From assembly GCA_964551475.1 (NCBI GenBank), contig CAZKCI010000023.1, forward strand, positions 7,289 to 71,288: a stretch of 64,000 bases of DNA, read 5' to 3'. This DNA is from an uncultured bacterium (lineage in GTDB: Bacteria > Auribacterota > Erginobacteria > Erginobacterales > CAZKCI01). This document shows, piece by piece, positions 1-64,000 of this stretch (positions are counted from its first letter, which is position 1; the number at the start of each line of letters is the position of its first letter). A model generated the notes under the pieces. The model was not told the DNA's origin and made no database searches. It was given only the letters and a program-made list of their open reading frames with translations. A program made the translations under genes and the position numbers.

Positions 1-1
1 C

Positions 2-400
2 GGCTCCTTTTCCTATCCCCTCCTGGAGAAGATCCAGGCCAACGGGCTCAGTCCCCACCAGCTGGAAACGAACCTGGCCGGGTTCCTGCGGGAATACCTG
101 GTCAAACCCGAGGTCATCGTCTTCATCAAGGAATACAGCAAGATCTCCGTCCTCGGCCAGGTCAAGAAACCGGGCTCCTACGAGATCCGGGGCCGGATGA
201 CGGTCACCCAGGCGATCGCCCTGGCCGGCGGTTTCACCGACATCGCCTACTGGAACGGCACCCGGGTGGTCCGCACCGTGGGCGGGAAGGAGGAAGTGAT
301 CAAGGTGCCGGTGGGGGAGATCCTGAGCGAAGGCGCCCGCCTCCAGGACATCGAGCTCAAACCCAACGACATCATCGTGGTGCCGGAATCGTTGATCTAA
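2..400 (+). CDS. Polysaccharide export protein, Wza-like (5' truncated; periplasmic SLBB/soluble-ligand-binding domain region)
   Basis: Open frame from window edge continuous with listed ORF 197..400; sequence ...VKKPGSYEIRGRMTVTQAIALAGGFTDIA...IIVVPES typical of Wza/GumB/EpsA C-terminal SLBB repeat; lies directly upstream of Wzc-like gene. Confidence 0.7.
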   Translation, partial: GSFSYPLLEKIQANGLSPHQLETNLAGFLREYLVKPEVIVFIKEYSKISVLGQVKKPGSYEIRGRMTVTQAIALAGGFTDIAYWNGTRVVRTVGGKEEVIKVPVGEILSEGARLQDIELKPNDIIVVPESLI

Positions 401-457
401 CTTGTTCCGCTTCCGCGGAACTAGTTGGGATGAAACGCACGCGAGTATGATTTTGAT

Positions 458-2509
458 ATGAACCTCTCGACCGACAAACTGGGCTGGTCCAACTTTCTCG
501 TCGTCCTGAAGCGGCGGAAGCTGCTCATCCTGGCCGTGATGGCGATCATGGTGGTGGTGGTGCTGATCGGATCCTTCGCCGCCACTCCCCTCTATCGGGC
601 CCAGGCCCGGATCATCATCGAGCGGGAGCTGCCCCAGGTGATGCCCTTCCAGGAGGTCTACGAGCTGGAGACCTCTCAGAAGGACTACTACCAGACCCAG
701 TACAAGATCCTCCAGAGCCGCGACCTCGCCTCCAACGTGCTCAAGGTCCTCAAGGACAAGAAAAACATCAAGTCCAATCAGAACCTGGGGCGGATGGACC
801 TCCTCCGGATGATCAGCATCGAGCCGATCAAGTCGAGCTGGCTGGTGGACATCTTCGCCAGCGGACCCGACCCCCAGCTGGTGTCCGCCCTGGCCAACAC
901 CTGGGCCGAGGAGTATATCCGGGACTCGGTCCAGACCAAGCTCGACGCCGCTTCCACCGCCCTGAACCAGCTCCGAACCCAGCTCAAGGAGCAGGCGCTG
1001 AAGCTCAAGGCCGCCCGGGAGGAGCTCCAGCGCTACAAGGAGGACCAGTCGATCACCTCCATGGAGGAGAAGCAGTCGATCGAGGTCCAGACCCTGAGCG
1101 ACCTGAACCGCCTCTTCACCGACACCCAGAAGCGCAAGCTCGACGCCGAGACCACGATCAAGCAGCTGGAGGAGCACCTCGCCCAGGGCAACTCGCCCGA
1201 GGTTTTCCCCCTGATTCTCCAGAACGGCCTGATCCAGAACCTGAAGAGCCAGCGGATCAGCCTGCAGTCGAAATACTCCGACCTCTCCAAGCGCTATCGC
1301 GACAAGCACCCGGTGATGTCCCAGCTCATGGCGGAGATGGCGTCTCTGGAGGAGAGCATCCAGGGGGAGATCGATAAAATCTTCCAGGGGCTGCGGGCGG
1401 ACTGGGAGCTGGCCAAGGCCGAAGAGAAGAGGATCGCCGAGGACCTGGAGAGCAAGAAGCTGGTAAAGCTCAACCTCGACCGCCGGAACATCGACTACAT
1501 GGCGCTCAAGGAGAACATGGAGAGCGACCAGAAGATCTACGAAGCCCTGCTCGGCCGGCTCAACGAAACCAACTTCTATAAGAACCTGGAGCTGACCAAC
1601 ATCCGCATCCTGGAGCGGGCGAACGTCCCCCTGAGCCCCTTCCGTCCGCGCAAGGTCTTCAACTTCGGCCTTTCCCTGATCGGAGGCCTGATCCTGGGGA
1701 TCGGCGTGGCCCTGGTCGCCGAGCAGCTCGACGACACGATCAAGACGCCGGACGAGATCAAGAATTATCTCAACCTGCCGGTCCTGGGCGCCATCCCCCT
1801 GTTCGACCAGCCGGATTTCCCCGAGGACGGGATCATCATCTACTCCCACCCTCACAACCCGCTGACCGAGTCCTTCCGCGCCATCCGAACCGCGGTCTCC
1901 ATCCACGCCCCCAAGGACGCCACCCGCTCGATTCTCGTGACCTCCTCCTCCTCCACGGAAGGGAAGTCCCTGGTCTCGCTTCAGCTGGCCGCGGTCATGG
2001 CCCAGGTCAACGAGAAGGTCCTCCTGGTCGACAGCGACCTGCGCAAGCCGAGCCTGCACAAGGTGCTGGGCTTTCCCGTGGGGAAAGGCTTGCGGGAATA
2101 CCTCTCGGGCGAGGCGGAGCTCGCGGAGGTGGTGATCAAGACCGAGTATCCCAACGTCTTCTTCCTCCAGGCCGGGAAGCCCCCCTCCAACGCCTCCGAG
2201 CTCCTCTCCTCCGAACGCCTGAAAATGCTGATGCACGAGGGGGGAAACGAGTGGGACCGGGTCATCTTCGATTCGCCCCCCCTGGTTTCGGTAACCGACG
2301 GGGCGATCCTCGCCGCCGAAGCGGACGCGGTCATCTTCGTCGTCCGCGCCTACCAGACGCCCTGGGCGGTGGCCCGCCAGGGAAGCGAGATCCTCTCCGA
2401 GGTCAAAGCGAAGCTCTTGGGCGTGCTCCTGAACGGGGTGGTCCGCTCCTCGGAGTACTACTACCGTTCCTACAGCACTTACGGCGGCTACGGCGGATAC
2501 GGCACCTGA
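458..2509 (+). CDS. Polysaccharide co-polymerase / BY-kinase (Wzc/GumC/EpsB-like): N-terminal Wzz chain-length-determinant domain with coiled coil, C-terminal P-loop ATPase, Tyr-rich tail
   Basis: N-terminal TM then LYRAQARIIIE (Wzz-like), long coiled coil, second TM, P-loop region VTSSSSTEGKSLVSLQLAAV, Walker B-like DSPPL, C-terminal tyrosine cluster YYYRSYSTYGGYGGYGT. Confidence 0.85.
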   Translation: MNLSTDKLGWSNFLVVLKRRKLLILAVMAIMVVVVLIGSFAATPLYRAQARIIIERELPQVMPFQEVYELETSQKDYYQTQYKILQSRDLASNVLKVLKDKKNIKSNQNLGRMDLLRMISIEPIKSSWLVDIFASGPDPQLVSALANTWAEEYIRDSVQTKLDAASTALNQLRTQLKEQALKLKAAREELQRYKEDQSITSMEEKQSIEVQTLSDLNRLFTDTQKRKLDAETTIKQLEEHLAQGNSPEVFPLILQNGLIQNLKSQRISLQSKYSDLSKRYRDKHPVMSQLMAEMASLEESIQGEIDKIFQGLRADWELAKAEEKRIAEDLESKKLVKLNLDRRNIDYMALKENMESDQKIYEALLGRLNETNFYKNLELTNIRILERANVPLSPFRPRKVFNFGLSLIGGLILGIGVALVAEQLDDTIKTPDEIKNYLNLPVLGAIPLFDQPDFPEDGIIIYSHPHNPLTESFRAIRTAVSIHAPKDATRSILVTSSSSTEGKSLVSLQLAAVMAQVNEKVLLVDSDLRKPSLHKVLGFPVGKGLREYLSGEAELAEVVIKTEYPNVFFLQAGKPPSNASELLSSERLKMLMHEGGNEWDRVIFDSPPLVSVTDGAILAAEADAVIFVVRAYQTPWAVARQGSEILSEVKAKLLGVLLNGVVRSSEYYYRSYSTYGGYGGYGT

Positions 2510-2524
2510 GCAGTACAAACAAAG

Positions 2525-2568
2525 AAGTGATCGGTAATCAGTGATCAGTTACTGATGACTGATCACTT
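2525..2568. terminator. Hairpin between convergent genes (AGTGATCAG...CTGATCACT inverted repeat embedded in TGATCAG/TTACTGA heptamer tract); candidate bidirectional terminator
   Basis: Inverted repeat agtgatcag (2539-2547) / ctgatcact (2558-2566) in the 66-nt gap between the stop codons of convergent Wzc-like and methyltransferase genes. Confidence 0.45.
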
Positions 2569-2575
2569 CATTGGT

Positions 2576-3448
2576 TCAGACGGCGGCTATGCGATAAAAC
2601 CGCGACGACGCGGCCGGTCCTACCAGCACAATCCCCATCGTGAAGAGGTCGACGGCGAGACCGATCCGCTGATCGGCGGCGATCTTCTTCCAGGCCCGGG
2701 CCATTCCTTCCGACCAGGAGATGTCGTCGAAGACCAGGCAGGCGGAGGGCGCGAGACGGGGAAGCAGGGTTTCGAAATACTCGAGCGTCGGCCCTTCCGC
2801 GTGATGACCGTCGACGAAAGCGAATTCGACGGGGTCTTTCCCGCCGAGGATTCCCGGAAGACGGTCTTGGAAACGCCCGGCGACGACCGTCGCCCTCCGG
2901 TCCAGGCCGAGGCGGGAGAGGTTCTCGCGGGCGAGCGCGGCGACCTCCCCTGCCCCTTCCAGTGTCGTCAGCTCGCCCTCTCCATTCAACTCCTGGGCGG
3001 CGGCGAGGTAGGCGGCCGAGAGGCCGAGCGAGGTCCCGAGCTCGAGAGCGATCCGGGGACGCAATTCCCGGATCAGGCGGAAGAGGAGAAGAGCGCGGCG
3101 CGGGCGGGACGCCGAGACCCGGCAGATCTCGCTCACCCGCCGCTCCACGATCATCGGCTCTTCCTTCCCCCCGGAAGGGCCGCCGGGCGAGACCGCTCCC
3201 CAGTCCTCCAGCCGCAGGACCCGGGAAGACGCGGACAGCTCCCGCCGCAACGCTTCGATCCTCCCTCGCCAGGACGACTCCTCGGCTGTCAGAATCCCGT
3301 CGGCGAACGTGGCCAGTCCGCGGACCAGAGCCCGCGCCGCGGTCGCCTCCTCCCGGCCCAGCCGCTTCAGCTCGGTTGAATTCCTCCCGATCGCCCACGC
3401 CCGCCGATAGGCGAGCCGCCACAGGGCCTTGCTTGAGGGGACAGTCAC
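2576..3448 (-). CDS. Class I SAM-dependent methyltransferase (O-methyltransferase family 3-like)
   Basis: Motif I LELGTSLGLSAAYLAAA, downstream acidic motifs (VVAGRF, FAFVDGHH), ~290 aa. Confidence 0.7.
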   Translation of the reverse strand: MTVPSSKALWRLAYRRAWAIGRNSTELKRLGREEATAARALVRGLATFADGILTAEESSWRGRIEALRRELSASSRVLRLEDWGAVSPGGPSGGKEEPMIVERRVSEICRVSASRPRRALLLFRLIRELRPRIALELGTSLGLSAAYLAAAQELNGEGELTTLEGAGEVAALARENLSRLGLDRRATVVAGRFQDRLPGILGGKDPVEFAFVDGHHAEGPTLEYFETLLPRLAPSACLVFDDISWSEGMARAWKKIAADQRIGLAVDLFTMGIVLVGPAASSRFYRIAAV

Positions 3449-3473
3449 GAATCTCTCAGTTCTCGTAGGACCA

Positions 3474-3523
3474 GGGACGGTGGCAACTTGTCAACTGGCA
3501 AGTTGACAAGTTGCCACCGTCCC
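3474..3523. repeat. Perfect 50-bp palindrome (gggacggtggcaacttgtcaactggc|gccagttgacaagttgccaccgtccc) in intra-operon gap
   Basis: Verified base-by-base as self-complementary with no loop; lies in the 81-nt gap between the GT2 stop and methyltransferase start; contains TTGACA; a related half-copy (caatttgacaatttgacaccgtccctcc) occurs at ~22033-22060. Confidence 0.8.
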
Positions 3524-3529
3524 TCCTGC

Positions 3530-4408
3530 CTAGGCGGTCGGGGAGGTGGTGGCGCGGGCGGGACGCCGGAGCGCGCTCCTCAGGCCCCGGAGAGTCCAGG
3601 AGAGCAGAACATTGGCCCCGAAACCGGCCGCCAGCAATCCGCGGAGAACCGGGTTGGCATGGCGGTGCTTACAGAAGAACTTCCACATCGAGCGGTTGTG
3701 CTCCAGGATCATCCGGTAGGGCATCATGGAGGCGGTGCCCCCCCAGCGGTGGTAAACGGTGGACTCGGGATCGAAATAGACCTCCCAGCCCGCCCGGGAC
3801 ATCCGGAAGCAGAGATCGGTGTCCTCCAGGAACATGAAAAAGCGCTCGTCGAAAACACCGACCTCGTTCAGTGTTTTCTTCCGGACCAGGGCGAAGGCGG
3901 CGGCGACGCTGTCCACCTTCTGTATGGTCTGGTAATTCCCGGAGGGGGTGAGATAGCGGCGGGTGAGGCGGTTTTTGGGGAAGAGGAGTCCCAGGGGGGA
4001 GCGGCAGCTGGAGAGGCACCGGCGCAGAGTGGGGAACGGGCGGCAGGAGGGCTGGACCGAACCGTCGGGGTTCAGGAGCTTTCCGCCCACGATCCCCGCC
4101 TGTCCGTGGGAGCGCAGGAACTCGACCAGGGTGTCGATCGCCCGGGGCGTCACCTCGGTATCGGAGTTGAGCAGGAGGCAGTATTCGCCCCGGGCCTCAT
4201 GGAAAGCCAGGTTGTTCGCCACCGCGAATCCGAGGTTGGTGATATTGGCGACCAGGCGGATCTGGGGGAAGGAGCGCTTGACCATGATGGGGGACCCGTT
4301 GGAGGATCCGTTGTCCACCACGAAGACCTCGAAGGGATCGGAGGGCGGAGAGCGGAAAACCGACTGGAGACACTTCTGGAGCAGGTCCGGCGTGTTGAAA
4401 TGCACCAC
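3530..4408 (-). CDS. Family 2 glycosyltransferase (GT2, GT-A fold)
   Basis: VHFNTPDLL...VVDNGSSNGS...LLNSDT...EDTDLCFR typical GT2 motifs; the open frame continues upstream (KPLVSII) to 4447, so the true start may be a non-ATG codon slightly upstream. Confidence 0.8.
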   Translation of the reverse strand: MVHFNTPDLLQKCLQSVFRSPPSDPFEVFVVDNGSSNGSPIMVKRSFPQIRLVANITNLGFAVANNLAFHEARGEYCLLLNSDTEVTPRAIDTLVEFLRSHGQAGIVGGKLLNPDGSVQPSCRPFPTLRRCLSSCRSPLGLLFPKNRLTRRYLTPSGNYQTIQKVDSVAAAFALVRKKTLNEVGVFDERFFMFLEDTDLCFRMSRAGWEVYFDPESTVYHRWGGTASMMPYRMILEHNRSMWKFFCKHRHANPVLRGLLAAGFGANVLLSWTLRGLRSALRRPARATTSPTA

Positions 4409-4487
4409 GATGATGGAAACCAGCGGTTTTACCTTATCACCTCGGAATTATTTTTCTTCAGCAGTTAACGCTGACGTATCTCTGTTT

Positions 4488-4991
4488 TTACCCCGATGAG
4501 CGCTTTTCGCGCGCGCATCGGGATAGAAAGGACTCGATCACGGCGAAGGCGGGGAGATCCCGGCGGCAGATCTTCCCCGGATTCATCCCCGCGGCCCTCT
4601 TGATCGCCCGGGGCAGATCGCTCATCTCGTAGGCCACCGCGGCCAGGCCCTGCTCGTCCATCTCCCGGGCCATCTCCACCTGATGATCGTTGGTATGCTC
4701 TCCGTATCTCTTCTGGCGGGGGACGACCACCAGCGGTTTCCCTTCCCGGCGGCAGAGAATGACGATTCCCGCCCCAGCGTGGGCGATCACCAGGCTCGCC
4801 GCGGCAATCCGGCGGGCGAAATCGTCATACGGCCACGACCGGGACCAGGAAAGATGGCGCGGGACATAATCCGTGCATCCGATCTGCGCTTCCACCTCTT
4901 CCCGGATGATCCCCCGGCCGACCAGCTCGTCCACCGCCTCCACCAGGCGTCGGAAAGACCGCGTGTGCGTGCCCACCGTGAGCAGGATCAC
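4488..4991 (-). CDS. Alg13-like glycosyltransferase C-terminal-domain subunit (EpsF/Cps14G/PssE-like, Glyco_tran_28_C)
   Basis: ILLTVGTHTRSFRRL...VIAHAGAGIV; proposed GTG start at 4991 forms a GTGA overlap with the stop of the upstream Alg14-like gene; alternative in-frame ATG at 5045 would give a 58-nt overlap. Confidence 0.7.
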   Translation of the reverse strand: MILLTVGTHTRSFRRLVEAVDELVGRGIIREEVEAQIGCTDYVPRHLSWSRSWPYDDFARRIAAASLVIAHAGAGIVILCRREGKPLVVVPRQKRYGEHTNDHQVEMAREMDEQGLAAVAYEMSDLPRAIKRAAGMNPGKICRRDLPAFAVIESFLSRCAREKRSSG

Positions 4992-5455
4992 AGGAACGCG
5001 CCTCCGTAAACCGCCCGGCGATAACGGCCGGCCAAGGACTTCCATTGGACGATAAAAAGATCGGCGACAGGATACATTATTTTCCCGGTCAAGGAAAGGT
5101 CTTTCACCGCCGCCGCCGTCTCGACGAAGATCACCTTGCATCCGAACATCTTGGCCCAGAGACAGAAAGGAACGGCGATGCCCGAGCCCGTGGTGACCAC
5201 CGCATCCGGACGCTCGGCCAGGTATATCTTCAGGGATTGAACCAGATTGACGAGGAACTTGAAGGCATTGCGCTGGGGATCGATGATCAGGCGCCGCCGG
5301 GGCGCGGATCCGCTGGCGGCGGGGAGGGCGGCGAAGGAGCTGGTGATCCAGACGCACGGATGCCTTCGCCAGAGCTCGTTGAGACAGAGCAACTCGGCAA
5401 AATGGCCCCCGGCGGAGGCGATCAGACAGAGACGGGGTTTGATACTCTGGTCCAT
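4988..5455 (-). CDS. Alg14-like membrane-anchoring subunit of two-component glycosyltransferase (EpsE/Cps14F/PssD-like)
   Basis: MDQSIKPRLCLIASAGGHFAELL, ~155 aa, immediately followed by its Alg13-like partner; start chosen at second ATG (5455), the listed ORF extends to 5536. Confidence 0.7.
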   Translation of the reverse strand: MDQSIKPRLCLIASAGGHFAELLCLNELWRRHPCVWITSSFAALPAASGSAPRRRLIIDPQRNAFKFLVNLVQSLKIYLAERPDAVVTTGSGIAVPFCLWAKMFGCKVIFVETAAAVKDLSLTGKIMYPVADLFIVQWKSLAGRYRRAVYGGAFL

Positions 5456-5461
5456 GGGAAT

Positions 5462-5575
5462 TGGGTCAGGAGATTGGTCTGGTCTAGGGGTCAGGTTGAT
5501 GGTGCCGGCCGACCTTTGACCTTGCCCATCGACCAAACCACTATCCTTACCCTAACCCATCAACCAGATCCACAT
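5462..5575. repeat. Intergenic imperfect-palindromic repeat element, family A (GGGTYAGG / CCTTACCC units), copy 1
   Basis: gggtcaggagattggtctggtctaggggtcaggttgatggtg...caccatcaacc-like complement ccttaccctaacccatcaacc; homologous copies at ~12310, 38172, 54003, 58607 and a partial copy at 19688. Confidence 0.75.
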
Positions 5576-5601
5576 TGTATATAGCACACTGCGACGCTCT
5601 G

Positions 5602-6558
5602 CTACGAGTGTCGGATTTGATCCTCGACCTCCCGCACGAACCTCCCCGCCACCTCCGGCCAGGTGAGCGTCTCCTGGCGGGCGAGGGCGGCGGAGAGGGA
5701 GGCGCGCAGGGCGGGATCGGCGATCAGGCGGACGATCCCCGACCGCAGGTCGTCGGTGATCAGCGCCTCCTCCCCGTCTTTCAGGGTGCCGGAGACGCGA
5801 CCGGCGAGAGCGACGATCGGCCGCCGGGCGCGGATGTATTCGACCATCTTGACACAGCTGTCGTTGTCCATGGTCAAGACGGCGATGTCGAAAGCCTTGA
5901 TATAGGCGGCGACCTCCCGGGGAGGGACCTCGCCCAGGAAATGCGCGTTGCGGGGAGCGTTCCGGACGAGTTCATCCTCCGCCGGTCCGATCAGATAGAG
6001 TTCGCAGGGAAGCCCCCGCACCGCCTCGATCAGGCGGTCGACCCTTTTCGCCCGGTTGACGATCCCGACATAGCCGACGCGCGACGTCCCCGGAAGGTTT
6101 TTCGGCACAGCGGCGTCGAAATCCTCTTCCACGCCATGGGGGATGAAGACGGCCTTCCTGGACCAGCTTCGGGCTCTTTGAATCCGGGACACGCTGGGTG
6201 ACGAGACCAGGTCCGCCCCTCCCACAGCGATCCTCTCCAACCCCGAGACCAGGCGGCGGCCGTAAAGGCGACCCATGTTTTCGGCGTAATCGTCGATCCA
6301 GTCATGGACCAGATACGACCGGAGAAGGGACCAACGCCGCAAGAGGGCGGGGAGAAATCCGATCGCGCCGGCGGCCACCACCACCCGCGGGCGGAAACGG
6401 ACGAGCGCGGGAATAAAATCCCTCCAGCGCTCGCGGGAGAGGTGGATAACCTCCCAGCCCCGGCCGGCGAGGAGGGGCGGCAGGCGGTGCCAGCGGCGGG
6501 GAGTGGCGCCGGGGCGCATGTGGGTGAGGATCAGGACTCTGAAAGGTTCAAGGTTCAT
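5602..6558 (-). CDS. Glycosyltransferase, GT4/GT1-like (Glycos_transf_1 C-terminal domain)
   Basis: N-terminus FRVLILTH, C-terminal Rossmann-like half; the start codon lies inside a GGTTCA heptamer repeat. Confidence 0.6.
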   Translation of the reverse strand: MNLEPFRVLILTHMRPGATPRRWHRLPPLLAGRGWEVIHLSRERWRDFIPALVRFRPRVVVAAGAIGFLPALLRRWSLLRSYLVHDWIDDYAENMGRLYGRRLVSGLERIAVGGADLVSSPSVSRIQRARSWSRKAVFIPHGVEEDFDAAVPKNLPGTSRVGYVGIVNRAKRVDRLIEAVRGLPCELYLIGPAEDELVRNAPRNAHFLGEVPPREVAAYIKAFDIAVLTMDNDSCVKMVEYIRARRPIVALAGRVSGTLKDGEEALITDDLRSGIVRLIADPALRASLSAALARQETLTWPEVAGRFVREVEDQIRHS

Positions 6559-6665
6559 GGTTCAACGGTTCAAAGGTTGGCTGAAAATGGGATTTGAGAT
6601 TTGAGATTATAGATCTGAGATCCGAGATTTGAGATTAACAGATCTCGGCTGATTACCGATTACCG
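6545..6665. repeat. Tandem heptamer arrays: GGTTCAN x4-5 followed by GAGATTT/GATTTGA units and CTGATTACCGATTACC
   Basis: ggttcaaggttcatggttcaacggttcaaaggtt ... gggatttgagatttgagattatagatctgagatccgagatttgagattaacagatctcggctgattaccgattaccgg; related arrays at 18838, 32060 (GGTTCA type) and 56270 (GAGATT/CTGATTA type). Confidence 0.75.
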
Positions 6666-7717
6666 GACCAAGATTCCTGCAGAAGTTCCTCCGCCGCCTT
6701 CCGTACCCTCTCGACGGTGATCTCCTCCATGCAACGATAATCTTCGCAGGCATAGTTCTTCGCCCCCGGCGGGCCGATCCGGTAGCAGGGACGGGACGGA
6801 CAGTCTCCGGCGATCACGATCGCCCGGTAATGGGCGGGGAGAGCGACCTTTTCCGAGGTGGGACCGAAAAGGGCGACCTGCGGGACCCGGTAAACTCCGG
6901 CCAGATGGAGGAGGAAGCTGTCGTTGGTGATGAAAACGCGGCAGCGACGGACGAGATCGGCGGTGTGGGCAAATCCGGTGCAGCCGACCAGGTCCAGCGC
7001 CTGGGGCGGGAAGGAAAGAGCGGCGATCTCCCGGCGGACGGCCGCCTCGTCCCCTCCCCCCAGGACGAGAAAGCGCAGGCCGGGATGATCGCGGAGCAGA
7101 GCCAGCATCAGTTCCCGCCAACGACCGACCGGCCAGCACTTGCCGTGAGAGACGGTATTGAGGCCGATGTGCGTCCCCACCAGGATGGTCCCCGGCCCGA
7201 TCCCCCGGGCGCGCAGAAGATCGTCGTTCTTCCGCCGCACCTCCTCGGTGATCCGGAATTCGGGCGGGGGCCAGGGATCGGGGAGGGGAATCTTCAGCGC
7301 CCGCAGGATGTCGAGCTCGAGGTCCCAGCGGGATCGGGTCGGATCGAAAACCAGGGGATGGGTGAAGTAGGGACGGGGGGCGTAGCCGACCCGGACCGGG
7401 ACGCGGCTGAGCCAGGAGAGAATCCGCGTCCACCACCCGACATTGCCGTAGGTGGCGATGAGCAGTCCGGGGCGGGAGCGGCGCAGATGACGCAGGAAAG
7501 CGATCCGCTCGGCCCAGGAGAGGAGGCGGGGATCGTAGATCACCGTCTCGTCGGAGACGGCGGCGGATTCGATGATCTCCTTCTGGGCGGCGTCCCGGGC
7601 GATGGCTATGATCCGGCGGCCGGCGTAACGGGAGCGGATGACGGAGAGGGCGGAGAGGAAGCGGACGGTGTCCCCCAGTCCGCCCCGCGCGATCAGGATA
7701 ACCGATCCCTCGTTCAT
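6653..7717 (-). CDS. Glycosyltransferase family 9 (ADP-heptose:LPS heptosyltransferase-like, RfaF/RfaC/RfaQ family)
   Basis: N-terminal LIARGGLGDTV and C-terminal TNDSFLLHLAGVYRVPQVALFGPTS match the GT9 signature motifs. Confidence 0.85.
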   Translation of the reverse strand: MNEGSVILIARGGLGDTVRFLSALSVIRSRYAGRRIIAIARDAAQKEIIESAAVSDETVIYDPRLLSWAERIAFLRHLRRSRPGLLIATYGNVGWWTRILSWLSRVPVRVGYAPRPYFTHPLVFDPTRSRWDLELDILRALKIPLPDPWPPPEFRITEEVRRKNDDLLRARGIGPGTILVGTHIGLNTVSHGKCWPVGRWRELMLALLRDHPGLRFLVLGGGDEAAVRREIAALSFPPQALDLVGCTGFAHTADLVRRCRVFITNDSFLLHLAGVYRVPQVALFGPTSEKVALPAHYRAIVIAGDCPSRPCYRIGPPGAKNYACEDYRCMEEITVERVRKAAEELLQESWSGNR

Positions 7718-9222
7718 GAGATCAAGAGGCCGAGCTTTTTCAGATCCGCGATTCGCGATCGAAAATCGGAGATCCTCGGGACGGGTCGGGGGAGAGAATC
7801 CGCCAGCACCCTCCCCGACTCCTCTCCCTCCCCATCCATCGCCGGCAGACGGAAGAGAATCCCGGCGCAGAGCCAGAAGAGAAAGTTGATCGGGAACATC
7901 ATCTCCCAGACATTGAGGGCGAAGGCGATGATGCCGTAGGCGGCCAGGATGGTGAACAAGGCCGAGGCCGTCTCCCGGATGCGGGGATCCCGGGCGGCTT
8001 TCATCACCCGCCAGGCCTGCCGGAAGATGGTCCCGAGAAGGCCGGCAAAGATACCGGTGCCGACCAGGCCGTACTGGATCAGGAGAAGAAAATAGCTGTT
8101 GTCCACAATATTTTCGATGATAAAGGCGGAATCCGGCTGAAGGATGCCGCCGAACTTCCCGTAGCCCACGCCGAAGAGAGGAGAGGGCCGGATTTCATTG
8201 GCGACTTCCCTCCAGTTCTTCGTCCTCCCCTCCCGCTGGGTGGGGTCGCTGAGCTTTTTCTGCAGCCAGGTGATGCGTCCGTAGTAGAGCGGGGTGACCG
8301 CCATGACGTTCAGGGCCACCACGCCGACGAAGACGATCAGGATGGTCTTGCGCATGGTCGCGGCCCGATTGAAGAGCAGGATCAGGGCCACGGCGGCGAT
8401 CAGGGCCAAGAGGGCGCTGATGGAGTAAGCGAAGAGGAAGGGGAGAATGAGGAGGATCACGGGCAGGGCGGGGAAAGGCGGCGGACGGACGGAGAGACCG
8501 GAGAGGTAGCGGTTGAGCAGGATGATCATGGCGGAGAGGAGCACGTCGGCGAAGGTGTTCGGGTTCCCGTAGGTGGAGCTGATCCTCCGGAAGGACTCCT
8601 CCCCCAGGACCACGATCTTCTCGTCCACGTAACGCCCGGTCGCTTTCTGGACCAGACCCAGGACGGCGGTGACCAGGGCGATGGCCACAAGATTTTTCAT
8701 AAAGGAGTACACGGTCTCCTTCTTCTCGAAGTAGGCCTGGGCCAGCCAGAAGACGGTGAAAAACTCCGCGGTCTTGCGGAAGCCGAGCAGACCCACGGAA
8801 AGGCCTCCGCCCCGGAAGATGGTGAAAAAAGTGTAGGCGAAGAAGGTGAGGGACAGGATATTGTGCGCGCCCCAGGTCCAGGCGCCGAAGATCCCCTTCC
8901 CCCTCCGGACCACCCCCCGGATGAAAACATACAGCCAGAGGAAGAGGAGAAGGATGTCCTTCAAGGAGTTCAGAGCTAAGATCTGCCGCCCCTCGGCGGC
9001 GAACTGATAGATGCTGACGGAGAAGGTGATCCACATGTAGGCGTTGATCAGGTTTTCCGATGAGTAGGCCATGACGACGAAAAATCCGCCGATCATGAGA
9101 ACGGAGACGAACAAGACCACGTCCCCCCTCAGAATGGCGGAGGTGACCATGACCAGGATGACCAGCATCAGGAGGATGGAGGCGAGCGATCGGGTGGAGG
9201 AGGCTCTCGCGATGGTCTTCAT
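7714..9222 (-). CDS. O-antigen ligase / Wzy-like polysaccharide polymerase family membrane protein
   Basis: ~12 predicted TM helices; Wzy_C-like motif ...DNSYFLLLIQYGLVGTGIFAGLL; 4-nt overlap with the GT9 gene. Confidence 0.65.
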   Translation of the reverse strand: MKTIARASSTRSLASILLMLVILVMVTSAILRGDVVLFVSVLMIGGFFVVMAYSSENLINAYMWITFSVSIYQFAAEGRQILALNSLKDILLLFLWLYVFIRGVVRRGKGIFGAWTWGAHNILSLTFFAYTFFTIFRGGGLSVGLLGFRKTAEFFTVFWLAQAYFEKKETVYSFMKNLVAIALVTAVLGLVQKATGRYVDEKIVVLGEESFRRISSTYGNPNTFADVLLSAMIILLNRYLSGLSVRPPPFPALPVILLILPFLFAYSISALLALIAAVALILLFNRAATMRKTILIVFVGVVALNVMAVTPLYYGRITWLQKKLSDPTQREGRTKNWREVANEIRPSPLFGVGYGKFGGILQPDSAFIIENIVDNSYFLLLIQYGLVGTGIFAGLLGTIFRQAWRVMKAARDPRIRETASALFTILAAYGIIAFALNVWEMMFPINFLFWLCAGILFRLPAMDGEGEESGRVLADSLPRPVPRISDFRSRIADLKKLGLLIS

Positions 9223-10379
9223 CCGGCCAGAGCCTCCCGGTAGAGCGCGCTGAGGCGGCGGGCATACTCTTCCGGCCCGAATTTCCGGGCAAAGGAGGCG
9301 GAGGCTGTCTCCAGGGCGGCGCGGCGGGCGGAATCCCGGATGAGTCCATTCGCCCGGGCCGCGATCTCAGCCGGCCGGTCGGCGGCGACAAGCTCCATCC
9401 CGGCGCCGAGGCCGCTCAGTTCCCGGTGAGTCTCGGTATCCGAGGCGAGAACCGCCTTGCCCAGGCCGAGGCTCAAGGAAAGGGAGGCCGAACCCTGGAC
9501 CTGGGGCGGGAAGGGAGCGAGAACGAGGTCGGCGGCGGCGATCATCAGGGCCAGGCGAGCGAAGGGAAGGAAGCCCGTGACCATGACCTTCCCCCGGCTA
9601 CCCTCCCGACGGCATAACTCCGCCAGCTCCTCCCGATAGGGCGCTCCGATGCGGTCCATCTCGCCGCCCGCGATCACGTAGAGAGCGTCGCCGGGCAGAT
9701 CGCCCAGAGCGGAGAGAACCGCCTCGTAGCCCTTGCGCCGGTTCAGAAAACCCGGCGTGAGGAGGACCCGCCGCCCTTCCCAGCCGAGAAGCCGCCGGGC
9801 CTCCTCCCGCCCGGGGAGAGAGGCGGGGAGCGGATGCGGGGGAGCGGGAAGAGGGAATACCTTGATCCGTCCCCCGTCGATGCCCATCCCGGCGAGGAGG
9901 CGGCGGTGGAGGGAGGTGTGGACATGGAGAACGGCGGCGCGGGCGGCGGCGGAACGATGATACCAGCCGAGCCACTCTTTCATCCCCAGAAGGGAGGAAC
10001 GGTTGAGAACCGCGCGCTTCATCCGGGGGAGAAAATCGGCGAGGCCGGCGAGCGCGGGGAGGGGGGAAACGGGATAGCGGTCGCGGAATTCATGAAAGGT
10101 GATCACCAGGGGCACGGCGAGACGGCGGAGAAAGAAGTGAAAGCGCTCCCGCCAGGGGAAGAGGCCGTTGAAAAGCACATAGTTGTGCTGCATGTGGCAG
10201 AGATCGCAGCGGTTGGCTTGCTCCGCCGCCCGGCGATAGAAGTCTCGATCGGAGCGGTTCAGATCAAGCGGGACCACCTCGACATCGCAGGCGGAGCGGA
10301 GAAACGGGACGACGGCGGCCGAAAAGCCCGCGATGCCGTCCCGCTCCCGTTCCCAGGAGGTGCAGAAAGCCACTTTCAC
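9219..10379 (-). CDS. Glycosyltransferase family 4
   Basis: (M)KVAFCTSWE... GT4 C-terminal domain GKVMVTGFLP...DLVLAPF...LGLGKAVLASD; proposed GTG start at 10379 overlaps the upstream TGA stop (GTGA); the listed 730-aa ORF is an artefactual 5' extension running across another gene in a different frame. Confidence 0.75.
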   Translation of the reverse strand: MKVAFCTSWERERDGIAGFSAAVVPFLRSACDVEVVPLDLNRSDRDFYRRAAEQANRCDLCHMQHNYVLFNGLFPWRERFHFFLRRLAVPLVITFHEFRDRYPVSPLPALAGLADFLPRMKRAVLNRSSLLGMKEWLGWYHRSAAARAAVLHVHTSLHRRLLAGMGIDGGRIKVFPLPAPPHPLPASLPGREEARRLLGWEGRRVLLTPGFLNRRKGYEAVLSALGDLPGDALYVIAGGEMDRIGAPYREELAELCRREGSRGKVMVTGFLPFARLALMIAAADLVLAPFPPQVQGSASLSLSLGLGKAVLASDTETHRELSGLGAGMELVAADRPAEIAARANGLIRDSARRAALETASASFARKFGPEEYARRLSALYREALAG

Positions 10380-11314
10380 GATTGCGGATCGCGGATGGCG
10401 GATGGCGGATGGCGGAACTCCGCTCTCCGGGCTTTGAAGAAGAGTCCCGTCCCCGTGGCTCGGCGCTGGAAGACAAGATCGAGGTCGCAGATCAGGTTGA
10501 AAACCGGCAAAAACAGGAAGGAATAGATCCGGGTGAGAAGGTCGTGGCGGGGAGAGGAGGAGAGCGAGGAGAGGTAAGCGGTGAGATAGGGGTCGCCAGG
10601 AGAGGCGCTGAGCCCGAGGATCGAGCGGGCGGCGTCGAGGATCCGTCGGTTGAGCTTCTGGGAGAGGCGGTAGAAATACTTTCCGCGGGTGTAGTGGGCA
10701 TTGAGGGGAAGGCCGGCTTCGGCCAGGCGGTCCCGCAACCCCTCGAAGGAGTAGCGCCGAAAATGGCCGTCCTGCATCCCGTCCCAGGACTCCCGGCCGA
10801 CCATGCTGTCCACCGGGGTCTCCTCCATCGCCCGACCGGGCTGATGGCCGGGGACGGATCCGAGGAAGAGTCCGTTCGGCTTGAGCACGCGGCGGATCTC
10901 GCGCAACCCCCGGCGATCGTCCGGGACGTGTTCCAAAAGCTCCGTGCCCAGGGCGACATCGAAAACGGCGTCCCGGAAGCAGAGGAACTGGACATCGCAG
11001 ACCAGGAGAAGGGGGCGGGGAGCGGAGCGCTCCCGGAAACGACGCCGGGCGAAGGAGACGATCTGGGGGGAAAAATCGAAACCGGCGAGAAGCGCCGGAC
11101 GGCCGATCTCCCAGAGGGTGGCCAGGTTGTCGCCCCGTCCGCAGCCGGCGTCGAGGACGGCGCGGGCGGTCTCGCCCTTGAGGAAGGTCTTGAAAGCCTG
11201 GGCGATGTCGCGGGAGAGGAAGACCTTGACCCGGTGGGTCTCCTCCACCCGGCGGACGGAAAGGCCGTCGGTGTAGCCGTACAGGCGGTCGTAATAGTCG
11301 CGCAGTTCCTTCAT
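10376..11314 (-). CDS. Class I SAM-dependent methyltransferase (Methyltransf_11/23-like)
   Basis: VLDAGCGRGDNL motif I, LKPNGLFLGSVP post-II region. Confidence 0.7.
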   Translation of the reverse strand: MKELRDYYDRLYGYTDGLSVRRVEETHRVKVFLSRDIAQAFKTFLKGETARAVLDAGCGRGDNLATLWEIGRPALLAGFDFSPQIVSFARRRFRERSAPRPLLLVCDVQFLCFRDAVFDVALGTELLEHVPDDRRGLREIRRVLKPNGLFLGSVPGHQPGRAMEETPVDSMVGRESWDGMQDGHFRRYSFEGLRDRLAEAGLPLNAHYTRGKYFYRLSQKLNRRILDAARSILGLSASPGDPYLTAYLSSLSSSPRHDLLTRIYSFLFLPVFNLICDLDLVFQRRATGTGLFFKARRAEFRHPPSAIRDPQS

Positions 11315-11373
11315 AGAACGAGTATATGGTTATTGGGTTAGGAAGCCGATAACACATTCTATACGCGCGCGAT

Positions 11374-12306
11374 TCAATCCTCCCAAACAATAATCTCCCG
11401 CTCCAACTCAATCCCGAACTTCTCCCTCACCCTCGCTCGGGCCAGATCGATCAGGCTCCGCACATCGCCGGATCGGGCTTGCCCCAGATTGACGATCCAG
11501 TTGGCGTGCTTCTCCGAGATACGGGCGGATCCCCGCCTCTCTCCCTTCAGACCGGCTGCCTCGACCAGGCGGCCGGCGGAGTCGCCCGGGGGGTTCTTGA
11601 AGATGGACCCGGCGGAGGGCCATTGCAGGGGGAACTTCCGTTTCCTCTCCTCTCCGATCTCCCGCAGGCGCTCCCGCACGGCCGCGGGATCGGCCGGCTC
11701 CAGGAGACAGGCGATTTCCAGCACCGCCTCCTCCCCTCTCCGGAAACGGGAGCCGCGATAGACGAAATCGCACCCGCTCGCGGGGAACTCCCTGATCCCC
11801 GCTCCGGGACGGTAGGCCCTGATCCAGCGCACGATCCCCGCCATGTCGCGGCCGAGCGACCCGGCATTGGTCGCCGCCGCGCCGCCCGCCGTCCCGGGGA
11901 TGAAAGCGGCGAACTCCAGGCCGCTTAAACCCCGCTCCGCCGCCGAACGGGCCAGAAGCGGAAGAGGCGCGCCGGCGGAGGCGATCAGAGTATTCCCCTC
12001 GAATCGGAAGGAACCCATTTTCGATCCCATCCGCAGCACCGCCCCCGATACGCCCCGGTCGGCGACCAGCAGGTTCGATCCTCCGCCCAGAACGCGCCAG
12101 TCGATCCCCTCCCCCGCGAGGAGGTCGAGGGCCGCGCACAGCTCCTTTTCCGACCCCGGCTCGACCAGCAGCTCGGCCGCTCCGCCGATGGCGAAGGTGG
12201 TCAGGGGGGCGAGGGGAGCGGAGACAACCGGCGGACAGACCCCGCCCAGAAGGGCGATCGCCCGAGATAAATCCGGTTTGGGAGAGAGAGGCCTGGGACT
12301 CTTCAC
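11374..12306 (-). CDS. murB: UDP-N-acetylenolpyruvoylglucosamine reductase (MurB)
   Basis: FAD-binding TFAIGGAAELLVEP, GGGSNLL, C-terminal IFKNPPGDSAGRLVEAAGLKG...SEKHANWIVN characteristic of MurB; GTG start. Confidence 0.85.
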   Translation of the reverse strand: MKSPRPLSPKPDLSRAIALLGGVCPPVVSAPLAPLTTFAIGGAAELLVEPGSEKELCAALDLLAGEGIDWRVLGGGSNLLVADRGVSGAVLRMGSKMGSFRFEGNTLIASAGAPLPLLARSAAERGLSGLEFAAFIPGTAGGAAATNAGSLGRDMAGIVRWIRAYRPGAGIREFPASGCDFVYRGSRFRRGEEAVLEIACLLEPADPAAVRERLREIGEERKRKFPLQWPSAGSIFKNPPGDSAGRLVEAAGLKGERRGSARISEKHANWIVNLGQARSGDVRSLIDLARARVREKFGIELEREIIVWED

Positions 12307-12309
12307 AAT

Positions 12310-12432
12310 ATAGGTCGATAGGTTAGGGAGAAGAAGCGGGTCTGGTCGATGGGTTAGGGTCAGGTGATGACTCGCCCAGCCGCACCATTAACCCGACCCA
12401 TTTACTAGACCCACTTCTTAACCCAACTCCCC
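12310..12432. repeat. Family A palindromic intergenic repeat, copy 2
   Basis: aggtcgataggttagggagaagaagcgggtctggtcgatgggttagggtcaggtg ... caccattaacccgacccatttactagacccacttcttaacccaactcc. Confidence 0.75.
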
Positions 12433-12433
12433 T

Positions 12434-13726
12434 TTACTGTCTTTCGACTTTCCCCCCCAGGGCGCGGATCTTCCCCGGCAAGTCCGCGTAGCCGCGCTCG
12501 ATCTGATAGACGTTCAGAATCCGCGATTTTCCGGACGCCGCCAGGGCGGCGAGGAGCAGGGCGGCGCCGCCCCGGATATCGCCGGCGCGGACGGACGCCC
12601 CCCTGAGCTTCCTTTCCCCCGTTATCCGGGCGATCAGGCCGGGGCGCCCGTTGACACAGAGAAAACCGCCGTTGTCGACGCTCACCTCCGCCCCGAAACG
12701 GTTCAGCTCCGGAACATAGGCGAAACGGTTGTCGAGAATCGTCTCCCGGATCGAAGACTCGCCGCGGGCGCGCGCCATCAGGGCGCAGAAGGCGGGCTGG
12801 TTGTCGGTATGGAATCCGGGGTAGGCGGCGGTGACGACCGGCCGCCCCCGGAGAGGGCCGGGCGCGGATACGGAGACCCCGTCCCCTTCCCGCCTCAGAA
12901 CGACGCCCGCCCCGGCGAGCGTCTCCGCCTCGGCGGCGATCAGGGAAAGTCCGCCGCCCCGGACGAAGACCTCCCCGCCGGTGATCGCCCCCGCGCAGAT
13001 CAGCGTGAAGAGCTCGATCCGGTCGTCCATCACGCGGTGGCGCGCGCCGTGGAGTTTTTTCCTGCCTTCCACCGCGAGCGTCCGCGTCCCCTTTCCCGTC
13101 ACCTTCGCCCCCATGGCGATGAGGCAGGAGACCGCGTCGTCGACCTCCGGGTTGACGGCGGCGTTCTTGAGGACGGTCCTTCCCCGGGCCAGCGAGGCAG
13201 CAAAGAGAAGGTTCAGTGTCCCCGAGAAACTGGGGTAGGGAAAATGAAATTCCGTCCCGGAGAGGCCGCCCGCCCGCGCGCGGATGCGGTTGGGGAGAAG
13301 CTCGATCGTCGCCCCCATCCGCTTCAAGCCTTCCAGATGGTAATCGAAACGGCGATCGCCGATCGGACAGCCGGCGGGAAAGGATATCTCCGCCTCTCCA
13401 AAGCGGGCGAGCAGGGGACCCAGGGCGAGGAGCGAGTGGCGGGTCCGGTTTTGAAAGGACCTCGGGATCACGGTCGTCTTCAAGGTTCCGGCGCGGACGG
13501 TCAACCGCGTCGACTCCCGCCGGATCGAGACGCCGAGAAGCTTCAGAAAAAGGCCCAGGTCGAGCGTGTCCTCGAGCCGCGGGACGTTCTCCAGGATCAT
13601 CGCCTCGTCGGTCAGAAGCGACGCCGCGAGCAGGGGGAGGGCGGCGTTCTTCGCCCCCTGGAGGGAGACTTCGCCCCGCAGGGGGATTCCCCCCTCGACC
13701 AAATAGCATTTCTCAGGAACGTTCAA
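12434..13726 (-). CDS. murA: UDP-N-acetylglucosamine 1-carboxyvinyltransferase (MurA)
   Basis: LRGEVSLQGAKNAALPLLAASLL, ...HLEGLKRMGA..., C-terminal YVPELNRFGAEVSV...IERGYADLPGKIRALGG colinear with E. coli MurA; TTG start. Confidence 0.9.
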   Translation of the reverse strand: MNVPEKCYLVEGGIPLRGEVSLQGAKNAALPLLAASLLTDEAMILENVPRLEDTLDLGLFLKLLGVSIRRESTRLTVRAGTLKTTVIPRSFQNRTRHSLLALGPLLARFGEAEISFPAGCPIGDRRFDYHLEGLKRMGATIELLPNRIRARAGGLSGTEFHFPYPSFSGTLNLLFAASLARGRTVLKNAAVNPEVDDAVSCLIAMGAKVTGKGTRTLAVEGRKKLHGARHRVMDDRIELFTLICAGAITGGEVFVRGGGLSLIAAEAETLAGAGVVLRREGDGVSVSAPGPLRGRPVVTAAYPGFHTDNQPAFCALMARARGESSIRETILDNRFAYVPELNRFGAEVSVDNGGFLCVNGRPGLIARITGERKLRGASVRAGDIRGGAALLLAALAASGKSRILNVYQIERGYADLPGKIRALGGKVERQ

Positions 13727-14945
13727 TCCTCTGCTCCTCGATCGAGCGGATGAACTCTAGCATCCTCTCCGCCTGCTTCTCCCAGCTCTCCTCCTCGGCG
13801 ATCGCGCGGCGCCGGAGCGCCCGGGAAGGGTCCCTTTCCCCGAGGGCCTCGGCGATCGCGGCGGAAAACTCCTCGTTCCCGGCAGCGAGACGGATCCAGG
13901 GCATAAGCCGCCGGAAATGCGGGAGGTCGACGGCGACCACCGGCTTTCCGGTCGCCAGGTACTCGTGCATTTTAAGCGTGGTCAGGTTCGCGGTGTAGTC
14001 GTTTTTCCGGTAAGGGATGGCGAGCACGGAGCAGTGCTTGAGATAGCGGGGGACTTCCTCCCGCGGCCGGACGCCCAGGTAATGGAGGTTGGGCAGGCGG
14101 GGCAGACGCCCGGCGGAGGTTCCGTCGGAAACCCCCGTCCCGCCGATCAGGACCCAGTGCCAGCCGGGTCGGGAAGCGGCCACCGCCCGGATCAGTTCGA
14201 AATCGACCTTGTAGGCGTCCAGCGCCCCCACGTAGCCGATCCGGGGAACGGGGATATCCCGCAGGCCATCCGGGATCGGGATATCGGAATCTATCACCCG
14301 GGCATAGAGGGCGGCGTCCACGCCGAGGCGGACGAGGCGGGTGTCGGGGTTGACCGCCGCCTTGCGTTCGGCGATCGAGGGAGAGGTGCAGAAGACGACG
14401 GAGGCGGCGCGCAGCAGCCTCTCCTCCTCCCGGACGAGGCGGGAGCGGCCCGCGCCGAGCCAGGGGAAGGTCGAGACCTCTCCATCGCATTTGTAGACGA
14501 GGATTTTCCTCCGCAGGCCCTCGGCCAGGCGAAAATGGCGGGGCGAGATGACCCAGGTCTGGTAATCGCCGAAGCCGAGGCGGGAGAGGGCGGCGCGGAC
14601 CCGGGCCGCGAGAAAAGGCCGGGCGAGCCGGTCGGCCGCGCCAAAGCGGGAGCTGAAGGGGACGGGGCTCAGCGGCCGCAGGACGCTGAGCGTGTCGCTT
14701 TGCCGGTCCGTTTCTTCCCGGCGCCTTCTCCCGCGCCAGGCGCGGGGGCCGAGGGGCGGATCGACGACGAGAACGCGGGCGAGGCGGGAGAGGGCGAGCG
14801 CGATCTGCTGGGAGGAGGTCCAGACCGGGTCCTCCCAGGACCGGGTGGCGAAGTAGAGGATCTCGGCTCGCGGTGCGGGAGCGGTCATATCCATAGTATC
14901 GACCGCCGGACGGAGAGTGTCAACGATGGGGGATGGTCGGGCCAA
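13713..14945 (-). CDS. Glycosyltransferase family 4 (TuaH-like)
   Basis: IGYVGALDAYKVDFELI...WVLIGG...LAIPYRKNDYTANLTTLKMHEYLATGKPVVAVD; start uncertain (internal Met at residue 18/20). Confidence 0.75.
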   Translation of the reverse strand: MARPSPIVDTLRPAVDTMDMTAPAPRAEILYFATRSWEDPVWTSSQQIALALSRLARVLVVDPPLGPRAWRGRRRREETDRQSDTLSVLRPLSPVPFSSRFGAADRLARPFLAARVRAALSRLGFGDYQTWVISPRHFRLAEGLRRKILVYKCDGEVSTFPWLGAGRSRLVREEERLLRAASVVFCTSPSIAERKAAVNPDTRLVRLGVDAALYARVIDSDIPIPDGLRDIPVPRIGYVGALDAYKVDFELIRAVAASRPGWHWVLIGGTGVSDGTSAGRLPRLPNLHYLGVRPREEVPRYLKHCSVLAIPYRKNDYTANLTTLKMHEYLATGKPVVAVDLPHFRRLMPWIRLAAGNEEFSAAIAEALGERDPSRALRRRAIAEEESWEKQAERMLEFIRSIEEQRIERS

Positions 14946-14957
14946 AGGACGGAAGAG

Positions 14958-15062
14958 CTGGAGTACTGAAGTATCGGAGTAATGGAGTATTGGAGTAATG
15001 GAGTAGTGGGGAAAGCTCCGCCTGCGCAGCCCATTACTCCATCACTCCATTACTCCAACACC
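14958..15062. repeat. Heptamer-hairpin repeat, family B (GGAGTAATGGAGTAYTGGAGTAATGGAGTAGTG ... inverted CATTACTCCATCACTCCATTACTCCAACAC), copy 1
   Basis: Tandem TGGAGTA/GGAGTAA heptamers, a short loop, then their reverse complements; homologous copies at 49596 and 52863. Confidence 0.8.
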
Positions 15063-15107
15063 CCTCTGGTTCTCGACCGATCATCAGGGAAATTCGGCGC
15101 CGGTGAA

Positions 15108-16652
15108 TCAGAAGAACCGGGCGGTCCAGCCGAGCCAGGGGGCGGCTTTTCTCATCAGCTCCCGGTCCCGATCGCCCAGGGGCTTGAGGAGAAAGGCCAG
15201 GGCGGCGACGGTCGCGAGGTAGACGACACCCTTGGCGATGAGCCCCGGCAGTCCCCGCAGGGGGATGATCAGGGAGAGAAAGGCGGCGGCGACCGTGGCG
15301 GCGACCACTTTTAGGGTGAAGAGCGCGGGGTAGCGGATGGTGATCCGCGAACCGATCAGGGTGATCTCCCAGACGGTCACCAGCACGCTGGTGATGCCGG
15401 TCGCGATCACCGCTCCCATCGCCCCGTAGCGGGGGATGAGCCAGAAGTAGTTCAGGCCCAGGTTCAGGATGCCCATGGAGAGGCGCAGGAGAAGGATCAG
15501 CCGCTCCTGGTTCAGAACGTAGAGGATCGATGTGTTGAGACCGCCCCCCATCAGGTAGATCACGCAGTAAAACGCGGAGTAAAAGAAGAGGAGGCGGCCG
15601 ACCGGCCGGTAAGCGGAGGAATAGATGGCGTCCACGATCTCCTGGGAGTGGGCGGTCACGAAGACGACGCCGGTGAAACAGAGGATGAGGATGCCCTTGA
15701 ACATCATCTGCCAGGTCTCCGCCATCTTCTCCTCCCCCTTCTGGGTCCGGACTTCGGAGAGGATGGGGACGCCGATTTCGCTGAATCCCGCTCCCAGGGC
15801 CAACCCCAGAGTGGTGAGCAGGCCAAAGGCGACGTTGTAATAACTGGTCTCCTCCAGACGGCCGGTGATCTTGGTGATCAGGAGAATGTCGGCGTGCTTG
15901 CCGAGAAAATAGTTCACGAAGAGGATGACCCAGGAGACGAAGGAAAAGCGCATGATCGGCCCGAACTCCGGCGCGGGGCCGACGGCGTTGAGGAGCGGCC
16001 AGCCCAGCCGCGTGTAGAGGAGGATGGTCAGGGCGAAGATGGCGATCGTGCACCAGTAGAGGGCGATCAGGGCCGTATGCAACTGCGCCAGGGTGGGCGG
16101 CGCACCGCTCCGCGATCGCACGGAAAAGACGATGACAGCGGCGGTGGCAAGATAAATGATTTTGCCCACGATCTCCACGGTGGCGCTGATGCGGTTCTTG
16201 ATCTGGGCGTCGAAGATCTGCTTCCAGAGAACGGAGACATTGGCCAGCGCCACCGAGACGCCGCCCAGCCAGGTGAAGACGGCCTGATCTTCCGCCAAAC
16301 CGAACCAATGGACCAGATGGGTCCGGAAGATGGTGAAGAAGGCGACGGCGGCGAAGGCGGCCAGGACGCGGAGCCCGAGGAGTGAACGGACCAGCGGACC
16401 GGCGCGGGAAGGGTCGCCCGCGTAGCGGGGGAGGTAGACGGAGATCGTCCGCTCCAGTCCCAGCGAGAGGAAAAGCATGGCCGTGGCGCCGAGCGAAAAC
16501 GAGGCCGTCCACAGACCGTATATTTGGGGGCCGAAGCCGTTGGCGATCAGCACCGAGGTGAGGAGGGTGAAGGCCCAGATCCCGAGCTTCCCCGCATGCC
16601 CCCAGAGGAAGCCCCGGCTGAAGCGCGCGGAAAGGTTCTCGGAGACGCTCAC
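15108..16652 (-). CDS. Wzx-like oligosaccharide flippase (MOP superfamily polysaccharide biosynthesis protein)
   Basis: ~14 TM helices over 514 aa, typical PST-family organisation; 4-nt overlap with the downstream GT4. Confidence 0.7.
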   Translation of the reverse strand: MSVSENLSARFSRGFLWGHAGKLGIWAFTLLTSVLIANGFGPQIYGLWTASFSLGATAMLFLSLGLERTISVYLPRYAGDPSRAGPLVRSLLGLRVLAAFAAVAFFTIFRTHLVHWFGLAEDQAVFTWLGGVSVALANVSVLWKQIFDAQIKNRISATVEIVGKIIYLATAAVIVFSVRSRSGAPPTLAQLHTALIALYWCTIAIFALTILLYTRLGWPLLNAVGPAPEFGPIMRFSFVSWVILFVNYFLGKHADILLITKITGRLEETSYYNVAFGLLTTLGLALGAGFSEIGVPILSEVRTQKGEEKMAETWQMMFKGILILCFTGVVFVTAHSQEIVDAIYSSAYRPVGRLLFFYSAFYCVIYLMGGGLNTSILYVLNQERLILLLRLSMGILNLGLNYFWLIPRYGAMGAVIATGITSVLVTVWEITLIGSRITIRYPALFTLKVVAATVAAAFLSLIIPLRGLPGLIAKGVVYLATVAALAFLLKPLGDRDRELMRKAAPWLGWTARFF

Positions 16653-17800
16653 GACCCGGCTACCTCGCGATAGATGGAGAGAAGACGGCGGGCCATCTCC
16701 TCCCAGGTGAAAGACGAGACGCTCTCCCGGGCGCGCCGGCCCAGCGTTTCCCGGACGGAGGGATCACGCAGGCGCCGGAGAGCGGAACGGACAGACACGG
16801 CATCCCGCTTGGGGACGATGAAACCGTTGGCTCCGTCCTCCAGAACGTCGCGGGCGCCGTTGCAGTCGGCGACCACCGCGGGCAGCCCCGAGGCCAGCGC
16901 TTCCAGGAGAACCATGGGGAGTCCCTCGTAGAGGGAGGGGAGGACGAAGAGGTCGGATCCGCAATAGATCTCGGCGAGCGCCTCCAGGTCGCGCACCCGG
17001 CCGCAATCGATCAGGGGGATGGCGCCGGCGCGCTCATGGGCCCAGAGTCTCTCGGCCTCGGAAAGACCGGCGAGGCAGAGCGTCCAATCGCCCGGTTCGG
17101 CGGCCAGCGCCTCGAGAAGATAGGCCAACCCTTTCCGCCAAACCGGCGTCCCGGAGAAGAGGATGACGGGACGATCCGGCGATAGCTGATAACGGGAGCG
17201 GAAGCGAGCCCGACGGGCGGCGTCGGGGCGAAAATGTCCGCTGTCCACGCCGTAGGGCACCACCCGCGGAACGATCCCCAGATGGGCCCGGACGTCCTCG
17301 CCCGCGCCCCGGGAGGGGACGATCACCGCTTCCGCCCGTCTCTGGTAATAGGCTTCCTTGGCGAGGATCGCCGCCGCCTTGACCTTCTGCAGGAAGGAGA
17401 AGACCGCCTTCCCCTCCCGCGCCTCCTCTCTCCACTCCCGGTAAAGGGCGTGGGGAAGACCGTGGACGAAGGTGAGAAGCTTGTAGCGACCGCCGAAGAC
17501 CGCCCGGGCCAGCGCCGGGTGGTAGGCCCAGCGGGCGTGCGAATGGACGATGTCGTAATCCCGGGTGGAGACGAAGCGCTGGAAGCGCCGGACGCCGAAC
17601 CAGGGATCGGCCACCTCCGGAACGGAAAACTGGCGGGGATAGCCCTCGAGGTATGTGAAGTGGCCCTCCCCTCCCCCCCGGCCGTAGAGGAAATCGACCT
17701 CGGCGCCGAGCTTCCTCAGGGCAGAGCCCAGCGATTCGGTGATCCGCCCGATCCCGGTGAAAAGATCGAAGTCAAAACCGGAGTGCATCAATATCTTCAC
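16649..17800 (-). CDS. Glycosyltransferase family 4
   Basis: ...FVLPSLYEGLPMVLLEALASGLPAVVAD (EX7E motif), N-terminal Glyco_trans_4-like domain. Confidence 0.85.
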   Translation of the reverse strand: MKILMHSGFDFDLFTGIGRITESLGSALRKLGAEVDFLYGRGGGEGHFTYLEGYPRQFSVPEVADPWFGVRRFQRFVSTRDYDIVHSHARWAYHPALARAVFGGRYKLLTFVHGLPHALYREWREEAREGKAVFSFLQKVKAAAILAKEAYYQRRAEAVIVPSRGAGEDVRAHLGIVPRVVPYGVDSGHFRPDAARRARFRSRYQLSPDRPVILFSGTPVWRKGLAYLLEALAAEPGDWTLCLAGLSEAERLWAHERAGAIPLIDCGRVRDLEALAEIYCGSDLFVLPSLYEGLPMVLLEALASGLPAVVADCNGARDVLEDGANGFIVPKRDAVSVRSALRRLRDPSVRETLGRRARESVSSFTWEEMARRLLSIYREVAGS

Positions 17801-17861
17801 GGCAACTATCCTCGGCGAAGCGATTCGGCGAGCAAGGCTCCTTCAGCTTCGCTTATATTCT

Positions 17862-18080
17862 AAATCCGAAATACGAATATCGAAATCCGAAACAAACCGA
17901 AAAATTCGAAATTCCGAAACAATGGACAAAAAGATGTCTTCCTCTCTTACGCTGGTTTTGGTCCTGTCACTGGCGGTTTCGAATTTCGGTCATTCGGATT
18001 TGTTTCGGATTTCGATATTCGAGTTTCGAATTTGCCCCGTTGTTACGGATTTCGTTTCCCGATATTCGGATTTTTTCAGC
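17862..18080. repeat. AT-rich island with long imperfect inverted repeat (CGAATATCGAAATCCGAAACAAA ... TTTGTTTCGGATTTCGATATTCG) and multiple TTCGGATTT/CGAAATC heptamer-like units; MITE-like or operator array
   Basis: The 23-nt core of arm 17872-17900 is exactly reverse-complementary to 17997-18022; ~95-nt spacer; extra motif copies 18040-18075; GC content far below surroundings; right arm overlaps the 3' end of the methyltransferase gene. Confidence 0.75.
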
Positions 18081-18820
18081 ACATAGTAGGAGTTCATTCC
18101 CCGCAGCCGGGGGAAGCGGTCGCCCAGCGGCTCCCAGAGGACCTCCAGGCGGTGCTTCAACCACCAGCAGAAGCGGGGGCGGAGAAGAAAGCCCAGGTGG
18201 AGCCGCCGCAGCCAGAGACGCCAGCGGAGGAAGAGCGGGGCATTGACCCGATGGGAGGAAACGATGGCGAGGCCGACCGCCGGCGCGGCCTGCGCCAGGG
18301 CCTGCGGGGAGACGCTCCTCTCCCGGGGGCTGGTGCCGTCCCAGAAGTTGAAGGCGTGGGGATTCGGCTCGTGGAGGAGGGCCTCGCCGCCGGGCTGGAG
18401 CAGGGCGGAGATCGCCTGGAGAGAGGCCGCGAGATCCTCGAGATGGTGGAGGACGCCGAGAGAGACGACGAAGTCGAAGACGCCTTCCCGCAGGGGAAGC
18501 GGGCGGGAGAGATCGCACTGAATGAAATGCCCCCCGGGGAAGGCTTTCGCCGCGTGGGAGAGCATGGCCGAGGAGATGTCGGCGCCGAGATAGAAGGGGG
18601 AGAGGCCGGCCGCCCGGAAATAGCGCCGCGGGGAGACAGCCGGTCCGCAGCCGATTTCCAGGATGCGCAAGCGCGGGCCGCCGGCGACGCGGGCCTCGAA
18701 GCGGCGGAAGAGGAAGGAGACGTTGGGATAGTGCCAGATGTATTCCCTCTCCATCTCCCGCAGGCGGGCGGGGGTGGTCTCCTCGAAGTAGGCCTTTTCA
18801 CTTCTCGTCCAGTTGTCCAT
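17990..18820 (-). CDS. Class I SAM-dependent methyltransferase
   Basis: LEIGCGPA motif I, VVSLGVLHHL, LLQPGGEALL; the last ~30 codons are encoded by the AT-rich repeat element. Confidence 0.7.
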   Translation of the reverse strand: MDNWTRSEKAYFEETTPARLREMEREYIWHYPNVSFLFRRFEARVAGGPRLRILEIGCGPAVSPRRYFRAAGLSPFYLGADISSAMLSHAAKAFPGGHFIQCDLSRPLPLREGVFDFVVSLGVLHHLEDLAASLQAISALLQPGGEALLHEPNPHAFNFWDGTSPRERSVSPQALAQAAPAVGLAIVSSHRVNAPLFLRWRLWLRRLHLGFLLRPRFCWWLKHRLEVLWEPLGDRFPRLRGMNSYYVLKKSEYRETKSVTTGQIRNSNIEIRNKSE

Positions 18821-18837
18821 AATAACGAAAACCGATC

Positions 18838-18928
18838 GGGTTCAGCGGTTCACGGTTCAGGGGTTCACGGTTATTTATGATTTTTCCCAACCGCTGAACC
18901 CTTGAACCGTGGAACCTTTTAACCTAAT
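18838..18928. repeat. GGTTCA-heptamer inverted repeat, family C, copy 2
   Basis: gggttcagcggttcacggttcaggggttcacggtt ... aaccgctgaacccttgaaccgtggaacc (reverse-complementary arms). Confidence 0.75.
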
Positions 18929-18974
18929 CCAAGTATATCAGCAGCCAGAAGAACGTGGCATAAGGATAGGGCGG

Positions 18975-19727
18975 ATGAGCCTGCGGAAACGAGCATCCAG
19001 TGTGCTGAAAAATCCCCGGTCTCTCCTCTCGACCCTCCGCGCCCGCCTCGATCCCTTGCGCTACTGGGGGCCGCAGGGCTACCGCGCCGGACGCTACTGG
19101 TCGGATCGCCTCGCCCGCTTCCGTTCCGACCTCCGGGGAGTGGGAAACGCCTCGCTCACCTCCGCCGAGAACGAAAAGCTCCACCGGGAGGGGGCGCAGG
19201 TCTTCCTCTCCCTCTGCCGGGGAGAGGGGATCGACTTCCCCCGGGCCCGCCTCCTCGACATCGGCTGCGGGACCGGCTACTACGCCTCCCTCTTTCGGGA
19301 GGGCGGTGGGAAAAGTTATCTCGGCGCCGACATCACCTCTGTCCTCTTCCCCGATCTCCGGAGCCGCTTCCCCGGTTTTTCCTTCCGCCGGATCGATGTC
19401 TCCCGGGAGCGCCTGGAGGGCGCTTTCGATCTCGTCATCATGATCGACGTCGCACAGCACATCACCTCTCCCGAGGGGTTCGCCTTCGCGATGAAAAACG
19501 TCCGGGAAAGCCTGGCGCCGGGCGGGCGCTTCATCGTCACCTCCTGGCTCGATCGCAACGCCCGCAGGTCCTTCTACGAGATCGCGCGGGGAGAAGAGGA
19601 TTACCGGGCGGCCTTCCCCGGCTGGCGGATGAGCGCACCCCTCCCCTTCCGCGACAAGAAGATATTCTCCCTCAGGCCCCCTAACCAAGGGTCGATGGGT
19701 AAGGGTAAGGAAGACGATTCGAAATGA
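18975..19727 (+). CDS. Class I SAM-dependent methyltransferase
   Basis: LLDIGCGTGYY motif I, FDLVIMIDV, LAPGGRFIV; start placed at second ATG (18975, preceded by aggatagggcgg) because the first ATG at 18909 lies inside the repeat. Confidence 0.65.
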   Translation: MSLRKRASSVLKNPRSLLSTLRARLDPLRYWGPQGYRAGRYWSDRLARFRSDLRGVGNASLTSAENEKLHREGAQVFLSLCRGEGIDFPRARLLDIGCGTGYYASLFREGGGKSYLGADITSVLFPDLRSRFPGFSFRRIDVSRERLEGAFDLVIMIDVAQHITSPEGFAFAMKNVRESLAPGGRFIVTSWLDRNARRSFYEIARGEEDYRAAFPGWRMSAPLPFRDKKIFSLRPPNQGSMGKGKEDDSK

Positions 19728-20752
19728 TGAGCTCGCCAAGGAAATGGCTGATCCTCTTCCTCGTCGCGGCGGTACTCATTGCGGCGATCCTGTATGTTTT
19801 CGATCTCGCCTTCAGCCCCTACCGGAGGCTCCCCCCCAACGGCACTGTCGACGGAGTCTTCCGCACCTGGGGCTATCCGGTCGAAACAAACCGCTTCGGC
19901 TTCCGGGAGAGGGACTTCGCCGCGCCCAAACCCTCCGGTGTTTTCCGTGTCATGGTTCTGGGCGACTCTCTCACCTGGGGCGGCGGGCTGCGAGCGGATC
20001 AGCGATACACCGCTGTCTGCGAAGAATGGTGGCAAATGTATCAATCCGGGAGAAAGGCCGAAATCCTGAACTTCGGCATCATCGGGAGCCCCACCACGGT
20101 CCAGAGGGACACGTTGAAACGCTACGGGCCGATCGTCCAGCCCGATCTCGTCGTCGTCGGCTTCTGTTTCAACGACACGCAGACGAAGAGCCAGTACCAC
20201 AGCGCGGAGAGGGAACGGGTCGACCGGAGCCTTCCCGGGCGAGCGGTCGCCTATCTCTCCAGCGGCCTGCGCCAAACAGGTCTCATCTACACATCGAAGC
20301 TCATCTACGACGGATTCTACCGCCTGATGGAAATGGTCGGGCGCGTCCCGGTCTGGCCGGACGCCCTGGACCGGACCTATGACAAGACGTCGCCGGAATG
20401 GAAAAACTTCTGCGCGGCCCTGCGGGAGATCAAGGACGAGGCGGAACGGCTGACCGGCCGCCCTCCCCTCTTCGCCGTCCTCAACCAGGGTTTCTGGCGC
20501 GACCGACCCACCGACTACGGCCATCCCGACGCCAACCTTGAGCGCTACCTCCGCTGGTATCATCGGGCGGAGGCGGCGGCGCGGGAGATCGGCTTTTTTA
20601 CCTACAACCACGAAGAGGAGATCGCCAGAGAACTCAAGGACCGGCCGCTCTCGGTCAACGCCGTGGACGGCCATCCCTCGGCCGAGCTGAACCGCGTCTA
20701 CGGGGAGAAGCTCTACCGGGAGCTGGAGACGGCTCTCCTCGCCGATCCTTAG
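19724..20752 (+). CDS. SGNH/GDSL-family hydrolase with N-terminal membrane anchor
   Basis: N-terminal TM, GDSL block I (VMVLGDSLTWGGG), block V DGHPS; ATGA overlap with upstream gene. Confidence 0.7.
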   Translation: MMSSPRKWLILFLVAAVLIAAILYVFDLAFSPYRRLPPNGTVDGVFRTWGYPVETNRFGFRERDFAAPKPSGVFRVMVLGDSLTWGGGLRADQRYTAVCEEWWQMYQSGRKAEILNFGIIGSPTTVQRDTLKRYGPIVQPDLVVVGFCFNDTQTKSQYHSAERERVDRSLPGRAVAYLSSGLRQTGLIYTSKLIYDGFYRLMEMVGRVPVWPDALDRTYDKTSPEWKNFCAALREIKDEAERLTGRPPLFAVLNQGFWRDRPTDYGHPDANLERYLRWYHRAEAAAREIGFFTYNHEEEIARELKDRPLSVNAVDGHPSAELNRVYGEKLYRELETALLADP

Positions 20753-21410
20753 CCGCCTTCTCCGCCAGAATCACCACGCCCGGCGCCAGGAACTCGACCG
20801 CCGGGCGCAATGCCAAGAGAGCCGGGAAGCGGCGGATGAGAGCCGCCCGACCGCGGCGGGAGAAGATGCCCTCGATGCGCAGGGGCGTGAAGCCGTTCTC
20901 CCTGAGCAGAGCGACCAGATCGCGGACGCCGAAGTAGTGGATGTGCCCCCCGTCGTAGTCGGAACCGGGTCGCGACGAGGTGAGGGGGAACGAACCTCCC
21001 AGGACCAGGCTCTTGAGTCTCCTCCAGTAGCGGATGTTGGGCGTGGAGAGGATAAGGAGCCCCCCCGGCCGGAGCGATCGTCCGATCCGGCCGATCAACG
21101 CGCCGGGATCGCGAACATGCTCGATCACGTCGAGACAGGCGGCGGCCGAGAGGTCCCGGCCGGGAAGCTCGCCCGCTTCGACATCCGCCTGCGCGACGAA
21201 CACGCCCCTGTCCCGCGCGGCGCGCAGTCTCTCCCAATCGGCGTCAATCCCCACCCCCCTGCTGTACTTTTCCCGGCTTTCGATCAGAAAACGCCCCTCC
21301 CCGCAGCCGACGTCGAGAAGCGTCTCCACCGGGGGGAGGAGGCGGGCGGCGACCGCCTCGCGGCAGTGAGAAGGAAGCTGGGCGCGATCAATGGTATCCG
21401 GGGATTTCAT
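20655..21410 (-). CDS. Class I SAM-dependent methyltransferase (Methyltransf_11-like) with Arg-rich low-complexity C-terminal tail
   Basis: LLDVGCGEGRF motif I, LDVIEHV, LRPGGLLILSTPN; the 3' end overlaps the convergent SGNH gene by ~98 nt. Confidence 0.65.
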   Translation of the reverse strand: MKSPDTIDRAQLPSHCREAVAARLLPPVETLLDVGCGEGRFLIESREKYSRGVGIDADWERLRAARDRGVFVAQADVEAGELPGRDLSAAACLDVIEHVRDPGALIGRIGRSLRPGGLLILSTPNIRYWRRLKSLVLGGSFPLTSSRPGSDYDGGHIHYFGVRDLVALLRENGFTPLRIEGIFSRRGRAALIRRFPALLALRPAVEFLAPGVVILAEKAAKDRRGEPSPAPGRASPRRRGSARPRDGRPRR

Positions 21411-21958
21411 TTGGATGCCGCGCGCGCCCGATAATAAGACCGTTTCTCTCGCACGGCGAAGCCGATCCGCCGGCGGGCACGGCGAGGCGGATTCATCAAT
21501 CGGCGCAGAGCAGTGAAGACGACGCGGAACTGGGCGTCGTATTTTCTCTCCAGTTCGTCTAATTCCCTCGCCAGGCCGGAGTGGGTGGCCAGAATCTGCC
21601 GAAGCCGGATGAAGGCTCGCATGATGGCGATATTCACTTGAATGGCGCGTTGACTATTGAGGACGCTCGATAGCATCGCCACGCCCGGTTCGGTGAAAGC
21701 CATCGGCGGATAGCGTAGACCCAGGCGGTCGGATTTGGAGGTGCCAAATTGGCGCCTCCAATTTGTCAACTCTTGCTGATCCAACACAAACATGAAATCT
21801 ACCGGGAAACGATCGATGTTCCGTCGAACCGCTCTTTTCAGGGATTTGGCGTCGATCCCGTATAACAAGGCCAAGTCACGATCCAGCATCACCTTCTTCC
21901 CGCGCAGGAGTAGTATTTTGCTCTCGATCCGTTCCGTCAGAATCATCTTATCGCTCAT
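21407..21958 (-). CDS. ORF6N domain protein (KilA-N-like, phage antirepressor-associated domain)
   Basis: ILLLRGKKVMLDRDLALLYGIDAKSLKRAVRRNIDRFPVDFMFVL matches the ORF6N domain consensus; noticeably lower GC than flanks. Confidence 0.7.
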   Translation of the reverse strand: MSDKMILTERIESKILLLRGKKVMLDRDLALLYGIDAKSLKRAVRRNIDRFPVDFMFVLDQQELTNWRRQFGTSKSDRLGLRYPPMAFTEPGVAMLSSVLNSQRAIQVNIAIMRAFIRLRQILATHSGLARELDELERKYDAQFRVVFTALRRLMNPPRRARRRIGFAVREKRSYYRARAASK

Positions 21959-22068
21959 GGCACGCCTTCGCTCAACGGCTACCGCACCTGTTTGACGCGG
22001 TCGCTATCCCCGACAGTCTTGATCCGCCCAGCCGGGCAATTTGACAATTTGACACCGTCCCTCCTCCC

Positions 22069-22184
22069 CCAAGAATGTCGCTCCCACGAATCGACGAAGA
22101 GCGCGCGCCAGAGTCGACTGTGGGAGGGGCGTCTCGCCCCGATCCAAGTCGGCGAGGATCGCGACAGGAATGTCGCTCCCACAA
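22069..22184. repeat. Family D hairpin repeat (TGTGGGAGGGGCGTCTCGCCCCGATCC ... GGATCGCGACAGGAATGTCGCTCCCACA), copy 1 with an extra half-copy
   Basis: Outer stems tgtgggag/ctcccaca and cgatcc/ggatcg; homologous copies at 44407, 48729 and 51695/51830. Confidence 0.75.
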
Positions 22185-22210
22185 ACGGCGTGGCCGGATC
22201 AACAACGGGG

Positions 22211-23722
22211 TCAGTTTGATTTCATGCATCTGCTCACCCTCACCCTCTCCCCCTTCCGCACCGGCACGGGGGAATGGGGCCGTTCCCCCTCGCCCGCTTT
22301 CATCCCCAGATCGCGCGCCGTCCTTGAGGTCATCCCGACGACCAGCGCAAACAGGAAGGCATTGGCCGGGATATGAAAGTTGAAATCCATGAAGCTGTGG
22401 ACGATGAGCGCGGTGGCGGAGGCGTATCCCCCGACGAGGAGGAAACGGCGGCTCAGGGGGCCGGGAAGAAGGGTCGGGGGGCGGCGGGACGACTTCCGCC
22501 CGGGCAGGAAGTCGGGATGGAGCGAGCGCAGCGGCAGGTAGAAGGAGAGCAGAGCGGCGAGGACGATAAGCAGGCCGATCATCCCCGTCTCCACGGCGAG
22601 CTGGAGATAGTCGTTCTCGGCGAAGGGGTAATCGTAGCGGGTGGAGAAGGACTTGTAGCGGCCGATCCCGTGCCCCTCCGGGTTGTAGACGAAAGCGAAG
22701 GTGTTGAGTCCCGTCCCGAGAAGGGGGTAGTCGCGGACGATCTCGATCGAATCGGACCAGACGCGCAGGCGGTGGGGGGGGGCCTTTCCGGTCGGGTGCA
22801 GGCGTTCGAGAAGCTGGTCCCAGCCGAAATAGGTGAAGGCGGTGAGGAAGAAAAGGAGGAGGACGAGGAGGGCCTGAACGATCGCCCGGGTGCGGGCGAG
22901 GCGCAACCGGCGGCAGAGTAAGGCGAAGAGGCCGAGGGAAAGGAGAAAAGAGAGGATCCCGCCCCGGGAGACGGTGAGAAAAAGGGCGAGGGCCATGATC
23001 AGAATCATGAAGACCATCAGCGCCTGGACCGGATCGAAGCCGGAGGGCGAGCGGCGGCGGGGCCCCTTGTGGAGACGGTCGGAGAGGAAGAGGGACAGGG
23101 AGAGGGGGATGACCATGGCGATGAAACCGGCAAAATGGTTGCGGTTGACGAAGGGGCCGAAGGGATGCGCCCGGGGGTCGCTCACCTTCCGGATCCAGTA
23201 GAGCTTCCCGGACCAGCTGAACTTCTGGATGATCCCGAAGAGGGAGAGGACGAAGCCGAAGGCGGTGAGGACGAGGATCATCCGGGTGAAAACGGAGAGA
23301 GATTCGGCGTCGTCCGCCTCCGCGACCGCGAGAAAGACGGCCAGGCAGGCGATGAGGCGCATGAGCTCGGCGAGCGTCGCGGCGGGGCGGGAGGAGAGAG
23401 GACGCCAGCTGCCGGCGCCCTCGTTCCCGCCGGCGGGGGCAGAGGCGGAATGGAAAAGATCGTTCAGAGCGGGAGGCAGAGGAAGAAGCTGAAACAAGAC
23501 CAGAAGAAAAAAGAGGCCCAGGCAGACGCCCAGGGGGGAGGCGAGCGACGGAAAACGGAGAGACCCCGCCCGCGCCTTGGACCAGAGGAGAAGAGCGAAG
23601 AGAACGGCGGCGCCAAGGTTGAGGACCGCGGAAGACCAGCCTTCGACGCCCCCGAAAGCCAGGGCGCCGAAGGCGACCAGGAGGAGAGCGCCCCAGGAAA
23701 TCAAGGAAGCGAGCGATGTCAT
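22211..23722 (-). CDS. O-antigen ligase domain (Wzy_C) membrane protein
   Basis: Start MTSLASLISWG...; multi-TM; motif FAENDYLQLAVETGMIGLLIVL matches the Wzy_C consensus; ATGA overlap with the upstream giant gene; the listed 999-aa ORF is a spurious 5' extension. Confidence 0.7.
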   Translation of the reverse strand: MTSLASLISWGALLLVAFGALAFGGVEGWSSAVLNLGAAVLFALLLWSKARAGSLRFPSLASPLGVCLGLFFLLVLFQLLPLPPALNDLFHSASAPAGGNEGAGSWRPLSSRPAATLAELMRLIACLAVFLAVAEADDAESLSVFTRMILVLTAFGFVLSLFGIIQKFSWSGKLYWIRKVSDPRAHPFGPFVNRNHFAGFIAMVIPLSLSLFLSDRLHKGPRRRSPSGFDPVQALMVFMILIMALALFLTVSRGGILSFLLSLGLFALLCRRLRLARTRAIVQALLVLLLFFLTAFTYFGWDQLLERLHPTGKAPPHRLRVWSDSIEIVRDYPLLGTGLNTFAFVYNPEGHGIGRYKSFSTRYDYPFAENDYLQLAVETGMIGLLIVLAALLSFYLPLRSLHPDFLPGRKSSRRPPTLLPGPLSRRFLLVGGYASATALIVHSFMDFNFHIPANAFLFALVVGMTSRTARDLGMKAGEGERPHSPVPVRKGERVRVSRCMKSN

Positions 23723-26700
23723 CCGGTCCCCTCGCGCGGCTGCGAGACGATGGAGAGGAGAAGGAATATCAGAAGGGTCGCCATCAGATGAGGCGCATAG
23801 GACGGGCGGGACCGGGGAGCGAGAAAAGGACGGAGGATGTCGTCGGGACGGGCGGGGAGGCGCACAGGCGCCGGGGCTTTCGTAGGCGCCCAGAGGTCCT
23901 CCAGTCCCCGCGGATCGGAGCGAATCCGGTCCCATTGGCCGAGAAGCGAAGCGGCGGGGAAGATGCGGATGGCGGGGTCGAAGGAAACAGAAGACTCGCG
24001 CAGAAGCCCCCAGTAGTAAAACTCGTTCTCGAAGAGGGAGGGCAGATAGCTCAGATAGGAGGGCGTCCGGAAGAGATCGCCGGAGGAACGGCGGGCGACC
24101 TCGCTGATCTCGTAGTATTCCTTCCGGGTATAGAACCAGGATCCGTGGGCGAGCTCGATGTAGTCGGAATACATCATCGCTCCCGGGGGTTCCTGGGCGG
24201 CCGACGCCGACAGGTCGTCCCAGGAGGCAGCCGGGCGGAGATCGGGCCAGGGGGACAGATCCTGGCAGATCAGCGTCGCCACTCCGTGGGGGATGAAATG
24301 TATCCAGGCCCAGGCTTTGACCCGGTCCGGCGCCCAGCGGGCGAGGCGAAAGGTCTCGAGCCTCCCCCAGTGGCTGAGAAGCAGGATAAGCATCAGAGCG
24401 CCGATCGCCCAGCGAAAAGGACGCCAGCGGCGGACGAGATCGCGGGCGGCGGCGGCCATGATGACGACGAGCGGTATCCAGGCCGGGAAGTAATGGCGGA
24501 TGACCTGCGCTGCCCCCGTATACGTGACGGCGACGGCGGCGCCGAAGAAGAGGGCGAGCAGAAATCCGAGGCCCTCCGGCAAGCGGCGGCGGCGGACGGC
24601 CCCAGCCGCCCAGATGAGGGACGAGATGGCCGCCGCGGTCGCCAGGGGTCCTTCGGAGACGAAAAGGTAGCGCCAGAAAAACCAAAAATCCACCGGCAGC
24701 GCCCGGGCGTGGAGGAGGTTGTCCCGGAAGGTGGCGGCGAGGATGCGGTGATAGGGGACATAGGAGCTTCCGACCGTGCGGGTGGAAAGGAAGCTCAAGA
24801 CCTCCCAGCCGAGCCAGACCGCGGCCGCTCCGCCGAGCAGGGCGATTCCGCCGACAACAATTTCTCTCCGGCGCGGCCCCCGGAACAGCCTCAGGATGCG
24901 CCAGACGCCGTCCACGGCGAGCAGGCAGAAACCCGGCCAGAGGTCGGACGAGCTGAAGAAGAGGCTGGCCCCGACGAGAAGGCCGGCGGCGAGGAAACGC
25001 CGGGGGCGGCCGGAGGACCGGGCGGCAAGGTAGGCCCAGAGGGCGAGGGCGAACCAGAGCCCGCCCCCGGTGGCATGGATCCCCCAGGTGGAGTAGGTCA
25101 CGGCCCAGGGGGAGATCGCCCAAAGAAAGGCGGCGACCAATCCTGCCGCGCGGCCGGCGGCCCGCCGTCCCAGGCCGTAGATCAGGAGGACCGTGATCAG
25201 CCCCTTGCAACAGGTCCAGAACTGGATCGTCCGGGCCGAGGACCCCAGCAGGTAGTCGAGGAGACAGCGCTCCAGGAGGAAGAACGGCTTGGCCATCGAG
25301 GTGACGGTCTTGTTCACGTCGAGCTGGGTGAGGTGGACGGCGAGGATGAAGGGAGAGGCGATCCCCCGGCCTTGGAAGAGCGGGAAGGTCCTACCCTTCT
25401 CCACATAGGTCCGGTATTCGGCGTCGTCGCCGCCCATCTGGGAGAAGCGTTTCAACCCGTGGAAACGGAAGACGGCGGCCACGGCCAGAACGAGAGCGAG
25501 AACGATGACCAACCGCGCGGCCTGGAGCCCCCGGACAAGTTCGGACGGCGCGGGCGCGGAGAGGAAGAGGACGAGGAGACCGAGGGCGAGAAGGGCCAAG
25601 AACGGCGGCCAAGCGCCCCGGAAGGGGAAGACCGCGAAACGGACGAAAGACCAGTAGATGTTCGTCCCCCGAGCCCCGTCTTCGTGGACCCATTTGACCG
25701 TGACCGCGTCGGCCGGACGGGGAGGATGGGCGCGAAAGGCGAGGACCGCCGCGACCGGGATGACCCGCAGGTCGGGGTCGAAAACCTCCTTCCTCTGGCG
25801 CACGAATCCCCAGTAGTAGTCCTCGTTCTCGTAAAGAAAGGAGGGGTCGGAGAGGTGGGTGCCGGCGCGGAAGGCCTCCCCCTCGATCGCCCGGCAGGAC
25901 TGGGCGATCTGGAACATCTCGAGGGGATAATCCCAGATCCCCCGGGTGATGGCCAGGTAGTCGCCATAGACCAGGTAGAGCGGGCCTTGCGCCTTCTCCC
26001 TCTGGGCAAGCTCGGACCAGCTGTGGAATCGAGGAACCTCCGGCCAGAGAGCGGCGGGCTGATTGGCGGGGGCGAGGACGCGACCGGCGGGAGCGTTTTC
26101 ACTCATCCAGGCGGCGAGGCGGAAAGCGCCCTGTCGGCTGTACCGGTAGACGAGAAGACTTTTCCCCGAGAAAAGGAGGGCGGCGAGGAGCAGGAGGGCA
26201 AGAATCGCCCCCCGGACGAAGCGGCGGGAACCGGAGAAAAGGACCCTCCCCTTGAGCCAGGAGGCGGCCAGCCCCCCGATCGGCGCCAGGGCGAGCGACC
26301 AGGCGAAGACATAGTGGCGGGCGCACTGGGTCGAACCCGACCAGGTGGCGGCGGAGATCGAAGCGAGGGAGGCGGCGAGGAGAGCAAGCAGGGGGAAACG
26401 ATCGGAACGGTCCGTTCGGAACACCGCCCGGACGGTCCAGATCAGCGAGACAATCCAGAGAATGAGCTGGGGCCGGCCTTCGGTGGCGTGGATCAGACGA
26501 AGCCAGAAAAGATGATCGATCGGAAGCAGGCTGGCGTGAAAAGCGTTGTCCTCCGCGGTCTGGGCGAAGCCGGCCCAGAAGGGACGGTACGGAACCGCCA
26601 GGATCCGGGACTGGATGAGACCGAGCGCCTCCCAGAGAAGAGGGAGAAGGAGGAAACCGAAGAGGAGCGTGAGACAGCCGCGGAGCGCTTTCCGGCCGGG

Positions 26701-27426
26701 CGGGCGGGCGGCAGACCGCGCGTCCCCCTGGTAGCCGCAGGCTTGAGCCTGCGCTCCCTCCAGCCACCGGCGGATCGCGGCCAGGCCGAGAACGGCGACC
26801 GCCGGCCAGATCACGGTCGGATTGGCCAGAACCGCCGCCCCGAGGCAAATCCCGACCAGCAGGGGAATAAAGCGCAGAGCGACAAGACCACGGAAGGCGA
26901 GAAGGAGGAAGAGGAGGCTGTCCATGGTGGGTATGCCGTATGTGCTGTAGCGGGTGAGCCAGGGGGAGACGGCGGCGAGGGAGGCGGCGATCAGGCCGGC
27001 CGCCGATCCGAAGAGGCGGCGGCCGATGGAGAAGACGACCAGAACGACGGCAAGACCGGAGATCGCCAGCGACCACTGCTGGCGGTACAGGGTCAGACCG
27101 ACCGCGCCTTCGATCGCCGAGAGCTTCAGCATATAGAGGGGCTTGGCCAGCGAGGTGAAGGCCATATCACGGTAGGAACGCCGGGCGAGGTCGTTGGCGA
27201 CCATGAAGGGGGAGAAGGCCCTGAACGCGAATGAGGAAGAGGGATGGCTCAGGCGCCAGGAGGAGTAGCCGTCGCGGACGCTGTTGAGATAGGAGGCGTC
27301 GTCACCCGGCGTGGGGCCGTAGGTGGAGAGATCGAAGAGGCGGACCAGTCCCGCCAGGGCGAGGATCAGCAGGAGGATCGCGCCGACGCTGACAGCTGAT
27401 TTTCTGGTCCTGGACGGAGAATTCAT
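23719..27426 (-). CDS. Giant (~1235 aa) membrane protein made of two tandem GT-C (ArnT/PMT-like) modules, each ending in a YENE(D/F)YYWG-containing soluble domain
   Basis: Two colinear modules, each with ~10 TM helices; a DD motif in the first loop (TPGDDASY / MGGDDAEY); shared ...MAKP(L/F)(Y/F)(M/L)L..., SPW(L/A)(T/V)(R/T)YSTWG, and C-terminal ...YLVYGDYLAI.../...MMYSDYIELAHG... and FLYENEDYYWGF/LFENEFYYWGL; start set at internal ATG 27426 (MNSPSRTRK... then TM). Confidence 0.6.
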   Translation of the reverse strand: MNSPSRTRKSAVSVGAILLLILALAGLVRLFDLSTYGPTPGDDASYLNSVRDGYSSWRLSHPSSSFAFRAFSPFMVANDLARRSYRDMAFTSLAKPLYMLKLSAIEGAVGLTLYRQQWSLAISGLAVVLVVFSIGRRLFGSAAGLIAASLAAVSPWLTRYSTYGIPTMDSLLFLLLAFRGLVALRFIPLLVGICLGAAVLANPTVIWPAVAVLGLAAIRRWLEGAQAQACGYQGDARSAARPPGRKALRGCLTLLFGFLLLPLLWEALGLIQSRILAVPYRPFWAGFAQTAEDNAFHASLLPIDHLFWLRLIHATEGRPQLILWIVSLIWTVRAVFRTDRSDRFPLLALLAASLASISAATWSGSTQCARHYVFAWSLALAPIGGLAASWLKGRVLFSGSRRFVRGAILALLLLAALLFSGKSLLVYRYSRQGAFRLAAWMSENAPAGRVLAPANQPAALWPEVPRFHSWSELAQREKAQGPLYLVYGDYLAITRGIWDYPLEMFQIAQSCRAIEGEAFRAGTHLSDPSFLYENEDYYWGFVRQRKEVFDPDLRVIPVAAVLAFRAHPPRPADAVTVKWVHEDGARGTNIYWSFVRFAVFPFRGAWPPFLALLALGLLVLFLSAPAPSELVRGLQAARLVIVLALVLAVAAVFRFHGLKRFSQMGGDDAEYRTYVEKGRTFPLFQGRGIASPFILAVHLTQLDVNKTVTSMAKPFFLLERCLLDYLLGSSARTIQFWTCCKGLITVLLIYGLGRRAAGRAAGLVAAFLWAISPWAVTYSTWGIHATGGGLWFALALWAYLAARSSGRPRRFLAAGLLVGASLFFSSSDLWPGFCLLAVDGVWRILRLFRGPRRREIVVGGIALLGGAAAVWLGWEVLSFLSTRTVGSSYVPYHRILAATFRDNLLHARALPVDFWFFWRYLFVSEGPLATAAAISSLIWAAGAVRRRRLPEGLGFLLALFFGAAVAVTYTGAAQVIRHYFPAWIPLVVIMAAAARDLVRRWRPFRWAIGALMLILLLSHWGRLETFRLARWAPDRVKAWAWIHFIPHGVATLICQDLSPWPDLRPAASWDDLSASAAQEPPGAMMYSDYIELAHGSWFYTRKEYYEISEVARRSSGDLFRTPSYLSYLPSLFENEFYYWGLLRESSVSFDPAIRIFPAASLLGQWDRIRSDPRGLEDLWAPTKAPAPVRLPARPDDILRPFLAPRSRPSYAPHLMATLLIFLLLSIVSQPREGTG

Positions 27427-27508
27427 CGAGGGGAAAGCTCTGCCATCAACCTGCGTTCTCATAGAGAATAACCGATCGGGAGAGGAGAAAACAGGGGAAA
27501 CCCCGCAA

Positions 27509-27531
27509 AATGAATGTCCTCCGGACATTCA
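27509..27531. promoter_or_regulatory. Perfect 10-bp inverted repeat (ATGAATGTCC-tcc-GGACATTCAT) in AT-richer divergent promoter region
   Basis: Lies in the ~210-nt gap between the giant minus-strand GT-C gene (start ~27426) and the plus-strand sulfatase-like gene (27637); followed by tgaaatgatgaaatatatatgcaatattaag. Confidence 0.5.
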
Positions 27532-27636
27532 TCGCGGGGCAAGCAGGAGGCATATTGAAATGATGAAATATATATGCAATATTAAGCGAAAGAGCGGCTG
27601 ACCGACACGGCGGCTTTTCCGCCCTTCCTATTACCC

Positions 27637-29124
27637 ATGCACCACCGGTTTCGGACAGCTTGCGCCCTCCTCTTTCTTCTCGTCGTCTCCTGCCGGCCCT
27701 CTTCCCCGCCGCCGGAACGGCCCGACATCATACTGATCTCCATCGATACCCTCCGGGCCGACCGCCTCGGCGGCTACGGCTACCCCCGGCCCACCTCGCC
27801 CGCCATCGACGCCTTCTCCCGCGAGTGCGTCCTTTTCAAAAACGCTATCAGCCAGTCCCACTACACCGCTCCCGCCCACATGTCGATCTTCACTGCTCTC
27901 TCCCCCTTCGTCCACCGGATCGACAACATCGAGCCCCAGGGAGAGACCGTCTCCACGCTCTCTCCCGAGATCCCCAGCCTGGTCGAGGTCCTCGCCAGCC
28001 TCGGCTACGCCACGATCGGAATGCACGGGGGAGCCAACCTGGATCCGCAGTTCGGCTTCGGACGAGGATTCGATTCCTACACCGCCGACTTCTACGACTG
28101 GGAGAAAAAGCAAGGAGCCGATCCTCGCCATCTGGAAACCGTCCTGAACGCGCTCCGAAAACGGATCCGGGACAGCCGCCGGGAAGGGGGTCCCCTCTTC
28201 CTCTTCCTCCACCATTTCCTCTGCCACGACCCCTATCTGGAGGGGCCCGAGGATCTCCGCTACCGCTTCGTCGAGAGCGTCCCGGAAGGTCTTCCGGACC
28301 GAAGAGAGGATCCGGCCAGGGTGAGCGATCCCGGAGACGAAAAGAACTATTTCTGGAACCGGGTCAACCTCGCCGAGCCGGACGATCGGCGCTATGCCTC
28401 CGACCTGTATGACGGCGGCGTGCTCTACTCCGATTTCCTTCTCCGGGAATTTCTGGACTGCCTGAGAAAGGAGGGGGTCTACGACAACGCCGTCGTCATT
28501 CTCCTCTCCGACCACGGAGAGGAGTTTTACGAACACCAGGGGCATCTTCACGAAAACCTGTTCATCGAAAACCTCCACGTCCCCCTGATGATCAAATTCC
28601 CCCAGGGCCGCGGCCGGGGGCGGGTCGTCGAAACGCCGGTGCGGACCATCGACACGCTGCCTTCGGTCTTCGACTACCTCGGCCTCCCCATCGCCCACCG
28701 CGTCCAGGGTGTCTCCTTCATCCCTCTCCTCACCGGAAACGGGTCCTACCTCCCGCCCCTGGTCTCCTACGCTTTCGCCCGGCCGCCCCACCACCAGGAC
28801 TCCGTCCGCATCCGGGACGGCGATGACGTCTACACCAACTTTCGCTGGCAGGGCATCCCCGACTGGCTCTTCGACGCCGGGAACGACCCCCGTGAGGAGG
28901 AAAACCTGGCCGGGGAAAGAATCGAGGCGGTGGAAAGACTGCGGGAGAAAACGCGGGAGATCGCAAATAGCGACGCCGCTTTCCGGCGTCTTTTCGTCGG
29001 CCGGGCCGCGGCGAAGAAGGCGCCCGGGGTGAAGACCCCCGCCGGAAGATCATCTTCTCCGAACACTCCGAAGATCGACCCGGAACTCTGGAATCAGATG
29101 AAGGCGCTGGGATACCTCAAATGA
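27637..29124 (+). CDS. Sulfatase-like hydrolase/transferase (alkaline phosphatase superfamily), predicted lipoprotein
   Basis: N-terminal lipobox LLVVSC; DIILISIDTLRADRLGGYGY sulfatase N-terminal block; no CxPxR seen (TAPAH instead), so possibly a Thr-nucleophile phospho-transferase type. Confidence 0.65.
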   Translation: MHHRFRTACALLFLLVVSCRPSSPPPERPDIILISIDTLRADRLGGYGYPRPTSPAIDAFSRECVLFKNAISQSHYTAPAHMSIFTALSPFVHRIDNIEPQGETVSTLSPEIPSLVEVLASLGYATIGMHGGANLDPQFGFGRGFDSYTADFYDWEKKQGADPRHLETVLNALRKRIRDSRREGGPLFLFLHHFLCHDPYLEGPEDLRYRFVESVPEGLPDRREDPARVSDPGDEKNYFWNRVNLAEPDDRRYASDLYDGGVLYSDFLLREFLDCLRKEGVYDNAVVILLSDHGEEFYEHQGHLHENLFIENLHVPLMIKFPQGRGRGRVVETPVRTIDTLPSVFDYLGLPIAHRVQGVSFIPLLTGNGSYLPPLVSYAFARPPHHQDSVRIRDGDDVYTNFRWQGIPDWLFDAGNDPREEENLAGERIEAVERLREKTREIANSDAAFRRLFVGRAAAKKAPGVKTPAGRSSSPNTPKIDPELWNQMKALGYLK

Positions 29125-29227
29125 ACGCAGGGAGCAGGGAGTGGGGAGTAGTGAGTAGTAAATTATTAAAATCCTTCCCCCCCGGGGAGCGGATTGATGA
29201 AAACGGCGTCTATCGATCCCTTCCCTT

Positions 29228-31321
29228 TCACCCCAGCATTTCCAGCTCGCCCAGGGAATAGAAATAGTGCGCGGAACCTTGATGACCGTCAGAGATGAGC
29301 AACTGGTAGTAACGGAAAGCCTGATCGTTGTCGAATGTCCAAGAATAGCTTTGGCCCTCGACGGGCGGATCGTCTTGGGCCACGGGCGCCAGCAGATTCC
29401 AGGTTTTCCCGTCCTGACTCGCCAGGAGCTGGGCCAGGCGGAAAAATTGCTCGGGGTGCCCGCGCCGCGGCCGGGCCGTCAGCGACCGGATCACCCGGGC
29501 CCGACCGGCGCCGAAATCGACCGTCACCCAGGCGGTTTGCCCGATTTTATCCATCGCCACGTGCCAGAAGGTATCCGGGTCCTCATCCCGCAGGTTCTCG
29601 ACCTCTCCCCCCCCGGAGCTTTCGGACGAGGCCTCCAGCGATACCCCGGGGACGAGAAGCCGGTTCCTTGCCTCCGGGGGACGGAGTTCCAGTTCCTTGA
29701 AGAGCCAGAGCGCGCGGACGGGGAAGCGCGGACGCAGCGCCTCGAGCAACGTAGTCTCCCACCGCCGATGCCACGCTTCGGCGACGAGGGCTCGGGAGAC
29801 CGTTTCCCCGGTCATCTCTTTCGCCTCATTCGGGAAGTAATGTGGGTAGCCGTAGACATCCGATCTCCCATGATTCGCCAGCGCCGCTTGGTTGATGAAG
29901 CGGAAGTTCGGAATCGAGATGATGAGCAAACCGACGAGGAGGCACCGGTTCAGGGTCGCGAAAGGCTCTTCCCGGATAGAAAACAACAGCGCGAACGGCA
30001 AGGTAACGAACAGGGAAAACAAGGCCCCGTAATAATAGGGTGTTTCGATCAGGCGCAGGTGTTTGGCCAGAATCGCCGTTTGGAAGATTATGAAAAGAAG
30101 CAGCACGGCGAGCGCGCGGAGAAATGCCTTTTTCGCCCAGGCGGGCAACTGAAAAAAAGCCGTCACGACATACACGAAGAGAAAGATGGCCGCGCCGGTA
30201 TAGACTTTCTGGACGTGCAGCGCCGCGCGGACAGGGGCCGGCATGATCAGGCTGCCCAGCAGATGGCGCCCGTTCGAGACGATGCTCCCGAACTTAAACT
30301 GCTGCCAGATATTGGAAGACTGGGCGTAGTGAGGCCTCCAGATGCACTGCCAGAACTGGAAATCGCCGAAACCGCATCCCTTGATCACCCGGGGAGCGAT
30401 CCACGTCACGAAGCATAAAAAGAAAACGAAAACCAGCGCATACCCGCACAGCGCCGCGATCATATTCTTCCTGGCGCTAAAGATATTCGGATAAAGGATC
30501 GGGATGCAGAAAAAGATGAACCAGGCCGTTTCGTCTAGAAAAAACGCGATGAATATGGTGGCGACGAGCCCCGCATAGGCGAGCGCGAGGCGCCGAGCGA
30601 TCCGATCCCCCTGTTTCGTGAAAGACCTGATCCTGGCGGCGAGGGCAAGGCCCGCGCGAAGGCACCCGCCGTCCGCCCCCGGCGGGGAGCCCCGAAGAAT
30701 GGCCGGCGAGAGCAGCGTCCACTGCAGCGCCTTTTTCCCGAAATATTCTTTCCGCGCGAGCAGGCGGTCGATGCGGGAAGACAGATACAGGCTCAGAATC
30801 GCCGCAAAGAGGGTCAACGGCTTGCCGGGGTGAAACAGCAGGGTAATCCCGGACAAAAAGCCGACCGAGAGGATATAGAGCGAGATCCCCGACCAGGCCG
30901 AGAGATGGCTGCGCGCGAAATTGCGCAGGAACTTGAAGAGCAGGAGAGGCGAGAGAATGAGAGTGAATATCCAGGTCAGGGAAAGGCTGGGATGCGGGGG
31001 AAAATACTCCCAGAGCCAAACGCGGAATTTCACATTGATGATCAGCACGGCATAGGATAAAAACCGGGCGCGGGCGATGGCGTCAAAGCTCCAGCAGTCG
31101 AAACCTCGCAACAAATCTCCCGGGACGAGGCGAGACCCGTTTCTAAAGGCATTGGGAATGCAGCGAGAGACGATCTCCGGATGGGTCCAATTGGCATTGT
31201 AGTTAAAAATAACGCCGAGAACATAGGCCAGGGCGAAAACGAAGATCGCCCGATAAATAAAAGCATCTCCCGGCCACGCGGCGAAGGGGCGGGGCCGGCC
31301 CACGGTTGCCTGCCGGCTCAT
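29228..31321 (-). CDS. Polytopic membrane protein with C-terminal F5/8 type C (discoidin) carbohydrate-binding domain
   Basis: ~14 TM helices over ~480 aa, then GGGEVENLRDEDPDTFWHVAMDKIGQTAWVTVDFG...TWNLL... resembling the discoidin-domain signature (DxDPxTxW). Confidence 0.6.
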   Translation of the reverse strand: MSRQATVGRPRPFAAWPGDAFIYRAIFVFALAYVLGVIFNYNANWTHPEIVSRCIPNAFRNGSRLVPGDLLRGFDCWSFDAIARARFLSYAVLIINVKFRVWLWEYFPPHPSLSLTWIFTLILSPLLLFKFLRNFARSHLSAWSGISLYILSVGFLSGITLLFHPGKPLTLFAAILSLYLSSRIDRLLARKEYFGKKALQWTLLSPAILRGSPPGADGGCLRAGLALAARIRSFTKQGDRIARRLALAYAGLVATIFIAFFLDETAWFIFFCIPILYPNIFSARKNMIAALCGYALVFVFFLCFVTWIAPRVIKGCGFGDFQFWQCIWRPHYAQSSNIWQQFKFGSIVSNGRHLLGSLIMPAPVRAALHVQKVYTGAAIFLFVYVVTAFFQLPAWAKKAFLRALAVLLLFIIFQTAILAKHLRLIETPYYYGALFSLFVTLPFALLFSIREEPFATLNRCLLVGLLIISIPNFRFINQAALANHGRSDVYGYPHYFPNEAKEMTGETVSRALVAEAWHRRWETTLLEALRPRFPVRALWLFKELELRPPEARNRLLVPGVSLEASSESSGGGEVENLRDEDPDTFWHVAMDKIGQTAWVTVDFGAGRARVIRSLTARPRRGHPEQFFRLAQLLASQDGKTWNLLAPVAQDDPPVEGQSYSWTFDNDQAFRYYQLLISDGHQGSAHYFYSLGELEMLG

Positions 31322-32031
31322 CGCGTCGCCTCGGGCTCTCGCCCCCGACGCAACTCTTTCCAGAACAGGCCCAGAAAAGCCGCGCCGGTCGGCAGCGAGC
31401 TGGATTTGCTCTTCCCGCCGATCCGGTCCCCCTCGATGGTGGGGATTTCCCCGACCCTCAGGCCCAGCTTCATCGCCCGGATGGACAGCTGATACTCAAT
31501 CAGGTAACCGTCCGCGTCCGGATGAAGGCGGGCAAAGGCCTCCTTGGTGATGGCCCGGTAGCCGTTGATGCTGTCGCTCAAACTTCCCTTCCAGGTTTTA
31601 TTGGCCGCCCAGGTGAACGCCTGATTCGCCCACTTGCGCCAGGGCCAGGCCGCCTCATCTTCCTCATTGCGGGAACCGGGTAAAAAGCGCGAGGCGATCG
31701 CCATGTCCGCGCCGTTCTGGAGCACGGAGAGGAGCCGCGGGATGTCGGCGGGGTCTTCGTTGCCGTCCGGGCTGAAGAAGACGATATGCTCGCCCGCCGC
31801 GCGATCGACCGCGATCCGGAACGCCTCCCCCCTTCCCTTTTTCTCCTGGGAAAATACGGGCACTCCCCGGCTCCGGAGAAACTCCGCCGTGCCGTCGGTG
31901 GAGCCCCCGTCCACTGTGATAACCTCGCCGACCAGCGCTACGGGGATCCGGTCGAACAGGGCCCGCACCCCCGCGATCTCGTCGTAGGTGAGGAAAACGA
32001 GGGTGCTCCTGACGTTTGGTCTCTTTTCCAT
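31318..32031 (-). CDS. GT2 polyprenyl-phosphate sugar synthase (DPM1/ArnC/GtrB-like)
   Basis: STLVFLTYDE...VITVDGGSTDGT...FFSPDGNEDP...IASRF; 4-nt overlap with the discoidin-membrane gene. Confidence 0.75.
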   Translation of the reverse strand: MEKRPNVRSTLVFLTYDEIAGVRALFDRIPVALVGEVITVDGGSTDGTAEFLRSRGVPVFSQEKKGRGEAFRIAVDRAAGEHIVFFSPDGNEDPADIPRLLSVLQNGADMAIASRFLPGSRNEEDEAAWPWRKWANQAFTWAANKTWKGSLSDSINGYRAITKEAFARLHPDADGYLIEYQLSIRAMKLGLRVGEIPTIEGDRIGGKSKSSSLPTGAAFLGLFWKELRRGREPEATR

Positions 32032-32059
32032 ATCAAGGGCGGCTCAGCGACATCGGGAT

Positions 32060-32126
32060 AAACGGTTCACGGTTCAACGGCTTACGGTGAGTTTGTCATT
32101 CCTCCAACCGTTAAACCTTTGAACCG
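32060..32126. repeat. GGTTCA-heptamer inverted repeat, family C, copy 3
   Basis: acggttcacggttcaacggcttacgg ... ccaaccgttaaacctttgaaccgg. Confidence 0.7.
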
Positions 32127-32127
32127 G

Positions 32128-33099
32128 CTATTGGGAATTGCGGCGATACCACTCGATCGTCCGCTGGAGCCCCTCCCGCAGGGAAACCGCGGCTTCGTAG
32201 CCGAGGAGGCTTTCGGCCTTGGCCGTGCTCGCCTGGCGGCGCATCTGCCCGGAGGGTCGCCGGGGGTCAAAAACGATACGGGGACTCTCCCCCGCGAGCT
32301 CGGCGATAAGCGCGATCAGCTCTTTGATCGTGATCTCTTCCTCGGCGCCGATATTGACCGGGTCGGCCTCGGGATACTTCTCCACGGCCAACAGCAATCC
32401 CCGGGCAACATCGGTCACATACACGAACGCCCGGCTCTGCTCGCCGTCGCCCCAGACCGTCAGAGGATCCTGTTTCTCCACCACTTTGCGGATCAACGCC
32501 GGGATGACATGGGAGCTTTCCCATTGGAAATTATCCCGCGGTCCATAGGCATTGTACGGCCGGGCGATGGCAATCCGCATCGGGTATTGGAGGGCGTAAC
32601 AGCGCCCCTGCGCTTCCGCCACCCGTTTCGCCCACCCGTAGCCCAGGTTGGTGGGTTCGGGGTCGGAAAGAAAACCCTCGTCCTCCGGCGTGGGGACGCT
32701 GGACTCCCGGGGATAGACGCAGGCCGAGCTCACGCAGAGATATCTCTCCACCCCACTGCGAACGGCGGCTTCCATCACGTTGGCGTTCATCACCACATTG
32801 GCGTAAAACAGCGCGCCCGGACGGGCGGCGTTGTAACCCACACCCCCGACGTGGGCGGCGAGGTGCAAGGCGCAGTCCATCCCGCGGCAAGCGCGCAGGC
32901 ATACGTCGAGATCGGAGAGGTCTCCCGGGCTGAAATCCACCTCCGCGAAGGAGGAGCCCAGGTGGCGGCGCGATTTCTCCTCCGAACCGTCGGCCACCCG
33001 CACCCGGGCGCCTTCCTGAAGCAGCATCTCCGTCAGGTGAGAGCCGATAAAACCTCCCCCGCCCGTCACCAGGACTTTTTTATCCTTCCAGAACGACAT
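32128..33099 (-). CDS. NAD-dependent epimerase/dehydratase (extended SDR; UDP-glucuronate decarboxylase/ArnA-C-terminal-like or 4-epimerase)
   Basis: KVLVTGGGGFIGSHL, YxxxK region VSSACVY...GYGWAK; start at internal ATG 33099 (MSFWKDKK), overlapping the stop of the upstream fusion gene by 1 nt. Confidence 0.75.
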   Translation of the reverse strand: MSFWKDKKVLVTGGGGFIGSHLTEMLLQEGARVRVADGSEEKSRRHLGSSFAEVDFSPGDLSDLDVCLRACRGMDCALHLAAHVGGVGYNAARPGALFYANVVMNANVMEAAVRSGVERYLCVSSACVYPRESSVPTPEDEGFLSDPEPTNLGYGWAKRVAEAQGRCYALQYPMRIAIARPYNAYGPRDNFQWESSHVIPALIRKVVEKQDPLTVWGDGEQSRAFVYVTDVARGLLLAVEKYPEADPVNIGAEEEITIKELIALIAELAGESPRIVFDPRRPSGQMRRQASTAKAESLLGYEAAVSLREGLQRTIEWYRRNSQ

Positions 33100-34988
33100 C
33101 AGTCGGCGGCTCCCGGGCGGCGGAACACCCTCCCTTTCCAGAGTTCCTTGACGAGTATGCCCACCATGTGAAAAACGGACCACGCTATTTTGTAGCCAAC
33201 GTCCTCGCGGGACTTGACCGATTCGCGGGTGGGGATTTCGATCACCTTCCACCCGGCTTCCATCGCCCGGATGGACATCTGGTAGTGGTAGCCCAGGCCG
33301 GAGGCATCAAGGCCGAGACGGGCCAGGCTCGCTTTTCTGACCGCGCGGAAGGTGTTCAGGGGGTCGGTGAGGTTGCCGTTAAAGAGGACATTGGCCAGCA
33401 GCGAGAAAAACCGGTTTCCCAGCCCCCGGAAGGGGATGGAGCGCCGATAGTCGCTTTTGTGCCCCCCGGGCATGAGCCGCGAGGCGATGACCAGGTCGTA
33501 TCCCTGGTCCAGCAGAAGCCGCAAGCGGTGGATGTCTTCCGGATCCTTGGACCCGTCCAGCTCGAAAAAGACGATGCCCTCGCCCGCAGCCAGCGCGGCG
33601 CCGGCCGGGAATGGGTCGGGGGCGACGGACACCGGGACTTTCTTCTCCTCCCAGAACTCCGGCGTCCCGTCGGAAGATCCCCGGTCGACCACCACAAGCT
33701 GATTGAACATCTCTCGGGGGATGGAATCGAAGACTTGGCGAGACAGATCGAGCGAGTCGAAGGTGGCGATGACCAGGGTGAAGTTCCGGGCGGCCTTCTC
33801 CCGCGGCCGCCCGGAGAAGTAGCTGTGGAAACGCCCGATCAGGTAATCCAGGTCCACCGAAGACAGGTCCTGGTGGCAGCCGACGTAGAAACCGCCCCGG
33901 TTGATCCAGTCCGCCGCCGGGTAATCCTTCGGATCGAGTCGGAACAGACGGCGGTAGACCGGCTGGGTGATCAGGGGGAACATCTCCCGGGTTTCCACCC
34001 CGTGCTCTTCCAGATAATTGACCAGATTCTCCTTGCTCTCCTCCCTGAGTACGATCGGATACATCATGAAGGAATGCTCGCACTCCGGCCGGATCGCCGG
34101 AAGCTGAATCCGGTCTTCGAGATCGCGCAACCCCTCGGTCAGATAGCGGGCGTTCCGGCGGCGGCGGGCGATCATCTCCTCCCAGGTTTCGAGCTGGGCC
34201 AGCCCCAGCGCCCCCTCCATCTCGGTGACCCGGTAGCTGTGCCCCAGGCTGACGAAAGAGAAGCGGCGGGCGACGATCATCCTCATCTCTTCCCGGGTCT
34301 TGTTTTCGTCGTCGTCGATGCTGATGTAGATGGAATCCCGCCCGTGGTTCAGCAACGAGCGCAGGGCGACGGCGCACTCGGGATCGTTGGTGGTGCACAG
34401 CCCCCCGACCCCGGTGACGATCAGGTGGGCCACGTAGGTGGAGAAACAGCCGATATCTCCCAGGCCGCCCACCCATCGACCCCGGTAGCGGGCGAACATG
34501 GTTTCGCAGGAGTCCTCGATCACGCCGAGCCGGCGGGAGCGGGCGATCTCGAGGATGGGATCCATCGCGCAGGGGAGGCCGAAGAGATGGACGGGGAGGA
34601 CGGCGCGCGTGCGGGGGGTGATCCGGGCTTCGATCCGGCTGGGGTCGATCCCGTAGTAGTCCTTCTCCACGTCCACGAAGACCGGTCGCAGATTGTTGTG
34701 GAGAACGCAGTTGGAGGTGGCGATGAAGGTGACCGCCGGGACGAGCACTTCGTCCCCGTCCCGCCAGCCGCGCTGCTCCTTGAGGGCGGCCAGCGCGATC
34801 GTGAGCGCGCTGGTCCCGCTGTTGGTCATCACCCCGAAACGGCAGCCGTGGAGGTGGGCGAATTTCTCCTCGAACCTCATGGTGAAGGGTCCGTAGGAGA
34901 GACGGTTGCTGCCCAGGACCTGGCGGACGTACTCCTTCGCCCGTTCGCTGACGGTGAGCGTGCCGACTTTTATGATCGGTGTTTCCAT
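33099..34988 (-). CDS. Fusion protein: DegT/DnrJ/EryC1/StrS-family PLP sugar aminotransferase (N-terminal ~400 aa) + GT2 polyprenyl-phosphate glycosyltransferase (C-terminal ~230 aa)
   Basis: N-terminal KEYVRQVLGSNRLSYGPFTMRFEEKFA...MTNSGTSAL...VIEDSCETM...(aminotransferase class V/DegT fold); C-terminal FTLVIATFD...VVVDRGSSDGT...FFELDGSKDPEDI...IASRL (DPM1/ArnC-like). Confidence 0.8.
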   Translation of the reverse strand: METPIIKVGTLTVSERAKEYVRQVLGSNRLSYGPFTMRFEEKFAHLHGCRFGVMTNSGTSALTIALAALKEQRGWRDGDEVLVPAVTFIATSNCVLHNNLRPVFVDVEKDYYGIDPSRIEARITPRTRAVLPVHLFGLPCAMDPILEIARSRRLGVIEDSCETMFARYRGRWVGGLGDIGCFSTYVAHLIVTGVGGLCTTNDPECAVALRSLLNHGRDSIYISIDDDENKTREEMRMIVARRFSFVSLGHSYRVTEMEGALGLAQLETWEEMIARRRRNARYLTEGLRDLEDRIQLPAIRPECEHSFMMYPIVLREESKENLVNYLEEHGVETREMFPLITQPVYRRLFRLDPKDYPAADWINRGGFYVGCHQDLSSVDLDYLIGRFHSYFSGRPREKAARNFTLVIATFDSLDLSRQVFDSIPREMFNQLVVVDRGSSDGTPEFWEEKKVPVSVAPDPFPAGAALAAGEGIVFFELDGSKDPEDIHRLRLLLDQGYDLVIASRLMPGGHKSDYRRSIPFRGLGNRFFSLLANVLFNGNLTDPLNTFRAVRKASLARLGLDASGLGYHYQMSIRAMEAGWKVIEIPTRESVKSREDVGYKIAWSVFHMVGILVKELWKGRVFRRPGAAD

Positions 34989-35157
34989 GCTAGAAAGCGA
35001 TGCTCGGTAACAGTAAAGAGTCAGAAAAAGAAGTTATGTATGACCGAAATGATTTCGTTCCCGTTCACATCCGCGTTCACGGAGACGCGACGGGTACGTG
35101 AACGTGTACGAGAACGTGAACGTTTACGTGTGCGCAAACGCGTAACCGTGCGTAACC

Positions 35158-37140
35158 TCACGTATCCTCATGTAACCTCTTTTTTCCCCGCAGGCACACC
35201 AGCGTATAGGCGAAGAGCACCGCGGAGGCGATAATCCCCGGCATGAGATACGAGGGCCTCTCCAGGCGGTCCATGAAGGGGAGGATGATCCGGTCCTTCC
35301 AAGCGGGGATGACCACCGGAGGGGGGCGGGACAAGCGCTCCTGAAGACGCCCCAGGGCGCCATCGTCCGAGCTGAGCTCCTGGTTGACGCGGAGCACCTC
35401 CCGGGCCGGGATGACCCTGATCCGGGGGTCAAAATCGGACGCGGGGCGGCGGTAGAGACCCCAGTAGTAGAACTCGTTCTCGTAGAGCATCGGCCGGTAG
35501 GAGAGATAGGAGGGGCAGGCGAAAGCGGTCGCCCGGCAGAGGCGGAAGGTCTCGGCCATCCCCAGTTGCTCCTTGGTGTGGTAGAACCAGGCGCCGTGGG
35601 CGATCCCGATGTAGTCGGAATACATGATGTAGGGTCGGTGGTGGGAGTTGATATAGGCGTCGAGCTCCTTCCAATCGTGGAAGAAGGACATGGTCGGCCA
35701 GAGGTCCCACTGCTGCATGTTCATCGTCGCCACCTGGCCCCGGAGCTGGTTGCGCTCTTCCCACAGACCATAGCGGTAGGGCCCCTGGCGGCTCAAACGA
35801 TAGTCCGACAGGCGAAAAAAGTTGAGCGCCGCCACGGCGACGGCCAGGGCGCAGAGAGGCCAGACCGCCCGGCGGAAACGGGAAAGAAGCGCGGAGACGC
35901 CGAGGCCCGTGATGACCGCGGCGAGAAGAAGGGCGGAGTAGTAGTGACGCGCCACCTGCGTCCCGCTGGTGTAGTTCATGATCACCGCCACTCCGATGAA
36001 GACCGCGGCCAGGCGAAGGCTCTCATCGTCCGCCGAATCTTTTCGGAGCAGGCGGACGAGAAGAAAGGCCAGCGCGGCGACGACCGCCACCAGGACCGGC
36101 CAGCCGTCGCTGTCCTTCAGGTGGCGGAAGAAGTAGAGGTGGTCGGCCGGAAGAGAGCCGGTGTGCGAGGCGTTGTCCTGGAAGGACTCCAGGAGGCGGC
36201 GGGGAAAAGGAACGTATCCGACCCGGGCAAAATCGATGGCGAAGGAGTCGGCGGAGGGGAATCGGCTGATCACCTCCCGGTTCTGGGCAAAAACTCGGAA
36301 CGAGGCGTAGTTCACCCCTTCCCAGGCGGCCAGGGGCAGGATGAAACCGAGGCTGAAGACGGCGAGGAGGAGGATCTGGCGGAGGGGACGGAAACGGCGG
36401 GCGGCGGCGACGAGGCGCCGGAGGAGCTCGAAGAGGCAGACGAAGAGAGCCGGCCAGACCAGGGAAATCGAGTAATAGACGGAGACGCCGAGAAAAACGC
36501 CGAAGCAGAGCGCGCGCAGGACGCTGTCGCGGCGGGTGGCGCCGGGAGCGGCCAGGAGGGCGAGGCAAAACCAGAGGCCGCCGCCCGCCGTGTGCAGGAC
36601 CCAGGTGGAGTAGCGGACCGCCCAGGGGGAGACCGCGAGCAACAAGGCGGCGGCGCAGCCGGCGGGGAAACCTCCCAGGCGACGGGCCAGGAAGAAGACG
36701 ACGAGCACGGTCGCCGTTCCCAGGACGGCCATCCAGATGTGCAGCCGCCGGATGTTCTCGTAGGGGTCGTTCGTGCGCAGATTAAAAACGGCGCTGACCA
36801 GGCCGATCTCCAGGATGAAGAGCGGCTTGGCGAAGGAGGTCACCTTCTTGTTGACATCCCAGTGGGAGAGATAAGCCGCGGCCAGAAAGGGCGCCTGGAA
36901 GCGGGGGAAATAGTATTTCTCCGCCCGCAGGATCTTCTCAAAGTTGTAGACGTGATCGGGGATGTGAACGCGGAACTCGACGTCGTCGCCCCCAACCTGG
37001 GAGAAATGCTCGAGCCCCCAGAAACGGAAAAGAGCGGCGAGAGCCACGCTGGCCAGGGGGACCAGCCAGCGCCAGCGGCGACGCGGAGAGAGGACAGCGG
37101 GGGAAGCAGCGGGGGGTGAGGCTGTGGCGGCGACGATCAT
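35158..37140 (-). CDS. GT-C fold membrane glycosyltransferase (ArnT/PMT-like) with C-terminal YENEFYYWG domain; paralogue of the two modules in 23719..27426
   Basis: GGDDVEF first-loop motif, FAKPLFILEIG, SPWAVRYSTW, C-terminal PYIMYSDYIGIAHGAWFYHTKE...LYENEFYYWGLYRRPASDFDPRIRVIP. Confidence 0.65.
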   Translation of the reverse strand: MIVAATASPPAASPAVLSPRRRWRWLVPLASVALAALFRFWGLEHFSQVGGDDVEFRVHIPDHVYNFEKILRAEKYYFPRFQAPFLAAAYLSHWDVNKKVTSFAKPLFILEIGLVSAVFNLRTNDPYENIRRLHIWMAVLGTATVLVVFFLARRLGGFPAGCAAALLLAVSPWAVRYSTWVLHTAGGGLWFCLALLAAPGATRRDSVLRALCFGVFLGVSVYYSISLVWPALFVCLFELLRRLVAAARRFRPLRQILLLAVFSLGFILPLAAWEGVNYASFRVFAQNREVISRFPSADSFAIDFARVGYVPFPRRLLESFQDNASHTGSLPADHLYFFRHLKDSDGWPVLVAVVAALAFLLVRLLRKDSADDESLRLAAVFIGVAVIMNYTSGTQVARHYYSALLLAAVITGLGVSALLSRFRRAVWPLCALAVAVAALNFFRLSDYRLSRQGPYRYGLWEERNQLRGQVATMNMQQWDLWPTMSFFHDWKELDAYINSHHRPYIMYSDYIGIAHGAWFYHTKEQLGMAETFRLCRATAFACPSYLSYRPMLYENEFYYWGLYRRPASDFDPRIRVIPAREVLRVNQELSSDDGALGRLQERLSRPPPVVIPAWKDRIILPFMDRLERPSYLMPGIIASAVLFAYTLVCLRGKKRLHEDT

Positions 37141-37159
37141 TGTCCCGAAATGATACCAG

Positions 37160-37205
37160 ATGAAGAGGACGGACGTTGAATTTTAAGCTATTCGCCTCAA
37201 GGCGA
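37160..37205. terminator. Short hairpin (ATTCGCC-tcaa-GGCGAAT) flanked by direct repeats TTGAATTTTA
   Basis: Lies downstream of era stop and upstream of the GT-C gene start; weak U-tract on the minus-strand reading. Confidence 0.3.
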
Positions 37206-37217
37206 ATGACTTGAATT

Positions 37218-38108
37218 TTAGCGTCCGCCCCCCAGTCCGAACTCCCTGAGGCTCGCTTCGTTTCGCCGCCACTTCTCGCGGACCTTCACCCGCAGGTCGA
37301 GGAAGACCGGCCGGCCCAGGAACCGCTCGATCCGGCCGCGGGCGGCGGTCCCGATCTTCTTGATCATCTCTCCGCCCTTGCCCACTACGATTCCCTTCTG
37401 GGAGTCCCGCTCCACGTGGATGGTGGCGGCGATGAGAAGCTTGCGCCGGTCTTCGCCCTCCAAATATTCCTCGATCGTCACCGCGCTGGCGTAGGGAATC
37501 TCCTGGCGGGTCAGAAGATACATCTGCTCGCGGATGAACTCCCGAACCAGGTCGCGCTCCGGCTGGTCGGAGAGCTGGTCGGCCGGAAAGAGCGGCGGCC
37601 CTTCGGGAAGATGCGACCAGGTGGCCTGGAGCAGGCGGTCCACGTTGGTGCCGGTTTTCGCGGAGACGGGCACGACCTCGCGGAAGGGCGCCAGCTTCAC
37701 GAAATACTCGATCAGGGGGAGCAGGGCGGGCTTCGCGATCAAGTCGACCTTGTTGAGGACGAGGAAGGAGGGCACGGAGGCGACGAGTCCCGCGTCGAAC
37801 TGAGGCGGGGCGGCCGCTCCCCGACGGCAGTCCGCCAGCCAGTAGATGAGATCGGACTCGTGGAGCGCCCGTTTCGCGGAGGCCACCATGTGGGCGCCGC
37901 AGAGGTCCTGGGGCGCATGGAGACCCGGCGTGTCCACAAAGATGATCTGCCCCGCCTCCGCGGTGAGGATGCCGCGCACCGTGTTCCAGGTGGTCTGGGG
38001 CTTGGGAGAGACGATGGCGAGGGGCTCGCCGACCAGGCGGTTGAGGAGCGTGGACTTGCCCACATTGGGCTCACCCACCAAGCTGACGAATCCGCAGACG
38101 GGGTTCAT
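37218..38108 (-). CDS. era: GTPase Era
   Basis: G1 GEPNVGKST, G3 DTPG, NKVD G4, C-terminal KH domain region, ~296 aa. Confidence 0.9.
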   Translation of the reverse strand: MNPVCGFVSLVGEPNVGKSTLLNRLVGEPLAIVSPKPQTTWNTVRGILTAEAGQIIFVDTPGLHAPQDLCGAHMVASAKRALHESDLIYWLADCRRGAAAPPQFDAGLVASVPSFLVLNKVDLIAKPALLPLIEYFVKLAPFREVVPVSAKTGTNVDRLLQATWSHLPEGPPLFPADQLSDQPERDLVREFIREQMYLLTRQEIPYASAVTIEEYLEGEDRRKLLIAATIHVERDSQKGIVVGKGGEMIKKIGTAARGRIERFLGRPVFLDLRVKVREKWRRNEASLREFGLGGGR

Positions 38109-38171
38109 CGGGAGGCGCTTTCCGCCGAAAATATTTTCATGATCCGAAGATGGTTTTTCAAAGCATTATTT

Positions 38172-38229
38172 TGGTCGATGGGTAAGGGAGAGGAAGTGGG
38201 TTTGGTCGACCAGGCCCACTTCCTAATTA
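38172..38229. repeat. Family A repeat, short copy (ggtcgatgggtaagggagaggaagtgggtttggtcgacc...cccacttcc)
   Basis: Shares the GATGGGTAAGGG / GAAGTGGGTTTGG units with copies 54003 and 58607. Confidence 0.6.
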
Positions 38230-38231
38230 TT

Positions 38232-38765
38232 CTAGGTTTTACGGCGGGAGAGGAACTCGCCCAGGGCAGCCAGGATCTCGTCCACCAGGATATTGCCGAA
38301 GACCCGGGGATGGCGCCATTTCAGCTCTTCCTGGAGGAAAAGCTCCCCGACCGTGTCCACGCCTTTGCCGCCGATCGCCTTCCGGAGGGGCGCGCTCAGG
38401 GAGAGACGTTCGAGCGGGGTGGAGCGGACGCGCGCATGGGCAAGGATGTCGTCCACGCCCCGGTCGAGAAAGTTCAGGGCGAAGATATAGCGGAATTTGG
38501 ATCCGACCCAGAACCGGGAGAGCTCCCGCTGGAGCTCCTTGCGAATCTGTTGGTCGAGGCACAGATGAGAGACCTGCTTGCGCACGCTGGCCTCCACCAC
38601 CTCGCTCAGCGTCTTCAAGCGGTGGGCCTTGAGCCACTTTTTCGCCCGGGCGCTCACCGGGAGGACATCGGCCGACAGACGGCCCAAATCCTGCAGGCGG
38701 GGCGGATTGGCCAGGGAGTTGGGGGAGGTGAAAGCAAATTCCTTTTGTACGATCTTCCTGGCCAT
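38232..38765 (-). CDS. Hypothetical protein with two to three RNA polymerase alpha C-terminal-domain-like helix-hairpin-helix motifs
   Basis: LSARAKKWLKAHRLKTLSEVV, LSLSAPLRKAIGGKGVDTVGELF, VFGNILVDEILAALG resemble RpoA alpha-CTD HhH repeats. Confidence 0.35.
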   Translation of the reverse strand: MARKIVQKEFAFTSPNSLANPPRLQDLGRLSADVLPVSARAKKWLKAHRLKTLSEVVEASVRKQVSHLCLDQQIRKELQRELSRFWVGSKFRYIFALNFLDRGVDDILAHARVRSTPLERLSLSAPLRKAIGGKGVDTVGELFLQEELKWRHPRVFGNILVDEILAALGEFLSRRKT

Positions 38766-38940
38766 AACGAGAGGAGAGTGGGTGACGACGGGTTAAGTAT
38801 ATCCGGACGGGGAATCCGGCAACAATCTATTTCGCTTTCGAATCGGCCGCGGGAGCGCTGCTGGGGGTCGCTGTTTTCCCTGGTATTCGGCAGGCTGCTC
38901 TGGTATCTTGGCTGGCGCTCAGTGACCATGGGAGGCGAGC

Positions 38941-39144
38941 GTGAGCGCCGGTGACGGTTACTTCTACTGCTTCTCCTGCAAGAAATTCTTCCAGAGCCAG
39001 AACCCGGCTTGCCGGCGCTGCGGCAAAGGTTGCGCCCCCGCCCGCAGAGAGCTCCTCCGCTCCACCCCGCGCGTGGACATCTATCAGATCTTCGTGGGAA
39101 ACTCCCTGGTGGGCAATCAGCGGGTGGAAAAACCCTCCGTTTAG
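38941..39144 (+). CDS. Small hypothetical zinc-ribbon-like protein (CxxC...CxxC)
   Basis: GTG start preceded by gggaggcgagc; YCFSCKKF...CRRCGKGC; 4-nt convergent overlap with the MazG-like gene. Confidence 0.3.
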   Translation: MSAGDGYFYCFSCKKFFQSQNPACRRCGKGCAPARRELLRSTPRVDIYQIFVGNSLVGNQRVEKPSV

Positions 39145-39452
39145 CTCTCCGTCACCCTCACCGTTCCCCGCACCATCCGGCTTTTGCGCTTCATTATCCT
39201 GCGCATCTTCGCCCAGAAGGCCTTCTCCAGGTCGAAGTCCAGCGAGACCGCGTTCCCGATCAGAAGGATCAGGAGGTCGGCGTGCTCCTCGATCAGATCC
39301 CGGCGGGGACGGCCCTTGGTCAGGCACTGGCAGATCTCCCCCACCTCCTCCATGATCAGGTTCATGCGGTGGAGGATCTCCTCTCCGCCCCGCTCCTGCA
39401 GCCGGTGGTGGCGATGAAAACCCCGGACCGCCTCGATCATCTCTTTCATCAC
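39141..39452 (-). CDS. MazG-like nucleotide pyrophosphohydrolase domain protein (all-alpha NTP-PPase)
   Basis: EE.GE....L.KG pattern: IMEEVGEICQCLTKGRPRRDLIEEHADLLILLIGNAVSLDFDLEKAFWAKMRR. Confidence 0.55.
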   Translation of the reverse strand: MMKEMIEAVRGFHRHHRLQERGGEEILHRMNLIMEEVGEICQCLTKGRPRRDLIEEHADLLILLIGNAVSLDFDLEKAFWAKMRRIMKRKSRMVRGTVRVTES

Positions 39453-39673
39453 GAGCGGAAAACGTAATCGACGATGGGGTCGATGTGGCGGTAGTAGTCG
39501 GGGAGGTCGAAAAGCTCGTTCTCCCAGGCGGCATTCGCCTTCAAGCGGGCCTTGACCTCGGCGGCGTCATAGCCGAGATCGCGCAGCATCACCGCCCGGT
39601 CCTTGACCTCGTACATGTGCATCTTCTCAAACGCGTTCTGATACTGGTGCTTCTTCTCGGGATGCTTGGACAC
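39449..39673 (-). CDS. Small conserved hypothetical protein (~74 aa)
   Basis: GTG start with aggagg RBS 6 nt upstream; SKHPEKKHQYQNAFEKMHMYEVKDRAVMLRDLGYDAAEVKARLKANAAWENELF...; 4-nt overlap with the MazG-like gene; the listed ORF has an Arg-rich 5' extension judged spurious. Confidence 0.4.
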   Translation of the reverse strand: MSKHPEKKHQYQNAFEKMHMYEVKDRAVMLRDLGYDAAEVKARLKANAAWENELFDLPDYYRHIDPIVDYVFRS

Positions 39674-39769
39674 GGTCCGCCTCCTCTCTTCCGCCCGGAT
39701 GGTGCGATGCCGGGACGGAAGAAGTCTATCCCGGGAGCCCCCCCGCGGCAAGCCTTTCCCGGCTTGGCT

Positions 39770-39895
39770 GCAATGAACTACGAATTACGCGAATTTCGCG
39801 AATTAAACTCGACTTATCTCTACGAGTCCTTGGGGTATATGTTGCCTGGTCCCGCCGGGCCGAATTCGCGTAATTCGCGAAATTCGTAGTTAAAT
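39770..39895. repeat. Long inverted repeat in divergent promoter region (AACTACGAATTACGCGAATTTCGCGAATTAAACTCGAC ... GAATTCGCGTAATTCGCGAAATTCGTAGTTAAATTGCC)
   Basis: ~30-bp arms built of ATTCGCG/AATTACG units separated by ~45 nt; related ATTCGCG-unit tracts at 40830-40900, 44320-44345, 51795-51815. Confidence 0.7.
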
Positions 39896-39948
39896 TGCCA
39901 GGCCCGGCCCGGTTTGACAGGGGCCGGACCGTGGGTTATGATTTCACT

Positions 39949-40203
39949 ATGGTCAAACCGGCCGTCAAATCGCTCCTGCTCGGCCTCGGCCTCGACTGCG
40001 CCGACGGGCACGTCCGCGTGACCAAAGGCCCCAACTTCCGCCTCTACGGAGGGGCGGAGGAGACCCACTCCCTGATGCAGGAGAAGGCCCTGAAGTTCAA
40101 CGAGCACCTGAAGCGCCGCGGAAAATCACTCGACGACATCTCCCGCCAGGAGTTCAAGGAAATCGCCGAGAAGATCGGCATGAAGTCCCCTCCTCCGGGC
40201 TGA
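39949..40203 (+). CDS. Conserved hypothetical small protein
   Basis: MVKPAVKSLLLGLGLDCADGHVRVTKGPNFRLYGGAEETHSLMQEKALKFNEHLKRRGKSLDD...; start set at the second in-frame ATG. Confidence 0.4.
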   Translation: MVKPAVKSLLLGLGLDCADGHVRVTKGPNFRLYGGAEETHSLMQEKALKFNEHLKRRGKSLDDISRQEFKEIAEKIGMKSPPPG

Positions 40204-40282
40204 ACCGACCTACCAATCAGCACCTGATTTCTCCGATAATCTTGCTCGGGTCTTTCCGTTTCAGAGAAATCAGAGTAATCGG

Positions 40283-40786
40283 GTGCTAGTTTTGCTTTTT
40301 TGCCGAGTCGGCGCACAACAGGAGGATCCCATCAGACTCCACCATCACACCTTTCTTTCCCTGGCCGGCTCCTCCCTCTTCTATCTTCTCACCCGGTCGC
40401 TCTCCGGAACACTCGCTTTCTTCCTCTCCGGGATCTTCATTGATCTCGATCACATCTTCGAATATGTCTACGCCTTCGGGGCGAGGTCATTCAGCGTGCG
40501 CCGGTTTTTCCGCGCCGCCCACGGCCATGAATACCGCCGCTATTTCCTCCTCGTCCACTCCTGGGAGATCGTCCTCGTCTTCTGGGCGGCGACGGCTTTT
40601 CTCTTGCCCTCTAACTGGGCAGTCGGCTTCTCCCTCGGATTCACGCTGCACATCCTGGCCGACCAGATCTACAACCCCTGCACGGCCCTGACCTACTTCC
40701 TCTGGTTCCGGATCCGCCACCGCTTCGACGGAGACATCCTCTTCCCGCCGGAGAAACGCGCTCGGCGGAAGATTTCCACGAATTGA
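40283..40786 (+). CDS. Membrane-bound metal-dependent hydrolase-like protein (YdjM/DUF457-like)
   Basis: 4-5 TM helices, His/Asp-containing loops (HHH, DLDH, HGHE). Confidence 0.35.
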   Translation: MLVLLFCRVGAQQEDPIRLHHHTFLSLAGSSLFYLLTRSLSGTLAFFLSGIFIDLDHIFEYVYAFGARSFSVRRFFRAAHGHEYRRYFLLVHSWEIVLVFWAATAFLLPSNWAVGFSLGFTLHILADQIYNPCTALTYFLWFRIRHRFDGDILFPPEKRARRKISTN

Positions 40787-40905
40787 CACGCCGGCGCGCC
40801 GTAGCGCTATAGCGCGCAGGCACGAATTTGCACGAAGGGGGCTTGACTCACAGTTAGCCCAGTTTCAATACGTGATAATTCGTGAAAATTCGTGGACAGT
40901 CCGGG

Positions 40906-43395
40906 TTAGCCGGGGCGGGAACGGCGGGCGGCGCGCAGGGACCAGACGGCCAGGGCGATCAGGGAGAGGAGGCTCAACGCACCGCCGATCCGGAACGAGA
41001 GCGGGCGGTAGGAGAAGACGACGCGGTGTTTCCCTCCCTCCAGGAAAACCGCCCGGAGAAGATAGTTGGCCCGATAAATCCGGCTTTCCTTCCCGTCCAC
41101 TGAGGCCTTCCAGCCCGGGGCAAAAGCGTCGGCGAGGAGGAGCCAGCCGGAGGCGGAGAGCTCGGCCTCGACCGTCAACTCCCCCGTCCCGCTCGCGACG
41201 ACGCGGGCCGAGCCTGTCCCTCCGGAGGCGGCGGCAGCGGGAGCATCTTCCAGAACAATGCATCGGCGGGGGTCGTAGCCGCGACGGGCCAGCTCCGAGA
41301 GGGCCGCCTCCCGCCCGCCGACGACCTTCTCGCCCCCCGAGATCAGCGCGCGCGGCCAGGCGCGAACGGACTCGCCGATCTCCCTCCCTCCGCTTTCATA
41401 AACCTTCCGGAAGCCCGACTCCTCCTGGATCGATCCCGCGGGACCGATCACGTATCTCCAATTGAGAAGGTCGAGCAGCGGAGACGACCTTTCAATCAGA
41501 GGCAACAGTTCTTCCGGCATCGCCCCGGTCCCCTGGCTCACCGAGACATATTCCAGGAAACGGAGACTCGCGTCCGCCTGGTAGCCGAGAAGGCAGGGAT
41601 AGCCGGCGAGCATCCCCCGGTTGAAATCGCCGGGATCGAGGCTCGAGTAGCGGTAGGGTTCCGTCCGGGACCGGAAAAACTCGGCCTCACCGGAGGGCCA
41701 GGAGAGGGGCGCGGCGGCGAAACCGGATGAGAAACGCCGAGCCCAGGGGATGAGTTCCAGAAGGGTCAGGACCAGAAGAGCCAGGGGAATCAATCGGGCG
41801 CGGCGGATGTCGGCCGCCTCTGTGAGGCGGCGCAGATACGCCCGCTCACAGAGCGGGCCTACAACCGGCGGGACGGCGATGATGAAGATCGCAGCGAGAG
41901 CGAGGGAGACGATCCCCAAACGCAAAAATGCGGACCGGAAGATCCCCCATCCCGCGGAGGCGAAGGGGCTTTTCTCGACCAGTCGCCGGGTGAAGGCGGG
42001 GTAGTTCGTCTCCGGGGGCGTTTCCCGCATCAGATCCTTCCACCACTCCGGCTGTCCGGGGACGACGATATCGTAGTGCCGTCCCTCCGTGAGCGTCTCT
42101 CTCACCCAGTTCTTCCACCACTCAGGGGGATCGCGGGGGGCGGTTATCAGAAATAACGACGATGCCAGAAAAACCAGGGCGCAAACTCCGCCGATCGATC
42201 GGAGAACAACCTTCTTTCCGCGGTGGGAGCGGAGGCACTCCGCTCCCACCGCGGAAAGAACGGAGATAAAAAAGGCGGCGAAAAACAGGAGCTTGGCCGA
42301 TCCCCGGAAGAGGCCGAAGCCCGGGAGGAATCGGTGGAGGAAGGGGAAGAGCGGCGTGGAGGCGCCGAGGGCGAGAAGAACGGCGAGAACCGCGAGGATG
42401 AAAAAACGCAGAATCATCCGATCGCGGCGGATGAATATTCCGGCCAGGGCGAGGAGGAGCGGCGCGATCCCCAGGTAGGCGCACATCTCCCAGAAGTAAT
42501 ACTGGCCCCAATATAAGCCGCGGACGGAGTCGCCGAGGGCGTCGGGGAGAAAGAAAGTGAGCAGGTTCAGGGGGGGAAGGGAGAAGTTGGCCGACCAGGC
42601 GATATCCGCCGACTTCCGGAACGATTCCCGCGAGACCTCGGCCGCCGGCAGGGACTGGACGGAGGAGAAACCCGCCGCGAAGATGAAAAAGACGGCCGCG
42701 CCGGCGAGCCAGCGCGGAACCTTCCCCCGCCAGGATGGGAATTCCAGCGCCAGGTCGCAAACGAGATAAAGGACCCCCAGGAGAAGCGTGTAATAGACAT
42801 ACTGGACATGGCCGGAGAGAAGCTGGAGGCCGCACAGCCCCCCGGCCAGAGCCGCGGAGAGAATCCGGCGCCGGCGGCGAAAGTCCTCCAGGCAGAGAAA
42901 GACCAGGGGAACCCAGGAGAGAGCGCAGACGTTGGAGAGGTGGCCGGCGTGGACGTGGAGGATGACCGGCGCGGAGAGGCTCAAGGACGAGGCGCCCAGA
43001 AGCGCGGGGAGAGCGCCCAAGCCCAGCTTTTTCAGGTACGCATACTGGAATAGCGCGAGCAGGAAGAGGTGGAGAAAAAAACTCAGATTGATCGCGGCGG
43101 CGACGGGGAGAAAAAGGAAGATGAGGTTCGGGGGATAGAAAAGCCCCGACTCGGGATAGGCGGCGAAGGGCGTTCCGCAGAGAACGAAAGGGTTCCAGAG
43201 GGGGAGGTTCCCCTTCGCCATCTCCCCGAAGCCGAAGGCGCGCCAGTAGTAATAGAGCGTGCCGACATCGCCCTCCGGGCGGGAGAGAACCCAGCCGGAG
43301 ACGGGAGAAACGATCGCCTCGTGGAAGACCGCGGCCACGAGGACCAGGAGGAGGAGAAAGGGGATCAGGGAGGCGATGGAGGGAAGGCGTCGCAT
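40906..43395 (-). CDS. YfhO-family membrane protein (putative GT-C glycosyltransferase)
   Basis: 829 aa; N-terminal LYYYWRAFGFGEMAKGNLPLWNPFVLCGTPFAAYPESGLFYPPN matches the YfhO N-terminal consensus; many TMs plus a C-terminal TM anchor. Confidence 0.7.
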   Translation of the reverse strand: MRRLPSIASLIPFLLLLVLVAAVFHEAIVSPVSGWVLSRPEGDVGTLYYYWRAFGFGEMAKGNLPLWNPFVLCGTPFAAYPESGLFYPPNLIFLFLPVAAAINLSFFLHLFLLALFQYAYLKKLGLGALPALLGASSLSLSAPVILHVHAGHLSNVCALSWVPLVFLCLEDFRRRRRILSAALAGGLCGLQLLSGHVQYVYYTLLLGVLYLVCDLALEFPSWRGKVPRWLAGAAVFFIFAAGFSSVQSLPAAEVSRESFRKSADIAWSANFSLPPLNLLTFFLPDALGDSVRGLYWGQYYFWEMCAYLGIAPLLLALAGIFIRRDRMILRFFILAVLAVLLALGASTPLFPFLHRFLPGFGLFRGSAKLLFFAAFFISVLSAVGAECLRSHRGKKVVLRSIGGVCALVFLASSLFLITAPRDPPEWWKNWVRETLTEGRHYDIVVPGQPEWWKDLMRETPPETNYPAFTRRLVEKSPFASAGWGIFRSAFLRLGIVSLALAAIFIIAVPPVVGPLCERAYLRRLTEAADIRRARLIPLALLVLTLLELIPWARRFSSGFAAAPLSWPSGEAEFFRSRTEPYRYSSLDPGDFNRGMLAGYPCLLGYQADASLRFLEYVSVSQGTGAMPEELLPLIERSSPLLDLLNWRYVIGPAGSIQEESGFRKVYESGGREIGESVRAWPRALISGGEKVVGGREAALSELARRGYDPRRCIVLEDAPAAAASGGTGSARVVASGTGELTVEAELSASGWLLLADAFAPGWKASVDGKESRIYRANYLLRAVFLEGGKHRVVFSYRPLSFRIGGALSLLSLIALAVWSLRAARRSRPG

Positions 43396-43453
43396 CGGCT
43401 GGCGGATCAGTCCGGGAAACCCGACAATGATTTTCCCCGCGACTGAATGAAGA

Positions 43454-43816
43454 TTACGCTCCGCCGCCCGTAGGCGGTGCAGGGAGCAGGGGTGGGATGA
43501 AAGCTATCAGCTCGGGGATCCGTTCAGTGGCGACTTTCCACATGAGTTCGTGCTTGATCTCTCCATAATTGTGAGCAAGAACATTGCGCATCCCGACGAT
43601 CCGCTTCCAGGGGATTTCGGGATGAGCATCGCAAAAATCCCGAGAAACCTTCCCCGCCGCTTCCCCAATGATCTCTTTGTGCCGTTCGACCGCTCCCCGG
43701 AGCATTCGATTGTCCAAATATTCCTTAACGGTTTTCCCCGAAATAAAACTGCGTACGGCTAAAGCCGCATCCAGCATATCCCACAAATTGGCGTAATCGT
43801 TTGAGTCAGGCCGCAT
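43454..43816 (-). CDS. hepT: HepT-like toxin (DUF86 RNase, Rx4HxY motif)
   Basis: RNVLAHNYG motif, ~120 aa, immediately downstream of the MntA-like nucleotidyltransferase. Confidence 0.75.
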   Translation of the reverse strand: MRPDSNDYANLWDMLDAALAVRSFISGKTVKEYLDNRMLRGAVERHKEIIGEAAGKVSRDFCDAHPEIPWKRIVGMRNVLAHNYGEIKHELMWKVATERIPELIAFIPPLLPAPPTGGGA

Positions 43817-44108
43817 AAATCACCTGCCGGTTTTCCAAAATCTCCTTTCTGCGAAAGGGATTCCGCAATCCGGATTTTTCCACCAGATCTACATCCCGTC
43901 CGAAAATCTCCCGAAGCTCTTCGATCATCTCCACCCATTCGAACAGGCTCCAGGGGGCATCCGCCGCCAAACTGATCATGACATCGACATCGCTGTCCGG
44001 TCGGAACTCGTCCCGCAATATCGAGCCGAAAAGGGACAACTCGACGATTTTCCATTTCCGGCAGAAATCGGCGATTTTGATCGTATCTATTTTGATTTTT
44101 GGATTCAT
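43806..44108 (-). CDS. mntA: MntA-like minimal nucleotidyltransferase antitoxin
   Basis: FGSILRDEFRPDSDVDV (GSx9-13DxD NTase motif), 100 aa; 11-nt overlap with hepT; a hairpin cgttcggt-aaaacaa-ccgaacaac lies just upstream of its start (44116-44140). Confidence 0.75.
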   Translation of the reverse strand: MNPKIKIDTIKIADFCRKWKIVELSLFGSILRDEFRPDSDVDVMISLAADAPWSLFEWVEMIEELREIFGRDVDLVEKSGLRNPFRRKEILENRQVIYAA

Positions 44109-44319
44109 ATCAGAGTCGTTCGGTAAAACAACCGAACAACACCGTCACCTATCCCCACTCTCCCATTGTGGTAGAGGCCCGCCCCGCACTACGCGCTCAG
44201 GCGGGTAAACTTCCAGCCCCGAGAAACGCGCTTCCTGGTGAAAGCATACCACGCTATTTTTTCGCGGGATATCGATTTTTCGATGGGCGGATACGACCTC
44301 GCTTACTCGCCGAGCCGTC

Positions 44320-44510
44320 GCCATCCGCGATTATTCGCGCGTTATTCGCGGTTAATTTTTAGCCGGGCAGTCTCGGATCGCGGCGAGACAGATTCTTCTA
44401 GTCCATCGTGGGAGGGGCGTCTCGCCCCGATCCAGAGAGGCCGGCCCGGATCGCGGCAGGAATGCCGCTCCCACAGGTTCGGTGTCGCACCCAGAGGGCG
44501 TTCCCACAGT
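44320..44510. repeat. Composite repeat block: ATTCGCG units (cgcgattattcgcgcgttattcgcggttaatt) + family D hairpin (copy 2) + extra D half-site
   Basis: Lies in a 475-nt noncoding gap; gtgggaggggcgtctcgccccgatcc...ggatcgcggcaggaatgccgctcccaca then gggcgttcccacag. Confidence 0.7.
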
Positions 44511-44583
44511 TATTGTTCGTGAAAATTCCCGCCTTCGCCCTCCCGGGCTACGGCGGGCAGGCGTGCGAATTCGTGGAAATCTT

Positions 44584-47283
44584 TCAGCGAGCCGCCGACT
44601 GCCCCGGTTCCAGAAAGCGAAGCCTCATGTTCGTGACCACCGGGTTCGCCTTCGGCGCGCCTTTGCCGACCCCGTAGAACATCCACTCGGGGAAGAGATC
44701 GTCCGGCCAGCGGGCGTTCTCGCGGTAAACCATCGTCTGCGATTTCTCCGGCCAGGTCATCCCCACGAAGATGCTTTTCTCCGCCGTTTCGAACTCCCAG
44801 GAGGACCAGTCTCCCGCCTTTTCCCCCTGGAAGACCGGCGAGGAGGCGAGCAGGCGGTCGGGCTTTCCGTCGTTGTCCGAGTCGGCGTAGACCGCCATGC
44901 TGAAGGCGCCTTCCGCTCCGGAGGCGGCGTGGGCGATCTCCAGAAGCATCCGATTCCCCTTCCGGCGCGCCGGGTTCACCTCCCAGAGAGCGAGGTGGTA
45001 ATAGGAGGCGACGTGGGTCTTCTTGGTCAGATAATCGCCGCTCCTCACCGCCACCGGATAGGAAACGGAGGGGGGAGGATCGCGGCGGTGGTTGAGAAAG
45101 ATCCGGTAGCGGCCGGTCTGCCGGCCGGACGCGGGGGAGAGGTCCGTTCCGAAGCTCTTCCCCCCCTCCGCATAGGAACTCGCGCCGGGGAGCACCGTCG
45201 CTTTCCGCCAGAGACGCCAGTCGTCCTCGACCAGATAGCGGTAGAGGGAGAGTTCGGAGGGAGACTGGGAGAAGGTGGGGATAAAGGCCGAGGCGGGACC
45301 GTCCGCGGACGGGTAATCGCCGTAGAGGTCGACCCAGGAGTCCCGGGAAGCCCCCAGCGGCTCCAGCTTCACATCGACCGTGATCTCCTTTTTGCCGACG
45401 AGAGTCGCGGGATCGAGCGGGACGGTGAACCACTGACCCACCTCGCTCAGGTGCCGCGCCTGCCCCCGGTGGTCCACCTGCTCCCTCAGGTAAATCGGGA
45501 AGGCCCTCCTCTGGGCAATGTAGGAATCGGAGTCGGCGGAGAGGCCCCGCTCGAAACGGCGAACGAGCTTTCCGTCCACCATGACCAGGAGGTCATAGTC
45601 CCGCCCGGGGCCGGAGACGAGGTCGAGCTTGAGTTCCGCCCCCTTCCAGGACAAAGCCTCCGCGGGAAGGGTGATGGTCTGGGTCGCCGTCTGTCCGGAG
45701 TGGAAGAGGCGCAGGGACCATTCCTGCCCGAAGGGATGGAGCGAGATCGCGCAGAGATACAGCGGGACGGAGACGAGCGCCGGGAGAAGAACGGCCGCCC
45801 ACCTCCGTGAGCCCGTGAGCGCGGCGCGATAGGCGAGAAACATGATCGGGCCGGGAGAGAGCAGCCCAAGAACGACCAGGGCGACATGGAGGCGATAGGC
45901 CGCGCTAAATTCCAGATTTGGGGAAAAGGCGAGGAGGCGGGAGGGAAGCGAGAGACGGCTCAAGGCCAGCAGCAGCCCGGCCAGGATCAGGCAGAGCAGC
46001 AAAGGCAGACGCAAGGGCATCTCCTTCTTCCAGAGCTGGATGGATCCCCGCCCCAGGCGATAGACGACGTGGACCCCGGCCGCAATCATGAACGGGATGG
46101 CGGGGAGGGTATAGCGGGCTTCGGCGTCGGCGAGGAAGCAGAGCGCCCAGGTATAAAGGCAGGCGGCGAGAAATGGCCAGGCCGCCGGACCGAGGCCGAG
46201 CAGGGAAGCCAGCCCCCAGAAGCCCAGGAAGAGGACAGCGCGATTCAGGATGTCCATCCCTTCCGGGGAGAGAAGATAGCTCTGGAGGAAATCGTTGTAG
46301 GCCCTTTTCCAGAAGATCCCCGCCTTGCCGAGAATGACCGGGGCGACCGAACCGGGATCGGAGAGGATGAGTTCGGCGACGGTTTTAAGGTAGACGTCGT
46401 CCGCGGACAAACGCCCCCGCGCCTCCCGGCGGACGCGGGAGAAGACCTCCCCCCCCGGGTCGGAGTCGGTCTGGTAGCCCTGGTTGGGGGGATAGACTCC
46501 GCAATACATCGCCAGGCCGTTCTTCCAGGAGCCGCTGATCAGGCGCCGGTGGTGCTTGTCCACTTGAGGGGTGAAGGAAAGACGGGGGACGATGATCAGG
46601 GCGAAGCCGGCGAGAAAGGGGAGCGAGCGGAGGAACCATCGCTTCTTCTTCCCCACCTTGAGGCCGACCAGGACCAGGGGGAAGAAGACCAGGGAGGAGA
46701 ACTGAAAGAAGGTCCGGGAGACGGTGAGAAAGGCGGTGGCCACGCCCGCGAAAAATATCGCCGCGAGCGACCCCCGCGCCAGGGAGAGGGTGAGAAGCCA
46801 GGAGACCAGCAGGAGCAGAAAAATCGCGACGGTTTCGGTGAGGAGCCTGCCTTCGGAGAGGATAAAGGGCGGATAGACCGCGGCGACGAGGAGGGCGGGG
46901 AGGGCGATCCTCTTGCCGAGGAGGCGGGCGGTCACGGCGAAGAGGAGCAGGAGAGAGAGCGTCCCCAGGACGGCCTGGGCGATCCGGGCGGCGGGGAAGT
47001 TCGATCCCCAGAAATAATAAACCACGCTCAGGAAGAGGGGATAGACCTCGCCCTTGTCCAGGGCCATCTCATAGCCCCGGAAGAAATGCCGTCGGAAAGC
47101 CTCGGGATCGGAGACCGACTTCCAGGCTTCGTAAAACTCCCGGGCCTGGAGGCTGTAGCCGGCGGCGTCCCAGACCACCGGAAGCTGGCGCTCGTGGATG
47201 AGAAAGTTGAGCCTGAGCAGAAAAGCCCCGGCCAGGAGCAGCAGCACGAGCAGCGCGGTGATGAGCTTTTCGCCGATCTTCAC
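44584..47283 (-). CDS. GT-C (ArnT/PMT_2-like) membrane glycosyltransferase with large C-terminal periplasmic domain ending in a conserved ~120-aa module shared with 56364..58592 and 58739..60799
   Basis: N-terminal VVWDAAGYSLQAREF (DE/DA loop motif), ~13 TMs; C-terminal ...SMAVYADSDNDGKPDRLL...GDWSSWEFE...FVGMTW...MFYGVG...PVVTNMRLRFLEP. Confidence 0.65.
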   Translation of the reverse strand: MKIGEKLITALLVLLLLAGAFLLRLNFLIHERQLPVVWDAAGYSLQAREFYEAWKSVSDPEAFRRHFFRGYEMALDKGEVYPLFLSVVYYFWGSNFPAARIAQAVLGTLSLLLLFAVTARLLGKRIALPALLVAAVYPPFILSEGRLLTETVAIFLLLLVSWLLTLSLARGSLAAIFFAGVATAFLTVSRTFFQFSSLVFFPLVLVGLKVGKKKRWFLRSLPFLAGFALIIVPRLSFTPQVDKHHRRLISGSWKNGLAMYCGVYPPNQGYQTDSDPGGEVFSRVRREARGRLSADDVYLKTVAELILSDPGSVAPVILGKAGIFWKRAYNDFLQSYLLSPEGMDILNRAVLFLGFWGLASLLGLGPAAWPFLAACLYTWALCFLADAEARYTLPAIPFMIAAGVHVVYRLGRGSIQLWKKEMPLRLPLLLCLILAGLLLALSRLSLPSRLLAFSPNLEFSAAYRLHVALVVLGLLSPGPIMFLAYRAALTGSRRWAAVLLPALVSVPLYLCAISLHPFGQEWSLRLFHSGQTATQTITLPAEALSWKGAELKLDLVSGPGRDYDLLVMVDGKLVRRFERGLSADSDSYIAQRRAFPIYLREQVDHRGQARHLSEVGQWFTVPLDPATLVGKKEITVDVKLEPLGASRDSWVDLYGDYPSADGPASAFIPTFSQSPSELSLYRYLVEDDWRLWRKATVLPGASSYAEGGKSFGTDLSPASGRQTGRYRIFLNHRRDPPPSVSYPVAVRSGDYLTKKTHVASYYHLALWEVNPARRKGNRMLLEIAHAASGAEGAFSMAVYADSDNDGKPDRLLASSPVFQGEKAGDWSSWEFETAEKSIFVGMTWPEKSQTMVYRENARWPDDLFPEWMFYGVGKGAPKANPVVTNMRLRFLEPGQSAAR

Positions 47284-48707
47284 CGGTTGGTGGACCCCGT
47301 CTTGTAATCGAGATAGGAGATCATCTTTTCGTAGAAACGCTTCGGGTCGTTCCCGGCCAGGGCTTCCTCGGCGGCGAGGAGCCCCATCTCCATGCTGTCA
47401 TGGATGTCGGTGTTGAGGAAAAGGCCCTGGCGGCCGGTGGCGAAGAGGTTGCGGATTTCGGAGAGGGGGGAGATCACCCTCTTCAGCCGCTCTTCGTAGG
47501 CGAGATCGTAGACCGGGTAGGCGTCTTTCACCCGGACAACCTGGTACTCGGAGATCGCCCGGCCCTTCAGCGCCGGGATCCGGACGGCGTCGGAACGGGC
47601 GATCCCGAAGATCCCCTCGTCGGTGGAGGACCAGCGGGCGTCCCCTTCGTCGGCGCAAAGCTCGAACGCGATCATCGTCCGGTCGGCCGGGACGGGAACG
47701 GCCAGCAGGTTCTTCGGCTCGCAGTAGCGGTTGCAGCGGAAGGAGGGATCGAGCAGGTAGACCCAGTGGGCGGTGGAAGTCTGAGCGACGGGCAGGATGG
47801 TGTTGCAGAGGATCAGCGCCCGGTAGCGCATCAGCTGTCCCTCCCGAAAGCATTCCTCCGGGAGCGAGGATTTAAAGACGGCGGTGAGGGCGTTCAGGGG
47901 GATGGTGGAGAGAAGGCCGGCGCAGGGGAGATCGAACTCCCGGCCTTCCCGGCGGATCCGGACGGAGACCACCCTTTCGCCTTCGACGCGGGCCGACACC
48001 GGTTCGCTCCGGAGCCAGACCTCTCCCCCCTCCTTCCGGAGAGCGGCGGCCATGTTCTCGAAGATGATCCCCATCCCTTCCTCCGGGTAGTAGAACTCCT
48101 TCCAATAGGTCGCCTGCTCCTGACCCCGGCCGCCCAGAAGCTTGATGATGACATCCTTGAGGTTGAGCTTGTTGAGCTTCTGGCTGGCCAGGCGGACCGA
48201 GAGGCGGGAGGCGGGGACGCCCCAGAGACGCTCGGTGTACTGGCCGAAGCAGAGGTGGTAGAGGGTCCGGCCGAAGCGGCGGATCCCCCAGGTGCGAAAA
48301 GAGTCGTCGGGGCGGGGGAAGATCCGGAACTGCAGCGTGGTGAAGAGAAAATCGAGAAGCATGCGGGCGGAAAAGAACGGGTTCAACCCCTGGATCAACT
48401 GCCAGAACTTGAGCGGGTAGTCGAAGAACTTTCCCCGGATCAGCATCCGGGTGTTGATGATCTTGGCCGGGAGCGGAGAGGGCGAGTAGGAGCGGAGGAT
48501 CTCGTCGATCCGGTCGTGCTTGACGTGGTAGACGTGGGGGCCGTACTCGGCGATGAAGCCGTTCCAGCGGGGCGAAGCGGAGAGCCCCCCGACCACGGCC
48601 GCCTTCTCCACCACTACCGCCTTCTTCCCCGCCCGGAGGAGGGCGCGGGCGGCGGTGAGGCCGGCGGGACCGGCGCCGAGAATGATAAATGGCAAATCGC
48701 CGGTCAT
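47280..48707 (-). CDS. FAD-dependent oxidoreductase, UDP-galactopyranose mutase (Glf)-like
   Basis: FIILGAGPAGLTAA dinucleotide-binding motif; GGLSAS...YGPHVYHV and later blocks roughly colinear with Glf (GGN...YGAHIFH); 4-nt overlap with the upstream GT-C gene. Confidence 0.5.
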   Translation of the reverse strand: MTGDLPFIILGAGPAGLTAARALLRAGKKAVVVEKAAVVGGLSASPRWNGFIAEYGPHVYHVKHDRIDEILRSYSPSPLPAKIINTRMLIRGKFFDYPLKFWQLIQGLNPFFSARMLLDFLFTTLQFRIFPRPDDSFRTWGIRRFGRTLYHLCFGQYTERLWGVPASRLSVRLASQKLNKLNLKDVIIKLLGGRGQEQATYWKEFYYPEEGMGIIFENMAAALRKEGGEVWLRSEPVSARVEGERVVSVRIRREGREFDLPCAGLLSTIPLNALTAVFKSSLPEECFREGQLMRYRALILCNTILPVAQTSTAHWVYLLDPSFRCNRYCEPKNLLAVPVPADRTMIAFELCADEGDARWSSTDEGIFGIARSDAVRIPALKGRAISEYQVVRVKDAYPVYDLAYEERLKRVISPLSEIRNLFATGRQGLFLNTDIHDSMEMGLLAAEEALAGNDPKRFYEKMISYLDYKTGSTNR

Positions 48708-48728
48708 CTGCAGCCCCCGGTCTGACTA

Positions 48729-48795
48729 TTGTGGGAGGGGCATTCTTGCCCCGATCCAGGCCGACCCGGATCGCGACAGGAATGTCGCTCCCACA
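48729..48795. repeat. Family D hairpin repeat, copy 3
   Basis: tgtgggaggggcattcttgccccgatccaggccgacccggatcgcgacaggaatgtcgctcccaca. Confidence 0.75.
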
Positions 48796-48834
48796 GAAGG
48801 GCAAGACAAGACACGCGCCACGGCGTTTGGATCA

Positions 48835-49563
48835 TCACCACGCCCCGATCCGGATCAGGAAAGCCCGCCAGGCGATGGAGGCGCCGGTGGTGACGATGGA
48901 CTGGAACTCCTGGAACCCCGTCCCGTGGCCGGATTGGCCCCCCTGGCGGCTCAGATACTTCACCGGGATCTGGACTATGCGCAGACCCGCCCGGGCCGCG
49001 CGCATGACCACCTCCATCTCATAGACAAACCGGTTGTCCTGGAAGCGGATCTTCCAGATCGCCTCGCGCGTCCAGGCCTTCATCCCGGTGGTCACGTCGC
49101 TGATCCCGGTTCCCGCCATCCCGGAGATGAAGCGGTTCAGGATTTTGTTCCCCACGTCGCGGAAGAAGCTGAAGGTGTAGCCGGTCCGGTCGGCCCCCTT
49201 CAGGAAACGGGAGCCGACGACCAAGTCCGCCCTTCCTTCCCGCAGGGGGGCGAGCATCGCCGGGATGTCCTCGGGCGCGAACTGGAGATCGGCGTCGAAC
49301 TGGATCTGGAGGGGATGGGAGGCGAGCGAGATCCCCACCTTGATCGCATGGCCCTTGCCGGAGTCGCCGTAGTTCTCCAGCACCCGCAGGCGCAGGCAGT
49401 CGTGGGTCCGGGCGAACTCGCGCGCGAGCGCCGCCGTCCGGTCGCGGCCGCCGTGGATGATCAGGACCTCCGCGCCGGGGACGACGGCGGAGAGCCTCTC
49501 GAGGCAGGAGACGATCGTCCCCTCCTCGTTGAAGGTGGAGATGATCACCGAGAGATCGTTCAT
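48835..49563 (-). CDS. GT2 polyprenyl-phosphate sugar synthase (DPM1/GtrB-like)
   Basis: (M)NDLSVIISTFNEEGT...LIIHGGRDRT...QFDADLQFAPEDI...VVGSRF; start chosen at internal ATG 49563. Confidence 0.75.
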   Translation of the reverse strand: MNDLSVIISTFNEEGTIVSCLERLSAVVPGAEVLIIHGGRDRTAALAREFARTHDCLRLRVLENYGDSGKGHAIKVGISLASHPLQIQFDADLQFAPEDIPAMLAPLREGRADLVVGSRFLKGADRTGYTFSFFRDVGNKILNRFISGMAGTGISDVTTGMKAWTREAIWKIRFQDNRFVYEMEVVMRAARAGLRIVQIPVKYLSRQGGQSGHGTGFQEFQSIVTTGASIAWRAFLIRIGAW

Positions 49564-49595
49564 GGCGGGACAGATGTGTTGGAGCGACACAGAAA

Positions 49596-49715
49596 CGGAG
49601 TACTGGAGTACTGGAGTAATGGAGTGTTGAAAAGACTCCGGCTTCGCTTCCCATTACTCCAATGCTCCATCACTCCATTGTTTTGTTTCATTTCATCACT
49701 CCACCACTCCCTTAC
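49596..49715. repeat. Family B heptamer-hairpin repeat, copy 2
   Basis: ggagtactggagtactggagtaatggagtgttg ... cccattactccaatgctccatcactccattg ... cactccaccactcccttactcc. Confidence 0.8.
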
Positions 49716-50734
49716 TCCTTTTGTTTTCTATCGGGGACCGGCAGTTTCTCCGGATCGTAGAAGACGATCTGCGACCCCTGCCGCTCGAAGCTGAAGTCCA
49801 CCTCGAGGAGCGAGGAGAGGGCCCGGCGCACGCCCTCCTGGGCCGGGGGTTCGGCGTAGAGGAGAAGGAATCCGCCCCCGCCCGCCCCCAGAAGCTTGCC
49901 GCCCACCGCGCCGGCGCTCAGGGCCGCTCCATACATGGCGTCGATCGCGGGGCTGGTGACGCCGGTCCCCAGGGATTTCTTAATCTTCCAGGACTCGCCC
50001 AGCAGGCCGCCGAATTCCTTGAGTTTCTCCCTGCCTCCTCCGAGCAGGTCCCTCCCCTGCGCGGCCAGCGCCGACATCGTCTTCAGGTAAGCGGTGTTGT
50101 CCCCGATCGCCCGCACGTGGCGCTTCTGGATGTTGTCCGAGTAGCGCTGGATCCCGGTGTAGAAGAGGAGCAGGTTGTTTTCCAGTTCCCGGAGAGCTTC
50201 CGGAGAGCAGACCAGCGGCTCCACCCTCGCCTCGTCCCGGCCCTTGAACTCGATGTAGTTGAAGCCGCCGCAGGCGGCGGCGTACTGGTCCTGGAAGCCC
50301 ACGCTCTCCTTGATCAACTCCCGCTCGATGGTCACCGCCTCGGCGGCGAGGCGCTGGGCGGAGACCCGGGTCGAGCGATAGGCGTAGAGGGCGTTGAGGA
50401 GGCCGACCACGAAGGAGGAGGATGTCCCCAACCCCGTCCGGGCGGGCAGATCGGAGAAGTAGTTGATCTCGACGTGGGAGGTGATCCCCATAAATTCGAG
50501 ACAGGCCCGGACCGCCGGGTGCTCGATCTCGGAGACCTGGTGGAGAAGCTCGGTCTTGGAGTAGGAGACCTTGATCCGGTAGTCGAAGAAATCGCTCAGG
50601 TAGCTGACGGTGAGATAGCAGTATTTGTCCACCGTGGTGGAGAGGACCGCCCCCCCGTGGCGGGAGAAGTGCTCCGGGAAATCGGTTCCGCCGCCCAGGA
50701 AGCTGATCCGGACCGGTGTCTGAGAAATGATCAT
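49712..50734 (-). CDS. GHMP-family sugar kinase (D-glycero-D-manno-heptose 7-phosphate kinase HddA-like)
   Basis: PVRISFLGGGTD, GHMP motif PARTGLGTSSSFVVG, C-terminal GAGGGGF. Confidence 0.75.
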   Translation of the reverse strand: MIISQTPVRISFLGGGTDFPEHFSRHGGAVLSTTVDKYCYLTVSYLSDFFDYRIKVSYSKTELLHQVSEIEHPAVRACLEFMGITSHVEINYFSDLPARTGLGTSSSFVVGLLNALYAYRSTRVSAQRLAAEAVTIERELIKESVGFQDQYAAACGGFNYIEFKGRDEARVEPLVCSPEALRELENNLLLFYTGIQRYSDNIQKRHVRAIGDNTAYLKTMSALAAQGRDLLGGGREKLKEFGGLLGESWKIKKSLGTGVTSPAIDAMYGAALSAGAVGGKLLGAGGGGFLLLYAEPPAQEGVRRALSSLLEVDFSFERQGSQIVFYDPEKLPVPDRKQKE

Positions 50735-50771
50735 GAGATTGAAATTCAGCCAATTTCGAATGCGCGGAAGA

Positions 50772-50840
50772 TCTGTAGGCCGGTTCTGTGAACCGGCGGC
50801 CAGGCCCCGTCGCGCCCGATCACAGATCGGGCCTACAGAA
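50772..50840. repeat. Family H REP-like palindromic element (TGTAGGCCGGTTCTGYGAACCGGCGGCCAGG...GGGCCTACAGAA), copy 1
   Basis: Nested palindromes tgtaggcc/ggcctaca and ccggttc/gaaccgg; second copy at 60840. Confidence 0.75.
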
Positions 50841-51657
50841 AGCTCGCCTCAGCAGGGCGCCCTCTGGCTTGGAGTGATAAATAGTTTTTGATTGTATCAA
50901 TAGTTCTCGGGACTGCGCAATAGCCCACAAGCTTTTCGTTGTTGATCTCGTAGGCCTCCCGGGGAACGGAGGGGGAAGCGTAGCGTAGGGGCTTTTTCAG
51001 CATTTCCCGGATCTCCCGGATCGTCACCGTCCCCGTCCCGCAGAGGTTGACGGTCTCGCCCCAGATCCCTTTCCCGGCCAGTTCCAGAGCGGACTGGGCC
51101 GCAAAGTCGACCGGGAGATACTGATAGCGGGAATCCTCATGGACCCGCAGGGGGCGAGCGTTGATCAAGTCGAAAACCGGATTCTTCTTCAGGCCCGGTC
51201 CCAGCACGCCGCCCAGGCGCACGATCAGCCGGCGGGGAGCGTAGCGGCGGACCAGGAGTTCGCCCAGGTATTTGTGCAGGCCGTAGGGAGAGAGACGGTC
51301 GCCGTCGATCGGCGCCTCCTCGCGGTTGTTTTCCGGGTTTTCGTGGTCGGGATAGACGTCGATGGTGGAAACGTGGAGATATCCGCGGAAGCGGAAGTCG
51401 TGGAGCGCCTGGAGAACGGAGACGACGGAAAGCTCAAACTCCTCGAGCGGCTTCTCGGCGGCGAGATACTTCCTGGAGTTCCCGTCGGCGTTGACCAGCA
51501 GATCGCACTCCTTCCCCCGGAAAGAGGCGTAGTCGTCGAGATCGACGCATTCGGCCGCCAGGCCTTTTTTTTGCGCCGCCCGCAGGAAGGCCGAGCCGAC
51601 GAAGCCCTTGCCGCCCAGAACGAAGATTTTCCTGAGATTATTCATTCGTAAGTTCAA
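50833..51657 (-). CDS. NAD(P)-dependent sugar-nucleotide reductase/epimerase, RmlD-like short SDR
   Basis: KIFVLGGKGFVGSAF, ...SPYGLHKYLGE (YxxxK), ~274 aa. Confidence 0.6.
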   Translation of the reverse strand: MNLRMNNLRKIFVLGGKGFVGSAFLRAAQKKGLAAECVDLDDYASFRGKECDLLVNADGNSRKYLAAEKPLEEFELSVVSVLQALHDFRFRGYLHVSTIDVYPDHENPENNREEAPIDGDRLSPYGLHKYLGELLVRRYAPRRLIVRLGGVLGPGLKKNPVFDLINARPLRVHEDSRYQYLPVDFAAQSALELAGKGIWGETVNLCGTGTVTIREIREMLKKPLRYASPSVPREAYEINNEKLVGYCAVPRTIDTIKNYLSLQARGRPAEASFL

Positions 51658-51694
51658 TCAGCAAACAACGATCAGTTACTGCTCACTGCTATTC

Positions 51695-51861
51695 CGTGGG
51701 AGCGACATTCTTGTCGCGATCCGGGCGAGTGGGGATCGCGGCAGGAATGCCGCTCCCACAGATGGCCTGGAGAGCGCGTTAGAATACTCCCGCAGCTATT
51801 CGCGAGAATTCGCGGTTAATTCTTGGGCCGGGCCGGATCGGGGCGAGACGCCCCTCCCACA
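51695..51861. repeat. Family D hairpin repeat copy 4 (perfect hairpin) + ATTCGCG units + reverse-oriented D half-site
   Basis: gtgggagcgacattcttgtcgcgatcc-gggcgagtgg-ggatcgcggcaggaatgccgctcccaca; ctattcgcgagaattcgcggttaatt; ggatcggggcgagacgcccctcccaca. Confidence 0.75.
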
Positions 51862-51866
51862 AAAAG

Positions 51867-52847
51867 CTAAAGACGAACGGTCCCCTTATCGTAGTTGGCC
51901 GCGAACCAGCCGACGGTCTTCTGGAGGCCGTCCCGGAGAGAGGTGGGGCAATCGAGGCCGAGGGCTCTGAGCTTCTCGTTGGAGAAGATCTTGAAGAGCT
52001 TACCGTCCGGCTTCGCTGTGTTCCAGGCGATCCGCCCCGTATAGCCGGTGAGTTCCCGGGTCATCTCCGCCAGATCCCGGATGGAGGTGGATTGACCGGT
52101 GGAAAGGTTGATCGGCTCCGGCAAGTCGTAGTTTTCCAGGAAGTAGGGGAAGAGGGCGGCGACGTCGGCGGCGTAGACGAAGTCGCGGGTCGGTTTCCCG
52201 CTCCCCCACATCGTCACTTCCGGACTCCCCGCGCGCTTCGCTTCGAAAAACTTGCGGATGGTGGCGGGGATGACGTGAGCGTCGCGCAGGCTGAAGTTGT
52301 CGTATTCGCCGTAGACGTTCCCGGGGATCAAAACGACGGCGCGGAACCCGTATTGGCGGCGGTAGGCCTCCGACTGGATGATCGCCATCTTCTTCGCCGT
52401 CGAATAGGGGGCGCTTTCGAGAGTCGGGAGCCCTTCCCACATCTGGTTCTCGGAGATTGGCGAGGAAGCCGCGGCCGGATAGCTGCAACCGCCCATGACG
52501 TTGACGATCCTTTTCGCCCCCGCCTTCCAAGCCTCATGCAGGGTGAGCGTGATCATCATCAGGTTGCGGTAATAGAAGTCGGCCGGAAATTCCAGGTTCG
52601 CCCCGATCCCGCCGACATAGCCGGCCAGGGCCACCACCCAGTCGGGGCGGTGGTCCCGGAGCATCTGGCGCGCGGAGGCCTGATCGGTGAGGTCGTAGTC
52701 CTTCGCGGAGACGCCGATCACCGCCCCTTTCCCGTAGCGGGCAGAGAGGACCGGGACAACATGGCGGCCGAGAAAACCCGAGGCGCCGGTGACGAGGATC
52801 CGCGACGGTCGGTCGGGGGGGACGGACGTGGAACGGTCAGAGGTCAT
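51867..52847 (-). CDS. GDP-L-fucose synthase-like (GDP-4-keto-6-deoxy-mannose 3,5-epimerase/4-reductase, Fcl/WcaG family)
   Basis: RILVTGASGFLG, DYDLTD, ...SAPYSTAKKM (YxxxK); start at ATG 52847; the listed ORF begins 5 codons upstream at a GTG. Confidence 0.7.
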   Translation of the reverse strand: MTSDRSTSVPPDRPSRILVTGASGFLGRHVVPVLSARYGKGAVIGVSAKDYDLTDQASARQMLRDHRPDWVVALAGYVGGIGANLEFPADFYYRNLMMITLTLHEAWKAGAKRIVNVMGGCSYPAAASSPISENQMWEGLPTLESAPYSTAKKMAIIQSEAYRRQYGFRAVVLIPGNVYGEYDNFSLRDAHVIPATIRKFFEAKRAGSPEVTMWGSGKPTRDFVYAADVAALFPYFLENYDLPEPINLSTGQSTSIRDLAEMTRELTGYTGRIAWNTAKPDGKLFKIFSNEKLRALGLDCPTSLRDGLQKTVGWFAANYDKGTVRL

Positions 52848-52862
52848 AGGGAAGAGCCACAC

Positions 52863-53010
52863 TGGAGTAATGGAGTGTTGGAGTAAATGAGCACAGGAGT
52901 AATGGAGTGTTGGAGTAATGGAGTACTGGAAAACATGGCCTCGCGGCCCATTACTCCACTACTCCATTACTCCACATTGTTCCCTACTCCATTACTCCAA
53001 TTCTGCATCA
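52863..53010. repeat. Family B heptamer-hairpin repeat, copy 3
   Basis: ctggagtaatggagtgttggagtaaatgagcacaggagtaatggagtgttggagtaatggagtactgg ... cccattactccactactccattactccacattg...ctactccattactccaattc. Confidence 0.8.
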
Positions 53011-53019
53011 CTCCGATTT

Positions 53020-53964
53020 TCATAGGTTATCGTGGATCGAGTGTTTGAGGAAGGTATAGGCCCGGATCAGCTCCGCGATCCCCCAGTCCAGGTCGTGGCG
53101 GGTCCGAAAGCCGGCCTTCTCGATCTTCTCGTTGGAGACGATGTAGTTCCTCTGGTCGGGGTCCTTGCCCACCTCGGAGGTGATGATCACGAGCCGGGGG
53201 AGATGGCGCTTGATCGTCTGGCAGAGCTCGAGCTTGGAGAGGTTGGCCGAGGAAAGGCCGACGTTGTAGACCTCGTCCTTCATCCGGGAGAAATTCTCCA
53301 GGCCGAAGGCGAAGGCGCGGGCGATGTCCCGGACATGGATATAGTTCCGCTTGAAGTGGGCCTCGAAGAGAACGATCACCCGATCGACGAAGGCCCGGTA
53401 GGTGAAGTCGTTGACCAGGAGGTCGATCCGCATCCGGGGGGAAACCCCGAAGGCGGTGGCCAGGCGGAAGGCGATGGCGTTGCCGCTCCCCATCAGCACC
53501 CTCTCCGCCTCCACCTTCTGGCGGCCGTAGGAGGAGATCGGGCGGAGCGGAGACTCTTCGGTGCAGAAGGCCCCGGCCTCGCCCACTCCGTAGCCGGAGT
53601 TGGTCACCGGGAAGAGGACGCGCTGGGCGCGGGAGCGCAGCCGGTCGATCAGCTTCACCCCCCCCACGTTGATCGACCGCGCCTCCTGGGGATGGCGGTC
53701 GCAGGCGGGGGCGCCGACCACGGCGGCGAGCGGGATGATCACGTCGGCTTCCTTGATGAGGGGCCGGACCACGGAGGGCTCCCGGACGTCTCCCCGGACG
53801 ATGCGCAGCGTCTGGTGATGGCAGAGGTGCAGGAGGGAGGTCTGGCGGTAGCGGAAATCGTCGAGAACGGTGACCGAATATCCGTTGTCCAGAAAATGCC
53901 CGGCCATCACCGAACCGACGTATCCCGCCCCGCCGGTAATTAATATTTTGCATGATTTCATGGT
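53020..53964 (-). CDS. NAD-dependent epimerase/dehydratase (extended SDR)
   Basis: (M)KSCKILITGGAGYVGS, ...SSYGRQKVEAE (YxxxK); start at internal ATG. Confidence 0.75.
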   Translation of the reverse strand, partial: TMKSCKILITGGAGYVGSVMAGHFLDNGYSVTVLDDFRYRQTSLLHLCHHQTLRIVRGDVREPSVVRPLIKEADVIIPLAAVVGAPACDRHPQEARSINVGGVKLIDRLRSRAQRVLFPVTNSGYGVGEAGAFCTEESPLRPISSYGRQKVEAERVLMGSGNAIAFRLATAFGVSPRMRIDLLVNDFTYRAFVDRVIVLFEAHFKRNYIHVRDIARAFAFGLENFSRMKDEVYNVGLSSANLSKLELCQTIKRHLPRLVIITSEVGKDPDQRNYIVSNEKIEKAGFRTRHDLDWGIAELIRAYTFLKHSIHDNL

Positions 53965-54002
53965 TTTCTCCGCGCGGTAATGCAAACGGGCGAGCGAGTA
54001 TA

Positions 54003-54127
54003 TGGGTTAGGGTTATGAAGTGGGTTTGGCAGATGGGTCAGGTTAATGGTGTTGGCCTCGGCGAGCCGCACCATCAACTTCTCCCATGTACCAAACCAAC
54101 TTCTTGACCCTTACCCATCGACCCAAA
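54003..54127. repeat. Family A palindromic repeat, copy 4
   Basis: tgggttagggttatgaagtgggtttggcagatgggtcaggttaatggtg ... caccatcaacttctcccatgtaccaaaccaacttcttgacccttacccatcgacc. Confidence 0.8.
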
Positions 54128-54151
54128 CAGTGTTCCAGGGAAAGATAGCCG

Positions 54152-55090
54152 TTATCTCAGAATAGCGTTTGCTGTTTCCCCGACCAGATGGTCCCTGAGG
54201 ATCTTCAGCCCTTCCGAGAGCTTCACCCGGGGAGCGAAGCCGTAGAGCTTCTTCATCGCCGTGGGGCGGGGACGGAAGGAGATGTATTCCGGCACCTTCC
54301 CCACGCAGCGGATCCGCGCCTTGACCCCGAACGTCCGCGCCGCCTCTTCCACCAGGGCGCGCAGCGTGTAGGGCCGGCCGACACAGAGATCCACGGTGAT
54401 ATACCTTCCCCGGGACGCGAGCATCATTTTCACCGCCTCCACCGTGTCGGAAACGAACATGGCGTCGATCAGGTTCTTCCCGTCGCCCCGGATGACGAAC
54501 TCCCGCTCCTTCTCCAGGGCGAAGGTCCGGACCAGCTTGGTGTAGATCTTCCGGGGCGGCTCCTGCGGGCCGTAGGCGCCGAAGAAACGGACAATCACAT
54601 AATCCCGAACCGATCCCTGTTTCTGGAAGAACTTGACGTAGCCTTCGGAGGCGAGCTTGGCGATGGCATAGGGGAGTCTCGGATCGAGACGGCTCGAGGG
54701 CGAGACCAGACCGGAGAGGCCGTCGTAGACCGCCCCCGAAGAGAAGTAGATCAGGCGGCCGATTCGAAAATGCGAGAGAAACCGGATCAGGGCCAAGGGC
54801 CCGTCGGACAGGTCCCTCCCCGGATTCTCGACCGAAAAGGCGGGATCCCCGTTCCCGGCGAGATAGACCGCGGCATCCGCCTTCCCGTCCCAGCGGCGGG
54901 CGAGTCGGGAGAGCGCCGCGCTGTCCTGGAGATCGCAGGACACGGCGTCCACGCCCGAAAGCCCCCGCTCCCGGACGAAAGCAGCCGCTGCCGGCGTCCG
55001 GTCGAGAGCCAGGACCTGGTGACGTTCCGCCAGAGAAAGCAGGAGGTTCTTGCCGATGAATCCCCCCGCGCCGGCGATAATGATCTTCAT
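54152..55090 (-). CDS. NAD-dependent epimerase/dehydratase (SDR)
   Basis: (M)KIIIAGAGGFIGKNL, ...PYAIAKLASE (YxxxK). Confidence 0.7.
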   Translation of the reverse strand: MKIIIAGAGGFIGKNLLLSLAERHQVLALDRTPAAAAFVRERGLSGVDAVSCDLQDSAALSRLARRWDGKADAAVYLAGNGDPAFSVENPGRDLSDGPLALIRFLSHFRIGRLIYFSSGAVYDGLSGLVSPSSRLDPRLPYAIAKLASEGYVKFFQKQGSVRDYVIVRFFGAYGPQEPPRKIYTKLVRTFALEKEREFVIRGDGKNLIDAMFVSDTVEAVKMMLASRGRYITVDLCVGRPYTLRALVEEAARTFGVKARIRCVGKVPEYISFRPRPTAMKKLYGFAPRVKLSEGLKILRDHLVGETANAILR

Positions 55091-55223
55091 GGGAACAAAC
55101 TCCAAAATACAAACCACAAATTCCAAACAAAATTCAAATCACAACTTACCATCACCGATGAGCCGGTTTGTTTGTGATTTGGCTTTGTAATTTGTTTGGA
55201 ATTTGTTCTTTGTGGGTTGTTAT

Positions 55224-56180
55224 TTATTCTTTCCAGTACTCTCGGTACCACGCAATCGTCTTTTCGAGCCCTTCCGAGAGAGGGACCCGCGGAACGAAGC
55301 CGAGGAGACGGCGGGCTTTCTCAATGGAGGGGATCCGGAGTTCCACGTCGGCGGCCAGGGCGTCCTTGAAAACCAATTTCGAGGAGGACCCCGAGATGCC
55401 GATGATCTTCTCGGCCAGGTCGCGGATGGTCACGGCGGCAGCATGGTTCCCGAGGTTGAAGACCTCGCCCACCGCCTTGGGTTTTTCCAGGCAGGCGAGC
55501 ACGCCGCGGACGAAGTCGTCGATATAGCACCAGGCCCGGATCTGCGCCCCGTCTCCGTGGATAAAGAGGGGCTCGTTCTTGAGCGCCGCCAGCGTGAACT
55601 TCTGGATCGCCCCCTCCCCCACCTGGTAGGGGCCATAGATGTTGAAGGGGCGAACGGTGACCGCGGGCAGGCCGTACTCCTGGTGGTAGCAGTGGGTCAT
55701 GTGCTCGGCGGCGAGCTTGGAGACGGCATAGACCCACCGCAGAACGCCTACCCGGCCGTGCGTGGTGGGGGCGGCCTCGTCCGCCTTGTAGACGAAAGAG
55801 CCGTAGACCTCGCTGGTGGAAAAGTCTACGAAGCGCTCGACCTTCTCCTTCACCGCCGCGACCAGGACGTTCTGGGTTCCGGTCATGTTCACGGCCATGG
55901 TCACGGTCGGGCGCTTGATCACGGTGTCGATCCCGGCGATGGCGGCGAGGTGGACGACCAGGTCGCACCCCTTGATCGCTTTCCTTACCCCTTGGGGGTC
56001 GAGGACGTCCCCCTTGATGAACTTGATGTGGGGATGACGGGGGAGATCGGTCAGGTGGATGGCGTCCCGGTGCTGGTTGTCGTAGACGACCAGACGGTTC
56101 AAATCCGCCAGCGCCCGGCAGAGGTGGGTCCCGATGAACCCCCCTCCCCCGGTGAGCAGTATCTTCTTGTTCTTGATCAT
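55224..56180 (-). CDS. NAD-dependent epimerase/dehydratase (extended SDR; UDP-sugar 4-epimerase/decarboxylase-like)
   Basis: (M)IKNKKILLTGGGGFIGTHL, ...VYAVSKLAAE (YxxxK). Confidence 0.75.
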   Translation of the reverse strand: MIKNKKILLTGGGGFIGTHLCRALADLNRLVVYDNQHRDAIHLTDLPRHPHIKFIKGDVLDPQGVRKAIKGCDLVVHLAAIAGIDTVIKRPTVTMAVNMTGTQNVLVAAVKEKVERFVDFSTSEVYGSFVYKADEAAPTTHGRVGVLRWVYAVSKLAAEHMTHCYHQEYGLPAVTVRPFNIYGPYQVGEGAIQKFTLAALKNEPLFIHGDGAQIRAWCYIDDFVRGVLACLEKPKAVGEVFNLGNHAAAVTIRDLAEKIIGISGSSSKLVFKDALAADVELRIPSIEKARRLLGFVPRVPLSEGLEKTIAWYREYWKE

Positions 56181-56269
56181 AAAAATCCTTTCAGGATTTT
56201 TTGGTTTGGAGGCGGATATGATACCAAAAGGCGCAGGATTCCTGTTAATCAAATCACGTCAGGGACAAG

Positions 56270-56370
56270 GAGATTAGAGATTACCGATTACTGTTCACCG
56301 ATCGCCGCTCCTTGATCTGAAATCTGAGATTTTAGATACTGATAACTGATCGCTGATTACTGATCACTGT
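56270..56370. repeat. Heptamer array GAGATTA/CTGATTA/TGATCAC (family G)
   Basis: gagattagagattaccgattactg...tctgaaatctgagattttagatactgataactgatcgctgattactgatcactg; related to 6585-6665, 2525-2568, 51661-51690. Confidence 0.7.
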
Positions 56371-58592
56371 TTTTCTACGGGGGCGAGGCGGAGGTTGGTG
56401 ATCACCGGATAGGCCTTGTTCCGGGGGATCCCCCCGCGCGAGTAGAACATCGTCTCGCCGAAGGTCTTGTCGGTCCAGGGGCCGCGCTCGTAGTAGATCC
56501 AGTTCCCGATCGGCCAGGAGGCGCCGACGAAATAGCGCCCCCGGGGGGCGGCGAAGGTCCAGGAAGACCAGTCGCCGGGATTCTTCACGGCGAAGAGGGG
56601 CGACTCGGCGACTTTCCCGTCGGGCACGCCATCCCCGTCCGCATCGGCGAAGACGGCGAGCCGGATACTTCCCTCGTCGCCCTCCCGGGCGTGGGCCATC
56701 TCCAGTTTCAGCTCTGTCCCCTCCGGCCATCCGTTCGCCACCTCCCAGACGCCGACGTCGAAGTAGCCGGCATGCTCGACGGAGTCGGTGAGCAGGTCGC
56801 CGGAAAAAGCAGGAGAGACGACGGCCGTTTCTTTCCCACCCGTCGCCGGCGAGTCCGCCTTCCCCTTGACCGCCTTGATCTCGACCAGCCAGGACTCGAA
56901 ATGCTGCGGCTCCATTCTCTCGTCCCAGACCACGGGGGCGTTGGCCCGGCGGGGGAGGCGCTTCCCCGCCCAGTCGACGATGTCGTCGGCGAGCAGGGGA
57001 ATGATGTCCGCGTGCTCCTTATGGATGATCTCGACGTCGTAGAGGCGGCCCATATAGCGCTTTTCCGTCTCCAGGTTGGTGTGCCATCCGTGGAGCATGA
57101 CCAGGTCCCCCACCTTGAGATTCCCCCGGGTGGAGTTGGTGTAGCCGCGCAAGGGGCGGGGCTTGGCGAAGAAGCCCGCTTTCAGCGTCTCGTCCGTGTA
57201 GAGAGACCTTCCGGGAAAACGGTCGCGGACATAGAGGGAAAGGCGGGAGATGTCGGCGAAGGAATCTCTCTGGTAGACCAGGACCAAACCCGTGAAGACC
57301 GAGGAGGCGAGAAGGCAGAGGACGAGCGAAGCTATGCCCAGCCAACGGATCTTCCGGGTGGCATAGATAGCGTCGATGCCGACGCCTCCCAGGATCAGGC
57401 CCGCCGGGACAAGCTCGTACTGATAGCGGGGCGTCCACCACTTGTTGACCACCAGGACGAAGGTGATGGCGGCGAAGAAATAGAGATAGAGAAGGGCGTA
57501 GGAGAGAGCGGCGGAAGATTTCCGGGCGCGGACGATCAGGACGAGGAGACCGGCGAGAGCGAGGAGCGCCACCGGGTAGGTGAGTATCCAGGGATAGGAG
57601 TAGAGGTAGTGGACGAGCCAGTCCATCCCCCGGGTCTGGATCGACTGCCAGGAGACCTTCATCCCCTCCCCATACCAGTTGCTCTTGGCCAGGTATTTCT
57701 GCCAGACGTGGAGAAAGACGAAGGCGGAGAAGGAGACGACCATGAGGAGGAGGACGAGGGGCCTCATCCACCAGCGGGGAGAAATGTTTTTCCGGGGAAA
57801 GAGGTAGAAGAGACCGAGGAGAGCCCCCATCAAAGCTAGGGCGGCGAGCCCATATTGACGCAGGAGGATCGGGCCGGGGATTTTGACGGGGAAAACAGCG
57901 AGGACCTGATCGATCACCGGCTGGAGCATTTCCTTCAGGCCGGGGAGATAGAAGAAGGCGACGGCCAGCAGGGCGAGGGCAAGGGGGAAAACGATCAGCG
58001 CGGTCTTGACCTTCCTCTCCCGGAAGAGCGCGGCGATGAGGAAAACGGCGGCGGCGGCGGCGGCGGGCGGGACCAGGACGAGTCCGGTGGGATAGGTGAG
58101 CGCGGCGAGCCCCCCGGAGAATATCCCCAGGGCGAGGAAAAGGCTGTTGCCGGTCGGCAAGCACTTGAGAATACCGTAGAAGCAGAGGAGAACGAAAAGC
58201 GCGTACTGGGCGTGGGGAAAGATCCTCAGCGACCAGCGGAAGACCAGGGGGGAGACGGTGTAGAGGGCGGCGGAGAAGATCGCGGCTCTTTTTCCCGAGA
58301 CAATCCGGGCGATCCCCATCAGGGGGAGGACGGAGAGAGCCCCGGCAAGGATCGAGACGAGCCTTCCCGAGACCAGGGAATCTCCGACCAGGCGGTTGAG
58401 CAGGCGCAGGAAAAAGGGATAGCCGGGGAGGATGAACGTCCCCTGTATCCGCTCCAGCGCCGTCATGTAGTAGACCGAGTCGGTATAGACGGCGGGATGC
58501 CAGAAGAGGAAGGCGAGGCGCAAGACAAGGTTCAGAAGAAAGAACCCCGTTAGCCACTTCCAGATCTTCCCCACATTATCGAGATTATTCAC
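56364..58592 (-). CDS. GT-C (ArnT/PMT_2-like) membrane glycosyltransferase with conserved C-terminal ~120-aa module
   Basis: ~13 TMs; C-terminal ...RLAVFADADGDGVPDGKV...NPGDWSSWTFAAPRGRYFVGASWP...TMFYSRGG...PVITNLRLAPVEKQ. Confidence 0.65.
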   Translation of the reverse strand: MNNLDNVGKIWKWLTGFFLLNLVLRLAFLFWHPAVYTDSVYYMTALERIQGTFILPGYPFFLRLLNRLVGDSLVSGRLVSILAGALSVLPLMGIARIVSGKRAAIFSAALYTVSPLVFRWSLRIFPHAQYALFVLLCFYGILKCLPTGNSLFLALGIFSGGLAALTYPTGLVLVPPAAAAAAVFLIAALFRERKVKTALIVFPLALALLAVAFFYLPGLKEMLQPVIDQVLAVFPVKIPGPILLRQYGLAALALMGALLGLFYLFPRKNISPRWWMRPLVLLLMVVSFSAFVFLHVWQKYLAKSNWYGEGMKVSWQSIQTRGMDWLVHYLYSYPWILTYPVALLALAGLLVLIVRARKSSAALSYALLYLYFFAAITFVLVVNKWWTPRYQYELVPAGLILGGVGIDAIYATRKIRWLGIASLVLCLLASSVFTGLVLVYQRDSFADISRLSLYVRDRFPGRSLYTDETLKAGFFAKPRPLRGYTNSTRGNLKVGDLVMLHGWHTNLETEKRYMGRLYDVEIIHKEHADIIPLLADDIVDWAGKRLPRRANAPVVWDERMEPQHFESWLVEIKAVKGKADSPATGGKETAVVSPAFSGDLLTDSVEHAGYFDVGVWEVANGWPEGTELKLEMAHAREGDEGSIRLAVFADADGDGVPDGKVAESPLFAVKNPGDWSSWTFAAPRGRYFVGASWPIGNWIYYERGPWTDKTFGETMFYSRGGIPRNKAYPVITNLRLAPVEKQ

Positions 58593-58606
58593 GGTAGCTA
58601 ATGAAG

Positions 58607-58740
58607 GTAGATAGGTTAGGGTTAAGAGGTGGGTCTGGTAAATGGGTTAGGGTTAGGTGGAGCTCGCAGACCGCGAGCCAGGCTACACCATCAACCTTAC
58701 CCATTCACCAAACCCACTTCTTTACCCTTACCCATCGACT
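58607..58740. repeat. Family A palindromic repeat, copy 5
   Basis: gtagataggttagggttaagaggtgggtctggtaaatgggttagggttaggtgg ... caccatcaaccttacccattcaccaaacccacttctttacccttacccatcgac. Confidence 0.8.
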
Positions 58741-60799
58741 ATTGTTTTTCTACCTCGATCGCCATGTTGGTCGAGCGCGGGCCGGTCGAACCGGCGGGGG
58801 CGTCGCCCTGGGAGAAGAACATGGTCGGGGAGAAGTCCTTGGTCTTCCAGCCCGTCCGGTCGAAGTAGATCCGGGCCCCTTCGTCCCAGGTGTTCCCGAC
58901 AAAAACCTTCCCCTCCGGGGCGGGGAAGGTCCAGAAGGACCAGTCGCCCGCCTTCTGGGCGATCAGGAAATCGGAGCGGGCGAGCTCGGCGTCGGGCCGG
59001 CCGTCGGAGTTCGCGTCCCCGAAAGCGACCATGGTGAACCCTCCATCCCGGCCGGCCGCCGCGTGCTGGATCTTCAGGAGCAGGGTGTCGCCGGAAGAGC
59101 GCTCCTTCATCACCTCCCAGATCTGGAGGCGATGCCCGGGCGAGGTGCGGAGCTGGACATCCGAAACCGGGGCCTCCCGGGCCGTGACCTTGGAGGCGCC
59201 CGCGCCGGCCAGATCCTGTAGAGCGGACTTGATCTGGAGCTGGACGACCAGGGAGAAGACGGAGACGGCGAGGACTCCGAGAACGATGTACAGCACGGTT
59301 TTCGAAGCGGCGGAACCGGGCCCCTTTCCTTCCGGCGCGCCGTTTCCCTGGGGAAATACGGTGGTCATGATCAGCCCTCCTATCAGCCAGACAAGGTAGA
59401 GGGGGAAGAGGCTGGCCTGGCCTTCCAGTCCGGCGACCTCCCCCAGGTTGAAGGAATTATAATAATCGGAGACAACGGTGTTCTTCTGAAATGTCGTCTC
59501 CCGGTTGGTGGAAAGACTGCCGTTCATGAATGCCCCCACATAGAGATCGCGATAGGGGTGGGCGGCGTATTCCTCCGGGCGAACGGCTACGCCGGTGAGG
59601 ATGAGAAAGATGGAGAGAGCGATGAGGACGGTGGAGAGCCGGGGGAAACGGACGATAAAGAAGAAGGCGAGCAGGCAGAGATAAGGGAGGATCTCCATCG
59701 CGTGGCGCGGACCCAGCGCCTTGCCCCCATACCAGTAGGGGTAGCTGGTGTTGGTGTAGAAATAGAGGAGACACATCGTCCAGAGAACGACCAGCAGTCC
59801 TCTCCAGCCCTTGGCTTTGGCGAAGTAGTAGATCCCCGGGAAGATGAAGATGAGGAAGGAGGAGAGGTGGAAGAAGCCGCGGAAGGGCCCGAAAGAGGTC
59901 TGGAAGAGGGGCTTGATGATCTGCCCTCCCCAGGGGAGGATTCCGAGGAGGAAACTCCGCTTGTAGGCCGAATGGGCGGCGGCGCGCTTGTCGAAATAGG
60001 CGACATAGAAGGGCTTGGCGAAGACCAGATAGTTGTATCCGAGCAGGATGCCGGCGGGGAAGAGAGCGCCGAGGAGGAACCAGGCGAAGCGAAACTTTTT
60101 CGGCATCCGGAAGAAGCAATAGAGGGTGAGGAAGACAACGATGATGATCGTCGGATATTCGGTGACCACCGCCCATCCCCCGATCAACCCCGCCCAGAAA
60201 ACAAAGAGGGAAGCGCGTTCCTTCTCCGGGAAGAGGACTCCGTATTTGAGGAGGAGGTAGAAGGAGATCACGGTCAGGACCGAGCCGACCATGTGGCCGT
60301 AGAGAACGGTGGAGTAGGCGAAAGCGGGTGTTCCCAGGAAGAGGCCCAGCGTGCAGAGAAGGCGGGGATAGACGGAGGAATGAAACAATCCCAGGAGTCG
60401 GAAGAAAACGACGCCGCCCAGGGAGCAGGGGATCCCGACCACGATCACGGTGGTCAGCCAGCAGGTGAAGAGGTGGTAAAAATCTTCGGAGAAGGAGGAG
60501 ACCAGAACGGGCTTCAGACGCGAGAGGAGAAAATAGGGGACCACGCCGGTGAGGCTCATCCCGGGAGCCTTGTTGGGGTAGGTCTTGGGCCTTCCGCCGG
60601 TCCCGGGGAGAGGATCGACCTGGACGATATCATGGGAACCCGCAAAGGGCTTCAGATTGAGCTGGCGGAGCTCCACGATCGAACGCATCTGGTCGAGGCG
60701 GGAGTTCTGGTTCGCCCCCCCGCCCTGGTAGAAGAAGGCGAAGGAGAAGAGGAGAATCAGGAAAAGGACGATCTCGATCTTGCGTTCGGAGCATTCCAT
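58739..60799 (-). CDS. GT-C fold membrane glycosyltransferase paralogue with the same conserved C-terminal module
   Basis: ~13 TMs; C-terminal ...TMVAFGDANSDGRPDAEL...KAGDWSFWTFPAPEGKVFVGNTW...TMFFSQGD...NMAIEVEKQ colinear with the C-termini of 56364..58592 and 44584..47283. Confidence 0.6.
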   Translation of the reverse strand: MECSERKIEIVLFLILLFSFAFFYQGGGANQNSRLDQMRSIVELRQLNLKPFAGSHDIVQVDPLPGTGGRPKTYPNKAPGMSLTGVVPYFLLSRLKPVLVSSFSEDFYHLFTCWLTTVIVVGIPCSLGGVVFFRLLGLFHSSVYPRLLCTLGLFLGTPAFAYSTVLYGHMVGSVLTVISFYLLLKYGVLFPEKERASLFVFWAGLIGGWAVVTEYPTIIIVVFLTLYCFFRMPKKFRFAWFLLGALFPAGILLGYNYLVFAKPFYVAYFDKRAAAHSAYKRSFLLGILPWGGQIIKPLFQTSFGPFRGFFHLSSFLIFIFPGIYYFAKAKGWRGLLVVLWTMCLLYFYTNTSYPYWYGGKALGPRHAMEILPYLCLLAFFFIVRFPRLSTVLIALSIFLILTGVAVRPEEYAAHPYRDLYVGAFMNGSLSTNRETTFQKNTVVSDYYNSFNLGEVAGLEGQASLFPLYLVWLIGGLIMTTVFPQGNGAPEGKGPGSAASKTVLYIVLGVLAVSVFSLVVQLQIKSALQDLAGAGASKVTAREAPVSDVQLRTSPGHRLQIWEVMKERSSGDTLLLKIQHAAAGRDGGFTMVAFGDANSDGRPDAELARSDFLIAQKAGDWSFWTFPAPEGKVFVGNTWDEGARIYFDRTGWKTKDFSPTMFFSQGDAPAGSTGPRSTNMAIEVEKQ

Positions 60800-60839
60800 A
60801 TCGCGTGCCGCCTCGGCGAGGAGATGGCTGGGTCGCCCA

Positions 60840-60900
60840 TTGTAGGCCGGTTCTGCGAACCGGCGGCCAGGATGCCCGCTCCCAGAGCGGGCCTACAGAA
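60840..60900. repeat. Family H REP-like palindromic element, copy 2
   Basis: tgtaggccggttctgcgaaccggcggccaggatgcccgctcccagagcgggcctacagaa. Confidence 0.75.
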
Positions 60901-61029
60901 CCCGGCGGACAGATGCCAGGCGCAAATCCGTTTGACCATTCAAGCTTTTCAGTATATACAATTCAGGGCCGCCGGGGAAGGTCCACAATAAAACAAGGTT
61001 CCCGGTTCAAGGATTACTTCTGCCTTGCC

Positions 61030-63237
61030 ATGACCAGCGTTCTGCCAGCGCCATTCCAGATCATCCTCGGCTTCCTCTCCCTGGGTTTGATCGCTCTCGG
61101 CCTCCAGGCCAAGGGGCTTCTCGCCGGGGAGAAGATCCGGGGGCTGATCGTCTTCCTCCTCGCCCTGGCGATCGCCCTCGCCGTCTTCTACTTCGCCGTG
61201 GCTGTCTCCGTCCAGGATGTCAGGAGCGGCCGGGACAGCTTCGCCTTCGCCGCGCCCGCCTTCCAGGCCCTCTTCAATCTGTCCGGCAGAATCAATGGAC
61301 TGATCGCCGCCCACGGACCGAGGATGATCGCCTACGGGACGAGCGCCCTCTTCCTCTTCGGAGTCTTCTCTCTTCTCTTCGCCCGCTGGCGGGGTTGGCG
61401 GATCTTCTGGATCGCTCTCGCGGGCTCAGTCGCGATCAAAGCCCAGTCTTTTCTCCTCCAGGGCAACCCGCGCCTGGGCTGGCGCTGGTATCTCGTCGCC
61501 ATCGTGGCCGCCGCCGTCGCCTCTCTCCGCATACGGGAAGAGGCGAGGGACGAAAAGACGCCGGGGAAGAAGAGCTGGATCGGTCTCCTCCTCATCCCGA
61601 TCCTCCTCGTCGCCCTTTTCAGCTCCTTCTACCGCATCGATCAGTATCTCTACACGGTGAACGACTACGAGGTCGCCAACGGCCTCTCCGCCCTCCAGGT
61701 CTTCGAAGGCGACCCCGCGTATCACTCTATCCTCTGGAGCTACATCGAACGCGATTACCAGGGCGGAGCATACGGCCCCTTTGTCTACTGGGTGGCCCTC
61801 CTCTTCCGCCTCTTCGAGCCCACCATCGGCGTCATGCGGGCGGCGGGCGCTTTCTGGGCGCTCGCCGCCGTCGCCATGCTCTACCGCCTCCTCGCCGATC
61901 TCTACGGCAAGCGGACGGGCGCGATCGGGGCCTTGATCCTCTCGGTCAGCCCCTGGTTCCTGGGCTCCACCCACCTCGGCGTCTACATCGGCCTGACCCT
62001 CTTCAACTGCCTCCTCTTCCTCTTCCTCTTCCAGCGGGCGATAAACCGCTCACCCTGCTACTATCCCCTGGCCGGGACCCTCCTTGCCTGCTACTCCTAC
62101 TTCTATGTCCCCAGCAAGACGCTCCTCCCCCTGACCGGGATACTCTGGCTTCACAAGACTCTGACCGACCGGAAATTTTTCATCAAAAACATCGTCGGCT
62201 TCCTGACCTTTCTCCTCTGCTTCTACCTCTTCGCCTCGCTGCTCGCCCCCCTCGAGAGGCAGATCTTCGGCGTCAGCATCACCGACCACTTCATCGGGGG
62301 AACAGCGGGGCAGACCGGGGGTTTCGACCTCGAGTGGGCGGTGGCCGACATCACCAACAACCTCGAGCACATCTACGGCATGGTCTTCGAGAGGGCGATG
62401 TCCTGGGCCTATCCCGCCGTCGACGCGCCCCTCATCCATCACTCCATCTTCCTCCTCGCCCTGGTCGGCGCCGGCGTCTGCCTCGGCCGGGCTTTCCACG
62501 GCAAATACTTCTTCCCCCTCGCCTCCCTCCTCCTCTTCCTCCTGCCGGTCATCCTGATCTCGCCCATGGTCGACCGGGGCGCCACCCGCCGGGGCTTCCT
62601 TTTGCTCGTTCCCATCTGCACCATGGCCGCGCTGGCCCTGAACGCTTTCATTTCCGGCGCGCGGCGGGCGGTAAAACTGCCGGGCGGGATACTGGCGGGA
62701 CTGGCCGCAGTCGTTCTCCTCTGCGTTGTCGCGGTCAACGGGATCACCGTCTACTTCACCACACCGTCCTACGCCGTCAACTACCACCGCGATATTCGCG
62801 AGTTCTCCGAAGCGTTTGCCCGGCTCCTCGGCGAGGGCTACCACGTCGACGTCATCCTCCCCCGCCCGCAGTTCTCGGACTGGCTGGTGGAATTCATTGC
62901 CTATCCCCATGTGAAAAAGCTCTATTACACCTATGGACAACCGCTCGACATCTGGGGACAGCCCAGGCGGGAAATGCGGGAGACCAACCCTTACTACCGT
63001 TTCTGGAGCTTCCAGGAGCCGACCCGGGGGTTGGAGGCGGCTGAATCATACCCGGGGAAATCGGTCCTTCTGATCGCCAATCCGGACCTGAGCGCGGACC
63101 TGATCGCCGGCCTCAAGGGCAGGGCGCCGCCGGTTCGGATCGAGGAGATCACGAACCGGGCCGGCGGGGTGATCGGCTACACCTACTACCCGAAAAGCGA
63201 GGCGTCGCCCTCAGCGGCGCCCGCGCCGCGATCGTAG
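61030..63237 (+). CDS. GT-C fold (PMT_2/ArnT-like) polytopic membrane glycosyltransferase
   Basis: Start at ATG 61030 (MTSVLPAPFQIILGF); the listed ORF has a non-hydrophobic 75-aa 5' extension across the divergent promoter; ~16 TMs; DYEVANG / YERDYQGGAYGPF loop motifs. Confidence 0.55.
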   Translation: MTSVLPAPFQIILGFLSLGLIALGLQAKGLLAGEKIRGLIVFLLALAIALAVFYFAVAVSVQDVRSGRDSFAFAAPAFQALFNLSGRINGLIAAHGPRMIAYGTSALFLFGVFSLLFARWRGWRIFWIALAGSVAIKAQSFLLQGNPRLGWRWYLVAIVAAAVASLRIREEARDEKTPGKKSWIGLLLIPILLVALFSSFYRIDQYLYTVNDYEVANGLSALQVFEGDPAYHSILWSYIERDYQGGAYGPFVYWVALLFRLFEPTIGVMRAAGAFWALAAVAMLYRLLADLYGKRTGAIGALILSVSPWFLGSTHLGVYIGLTLFNCLLFLFLFQRAINRSPCYYPLAGTLLACYSYFYVPSKTLLPLTGILWLHKTLTDRKFFIKNIVGFLTFLLCFYLFASLLAPLERQIFGVSITDHFIGGTAGQTGGFDLEWAVADITNNLEHIYGMVFERAMSWAYPAVDAPLIHHSIFLLALVGAGVCLGRAFHGKYFFPLASLLLFLLPVILISPMVDRGATRRGFLLLVPICTMAALALNAFISGARRAVKLPGGILAGLAAVVLLCVVAVNGITVYFTTPSYAVNYHRDIREFSEAFARLLGEGYHVDVILPRPQFSDWLVEFIAYPHVKKLYYTYGQPLDIWGQPRREMRETNPYYRFWSFQEPTRGLEAAESYPGKSVLLIANPDLSADLIAGLKGRAPPVRIEEITNRAGGVIGYTYYPKSEASPSAAPAPRS

Positions 63238-63243
63238 TCAATC

Positions 63244-64000
63244 ATGAGAATCACCTTCGCCTGCCTGGGGGCGGAAAACCTGGGCGTGGAGTACCTCTCC
63301 TCCGTCCTCCGGAAGGAAGGCCACTCCACCTGCCTGGTCTTCGACCCCGCTCTCTTCAACGACAAATACTGGCTCGACATCCCCTCTCTCGCCCGCCTCT
63401 TCGACCGCCGGAAGCGGGTGGTGGACGAGATCATCGAGAGCCGCCCGGACCTCCTCGCCTTTTCGGTCGTGACCGACACTTACCGCTGGGCGCTCTCGGT
63501 GGCCGCCGACGTCCGGATGAAGGCGAACATCCCCGTCGTCTTCGGGGGGATCCATCCCACCTCGGTGCCCGAGCTGGTCATCCGGGAGCCGGCCGTCGAC
63601 TATGTGATCGTGGGCGAGGGGGAAGGAGCCATCCTCGACCTGGCGGGGGGAAAACGGGACGTCCCCAATGTCTGGAGAAAGGAGGGTGAGAAGGTTATCC
63701 GGCACGAGGTCCGACCGCTCGCCGCCGATCTCGACTCCATCCCCTTCCCCGACAAAGACCTCTTCGCTCCTTACTTCTCGCAGAAGTCCTACACCCTGAT
63801 GACCGCCCGGGACTGTCCCTTCGACTGCACCTACTGCTGCAACTCCGTCCTCCACCGTTTGTACGGCCATCCCCGCCGGAAGCGTTCCATCGACAATGTT
63901 CTTCAGGAGCTGGCGTGGGGGAGGAAACGCTTCCTCTTCAACGCCGTCAACTTCATGGACGACAACTTTACGCTCGACCGGAAGTGGCTCCGGGATTTTC
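63244..64000 (+). CDS. B12-binding-domain radical SAM protein (3' truncated by window end)
   Basis: Own translation from ATG 63244: MRITFACLGAENLGVEYLSSVLRKEGHS... (cobalamin-binding domain) then radical SAM CxxxCxxC as DCPFDCTYCCNS; open to the window end. Confidence 0.75.
   Translation, partial: MRITFACLGAENLGVEYLSSVLRKEGHSTCLVFDPALFNDKYWLDIPSLARLFDRRKRVVDEIIESRPDLLAFSVVTDTYRWALSVAADVRMKANIPVVFGGIHPTSVPELVIREPAVDYVIVGEGEGAILDLAGGKRDVPNVWRKEGEKVIRHEVRPLAADLDSIPFPDKDLFAPYFSQKSYTLMTARDCPFDCTYCCNSVLHRLYGHPRRKRSIDNVLQELAWGRKRFLFNAVNFMDDNFTLDRKWLRDF

Follow-up and report, generated by a model that had tools for sequence, protein, structure and literature searches.

What keeps a repeated hairpin in the spacers of bacterial operons, its own spread or its use by the host? 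For ERIC/REP-like repeats this is an old question, because selfish spread and host use are hard to separate in model bacteria. The question arises anew for a repeat that we call Family A, found in a 64,000-nt stretch of contig CAZKCI010000023.1 (hereafter the window, in which all coordinates are given) from an uncultured PVC-group bacterium, and here three to four related lineages permit a clean test of the two possibilities. A first-pass annotation had described an imperfect-palindromic intergenic element of ~120 bp that could fold into long hairpins and lay between genes of the same operon. Our analysis bears out this description: Family A elements are non-coding imperfect palindromes of 111-145 bp, devoid of ORFs, with inverted arms around a variable, GC-rich loop, and every window copy yields a long hairpin (RNA z = -2.2 to -10). 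The reading that we favour, with modest confidence, is that Family A is an anciently dispersed ERIC/REP-like element, which selection has kept as a sequence-specifically recognised hairpin that punctuates cistrons in operon spacers.

All five window copies lie between co-directional minus-strand genes, including those for MurB, Era, an epimerase and PMT_2 glycosyltransferases, as the operon placement of the annotation implied; none is assigned a strand. Copy 1 (5450-5565; left arm 5463-5505, loop 5506-5510, right arm 5511-5564), in which the outer part of the left arm has diverged, occupies a spacer with minus-strand glycosyltransferase genes on either side (5602-6558 and 4488-5357). Copy 2 (12313-12437; left arm 12314-12366, loop 12367-12381, right arm 12382-12424) has a diverged outer right arm and takes up the whole spacer from the stop of the ORF at 12434-13726 (minus strand) to the start of murB (11374-12306, minus strand). 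Copy 3 is short (38173-38229), retaining columns 2-37 of one arm (38174-38209) but just an inner remnant of its partner, and lies upstream of era (37218-38108, minus strand). It is a deletion derivative, since three related lineages carry a full-length element at the same site, relative to which ~59 nt of the apical part are gone. Copy 4 (53997-54123; arms 53998-54051 and 54068-54122, loop 54052-54067) is flanked by the epimerase gene (54152-55126, minus strand) and an ORF at 53020-53985 (minus strand), and it differs from its orthologue in a related metagenome-assembled genome (MAG) at 12 of ~127 element positions (~91% identity). Copy 5 (58606-58740; arms 58607-58658 and 58686-58739, loop 58659-58685) is abutted at one end by the TAG stop of the ORF at 58739-60799 (minus strand), while the PMT_2 gene at 56364-58592 (minus strand) begins 14 nt beyond the opposite end; in the lineages designated J and G, conservation of this copy is limited to the stop-proximal arm. 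Finally, a solo arm fragment on the plus strand (19690-19713, GGTCGATGGGTAAGGGTAAGGAAG) matches arm columns 1-24 at 24 of 24 positions. It lies at the junction of the plus-strand genes 18909-19727 and 19724-20752 and, in agreement with the annotation, falls within a coding sequence, where its codons provide the final residues, at the C-terminal tail of the upstream product.

The five copies and the fragment were recovered where they had been reported by an nhmmer profile of the arm (E values from 1e-5 to 4e-13, with the fragment at 19691-19714), and the profile detected no further Family A arms in the window. The annotation had proposed shuffled sequence as the yardstick for similarity among copies. 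By this measure the outcome favours the annotation: the 28-nt degenerate core ATRGGTWAGGGNNANGANGNGGGTYTGG has 5 exact matches in the window and 7 with up to three mismatches, against an expectation of 0.00 from 100 shuffles. The shorter motif GGGTWAGGG occurs 8 times against 0.97 expected, and 8 of 8 occurrences fall within elements or the fragment.

The layout of the element is module A1, module A2, loop, A2′ and A1′. Each arm of ~55 nt is made up of a 31-nt module in two direct copies (modules span ~25-31 nt) with the core GGTnGATGGGTnAGGGTnA, and the information content along the arm shows an autocorrelation of 0.84 at offset 31. Among 33 unique paired elements the loops range from 5 to 38 nt, with a GC content of 60-85% and no self-complementarity beyond that of shuffled sequence (mean z = -0.22, p = 0.23). 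Single arms have no self-structure (MFE 0 kcal/mol), and their consensus is poor in C (3 in 56 nt). Every arm carries four or five invariant GG/GGG tracts, with short, variable loops between them. These GG/GGG blocks and their pairing partners make up the invariant part of the element, while one position per 6-8-nt unit, mostly unpaired, drifts neutrally. The ends of the element read GGT[C/T/A][G/A]AT, such that GTAG appears only where AG happens to occupy variable columns 4-5.

The pairing of the arms keeps its register despite the variable loop length, which favours a folded hairpin over a fixed geometry on double-stranded DNA. No compensatory evolution of the arms was detected: complementarity is 73.4% within elements and 75.1% between them (permutation p = 0.98), no arm had its own partner as its closest relative, the RNAalifold covariation term of -0.23 indicates essentially no covariation, and a double change of any kind occurs in 3 of 19 pairs. 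Covariation is unavailable as proof of pairing because the paired columns are nearly invariant. The elements also fold well as single-stranded DNA (z = -5.3 and -7.3). Folding energy favours the sense strand in 10 of 17 elements (p = 0.35), with G·U counts of 45 and 42 for the two strands, and polarity relative to transcription is unbiased, with both orientations present (XY 6, YX 5). A role specifically as RNA thus gains no support from either strand or orientation. A search of the window against Rfam gave no match at the gathering threshold, and below it only generic long-hairpin matches, such as MIR904 (40 bits, threshold 80) and Y_RNA (24.6 bits, threshold 38).

Comparisons among lineages show that Family A had already spread to intergenic spacers by the time that this uncultured PVC-group genus diverged into its present species, and that its copies are not recently mobile. 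Their mean pairwise identity is 77%, reaching 88% at most between non-orthologous copies, and they do not cluster by genome (0.773 identity within a genome, 0.770 between lineages); neither near-identical paralogues nor lineage-specific bursts are found among the copies compared. The copy upstream of era is present in four lineages, the maximum for any orthologous copy. Moreover, purifying selection acting on particular positions has kept the copies at their sites. Divergence between orthologous arms amounts to 11 of 274 positions (4.0%) in the conserved columns and to 35 of 133 (26.3%; p ~4e-25) in the variable ones. These variable columns, which are fixed in position and usually mismatched, are level with four-fold silent sites (25-32% divergence), and identity is just 65-75% in those parts of the same spacer that flank the element. 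For two thirds of the bases the rate of evolution is therefore about seven times lower than at silent sites, and for this reason the host appears to use Family A. Nevertheless, individual copies can be lost, as is evident from truncated, solo and interrupted copies; nested insertions occur as well.

The distribution of the family is narrow. Among 185,579 species genomes searched with the core pattern, all 15 matches listed fall in one MAG, which shares synteny and 82-87% identity with the window, and 25 further metagenome stretches among the matches listed belong to the organism of the same MAG and to one further related population. No match was found in viral contigs, plasmids or phages, nor by blastn in 5,426 E. 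coli genomes, and a literature search brought up no specific mention of the accessions or of comparable elements in PVC bacteria. Family A is lineage-specific, a new family of an ERIC/REP/MITE-like kind that is already known. Since a single one of the 185,579 species genomes carries it among the matches listed, it also marks its genus specifically. At least 20 elements occur in 112 kb of loci from the related MAG, which were selected by pattern match, compared with 5 in the 64-kb window, and in the MAG the copies come from at least 11 different contigs. For loci beyond the window, chosen in this way, genomic context rests on rough gene calls. On this basis, none of 31 elements lies inside an ORF, ~19-20 have co-directional genes on both sides, the distance to these genes usually being 0-20 nt, and 4 or 5 lie between convergent genes. 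Most commonly an element is wedged from a stop codon to the ribosome-binding site of the next gene, and hisF, hprK and ptsH are examples of the housekeeping genes found alongside.

Among known repeats, ERIC elements (also termed IRU, ~127 bp) resemble Family A in size, in forming a single long imperfect hairpin, and in their occurrence as tens of copies in intergenic, transcribed regions in either orientation. Copies of ERIC are reportedly also old and conserved (Wilson and Sharp 2006). However, the blastn search of E. coli revealed no sequence homology of Family A to the enterobacterial consensus. ERIC-type elements have terminal inverted repeats, target duplications and flanking TA, and ERIC is reported to change mRNA stability when co-transcribed (PMC3184786). 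Unlike ERIC, Family A shows no target-site duplication, and each of its arms comprises a duplicated 31-nt module in which GG blocks recur periodically. REP/REPIN doublets, which RAYTs mobilise, are likewise intergenic hairpins (~100 bp) that persist vertically and lack a target duplication (PMC3116915), and both they and Family A exist as singlets and deletion derivatives and serve as insertion targets (PMC3116915). The roles of REPs in mRNA stability, translation and protein binding provide the best functional analogy for Family A. Nevertheless, a REPIN consists of two short palindromic REPs, whereas Family A arms have no self-complementarity, and we found neither a conserved GTAG/CGTC tag nor, in the loci searched, an association with RAYT genes. 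MITEs such as Correia/NEMIS, RUP and Nezha are non-coding, shorter than 200 bp, with inverted-repeat ends and long stem-loops, and often lie co-transcribed at the 3′ ends of genes (PMC3184786). Family A is like them in size and layout, with its inverted arms, 5-38 nt loop and absence of an ORF, but it differs in that no target-site duplication, parent IS or young copy was identified in the loci examined, and in being conserved in situ over the entire arm rather than merely at the tip. Hence, the REP/MITE-like label of the first-pass annotation holds for the general class (dispersed, intergenic, hairpin-forming, between co-directional genes), but strict membership among REP/REPIN elements or MITEs does not.

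No direct repeat of 3 nt or more flanks the arm boundaries in any of 23 elements, although these copies are old and such duplications may have decayed; 2-nt repeats occur in 4 of 23, near chance. No transposase gene was found among the neighbours of any copy, and in the pattern-selected loci examined the two arms of a pair are never more than 300 bp apart. A tblastn search with the RAYT of a relative gave no match in ~400 kb from three lineages. RAYT genes do occur in more distant relatives, where unrelated REPs flank them; for example, the best homologue (P0122, 46% identical) lies between such REPs downstream of hisF. In the MAG, hisF is flanked by Family A copies instead, an arrangement that is suggestive but unproven. 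Two loci differ in occupancy: locus L040 carries an element that is absent from the corresponding part of the window (63191-63243), and one spacer holds Family A in L032 and another hairpin family in L037. The spacers in these comparisons are otherwise non-homologous, so neither provides a clean empty site.

It is therefore pertinent to ask whether Family A could be a purely selfish, non-autonomous transposon of MITE- or REPIN-like type, conserved only for its transposase and without function for the host. Its multi-copy dispersal, its solo arms, deletion derivative and nested insertions, the differences in occupancy just described and the RAYT genes of relatives would all fit such an element. 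However, resident orthologous copies still diverge at 4% of conserved against 26% of variable positions, which is beyond what selection at the level of a transposase can impose, and the lack of near-identical paralogues, bursts, target-site duplications and transposases (neither adjoining the copies nor found by tblastn in the ~400 kb) makes this explanation unlikely. Alternatively, the element may act as DNA, its four modules binding a DNA-binding or structure-specific host protein and its position in spacers reflecting only tolerance of insertion. The protein could be a factor of the nucleoid, gyrase or IHF type, like those at REP/BIME, or a recombinase whose substrate is an extruded cruciform. 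The sequence itself is invariant beyond the needs of pairing, there is neither RNA-strand nor orientation bias, the 31-nt module spacing within an arm corresponds to about three turns of B-DNA, and folding as single-stranded DNA is good. Against this, loops of 5-38 nt leave the two arms without fixed phase on duplex DNA, the elements sit tight against stop codons and ribosome-binding sites within operons, and no candidate protein is known. We regard a role at the DNA level as possible and as the stronger of these two alternatives, though considerably less probable than the hairpin punctuating cistrons that we favour.

The remaining explanations fare worse. The very stable hairpins downstream of genes, four or five of them between convergent genes, might suggest transcription terminators, intrinsic or independent of a U-tract, particularly as canonical terminators in the window do not exceed shuffled expectation (20 against 16.8; 22 against 17.5). 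Intrinsic termination is rejected, given that the elements have no sense-strand U-run and that no terminator-scan match overlaps them, and since most copies lie inside apparent operons, a few to ~20 nt before the next start codon, a terminator function of any kind is improbable. No sigma-70 promoter was found at the elements. It is still harder to credit that the elements are telomere-like or that their GGG tracts are selected to form G-quadruplexes, even though each arm has four or five invariant GG/GGG tracts with variable short loops. The elements are internal and inverted, with no terminal arrays, sister families have the same architecture without G-tracts, and the equally conserved C-rich arm in cis means that the hairpin competes with any quadruplex; on these grounds we reject a telomere-like or G-quadruplex nature. 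The annotation had singled out a TTAGGG-like core as striking, but we consider the resemblance incidental: GGGTTA units never occur more than two in a row, the T/A position is a neutral variable column, and the sister hairpin families of the same genome are built from unrelated units. Least plausible of all are attC-like integron recombination sites separating gene cassettes. Like attC sites, of which the 123-bp VCRs of Vibrio are an example, Family A elements are imperfectly palindromic, of similar length, situated between co-directional genes, unpaired at fixed positions and lineage-specific in sequence. However, the polarity of the core motifs is reversed, as both strands run from G-rich (GTTRRR-like) at the 5′ side to C-rich (YYYAAC-like) at the 3′ side and never as 5′-RYYYAAC...GTTRRRY-3′, and the elements are dispersed over at least 11 MAG contigs, in both orientations, beside syntenic housekeeping genes (murB, era, hisF, hprK-ptsH); attC is rejected on these grounds.

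If Family A is indeed a host-maintained hairpin that punctuates cistrons, its functional form would be a long hairpin of short G:C-clamped helices broken by 1-nt internal loops. This hairpin would arise either on the polycistronic transcript or on DNA extruded as a single strand or cruciform, to be read by a host factor through sequence as well as shape. By analogy with REP and ERIC elements, it may act between cistrons as a barrier or a processing site, most likely setting the relative stability, termination or translation of upstream and downstream cistrons. Their tight fit between the stop codon of one gene and the ribosome-binding site of the next makes such a REP/ERIC-like mode of action the most likely one. 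The original spread would have depended on a trans-acting enzyme that leaves no target duplication. The column map gives a precise and testable picture of what would be recognised, namely the four modules, the GG clamps and the internal loops of 1 nt, which are obligatory.

The same lineage also has at least ten further families of hairpins, and at orthologous spacers the families sometimes swap. As a tentative and rather doubtful extension, Family A could be one member of an undescribed system maintained by the host, in which nearly every operon spacer bears a hairpin of 6-9-nt tandem units, with many interchangeable families of one architecture, each recognised by sequence. The lineage of this system is an uncultured PVC-group one, possibly related to Auribacterota. 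If true, this would represent genome-wide intercistronic punctuation, or a new mechanism of structure-directed mobilisation, rather than a collection of ordinary selfish repeats. The findings also draw attention to a candidate phylum about which little is known and in which operon spacers hold an unusual wealth of structured repeats, which are of a kind that breaks metagenome assemblies. The window itself additionally contains a REPIN-like family of GTGGGAGCGACATTCCTGTCGCGATCC doublets that is separate from Family A.

Family A is a palindromic repeat specific to its lineage, dispersed long ago and kept since then under position-specific constraint in the spacers of operons. The observation is confirmed as the first-pass annotation described it, since an nhmmer search with an arm profile returns exactly the claimed five copies (5450-5565, 12313-12437, 38173-38229, 53997-54123 and 58606-58740) and one fragment, with no other match in the window. 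At all five places the architecture is the inverted one proposed, running from a G/T/A-rich arm (consensus GGTCGATGGGTTAGGGTTAGGAAGTGGGTCTGGTAAATGGGTTAGGTTAATGGTGC) through a short GC-rich spacer to the approximate reverse complement of the arm, and a multiple alignment of all copies on both strands gives a palindromic consensus. The suggested folding into long hairpins also holds: each copy forms one long hairpin whose stability is far above that of its own shuffles (z = -2.2 to -10 for RNA folds; z = -5.3 and -7.3 for ssDNA folds). A 28-nt degenerate core has five exact matches in the window and seven at up to three mismatches, against none in 100 shuffles, and GGGTWAGGG, expected 0.97 times, occurs eight times, confined to the elements and the fragment at 19697. 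This fragment (19690-19713) is identical to arm positions 1-24 (24/24) and does lie in a CDS, encoding the tail of the first of two adjoining + strand genes at their junction.

The window and the loci fetched from related genomes together provide 33 unique paired elements, 111-145 bp long and with 5-38 nt in the loop, as well as about ten solo arms. In three of the 33 the loop is interrupted by an insert of 200-300 bp, and one such insert holds an element from a different repeat family. Loops are 60-85% GC and copy-specific in sequence, with no excess of self-complementarity over chance, and single arms are nearly C-free and without structure of their own. Each arm consists of a 31-nt module in direct duplicate (the per-column information content has an autocorrelation of 0.84 at offset 31 and a minor period of ~6.3 nt), which gives every element four copies of GGTnGATGGGTnAGGGTnA, two direct ones per arm. 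Column statistics for 62 arms reveal invariant GG/GGG blocks every 5-8 nt, with single highly variable positions between them at columns 4, 12 and 18 and, correspondingly at offset 31, at columns 35/36, 43 and 49. These variable columns are usually mismatched because the two arms agree there less often than chance, and the predicted hairpin would thus be a series of 5-7-bp G:C-clamped helices with 1-nt internal loops between them.

At 64% identity to the Era protein of Candidatus Euphemobacter frigidus (Candidatus Auribacterota, PVC group), the Era of the window places the host among uncultured PVC-group bacteria. An Rfam search gave no hit at threshold and generic long-hairpin matches only below it, and no Family A element was found in viral contigs, plasmids, phages or E. 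coli genomes. Among 185,579 species, represented by one genome each, the core pattern has at least 15 matches, all in the single MAG CAZOYW01; this MAG and the window are syntenic, with 82-87% identity at the nucleotide level. A metagenome scan adds, among the matches listed, 25 more stretches with the core pattern, some from the organism of CAZOYW01 (JAEAM*, ERZ1645192) and others from Ga0105104, a third related population. The family is absent from relatives at about 65% Era identity, and is therefore specific to a genus-level clade.

By rough gene calls, none of 31 elements lies inside an ORF; flanking genes are co-directional for about 19-20 of these, convergent for 4-5 and divergent for 2, and the gaps between element and gene are usually just 0-20 nt. 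In several cases the upstream stop codon falls within or touches the element end, the TAG of ORF 58739-60799 adjoining copy 5, and at the two loci checked a Shine-Dalgarno sequence follows within ~20 nt past the other end. The neighbors are ordinary housekeeping genes (murB, era, hisF, hprK-ptsH, NUDIX, response regulator), and no element coincides with a sigma-70-like promoter. The window overall is a cell-envelope/polysaccharide region: it encodes several glycosyltransferases (PMT_2, YfhO) along with a Wzc-like tyrosine kinase (458-2509). Interspersed with the glycosyltransferase genes, at 43454-44108, is a HepT/MNT (nucleotidyltransferase) toxin-antitoxin pair.

Between lineages, flanking genes are 68-75% identical at four-fold degenerate sites. 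When eight orthologous arm pairs are compared and their columns split by family-wide conservation, 11 of 274 sites differ in family-conserved columns (4.0%) and 35 of 133 in family-variable columns (26.3%). The former value is far under the silent-site rate (p about 4e-25) and the latter is indistinguishable from it. This split is most simply read as purifying selection at the host level, acting on about two thirds of the positions in both arms. Two other processes were considered and rejected: gene conversion among copies would homogenize all columns and hence does not fit the split, and selection for transposability is unable to act on copies that stay in place.

Mean pairwise identity among copies is 77%, with 88% for the top non-orthologous pair, and copies in one genome (0.773) are no closer than copies of different lineages (0.770), so nothing points to recent bursts. 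At copy 4, 12 of ~127 positions differ from the MAG orthologue (~91% identical; 91.7% in arm columns), against 65-75% identity over the remainder of that spacer. Four lineages have the copy upstream of era. At least two besides the window carry it at full length, and a third contig starts inside the element and retains the apical part and one arm. Because other lineages keep the apical part, the short window copy (38173-38229) is a derived deletion of ~59 apical nt. The stop-proximal arm of copy 5 is retained in all three lineages compared (window 58593-58738, related loci L025 4322-4440 and L040 7482-7660), and in two of them repeat sequence of other families replaces the distal arm beyond the loop start. 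The palindrome is full in the window, and the related lineages J and G share one arm and unrelated CGCGAAT-unit sequence even though G is closer to the window than J, which implies that the arm was lost in parallel or regained. At two spacers Family A is present in one lineage and absent in another, and at both a clean empty site or target duplication is not definable because the alternative spacer is non-homologous or holds another hairpin family.

Compensatory pairs, which would be expected in old copies if pairing alone mattered, are absent, and so the sequence itself appears constrained. The 19 pairs retained by RNAalifold are almost all invariant G-C (covariation term -0.23), and arm complementarity is 73.4% within the same element versus 75.1% between different elements. 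This pattern suggests sequence-specific recognition of the modules. Arm pairing keeps its register across loops of different length, which favors a folded hairpin or cruciform over a fixed duplex-DNA geometry. We lean toward an account in which the element would act as a hairpin recognized by a host factor and would modulate expression from one cistron to the next, much as REP and ERIC elements are reported to do; those affect mRNA stability and RNase processing (PMC3184786). The main rival, that Family A is a DNA-level binding or cruciform site, is possible and distinctly less probable. Folding stability does not differ between sense and antisense (10 of 17 elements, p = 0.35), G.U-compatible mismatches show no strand preference (45 versus 42) and the elements run either way with respect to transcription, none of which is evidence either way between RNA and DNA.

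The remaining readings fit worse than a host-recognized hairpin. A purely selfish element is unlikely; no transposase is found among the neighboring genes. A terminator is still less likely: the hairpins are there, and no hairpin-plus-U-tract terminator coincides with any element. The TTAGGG-like core, initially called striking, might evoke a G-quadruplex or telomere-like element, but its resemblance to telomere repeats is judged incidental and we regard this explanation as very improbable. An integron attC site is the least credible of all. With regard to known systems, Family A would work most like ERIC and REP/REPIN elements, and REP elements near stop codons also affect translation. In appearance it is closest to ERIC, both being ~127-bp single imperfect hairpins that are intergenic in either orientation, yet it has no sequence homology to ERIC. 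Unlike REP/REPIN elements, its arms are not palindromes and lack a GTAG/CGTC head, and no RAYT link was found; nor does it show the target duplication of a MITE. Thus, of the REP/MITE-like class first proposed, the interspersed intergenic palindromic repeat stands and the specific assignments do not, and we file Family A as a new family among known bacterial repeats of this general kind.

The same genomes carry at least ten further hairpin families of tandem 6-9-nt units, including GGAGTAAT, ACTGATY, CCAAACAA, CGAATTACG, GGTTCAVS, GGTTACTAA and AAATCCGA. Intergenic sequence, 9.6% of the window, holds 16 of its 17 strong hairpins, and at least 16 of the 33 spacers >50 nt contain one. The window and the MAG carry different families at ~3 of 10 orthologous spacers. 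Hairpin or repeat families that differ between lineages at orthologous operon spacers are seen at window 48708-48834, 49591-49711 and 51658-51866 versus 5708-5939, 4745-4951 and 2825-2908 of locus L006, and at L032 1250-1394 versus L037 8710-8864. Relatives at 65% Era identity show neither this hairpin density nor this family turnover. It is the feature that most sets the locus apart, and on it rests a speculative reading in which the spacers would make up a host-maintained hairpin system. Orthologous operon spacers almost always hold some structured repeat, with family identity turning over between lineages.

A second family, tandem GGAGTAAT/GGAGTAYT octamers around a GC-rich loop, occurs at 14938-15061, 49567-49711 and 52842-53023; its copy at 52863-53019 measures 157 nt in the window versus 86 nt in the MAG, where both arms have fewer units. 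A true REP, GTGGGAGCGACATTCCTGTCGCGATCC, with a small hairpin of its own, forms REPIN-like inverted doublets at 22119-22201, 44408-44493, 48730-48803, 51687-51775 and 51826-51860, and in a related genome such a doublet is inserted in a Family A loop (L031 6697-7004 / L033). Single-locus hairpins or arrays of 7-9-nt units (17862-18073, 18839-18924, 39776-39891, 55093-55229, 2520-2573, 6543-6636 and 56300-56369) use AAATCCGAAAT, GGTTCAGC, CGAATTACGCGAATT, ACAAACC, AGTGATC, AAGGTTC/GATTTGA and GAGATTT/ACTGATC, and several recur in related loci (L006, L008, L013, L014, L017). The sole non-intergenic strong hairpin of the window is a perfect 23-bp palindrome, TTCTTTCCGCGGTGGGAGCGGAG gca CTCCGCTCCCACCGCGGAAAGAA (42212-42260), inside a YfhO-like CDS (40906-43395, - strand) and kept in the MAG (L007 3299-3343). 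A perfect 24-27-bp palindrome, (GG)AGGGACGGTGGCAACTTGTCAACT nnnn AGTTGACAAGTTGCCACCGTCCCT, is present at unlinked sites (window 3473-3524; related locus L015 6062-6119 and 7838-7893) and suggests an operator-like site or a distinct repeat family. Y1_Tnp (RAYT-like) genes with their own REP hairpins on both sides occur in more distant relatives (L043 5560-6603; L045 5905-6905). The one in L045 is directly downstream of hisF, and hisF in the MAG (L008) is flanked by two Family A copies, one with a 202-bp loop insert.

Follow-up and report, generated by a model that had tools for sequence, protein, structure and literature searches.

The window analyzed here, i.e., the whole stretch of 64,000 nucleotides, contains three repeat clusters at positions 14959-15064 (site 1), 49587-49718 (site 2), and 52863-53014 (site 3). 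Each lies in a spacer of a glycan operon, with co-directional minus-strand genes on both sides (Table 1), and the genome is Candidatus Auribacterota-like. At each site a GGAGT array is followed by a GC-rich loop of approximately 20-30 nt and a complementary ACTCC array. Site 3 is composite: an inner hairpin (52896-52973) is enclosed by an outer one (52863-52886 with 52987-53014).

Table 1. Positions of hairpin parts, small open reading frames, and flanking genes at the three sites.
Feature	Position	Strand	Description
GT1-family glycosyltransferase, downstream of site 1	13713-14894	-	Pfam PF13692, PF00534
Promoter-like site	14923-14895		TTGACA-17-GATACT; 10/12 matches in promoter scan
Small ORF, site 1	15034->14885	sense
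Site 1, 5' arm	14959-15010		~6.4 octamer units: TGGAGTAC TGAAGTAT CGGAGTAA TGGAGTAT TGGAGTAA TGGAGTAG TGGGG; TRF period 8; inverted-repeat pairs I5, I7, I10
Site 1, loop	15011-15029		GC-rich
Site 1, 3' arm	15030-15064		~4 complementary units (CCCATTACTCCATCACTCCATTACTCCAACACCCC); arms 35 nt, 83% complementary
514-aa gene, upstream of site 1	15108-16652	-	no Pfam match
GT2 glycosyltransferase, downstream of site 2	48835-49563	-	gene call confirmed
Small ORF, site 2	49670->49560	sense
Site 2, 5' arm	49587-49625		GGAGTACT GGAGTACT GGAGTAAT GGAGTGTT and short stem extension; TRF period 8, 3.6 copies, 95% matches; inverted repeat I6, 36 nt, 78%
Site 2, loop	49626-49650		from sequence and loop alignment
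Site 2, 3' arm	49651-49686		CCATTACTCCAATGCTCCATCACTCCATTG...
Site 2, extra unpaired half-array	49690-49718		3 ACTCC units; abuts GHMP-kinase stop codon (49712-49714)
GHMP-family sugar kinase, upstream of site 2	49712-50734	-	91% identical to a Candidatus Auribacterota MAG protein
NAD-dependent epimerase/dehydratase, downstream of site 3	51867-52847	-
Small ORF, site 3	52951->52844	sense
Site 3, 5' arm	52863-52930		8.5 units, period 8; outer 52863-52886, interruption 52887-52895, inner 52896-52930; pairs I3, I15, I20, I22
Site 3, loop	52931-52947		contains small GGCC-TCGC-GGCC hairpin
Site 3, 3' arm	52948-53014		inner 52948-52974, interruption, outer 52986-53014
NAD-dependent epimerase/dehydratase, upstream of site 3	53020-53985	-

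Octamer arrays and imperfect hairpins

With up to two mismatches allowed, GGAGTAATGGAGT was found 22 times in the window, compared to 0.96 expected occurrences. All 22 were located within the three clusters, and the count was reached by 0 of 100 shuffles. Folding gave long hairpins on both strands (-48 to -72 kcal/mol, z -4.3 to -9.1). Judged by pattern count, period, and folding, the three hairpin elements of the preliminary description are real and far beyond chance. That description was right in kind in seeing STRR-like tandem repeats arranged as hairpins, but erred in calling the units heptamers and the hairpins perfect. The period determined by TRF is 8, not 7 (6.4 and 3.9 copies at site 1, 3.6 at site 2, 8.5 and 6.4 at site 3), and the unit is the octamer TGGAGTRN, i.e., TGGAGT followed by R and N. 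The arms of the inverted-repeat pairs are 73-92% complementary, with Watson-Crick pairs at 29/35, 28/36, and 49/66 aligned positions for sites 1, 2, and 3, respectively.

Pairing takes place through the conserved 6-bp core TGGAGT/ACTCCA of the two arrays. Complementarity at the two variable unit positions was 0.529 versus a null of 0.537-0.581, and hence no better than chance. A read-through transcript in either direction would contain an imperfect duplex of 24-50 bp, with 6-bp blocks split by the two variable positions. Mismatches on the sense strand were G.U in 69 cases and A.C in 54 (p = 0.21). Neither these counts nor the variable positions gave any sign of a constraint on the sense-strand RNA. 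The loops of the three window copies are homologous to one another (loop-to-loop alignment score 9 versus a null of -7 ± 3.3, reached by 0 of 2000 shuffles).

All three sites do lie in gaps beside glycan genes, as previously described, but the link to glycan genes that this implied was not retained. Such neighbors say little because the whole window is a glycan cluster, and elsewhere the same hairpin, hereafter family B, has RND efflux genes, ABC transporters, tRNAs, and many other genes as neighbors. The window also holds TAACTGA/TYACTGA-type arrays (2526-2549 and 56338-56369), which are found in relatives as well, and REP-like palindromes of another family (44400-44480, 48730-48795, and 51693-51762).

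Distribution and turnover of family B

Additional copies, whose absence would have counted against the preliminary description, are abundant. Two collection scans, the first of genomes and the second of metagenomes, each yielded at least 120 loci, and at least 240 were fetched; by arithmetic, chance would account for ~17 matches in the first scan and less than one in the second. Among the matches listed, record titles place the hairpin in more than 10 phyla. Both scans were ascertained with GGAGT/ACTCC patterns, and conservation of the core across phyla is therefore partly built in. Of the listed matches, 166 had the GGAGT arm first (FR) and 5 had the reversed order (RF); in two subsets the numbers were 66 versus 1 and 79 versus 2. 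Arms in these matches mostly have 3-4 units, reaching 5-8, and the median element length is 81 nt.

Slippage alters the number of units in the arrays, loops can be inverted, and some copies persist as half-elements. Copy number differs between strains and between relatives, in line with the earlier description: at one site 5, 6, 7, or 8 units were found with an identical protein, and the orthologue of site 3 showed 4 versus 7 units. In the related lineage L124 the loop of the element orthologous to site 3 agrees with the site 3 loop in 22 of 28 bases but is flipped to the other strand with respect to the genes. In lineage L123, spacer 1 contains a left arm only. The orthologues of site 2 were found in four different states. 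The states of this spacer comprise family B, a CAAA-type hairpin, a REP-like palindrome, a GTAATCA-type hairpin, and an empty spacer of 5 nt. Since orthologous spacers acquire the hairpin, lose it, or come to have other repeat-hairpin families in its place, the operon can dispense with it.

Association with four-helix-bundle genes

Family B occurs in two forms. The full-length form consists of (GGAGTNNT)n, a four-helix-bundle gene of ~430 nt, and (NNACTCCA)n, while the short form, as in the window, has the two arms and a loop of 10-60 nt only. Loop lengths of the listed FR matches are bimodal, and all eight of their loops of 439-494 nt contain the full gene (E 1e-62 to 1e-76). Altogether, at least 13 non-redundant genes bracketed by arrays were found, in Bacteroidota, Verrucomicrobiota, Planctomycetota, Desulfobacterota-type MAGs, and the Auribacterota relative L127. 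They belong to the family of TIGR02436 (E 2.3e-21), PF05635 (E 1.8e-19), and PDB 2gsc. The last GGAG unit is located 7-9 nt before the ATG of the bracketed gene and by this spacing serves as its Shine-Dalgarno sequence. The fixed order of the arms, GGAGT 5' and ACTCC 3', conforms to the polarity seen in the form with the ORF.

In an independent sample, four of five four-helix-bundle genes on cyanobacterial plasmids were preceded by a G-rich heptamer array and followed by its complement. The cognate unit differs by gene, being GGTGAGA in L152 and GGGTGTA, GGGAGTA, or CTGCCYT for the cyanobacterial genes. No four-helix-bundle gene was found in the window or in 8.3 kb of additional contig (72 kb in all), and the link of the three window copies to the family therefore rests on the shared arms. 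Loops of intermediate length among the listed matches contained no partial ORF remnants.

This organization resembles that of the intervening sequences (IVSs) with an S23p/PF05635 ORF in the 23S rRNA genes of Leptospira, Coxiella burnetii, Xanthomonas, and Brucella, where an inverted-repeat stem encloses a four-helix-bundle gene and short tandem repeats of strain-variable number lie in the stem region just upstream of the ORF. ORF-less IVSs are found in the rRNA of Salmonella, Yersinia, and Campylobacter. S23p IVSs are regarded as selfish, sporadic, and probably horizontally moving, and their stem is cut by RNase III (PMC4990558). The 23S IVS of Coxiella is a selfish element excised by RNase III, with tandem GACAGAT heptamers before its S23p ORF that differ in number between strains (PMC4990558). 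The window copies differ from S23p IVSs in lying in spacers between protein-coding genes rather than in an rRNA gene and in having no ORF, and the arms of their family differ in being regular arrays of 3-8 octamers with the TGGAGT core on both sides.

Nature of the elements

We consider the three window elements to be ORF-less ("mini"), dispensable members of a widespread IVS-like family of selfish stem-loops, with a probability of about 0.6. The short copies may derive from the gene-bearing form or have spread in parallel with it, like a MITE and its parent element; insertion of the gene into pre-existing hairpins is as possible as derivation of the short form from the long. By analogy with rRNA IVSs, RNase III would cleave the duplex in the operon mRNA, and the window hairpins are probably cut in this way. 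With such cutting the host could tolerate the insertion, and a by-product would be the division of the polycistronic mRNA between its cistrons. The site 3 spacer has kept a family-B hairpin in the window, L124, and L128, while the neighboring proteins are only ~66-89% identical. This persistence across three lineages could reflect selection rather than selfishness.

Selection by the host is also the basis of a rather unlikely alternative, in which intercistronic RNA hairpins punctuate the glycan operon mRNA as a barrier to 3' exonucleases, a processing site that sets stoichiometry, or a device for translational coupling. For coupling, a small ORF would run through the 3' arm and stop on the ATG of the next gene, and each of the three sites indeed has an ORF of 35-49 codons on the sense strand whose terminal TGA overlaps the downstream ATG. 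However, the ATGA start context is the norm of the lineage (9 of 11 starts in L121), and the L124 orthologue has neither ATGA nor small ORF and has its loop flipped. The FR hairpins examined were all intergenic and 44 of 56 were located between co-directional genes, often within 20 nt of a stop codon, but co-directional, convergent, and divergent flanks occur about as often as expected from random placement in intergenic regions. Some strong hairpin is present in nearly every spacer of the conserved operon in five lineages. Against host selection, the states of the site 2 orthologues show the elements to be interchangeable, and neither an excess of G.U over A.C on the sense strand nor covariation at the variable positions was found.

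Compatible with the selfish-element explanation, but in itself unlikely, is that the arrays are binding sites for the putative four-helix-bundle protein, which as a pentameric ring would recognize TGGAGU units of RNA (or DNA); the candidate target is (GGAGUNNU)n RNA or DNA. Gene-less copies would then be targets in trans, as a post-transcriptional regulon or as mobility sites. TRAP and HutP likewise bind repeated triplets. A conserved hexamer core with two free positions and no covariation is more readily explained by sequence recognition than by maintenance of a helix alone, although the way in which the loci were ascertained accounts for part of the core conservation. The arm lengths, with their range up to 5-8 units, the different cognate units of different four-helix-bundle genes, and the relative XCC0516 (2gsc), whose entry has five chains and which has been described as a homopentamer toroid, are in agreement with such binding. 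On the other side, the protein family has no known function (PMC4990558; bioRxiv 10.1101/2024.02.27.582315), the S23p protein of Coxiella is seemingly not made (PMC4990558), and the 72 kb of contig lack the gene.

It is very unlikely that the hairpins are local simple-sequence palindromes, formed in place by slippage and intrastrand template switching with neither mobility nor a gene-bearing relative. Unit-number polymorphism, expansions, and half-elements all occur, and many unrelated unit families with the same architecture are present in the window and its relatives. Periods 7 and 8 predominate, as in prokaryotic long simple-sequence repeats (Mrazek, 2007, as cited in PMC4679880). However, one hexamer core and one arm order recur in at least 240 loci from many phyla, and the excess of FR hairpins argues against a local origin, under which both orders would be equally frequent. 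The arms do not complement each other in register and are therefore no recent fold-back copies of one another. The homologous loops of the window copies and the presence of one gene family in the long FR loops also speak against this explanation.

Intrinsic or bidirectional terminators or attenuators are highly improbable: strong hairpins do lie just past stop codons, and the promoter-like site between the site 1 hairpin and the start codon would allow site 1 to close an upstream transcription unit, but the stems have no following T/U tract, a terminator scan found none at the three sites with overall counts equal to shuffled expectation, and full termination within a long conserved co-directional operon would be harmful. 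The idea of a classical MITE, in which the arrays would be the terminal inverted repeats and a DDE or Y1 (RAYT) transposase would mobilize the element, can hardly be upheld. The copies are small, intergenic, dispersed, and paralogous with inverted arms, and in Desulfobacterota MAGs the hairpin is the apex of a multi-copy palindromic element of ~300 nt; yet the elements showed no target-site duplications or conserved sharp termini, the arms fade into degenerate units, unit number is unequal between arms and between strains, and clustering of 1411 neighboring ORFs gave housekeeping families and the four-helix-bundle gene but no recurring transposase.

Like REP/BIME/REPIN, Correia, RUP, and ERIC elements, family B is short (~80-150 nt), intergenic, palindromic, and multi-copy, and REP-type elements are frequent within operons, where transcribed stem-loops can affect mRNA stability. 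REPs differ in their unique, non-repetitive stem, GTAG foot, and dependence on RAYT, whereas family B has tandem arrays as arms and a four-helix-bundle protein as its associated gene; neither RAYT nor GTAG foot was seen with it. The TAACTGA repeats of Beggiatoaceae, Cyanobacteria, and Bacteroidetes, proposed as sites for a translational regulator, are similar in having a short unit spread across distant phyla by no evident transfer mechanism, an intergenic position often just upstream of start codons, and one-unit indels between strains (MacGregor, 2015). They were reported as direct repeats (169 sets, one indirect), in contrast to the mostly two-armed hairpins of family B with their different unit.

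Family B also resembles the STRR (short tandemly repeated repetitive) heptamers of heterocystous cyanobacteria and the prokaryotic long simple-sequence repeats (LSSRs). These are tandem repeats with units of 7-8 nt in intergenic regions, are strand-asymmetric in composition, vary in copy number by one-unit steps, and have a sporadic phylogenetic distribution (PMC4679880). They were described as direct tandem arrays; the unit of family B is an octamer of different sequence. On cyanobacterial plasmids, four-helix-bundle genes stand between heptamer arrays of this type that are inverted and G-first as in family B. No description of the inverted two-arm architecture or of its link to four-helix-bundle genes was found in the searchable literature corpus. 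Family B ties STRR-like repeats to the S23p/four-helix-bundle gene family.

Repeat units and hairpins at the three sites

The preliminary description had placed family B, hairpins built from inverted repeat arrays, at three sites, and these were found as claimed. With up to two mismatches allowed, GGAGTAATGGAGT had 22 matches in the window against an expected 0.96, a number attained in 0 of 100 shuffles, and all matches were confined to 14960-15056, 49597-49718, and 52864-52998. The unit had been given as a heptamer, but TRF returned a period of 8 at all three sites, which makes it an octamer (TGGAGT plus R and N). At each site a GC-rich loop of 17-25 nt separates a 5' GGAGT array from a complementary 3' ACTCC array. 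The hairpins are not perfect as had been stated, since the arms (26-52 nt) have a complementarity of 73-92%. STRR/LSSR repeats are tandem units of 5-11 nt in non-coding arrays longer than expected by chance. The window arrays match this with head-to-tail units (period 8, 3.6-8.5 copies) in non-coding, intergenic DNA, so the proposed STRR-like character holds.

Folding was equal on both strands (MFE -48 to -72 kcal/mol, z -4.3 to -9.1). Site 1 has a predicted stem with continuous runs of 22 + 12 bp. Predicted stems of these lengths would suffice for RNase III. Site 3 consists of an outer hairpin with an inner hairpin nested inside.

The window has a GC content of about 63% and a GC3 of about 0.83, and its genes form a bacterial polysaccharide cluster (Wzz/GNVR kinase, Wzy_C, GT1/GT2, and PMT_2 enzymes, five epimerases, and a sulfatase). 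Its sequence is contained in the JGI metagenome contig Ga0393266_0000014, and the nearest named homologue of the GHMP kinase, with 91% identity, belongs to a Candidatus Auribacterota MAG (PVC group). All three elements occupy spacers of co-directional minus-strand genes. A promoter-like TTGACA-17-GATACT is located between site 1 and the GT1 start, and the promoter scan gave no other promoter at the three elements. The window contains no rRNA gene, tRNA, or tmRNA, and the elements lie between protein-coding genes. In neither the window nor 18 related loci did any Rfam family reach the gathering threshold, and the permissive threshold gave only sub-threshold, generic miRNA-precursor-like matches.

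Each family B site also carries one sense-strand ORF of 35-49 codons, which starts at the last ATG-containing unit or in the loop. This frame stays open through the ACTCC arm, where there are no stop codons, and its terminal TGA overlaps the downstream start codon (ATGA). Translational coupling by these small ORFs fits all three sites but was rejected: as ATGA starts are the norm of the lineage and the feature is missing from the site 3 orthologue in the related locus L124, the ORFs may be incidental. Elsewhere in the window, a region encoding a methyltransferase and an ORF6N-domain protein is atypical in codon composition; none of its ORFs shows the usual high GC3, and the region may be foreign.

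Coordinates of elements and other features, and states of the orthologous spacers. Positions without a locus name are those of the window; L-numbers are fetched loci of other genomes or metagenomes.
Feature	Location	Description
Site 1	14959-15064	Between a 514-aa gene of no assigned family and GT1 (minus-strand genes); TRF 6.4 + 3.9 copies
Site 2	49587-49718	Between GHMP kinase and GT2 (minus-strand genes); TRF 3.6 copies
Site 2, extra half-array	49690-49718	Three ACTCC units, unpaired
Site 3	52863-53014	Between two epimerases (minus-strand genes); TRF 8.5 + 6.4 copies
Small ORFs, sites 1, 2, 3	15034-14885(-), 49670-49560(-), 52951-52844(-)	35-49 codons
Region of atypical codon composition	20655-23719	Methyltransferase (20655-21410), ORF6N-domain protein (21407-21958)
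HepT-like RNase/MNT nucleotidyltransferase pair	43454-44108(-)	Toxin-antitoxin pair
Hairpins with other units	2517-2576, 6543-6665, 17862-18073, 18839-18924, 35056-35179, 39776-39891, 53990-54125, 55093-55229, 56338-56369, 58640-58735	
REP-like palindromes	41801-41870, 44400-44480, 48730-48795, 50772-50839, 51693-51762, 51830-51860	
Hairpin beyond window start	L290:6109-6274	GGTTCAA/TTGAACC units
Composite palindromes	L008:225-620, L015:3958-4350, L022:4964-5330, L114:2250-2620, L095:3600-3980	About 300 nt
Family B with second-unit arrays	L026:2954-3084, L044:3794-3976, L010:1589-1738, L098:7534-7664	
Site 3 spacer	Window	Family B, ~7 units per arm
Site 3 spacer	L124 (8021-8141)	Family B, 4 units per arm; loop 22/28 identical, on opposite strand relative to flanking genes
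Site 3 spacer	L128	Family B, 5' arm decayed
Site 3 spacer	L123	Unrelated palindromes
Site 3 spacer	L130	Another repeat family
Site 2 spacer	Window	Family B
Site 2 spacer	L123-126	CAAA-type hairpin
Site 2 spacer	L127	REP-like palindrome
Site 2 spacer	L128	GTAATCA-type hairpin
Site 2 spacer	L130	Bare 5-nt spacer

Distribution and turnover

The preliminary description had looked to copies beyond the window, and these were found in number. In a collection with one genome per species GGAGTANTGGAGTNNTGGAGT matched at least 120 loci, with about 17 expected by chance for the whole collection, and a 23-base pattern from the window right arms matched at least 120 metagenome loci. Record titles among the matches listed named Desulfobacterota/"Deltaproteobacteria," Verrucomicrobiota, Bacteroidota, Planctomycetota, Armatimonadota, Nitrospirota, Lentisphaerae, Chlamydiota, Acidobacteriota, and others. 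IMG/VR gave only 12 matches, and a phage vector was rejected. No further family B copy was present in the 8.3 kb of contig beyond one window end.

Among the matches listed, 56 hairpins had classifiable flanks, which were co-directional in 44, convergent in 7, and divergent in 5. The arrays at the fetched loci were intergenic. All three window elements do sit in gaps beside glycan genes, as had been described, but the hairpins elsewhere adjoin genes of all kinds; there is therefore no specific glycan link and the association is incidental.

The glycan operon is syntenic in relatives, with protein identities of 89-91% (L123-L127) and 66-69% (L128, L130-132). The copy-number differences anticipated for the repeats were also observed: the 3' array had 5, 6, 7, or 8 units across 20 contigs in which one site encodes an identical four-helix-bundle protein, and the site 3 orthologue of L124 has 4 against ~7 in the window. 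A heptamer array at another place counts 2 units in the window against 6 in L123, and comparison of orthologous spacers showed one hairpin that has lost an arm. Site 2 was identical in the one other sample holding it. Since spacer states differ between relatives, the elements are dispensable, turn over fast, and change by whole units. The inverted loop of L124 reflects either a flip by recombination of one inverted arm with the other or a second insertion of the element in the opposite orientation.

Repeat hairpins of other kinds were found nearby. At least 10 other window spacers have the same layout (tandem 7-9 nt array, loop, complement) with the units AGTGATC/ACTGATY, AAGGTTC and GATTTGA, AAATCCG, GGTTCAGC, ACGTGAAC, CGAATTACG, the telomere-like GGGTTAG, and ACAAAYC, the last always with the C/A-rich arm first. 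Some units (AAATCCG, GGTTTCA/GGTTCA, and ACTGATT) turned up in fetched loci of unrelated phyla as well, and a long G-first hairpin lies between two genes beyond the window start. Non-repetitive palindromes resembling REPs, which fall into two types (TGTGGGAGCGRCATTCYTGYCGCGATCC and TCTGTAGGCCGGTTCTGTGAACCGGCG), are probably the other families of the preliminary description; at orthologous spacers of relatives they stand in for repeat hairpins. They also flank, together with CGCGAATAA-type repeats, the HepT/MNT pair, which sits in an insertion of more than 475 nt in the PMT_2-YfhO gap and is missing at the syntenic locus L123.

Next to family B arrays, or enclosed by them, there is often a second kind of array, with the units CTGAAACC/CTGACACC and GGTTTCAG. 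At L044 the family B loop holds a complete second-family hairpin, which suggests nested insertion into hairpin tips. In Desulfobacterales/Syntrophobacterales MAGs the family B hairpin is the apex of a conserved multi-copy composite palindrome with outer arms AAACCTGGTCCTCAGGGCCAGG... and ...CGGGYCCTCTGGRCCCGGAT, for which Rfam gave no match.

Association with a four-helix-bundle gene

Clustering of 1411 ORFs around the fetched arrays gave housekeeping families and one small protein encoded directly between arrays. This is a four-helix-bundle protein (TIGR02436, E 2.3e-21; PF05635, "23S rRNA-intervening sequence protein," E 1.8e-19), whose nearest solved structure is XCC0516 (2gsc, five chains) and whose subfamily has 4472 homologues at E ≤ 1e-5. 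The wider family of four helix bundle/23S rRNA IVS proteins is very large and includes the DGR accessory protein Avd. A profile search gave 13 non-redundant copies with GGAGT units before and/or ACTCC units after the gene wherever the flank was available. Carriers were Bacteroidota, Verrucomicrobiota, Planctomycetota, Desulfobacterota-type MAGs, a Pseudomonadota MAG, and L127, from an Auribacterota member closely related to the window organism, where five GGAGT units lie immediately 5' of the gene. L152 encodes one further copy, with GGTGAGA/TCTCACC as its unit instead. No PF05635 gene was found in the three window loops, the rest of the window, or L290.

Among the matches listed, loops of hairpins with the GGAGT arm first were bimodal in length, with about 139 pairs at 4-59 nt, a thin tail at 79-192 nt, and 8 pairs at 439-494 nt. 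The long loops contained a complete four-helix-bundle gene in 8 of 8 cases, and loops of 45-200 nt yielded no partial remnants of the gene. Both forms, short and long, are built from the same unit in the same arm order and end, on the loop side, in partial units (TGG..., ...CCA). Arms typically had 3-4 units and were balanced within one unit in 79%, and median element length was 81 nt, again among the matches listed.

The GGAGT arm came first in all three window sites, and among the matches listed it preceded the ACTCC arm in 66 against 1, 79 against 2, and, with larger gaps allowed, 166 against 5 cases. In the ORF-bearing form the last GGAG lies 7-9 nt 5' of the ATG and therefore acts as Shine-Dalgarno sequence of the four-helix-bundle gene, which accounts for the fixed arm order. 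A universal physical rule of "G-rich arm first" (Rho-loading avoidance or fold-back priming) was dropped, because this gene polarity is simpler and because one family, the CAAA type, is always C/A-first (55093-55229; L123 spacers 3 and 8).

Loops of different taxa were unrelated. The three window loops are mutually homologous (score 9 against -7 ± 3.3; 0 of 2000 shuffles equal), so the window copies are dispersed paralogues.

In a tblastn search of plasmids the gene was found only in Nostoc, Calothrix, and Stanieria, which are classical STRR organisms. Four of the five plasmid genes inspected had a G-rich heptamer array (GGGTGTA, GGGAGTA, or CAGAGGG) upstream and its complement downstream, and the fifth had only a downstream arm, adjoining an ISL3 transposase.

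Class membership and meaning

The nearest relatives of the window elements are IVS/S23p elements and STRR-type repeats. With rRNA IVSs they share a long stem formed by terminal inverted repeats, but an IVS sits in a helix of a 23S (or 16S) rRNA gene and the window elements do not. ORF-bearing IVSs carry a PF05635/S23p ORF in the loop, which the window copies lack and the 13 copies elsewhere with the same arms have. The layout of the window sites, GGAGT arm first, is that of the array-bracketed four-helix-bundle cassettes defined here (TGGAGTRN array, then complement). We consider the window elements to be ORF-less members of this IVS-like family, with a probability of about 0.6. Short and long forms would be of common descent, RNase III would cut the stem within the operon transcript, and maintenance would be selfish and not adaptive.

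Among the alternatives, that of arrays serving for protein binding is compatible with membership in the IVS-like family. A second possibility is an intercistronic hairpin selected by the host. The conserved hexamer carries the pairing; in a register-free test, complementarity of the variable positions was 0.529, compared to 0.537 for permuted and 0.581 for pooled units. Covariation between arms at these two positions was thus rejected as not above chance, and strand-specific RNA selection as G.U did not significantly exceed A.C mismatches on the sense strand (69 against 54, p = 0.21). Given these two results, there is no sign that an RNA helix extending past the core has been selected on the sense strand. 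Third, the arrays could be purely local products of slippage; STRR/LSSR repeats differ in unit number between strains, and so does family B. REP/REPIN elements have a unique palindromic stem, a GTAG foot, and a RAYT (Y1 transposase), and were rejected since family B arms are tandem arrays without GTAG foot and the 1411 neighbouring ORFs included no recurrent transposase. Intrinsic terminators (GC-rich stem-loop and U tract) and classical DDE-transposase MITEs (defined terminal inverted repeats between target-site duplications) are very improbable, as the scan gave no terminator-like site at the elements, the ends fade to degenerate units, and no duplicated flanks were seen.

In Coxiella, the 23S IVS is described as a selfish, S23p-encoding element that RNase III excises; tandem GACAGAT heptamers precede the ORF, 3 or 2 by strain, and no function is known for the S23p family (Warrier et al., 2016, PMC4990558). 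Cross-phylum TAACTGA direct repeats have been described and LSSRs reviewed (MacGregor, 2015, PMC4679880). Our literature search gave no description of the octamer family, of the two-arm architecture outside rRNA, or of a link between STRR-like arrays and the four-helix-bundle gene, and, where the sequences of the repeats were searched, only unrelated matches to eukaryotic primers. STRR/LSSR-type intergenic repeats have, to our knowledge, been without known function since about 1990.

In practice, the elements break assemblies, yield spurious "structured RNA" candidates, and may mark spacers where cutting of operon mRNA is likely. The linking architecture, a purine-rich, Shine-Dalgarno-like array followed by a gene or short loop and a complementary array, is searchable and abundant in soils and sediments and in many phyla. 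STRR/LSSR repeats, the four-helix-bundle family, and the origin of rRNA IVSs may be one thing. In a far-reaching and rather improbable version, STRR-like inverted arrays and S23p/four-helix-bundle (Avd-like) genes would form one ancient cross-phylum class, in which a pentamer would recognize its own 7-8 nt units in RNA or DNA, one per subunit, in a TRAP-like manner; gene-less hairpins would be trans sites and rRNA IVSs a special case of insertion into rRNA. If true, this would amount to genome-wide control of intercistronic processing or translation, or to a system mediating hairpin copying.

Follow-up and report, generated by a model that had tools for sequence, protein, structure and literature searches.

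The window analysed here, a stretch of 64,000 nt from an uncultured bacterium, raises the question of how the gene for a SAM-dependent methyltransferase (MT), lying in GC-rich DNA, comes to end inside a short AT-rich inverted repeat, and what kind of object this repeat is. The evidence presented below makes it very probable that the segment 17862–18079 is a by-product-generating copy of a dispersed, non-coding family of foldback elements, the arms of which are arrays of heptanucleotide units (heptads).

Structure of the island

Over positions 17800–18100 the GC content drops to 0.34–0.48 in 100-nt windows, compared with 0.65–0.74 in the flanks and a mean of 0.632 for the whole window. Two inverted-repeat arms of 53 nt each (17862–17914 and 17981–18033), 66 nt apart and 81% complementary, are found in this region and include a perfect pair of 23-mers, CGAATATCGAAATCCGAAACAAA at 17874–17896 and its reverse complement TTTGTTTCGGATTTCGATATTCG at 17999–18021. 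A previous sequence-only reading of the locus had described such an AT-rich inverted-repeat island, with coordinates a few bases off, and had mentioned extra units beside the arms; both observations hold, the extra units forming a partial third array at 18040–18079. Direct-repeat families of 11–13 nt recur in the island with a spacing of about 20 nt, corresponding to 7-nt units, and the 12-mer TTTCGGATTTCG is found six times (up to one mismatch) against 0.91 expected, five of the six occurrences being inside the island.

Read on the plus strand, the A-rich arm (17862–17914) is composed of the units AAATCCG AAATACG AATATCG AAATCCG AAAC AAACCG AAAAATTCG AAATTC. It is followed by a tip of 66 nt (17915–17980), which varies from copy to copy without conservation and contains the start of a mini-ORF, and by the T-rich arm (17981–18033), which is made of complementary heptads and carries the family core, TTTGTTTCGGATTTCGATATTCG, at 17999–18021. 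The third array (18040–18079, TTGTTACGGATTTCGTTTCCCGATATTCGGATTT) is of the T type, partial and unpaired, with no partner arm; it matches 18000–18033 at 76%, has an nhmmer E-value of 0.015 and is not part of the main stem in any of the folds. It is either a tandem duplicate or the remnant of a second element. An arm-profile search of 72 kb of the source genome returned this one family copy only.

A stem of about 50 bp can be formed from either strand of the element. The minimum free energy of the RNA hairpin is −80.7 kcal/mol (z −6.4) for the minus strand and −82.2 kcal/mol (z −7.3) for the plus strand, and the corresponding DNA fold has a value of −53.5 (z −7.6); none of the shuffled sequences matched these RNA or DNA energies.

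The end of the methyltransferase gene and its neighbors

The MT open reading frame occupies positions 17990–18820 of the minus strand and encodes 276 residues. Its body, residues 1–250 (18071–18820), is conserved, as judged both from Pfam matches to Methyltransf_11/23/25 (E 1e-14 to 1e-16) and from the alignment of orthologues, in which conservation stops at the sequence YYVLKK (residue 250). What follows at 17990–18070 is a tail of 26 codons and a stop, SEYRETKSVTTGQIRNSNIEIRNKSE, and the source of these final 26 codons (18070–17993) is the extra array together with the arm. The downstream gene, which encodes a family 4 glycosyltransferase (GT), lies on the same strand at 16649–17800 and starts at GTG 17800 or ATG 17788, that is 62–74 nt past the element. 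Both genes belong to a long polysaccharide-biosynthesis cluster, and no gene is annotated between them on the source contig (173 kb, JGI metagenome 3300036982).

Close orthologues of the MT are rare: only three were found among 5.8 billion proteins, with identities of 75, 72, and 63%. All of them align through GMNxYYVLKK and each then continues with a tail of about 26 residues, the sequence of which reads SEYRETKSV in the window versus repeat-encoded SQTPSNKSQTKSKTQNTKT in the other orthologues. Since each of the four reading frames enters the A-rich arm and terminates close to the tip, this junk tail is old. The suspicion that the tail is not native to the protein proved correct, as it is unconserved past YYVLKK and encoded by the element; the comparison of orthologous C-termini proposed along with it showed that the relatives have different tails, which are repeat-encoded as well. 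The MT tail is the product of read-through into the arm. Among 79 arm entries in the family, a long ORF enters the arm in 18, a minority, which makes the MT tail an occasional side effect.

Two further proposals of the sequence-only reading fared less well. A promoter for the leftward operon was considered possible in the island, but a consensus scan of 17600–18300 gave no sigma-70-like site. The loop had been said to encode what resembles a short secreted peptide, though without a clear RBS; the corresponding mini-ORF (17922–18086, plus strand, 54 residues) has no Shine-Dalgarno sequence before its ATG at 17922, matches no Pfam family, is absent from the gene annotation and begins in the unconserved tip. 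It translates the tip and the T-rich arms and consequently has an F/L/I/V/S-rich sequence, and we judge it to be spurious. Two terminator-like sites were detected in 17600–18300 (1.1 expected), both in flanking coding sequence and none in the island.

The same junction in related genomes

The spacer between the MT and GT genes could be compared with relatives, the GT gene likewise following an element in L001, L004, and L008. In L001 and in L004/L008 the spacer contains a foldback composed of an A-rich arm of the CAAAC/TCCCAAA type, a GC-rich tip within which the MT stop codon lies, and a T-rich arm of TTTGGGA units; in L005 the A-rich arm and the tip are visible before the contig ends. The arms at these orthologous sites are just 53–60% identical to those of the window, and the arm profile recognizes the L001, L004/L008, and L005 elements weakly (E 0.01 to 0.17). 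As an element and a repeat-encoded tail are present at all orthologous junctions, both are older than the split of the lineages. On this comparison of sequences, the end of the MT gene was rewired before these lineages separated, and the subfamily that occupies the junction differs between them. The idea of a rewired gene end is thus upheld as far as the element-supplied tail is concerned, but not as a recent private insertion, the orthologous junctions already carrying the element and the tail.

A much closer copy of the window element was found elsewhere. A blastn comparison of the syntenic block with L008, a metagenome-assembled genome with 73% identity in the MT, matched the window arms to positions 18437–18612, which is not the MT-GT junction but that between a UbiE-like methyltransferase gene and a GT1 gene. 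The A-arm of this copy (18437–18489) is 84% identical to that of the window and the T-arm 79% identical, the two tips being unalignable to each other, just as the window tip cannot be aligned to other tips of the family. For comparison, the orthologous MT genes of the window and L008 are identical at 58.5% of their 4-fold sites and at 77.7% of their coding DNA. The arm profile gives E-values of 1e-12 to 1e-15 for the window and L008 copies (2.2e-12 for the A-rich and 4.6e-15 for the T-rich arm of the window). In L008 the upstream ORF also enters the A-rich arm, ending in KSDLRKSETRNSRSETNPKFEILKQRKRG.

We had initially read the window element as an orthologue of the L001/L004 elements that diverged in place by C:G to G:C flips in each unit. 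This reading was downgraded because of the far closer CGAAAT-type copy at another L008 site, and a replacement of the subfamily or a conversion at the MT-GT junction seems more likely than divergence in situ, although the two are inseparable here. The UbiE-like/GT1 junction of the window has no foldback; it contains five GC-rich CGCCATC heptads (10380–10416), which encode the tail of the upstream protein and abut the next start codon. The presence of a foldback in L008 versus CGCCATC heptads in the window indicates that such junctions are held by heptad arrays of changing type. At another array of the window (14946–15107, GGAGTAAT) the spacers of the window and L008 merely differ, with no clean insertion signature, and no clean pair of filled and empty sites was found for the foldback family.

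A dispersed family of heptad-array foldbacks

In order to search for further copies, an arm signature with 20 specified bases, TTTGTTTCGGATTTCGNNNTTCG, was scanned over the JGI metagenome contigs. At least 120 contigs, which come from soil, sediment, and water samples, carry the signature, as do 16 viral-flagged IMG/VR contigs. With 4^20 (about 1e12) possible 20-mers, few chance matches to the signature would be expected. The flanks are unrelated in all 120 contigs listed and the GC content of the contigs is spread evenly over 0.30–0.70, the case for spread across lineages resting solely on these two properties of the metagenome contigs. We infer from this distribution that the family is mobile. 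The search for other copies of the arms, suggested by the sequence-only reading, has therefore yielded both the L008 copy and the metagenome copies, and membership in a dispersed family bears out that the segment is a repeat element and not native gene sequence. A separate set of 50 GGTTCANN matches in viral contigs includes runs with a 24-nt period that resemble coding repeats.

The matches show the whole architecture beyond the pattern used to find them, as seen in an alignment of 37 elements. A full copy measures about 130–170 nt and the window element about 170–220 nt. The parts are an A-rich arm, a short unconserved tip and a T-rich arm of complementary-type units, to which the window copy adds its extra half-array. 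Some 7–8 units, each combining CGAA with three variable positions (AAATCCG, AAGCACG, AATATCG, AAATTCG), make up the A-rich arm together with the irregular junction AAACAAAT and the CAAAT-type units that follow them. The consensus of the A side is AAATCCG AAATNCG AANNNCG AAATNCG AAAC AAATTC AAA..CC AAA.T.C.AAT...C.AAAC, and that after the tip is GTTTTG ... TTTGNATTTGTTTCGGATTTCGANNTTCGNATTTCGGATTT. The inner region common to the copies includes GGTCATT and CAAAAC/GTTTTG. The median distance from core to core is 81 nt and the spacing between the arrays is variable. Tips are short AT-rich loops in low-GC hosts, and in several high-GC hosts they are GC-rich stems followed by T runs (L017, L019, L028, L030, L033, L044, L119); large nested hairpins serve as tips in L020, L034, L038, L048, L057, L115, and L125, and the tip of L031 contains an ORF of the PF05635 family (23S-rRNA-IVS, four-helix bundle).

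Most copies lie 0–60 nt from both neighboring genes, gene calls at the metagenome loci being ORF heuristics, and among 34 copies with scorable gene context 24 are between co-directional genes, 7 between convergent and 3 between divergent ones. The 150 nearest ORFs match 157 Pfam families, led by GT4 (5), class II aminoacyl-tRNA synthetases (3), and PF05635 (2); neither a transposase nor a functional theme emerged among them, and they appear as ordinary housekeeping genes. Scanning the whole window with Rfam 15 at gathering thresholds gave no hit, and an E-value scan of the element gave far-sub-threshold matches to miRNA-precursor hairpins only. The Rfam scan of 12 large loci identified tRNAs, in L146 only. 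A BLAST search of plasmids with the element gave no match, although the query may have been hidden by low-complexity masking. In the literature, the arm strings led only to primers, and keywords only to the papers on Geobacter and Beggiatoa and to general reviews. Within the reach of the literature and Rfam libraries used, the heptad-array foldback family is apparently undescribed.

Conservation of heptads, polarity, and pairing

Polarity was counted on 86 T-cores with 400 nt of sequence on both sides. An A-core is located upstream of the T-core in 57 cases and downstream in none, 29 T-cores having no partner. The order of the parts is A-arm, tip, T-arm, and this polarity is absolute. As the copies were picked by an exact core pattern, conservation of the core is given by construction, and the tests of pairing used positions outside it.

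Inside the arms CGAA is near-invariant every 7 nt, and the variable positions are uncompensated. The variable triplets are taken from a small repertoire (ATC, ATT, GCA, TAT, ACT) and the variant units of an element do not follow one another in the same order in its two arms. Identical mirrored units were counted at 4 of 48 (4.8 expected) and 5 of 48 (6.3 expected). Moreover, over 21 nt outside the core the complementarity of an arm to its own partner is 0.621, as compared with 0.624 ± 0.012 to the partners of other elements in shuffled pairs. A gapped test of arm against arm gave p 0.9 for the outer 28 nt; over the inner 28 nt self exceeds non-self weakly (p 0.014). This excess would allow for some pairing constraint near the tip, although a shared host composition could also be its source. 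RNAalifold did not recover the long stem from the 37 elements because arms and tips misalign, and the register-anchored and gapped arm-versus-arm tests were used in its place. No advantage of the sense strand in stability or G:U pairs was detected in the 24 co-directional contexts (12 vs. 12), nor any strand asymmetry among 23 hairpins of the window. The equality of own-partner and other-partner complementarity suggests that the conserved object is the heptads rather than the hairpin: what appears to be conserved is the heptads and their convergent arrangement, and not pairing beyond the shared motif.

Comparison with known repeats

The closest precedent for the foldback family is found in Geobacter metallireducens, where paired hepta- or octanucleotide repeats of classes 1–3 were described as "putative global regulator binding sites" (Aklujkar et al. 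2009, PMC2700814). Like these sites, which have 3–5 tandem units of 7–9 nt, the foldbacks are intergenic pairs of tandem-unit arrays that lie on opposite strands and are separated by varying distances, so that they share the organization of the class 1–3 type (PMC2700814). The Geobacter sites occur in dozens of copies per genome, also inside operons (proB/proA); their function was left unexplained, a role of IHF or HU being guessed, and an analysis of polarity or of covariation between arms is not reported (PMC2700814). Their units are GTTGCTYN, TCTCCGTS[Y], and MTYCTGA, as opposed to CGAANNN, and they are reported from a single species only (PMC2700814), in contrast to the at least 120 unrelated contigs of the present family.

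The family also resembles the proteobacterial ERIC/IRU, Ypal, and REPIN/BIME sequences, which are imperfect palindromes of 100–170 nt located strictly in intergenic regions, often between co-transcribed genes. As with ERIC and REPIN, positions shift between related species, the arms are better conserved than neutral sites, and target-site duplications are lacking. Hairpin RNAs of the ERIC/REP type can alter mRNA stability. Unlike ERIC and REPIN, the foldback arms consist of 7-nt units that are arrayed in shuffled order and whose pairing does not covary; unlike REP, they are AT-rich, with no short GC-rich palindrome, no internal palindrome and no GTAG-like head, and we know of no RAYT gene for the family. 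The GC range of its hosts far exceeds that of any known ERIC or REP family. Other hairpins within the window have a REPIN-like appearance.

Small size, AT-richness, inverted arms, many copies, and positions at gene ends are shared with bacterial MITEs such as Correia/NEMIS, RUP, and BOX, which are able to lengthen ORFs or to contribute regulatory signals. The island is MITE-like in its inverted arms, small size, and dispersed copies, without being an established MITE. On the other hand, inspection of the 37 aligned copies revealed no target-site duplication outside the first and last heptads, the ends varying by whole heptads. The foldbacks are thus unlike MITEs in having no defined terminal nucleotides and non-homologous interiors, and no parent IS or transposase was found near the copies.

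Arrays of direct heptanucleotides are known as TAACTGA repeats in Beggiatoaceae, Cyanobacteria, and Bacteroidetes (MacGregor 2015, PMC4679880) and as the cyanobacterial STRR. They are comparable in their 7-nt units, their intergenic location near start codons and their patchy distribution across phyla; no transfer mechanism is known for them, and they are nearly always direct, with one inverted case among 170 sets (PMC4679880). Two arrays that face each other, an invariable polarity, and an irregular yet conserved succession of units set the foldbacks apart from the TAACTGA arrays.

Contiguous units of 7–8 bp that are partly conserved, bound cooperatively, and sensitive to orientation are typical of the operators of ribbon-helix-helix proteins, such as the omega repressor of pSM19035 (7-bp heptads, direct and inverted), ParG at parH (ACTC plus 4 bp), and MetJ (8-bp metboxes). 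Such arrays are plasmid or operon operators with the cognate protein encoded nearby, whereas the foldback copies are scattered beside unrelated genes. The eukaryotic foldback (FB) transposons have long inverted arms of short tandem repeats around a variable middle; they belong to another domain of life, have much longer arms, and encode a transposase in some copies. Among other candidates, an integron attC site was rejected: the arms terminate in AAATCCG ... CGGATTT, the sequence GTTTCGG departs from the GTTRRRY of the R''/R' core sites of attC (RYYYAAC ... GTTRRRY), and the flanking genes are syntenic biosynthetic genes and not cassettes. CRISPR and iteron readings were ruled out on sequence features, and a Rho-independent terminator was ruled out for the window copy by a consensus scan, several other tips of the family having one.

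To our knowledge, each of the described REP, ERIC, and MITE families is confined to a limited bacterial group, and their hairpin or transposase-binding ends are usually assumed to be the unit of selection. The present family is distinct by its widespread 20-base signature, by being AT-rich in hosts of 68% GC, by its absolute polarity, and by the lack of covariation between arms, a pattern which points to recognition of 7-base modules by a factor that would be either very widespread or travelling with the element. If true, heptad recognition would imply a mobile or regulatory system that crosses phyla and would explain the heptanucleotide arrays of many types at the gene junctions of these genomes. 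Its confirmation would provide a handle on the excess of bacterial heptanucleotide arrays and on the Geobacter "global regulator sites", and would warn annotators that, in genomes of this kind, low-complexity tails rich in K/S/T/N/E at the C-terminus of proteins and mini-ORFs rich in F/L/I between genes are read-through artefacts.

Proposed mechanism and alternatives

We tentatively propose, with a confidence that falls slightly short of even, that the element is retained or copied through heptad-by-heptad recognition by a sequence-specific factor, the hairpin being a consequence. The heptads would be recognized one at a time by a putative factor, either a trans-acting mobilizing enzyme or a cooperative DNA- or RNA-binding protein, and the two arrays would be obliged to face each other, so that the heptads would be the selected feature and the hairpin secondary. 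At the present locus the element would have displaced the MT stop codon, with the result that the ribosome would read the A-rich arm as a low-complexity tail of 26 residues, and in the MT-GT transcript the region separating the cistrons would fold into a stem of about 50 bp, A:U-rich and interrupted. This intercistronic stem may change mRNA decay or read-through, effects that have been shown for the enterobacterial ERIC and REP repeats. As for the factor itself, the convergent CGAA-heptad arrays could be putative cooperative sites for an omega/ParG-like ribbon-helix-helix protein or for a new type of mobilizing enzyme that leaves no target duplication; we regard this as speculative and rather doubtful, and the 150 nearest ORFs revealed neither a recognizing protein nor a transposase.

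Two other explanations also give the element a function. Selection may have acted at the RNA level on an intercistronic hairpin that works, in the manner of ERIC and REP, as mRNA stabilizer, processing site, or bidirectional attenuator or terminator, and whose A-tract and U-tract were elaborated into heptad arms. The window hairpin is indeed strong, the invariant succession of A-rich and U-rich arms is the one required of a bidirectional terminator, the genes that flank most copies are co-directional or convergent, with stop and start codons nearby, many have a GC-rich tip stem followed by a T run, and the weak excess of self-complementarity in the inner arms points in the same direction. Yet the outer heptads show no compensatory variation, there is no excess of sense-strand stability or G:U pairs (12 vs. 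12, and likewise in the window), the window copy has no canonical terminator, many copies are placed 5–60 nt before the downstream gene, so that a new promoter would not fit in after an efficient terminator, and 29 of 86 cores have no partner arm; we consider RNA-level selection possible but rather unlikely. The absence of pairing covariation in a motif with a 7-bp period and shuffled unit order would be accommodated by operator arrays in double-stranded DNA, bound cooperatively by a host regulator or nucleoid protein with one dimer per heptad. Such operators would agree with the strictly convergent orientation, the existence of half-elements and the variable distance between arrays, with the many other hepta- or octad arrays of other units in the same genomes, with one array that is kept in a divergent MT/MT promoter region (window 18839–18924, L001, L004), and with the Geobacter precedent (PMC2700814). 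They are difficult to reconcile, however, with one and the same arm in hosts of GC 0.30–0.70, with neighbors that are unrelated housekeeping genes of no common theme, with locations that are mostly between co-directional genes and not at promoters, and with the number of unit types per genome, which would demand many regulators. We know of no universal bacterial protein that reads CGAA every 7 bp, and we take the operator explanation to be unlikely.

The remaining explanations concern the origin of the repeat. In one scenario, a MITE would have inserted recently and in this genome only, giving the MT gene its new end and the leftward operon a promoter, with a small secreted peptide encoded by the loop; this would account for an inverted-arm family that is dispersed and for an MT gene that enters the arm. 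The element and the repeat-encoded tail being already present at the orthologous loci, this scenario is largely refuted; neither target-site duplication, transposase, nor promoter consensus was found and the mini-ORF is unsupported, so that it has very little probability. Replication slippage, in which the arrays would be simple-sequence repeats with neither common descent nor function, draws on the fact that heptanucleotides are the commonest class of long simple-sequence repeats in prokaryotes (Mrazek 2007, summarized in PMC4679880), on the variation of unit number and order among copies, and on the CGCCATC heptads at 10380–10416 of the window where L008 has a CGAAAT foldback. As the sole explanation it is refuted by an irregular 20-base signature (TTTG + TTTCGGA + TTTCG...) that is exact in at least 120 unrelated contigs, by the common inner region and the invariant polarity, and by non-orthologous arms that are more similar than synonymous sites, and in this form we find it highly improbable. 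Slippage nevertheless probably explains the variation in the number of units.

Short-unit arrays in the intergenic gaps

Analysis of the window beyond the CGAAAT element (the heptad-array foldback with an A-rich arm, a variable tip and a T-rich arm) reveals that a long hairpin of some kind is present in many of the intergenic gaps. The octad GGAGTAAT makes up three foldback arrays (positions 14959–15061, 49597–49720, and 52863–52999), in which the GGAGTA units precede the TACTCC units; the octad triplet was also found in 5 IMG/VR contigs. The array at 14959–15061 has no counterpart in the orthologous spacer of L008, a related MAG. The complement of GGAGTAAT reads as ACTC plus 4 bp, a spacing that resembles that of the ParG/parH box. 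The unit itself reads as a Shine-Dalgarno-like GGAG with the overlapping stop/start TAATG after it.

Seven other arrays (2526–2560, 6591–6665, 35096–35179, 39781–39886, 40787–40905, 44326–44354, and 56320–56369), mostly inverted pairs, fill intergenic gaps, with AGTGATC, GATTTGA, ACGTGA, CGAATTWCG, AATTCGTGA, CGCGGTTATT and ACTGATC among their units. Heptanucleotide arrays with unrelated units are likewise numerous on the metagenome contigs carrying the CGAAAT element (L011–L130), where 85 of them, mostly of period 7, were counted in 608 kb. One of these contigs, L028, contains GGTTGCT units, similar to the Geobacter class 1 unit GTTGCTYN.

Conservation and exchange at orthologous junctions

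The divergent spacer between two methyltransferase genes contains a foldback array of GGTTCA octads (18839–18924), and the unit is kept in the counterparts of two relatives carrying the orthologous methyltransferase (L001, 2895–2985, and L004, 1795–1880). In the more distant relative L005, a different inverted repeat, GGTTGCGCAG.CGTC.CG, occupies the divergent spacer. Additional GGTTCA arrays are located at 6543–6580 and 32062–32125 of the window. For the methyltransferase encoded at 17990–18820, a set of 5.8 billion clustered proteins contains just three close relatives, each of metagenomic origin and each encoded in the same gene neighborhood.

At another junction the type of array differs. 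Five tandem GC-rich CGCCATC heptads (10380–10416) code for RHPPSAIRDPQS, the C-terminal tail of a UbiE-like methyltransferase, and the following gene begins directly beside them with a GTG codon; the orthologous junction of L008 (18437–18612) is occupied by a CGAAAT foldback instead. A foldback of the CAAAC/TTTG type is present at 55095–55213, and its arms resemble the element found in L001 and L004 between the methyltransferase and the family 4 glycosyltransferase genes; the CGAAAT arm profile does not pick it up.

Dispersed hairpins

A hairpin family of approximately 130 nt, separate from the CGAAAT element and sharing the sequence GGTTAGGG..GGTGGGTCTGGT..ATGGGTTAGGG, looks REPIN-like. Its copies are found at 12320–12430, 54010–54140 and 58620–58730 of the window and at 16205–16409 of L008, with partial copies at 38200–38231 and 5540–5590 of the window, and the position of one copy is conserved between the window and L008. 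GC-rich REP-like hairpins carrying GTGGGAGCGACATTCYTGTCGCGATCC and CTGTAGGCC... (window 48750–48815, 51720–51790, and 50795–50865; L001 2750–2850; L004 1680–1745) resemble Pseudomonas-type REP sequences.

Contents and surroundings of CGAAAT tips

In seven of the metagenome contigs (L034, L038, L115, L125, L020, L048, and L057), large, near-perfect and unrelated hairpins are nested inside the CGAAAT tip, the one in L034 measuring 218 nt with a folding energy of −186 kcal/mol. Other hairpin repeats may land preferentially in the tip; alternatively, the arms may enclose hairpins that were already in place. The tip of the foldback in L031 (about 2890–3250) encloses an ORF matching PF05635 (E 1e-9), the 23S-rRNA-intervening-sequence/four-helix-bundle family, an arrangement reminiscent of rRNA intervening sequences, in which an ORF of this type is likewise enclosed by a stem. 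PF05635 ORFs also adjoin half-elements, i.e. an arm core without its partner arm, in L012 and L123, and they account for 2 of the 150 nearest neighbors of CGAAAT elements. On an IMG/VR contig (L146, 5–941), a CGAAAT foldback lies within a cluster of five tRNA genes.
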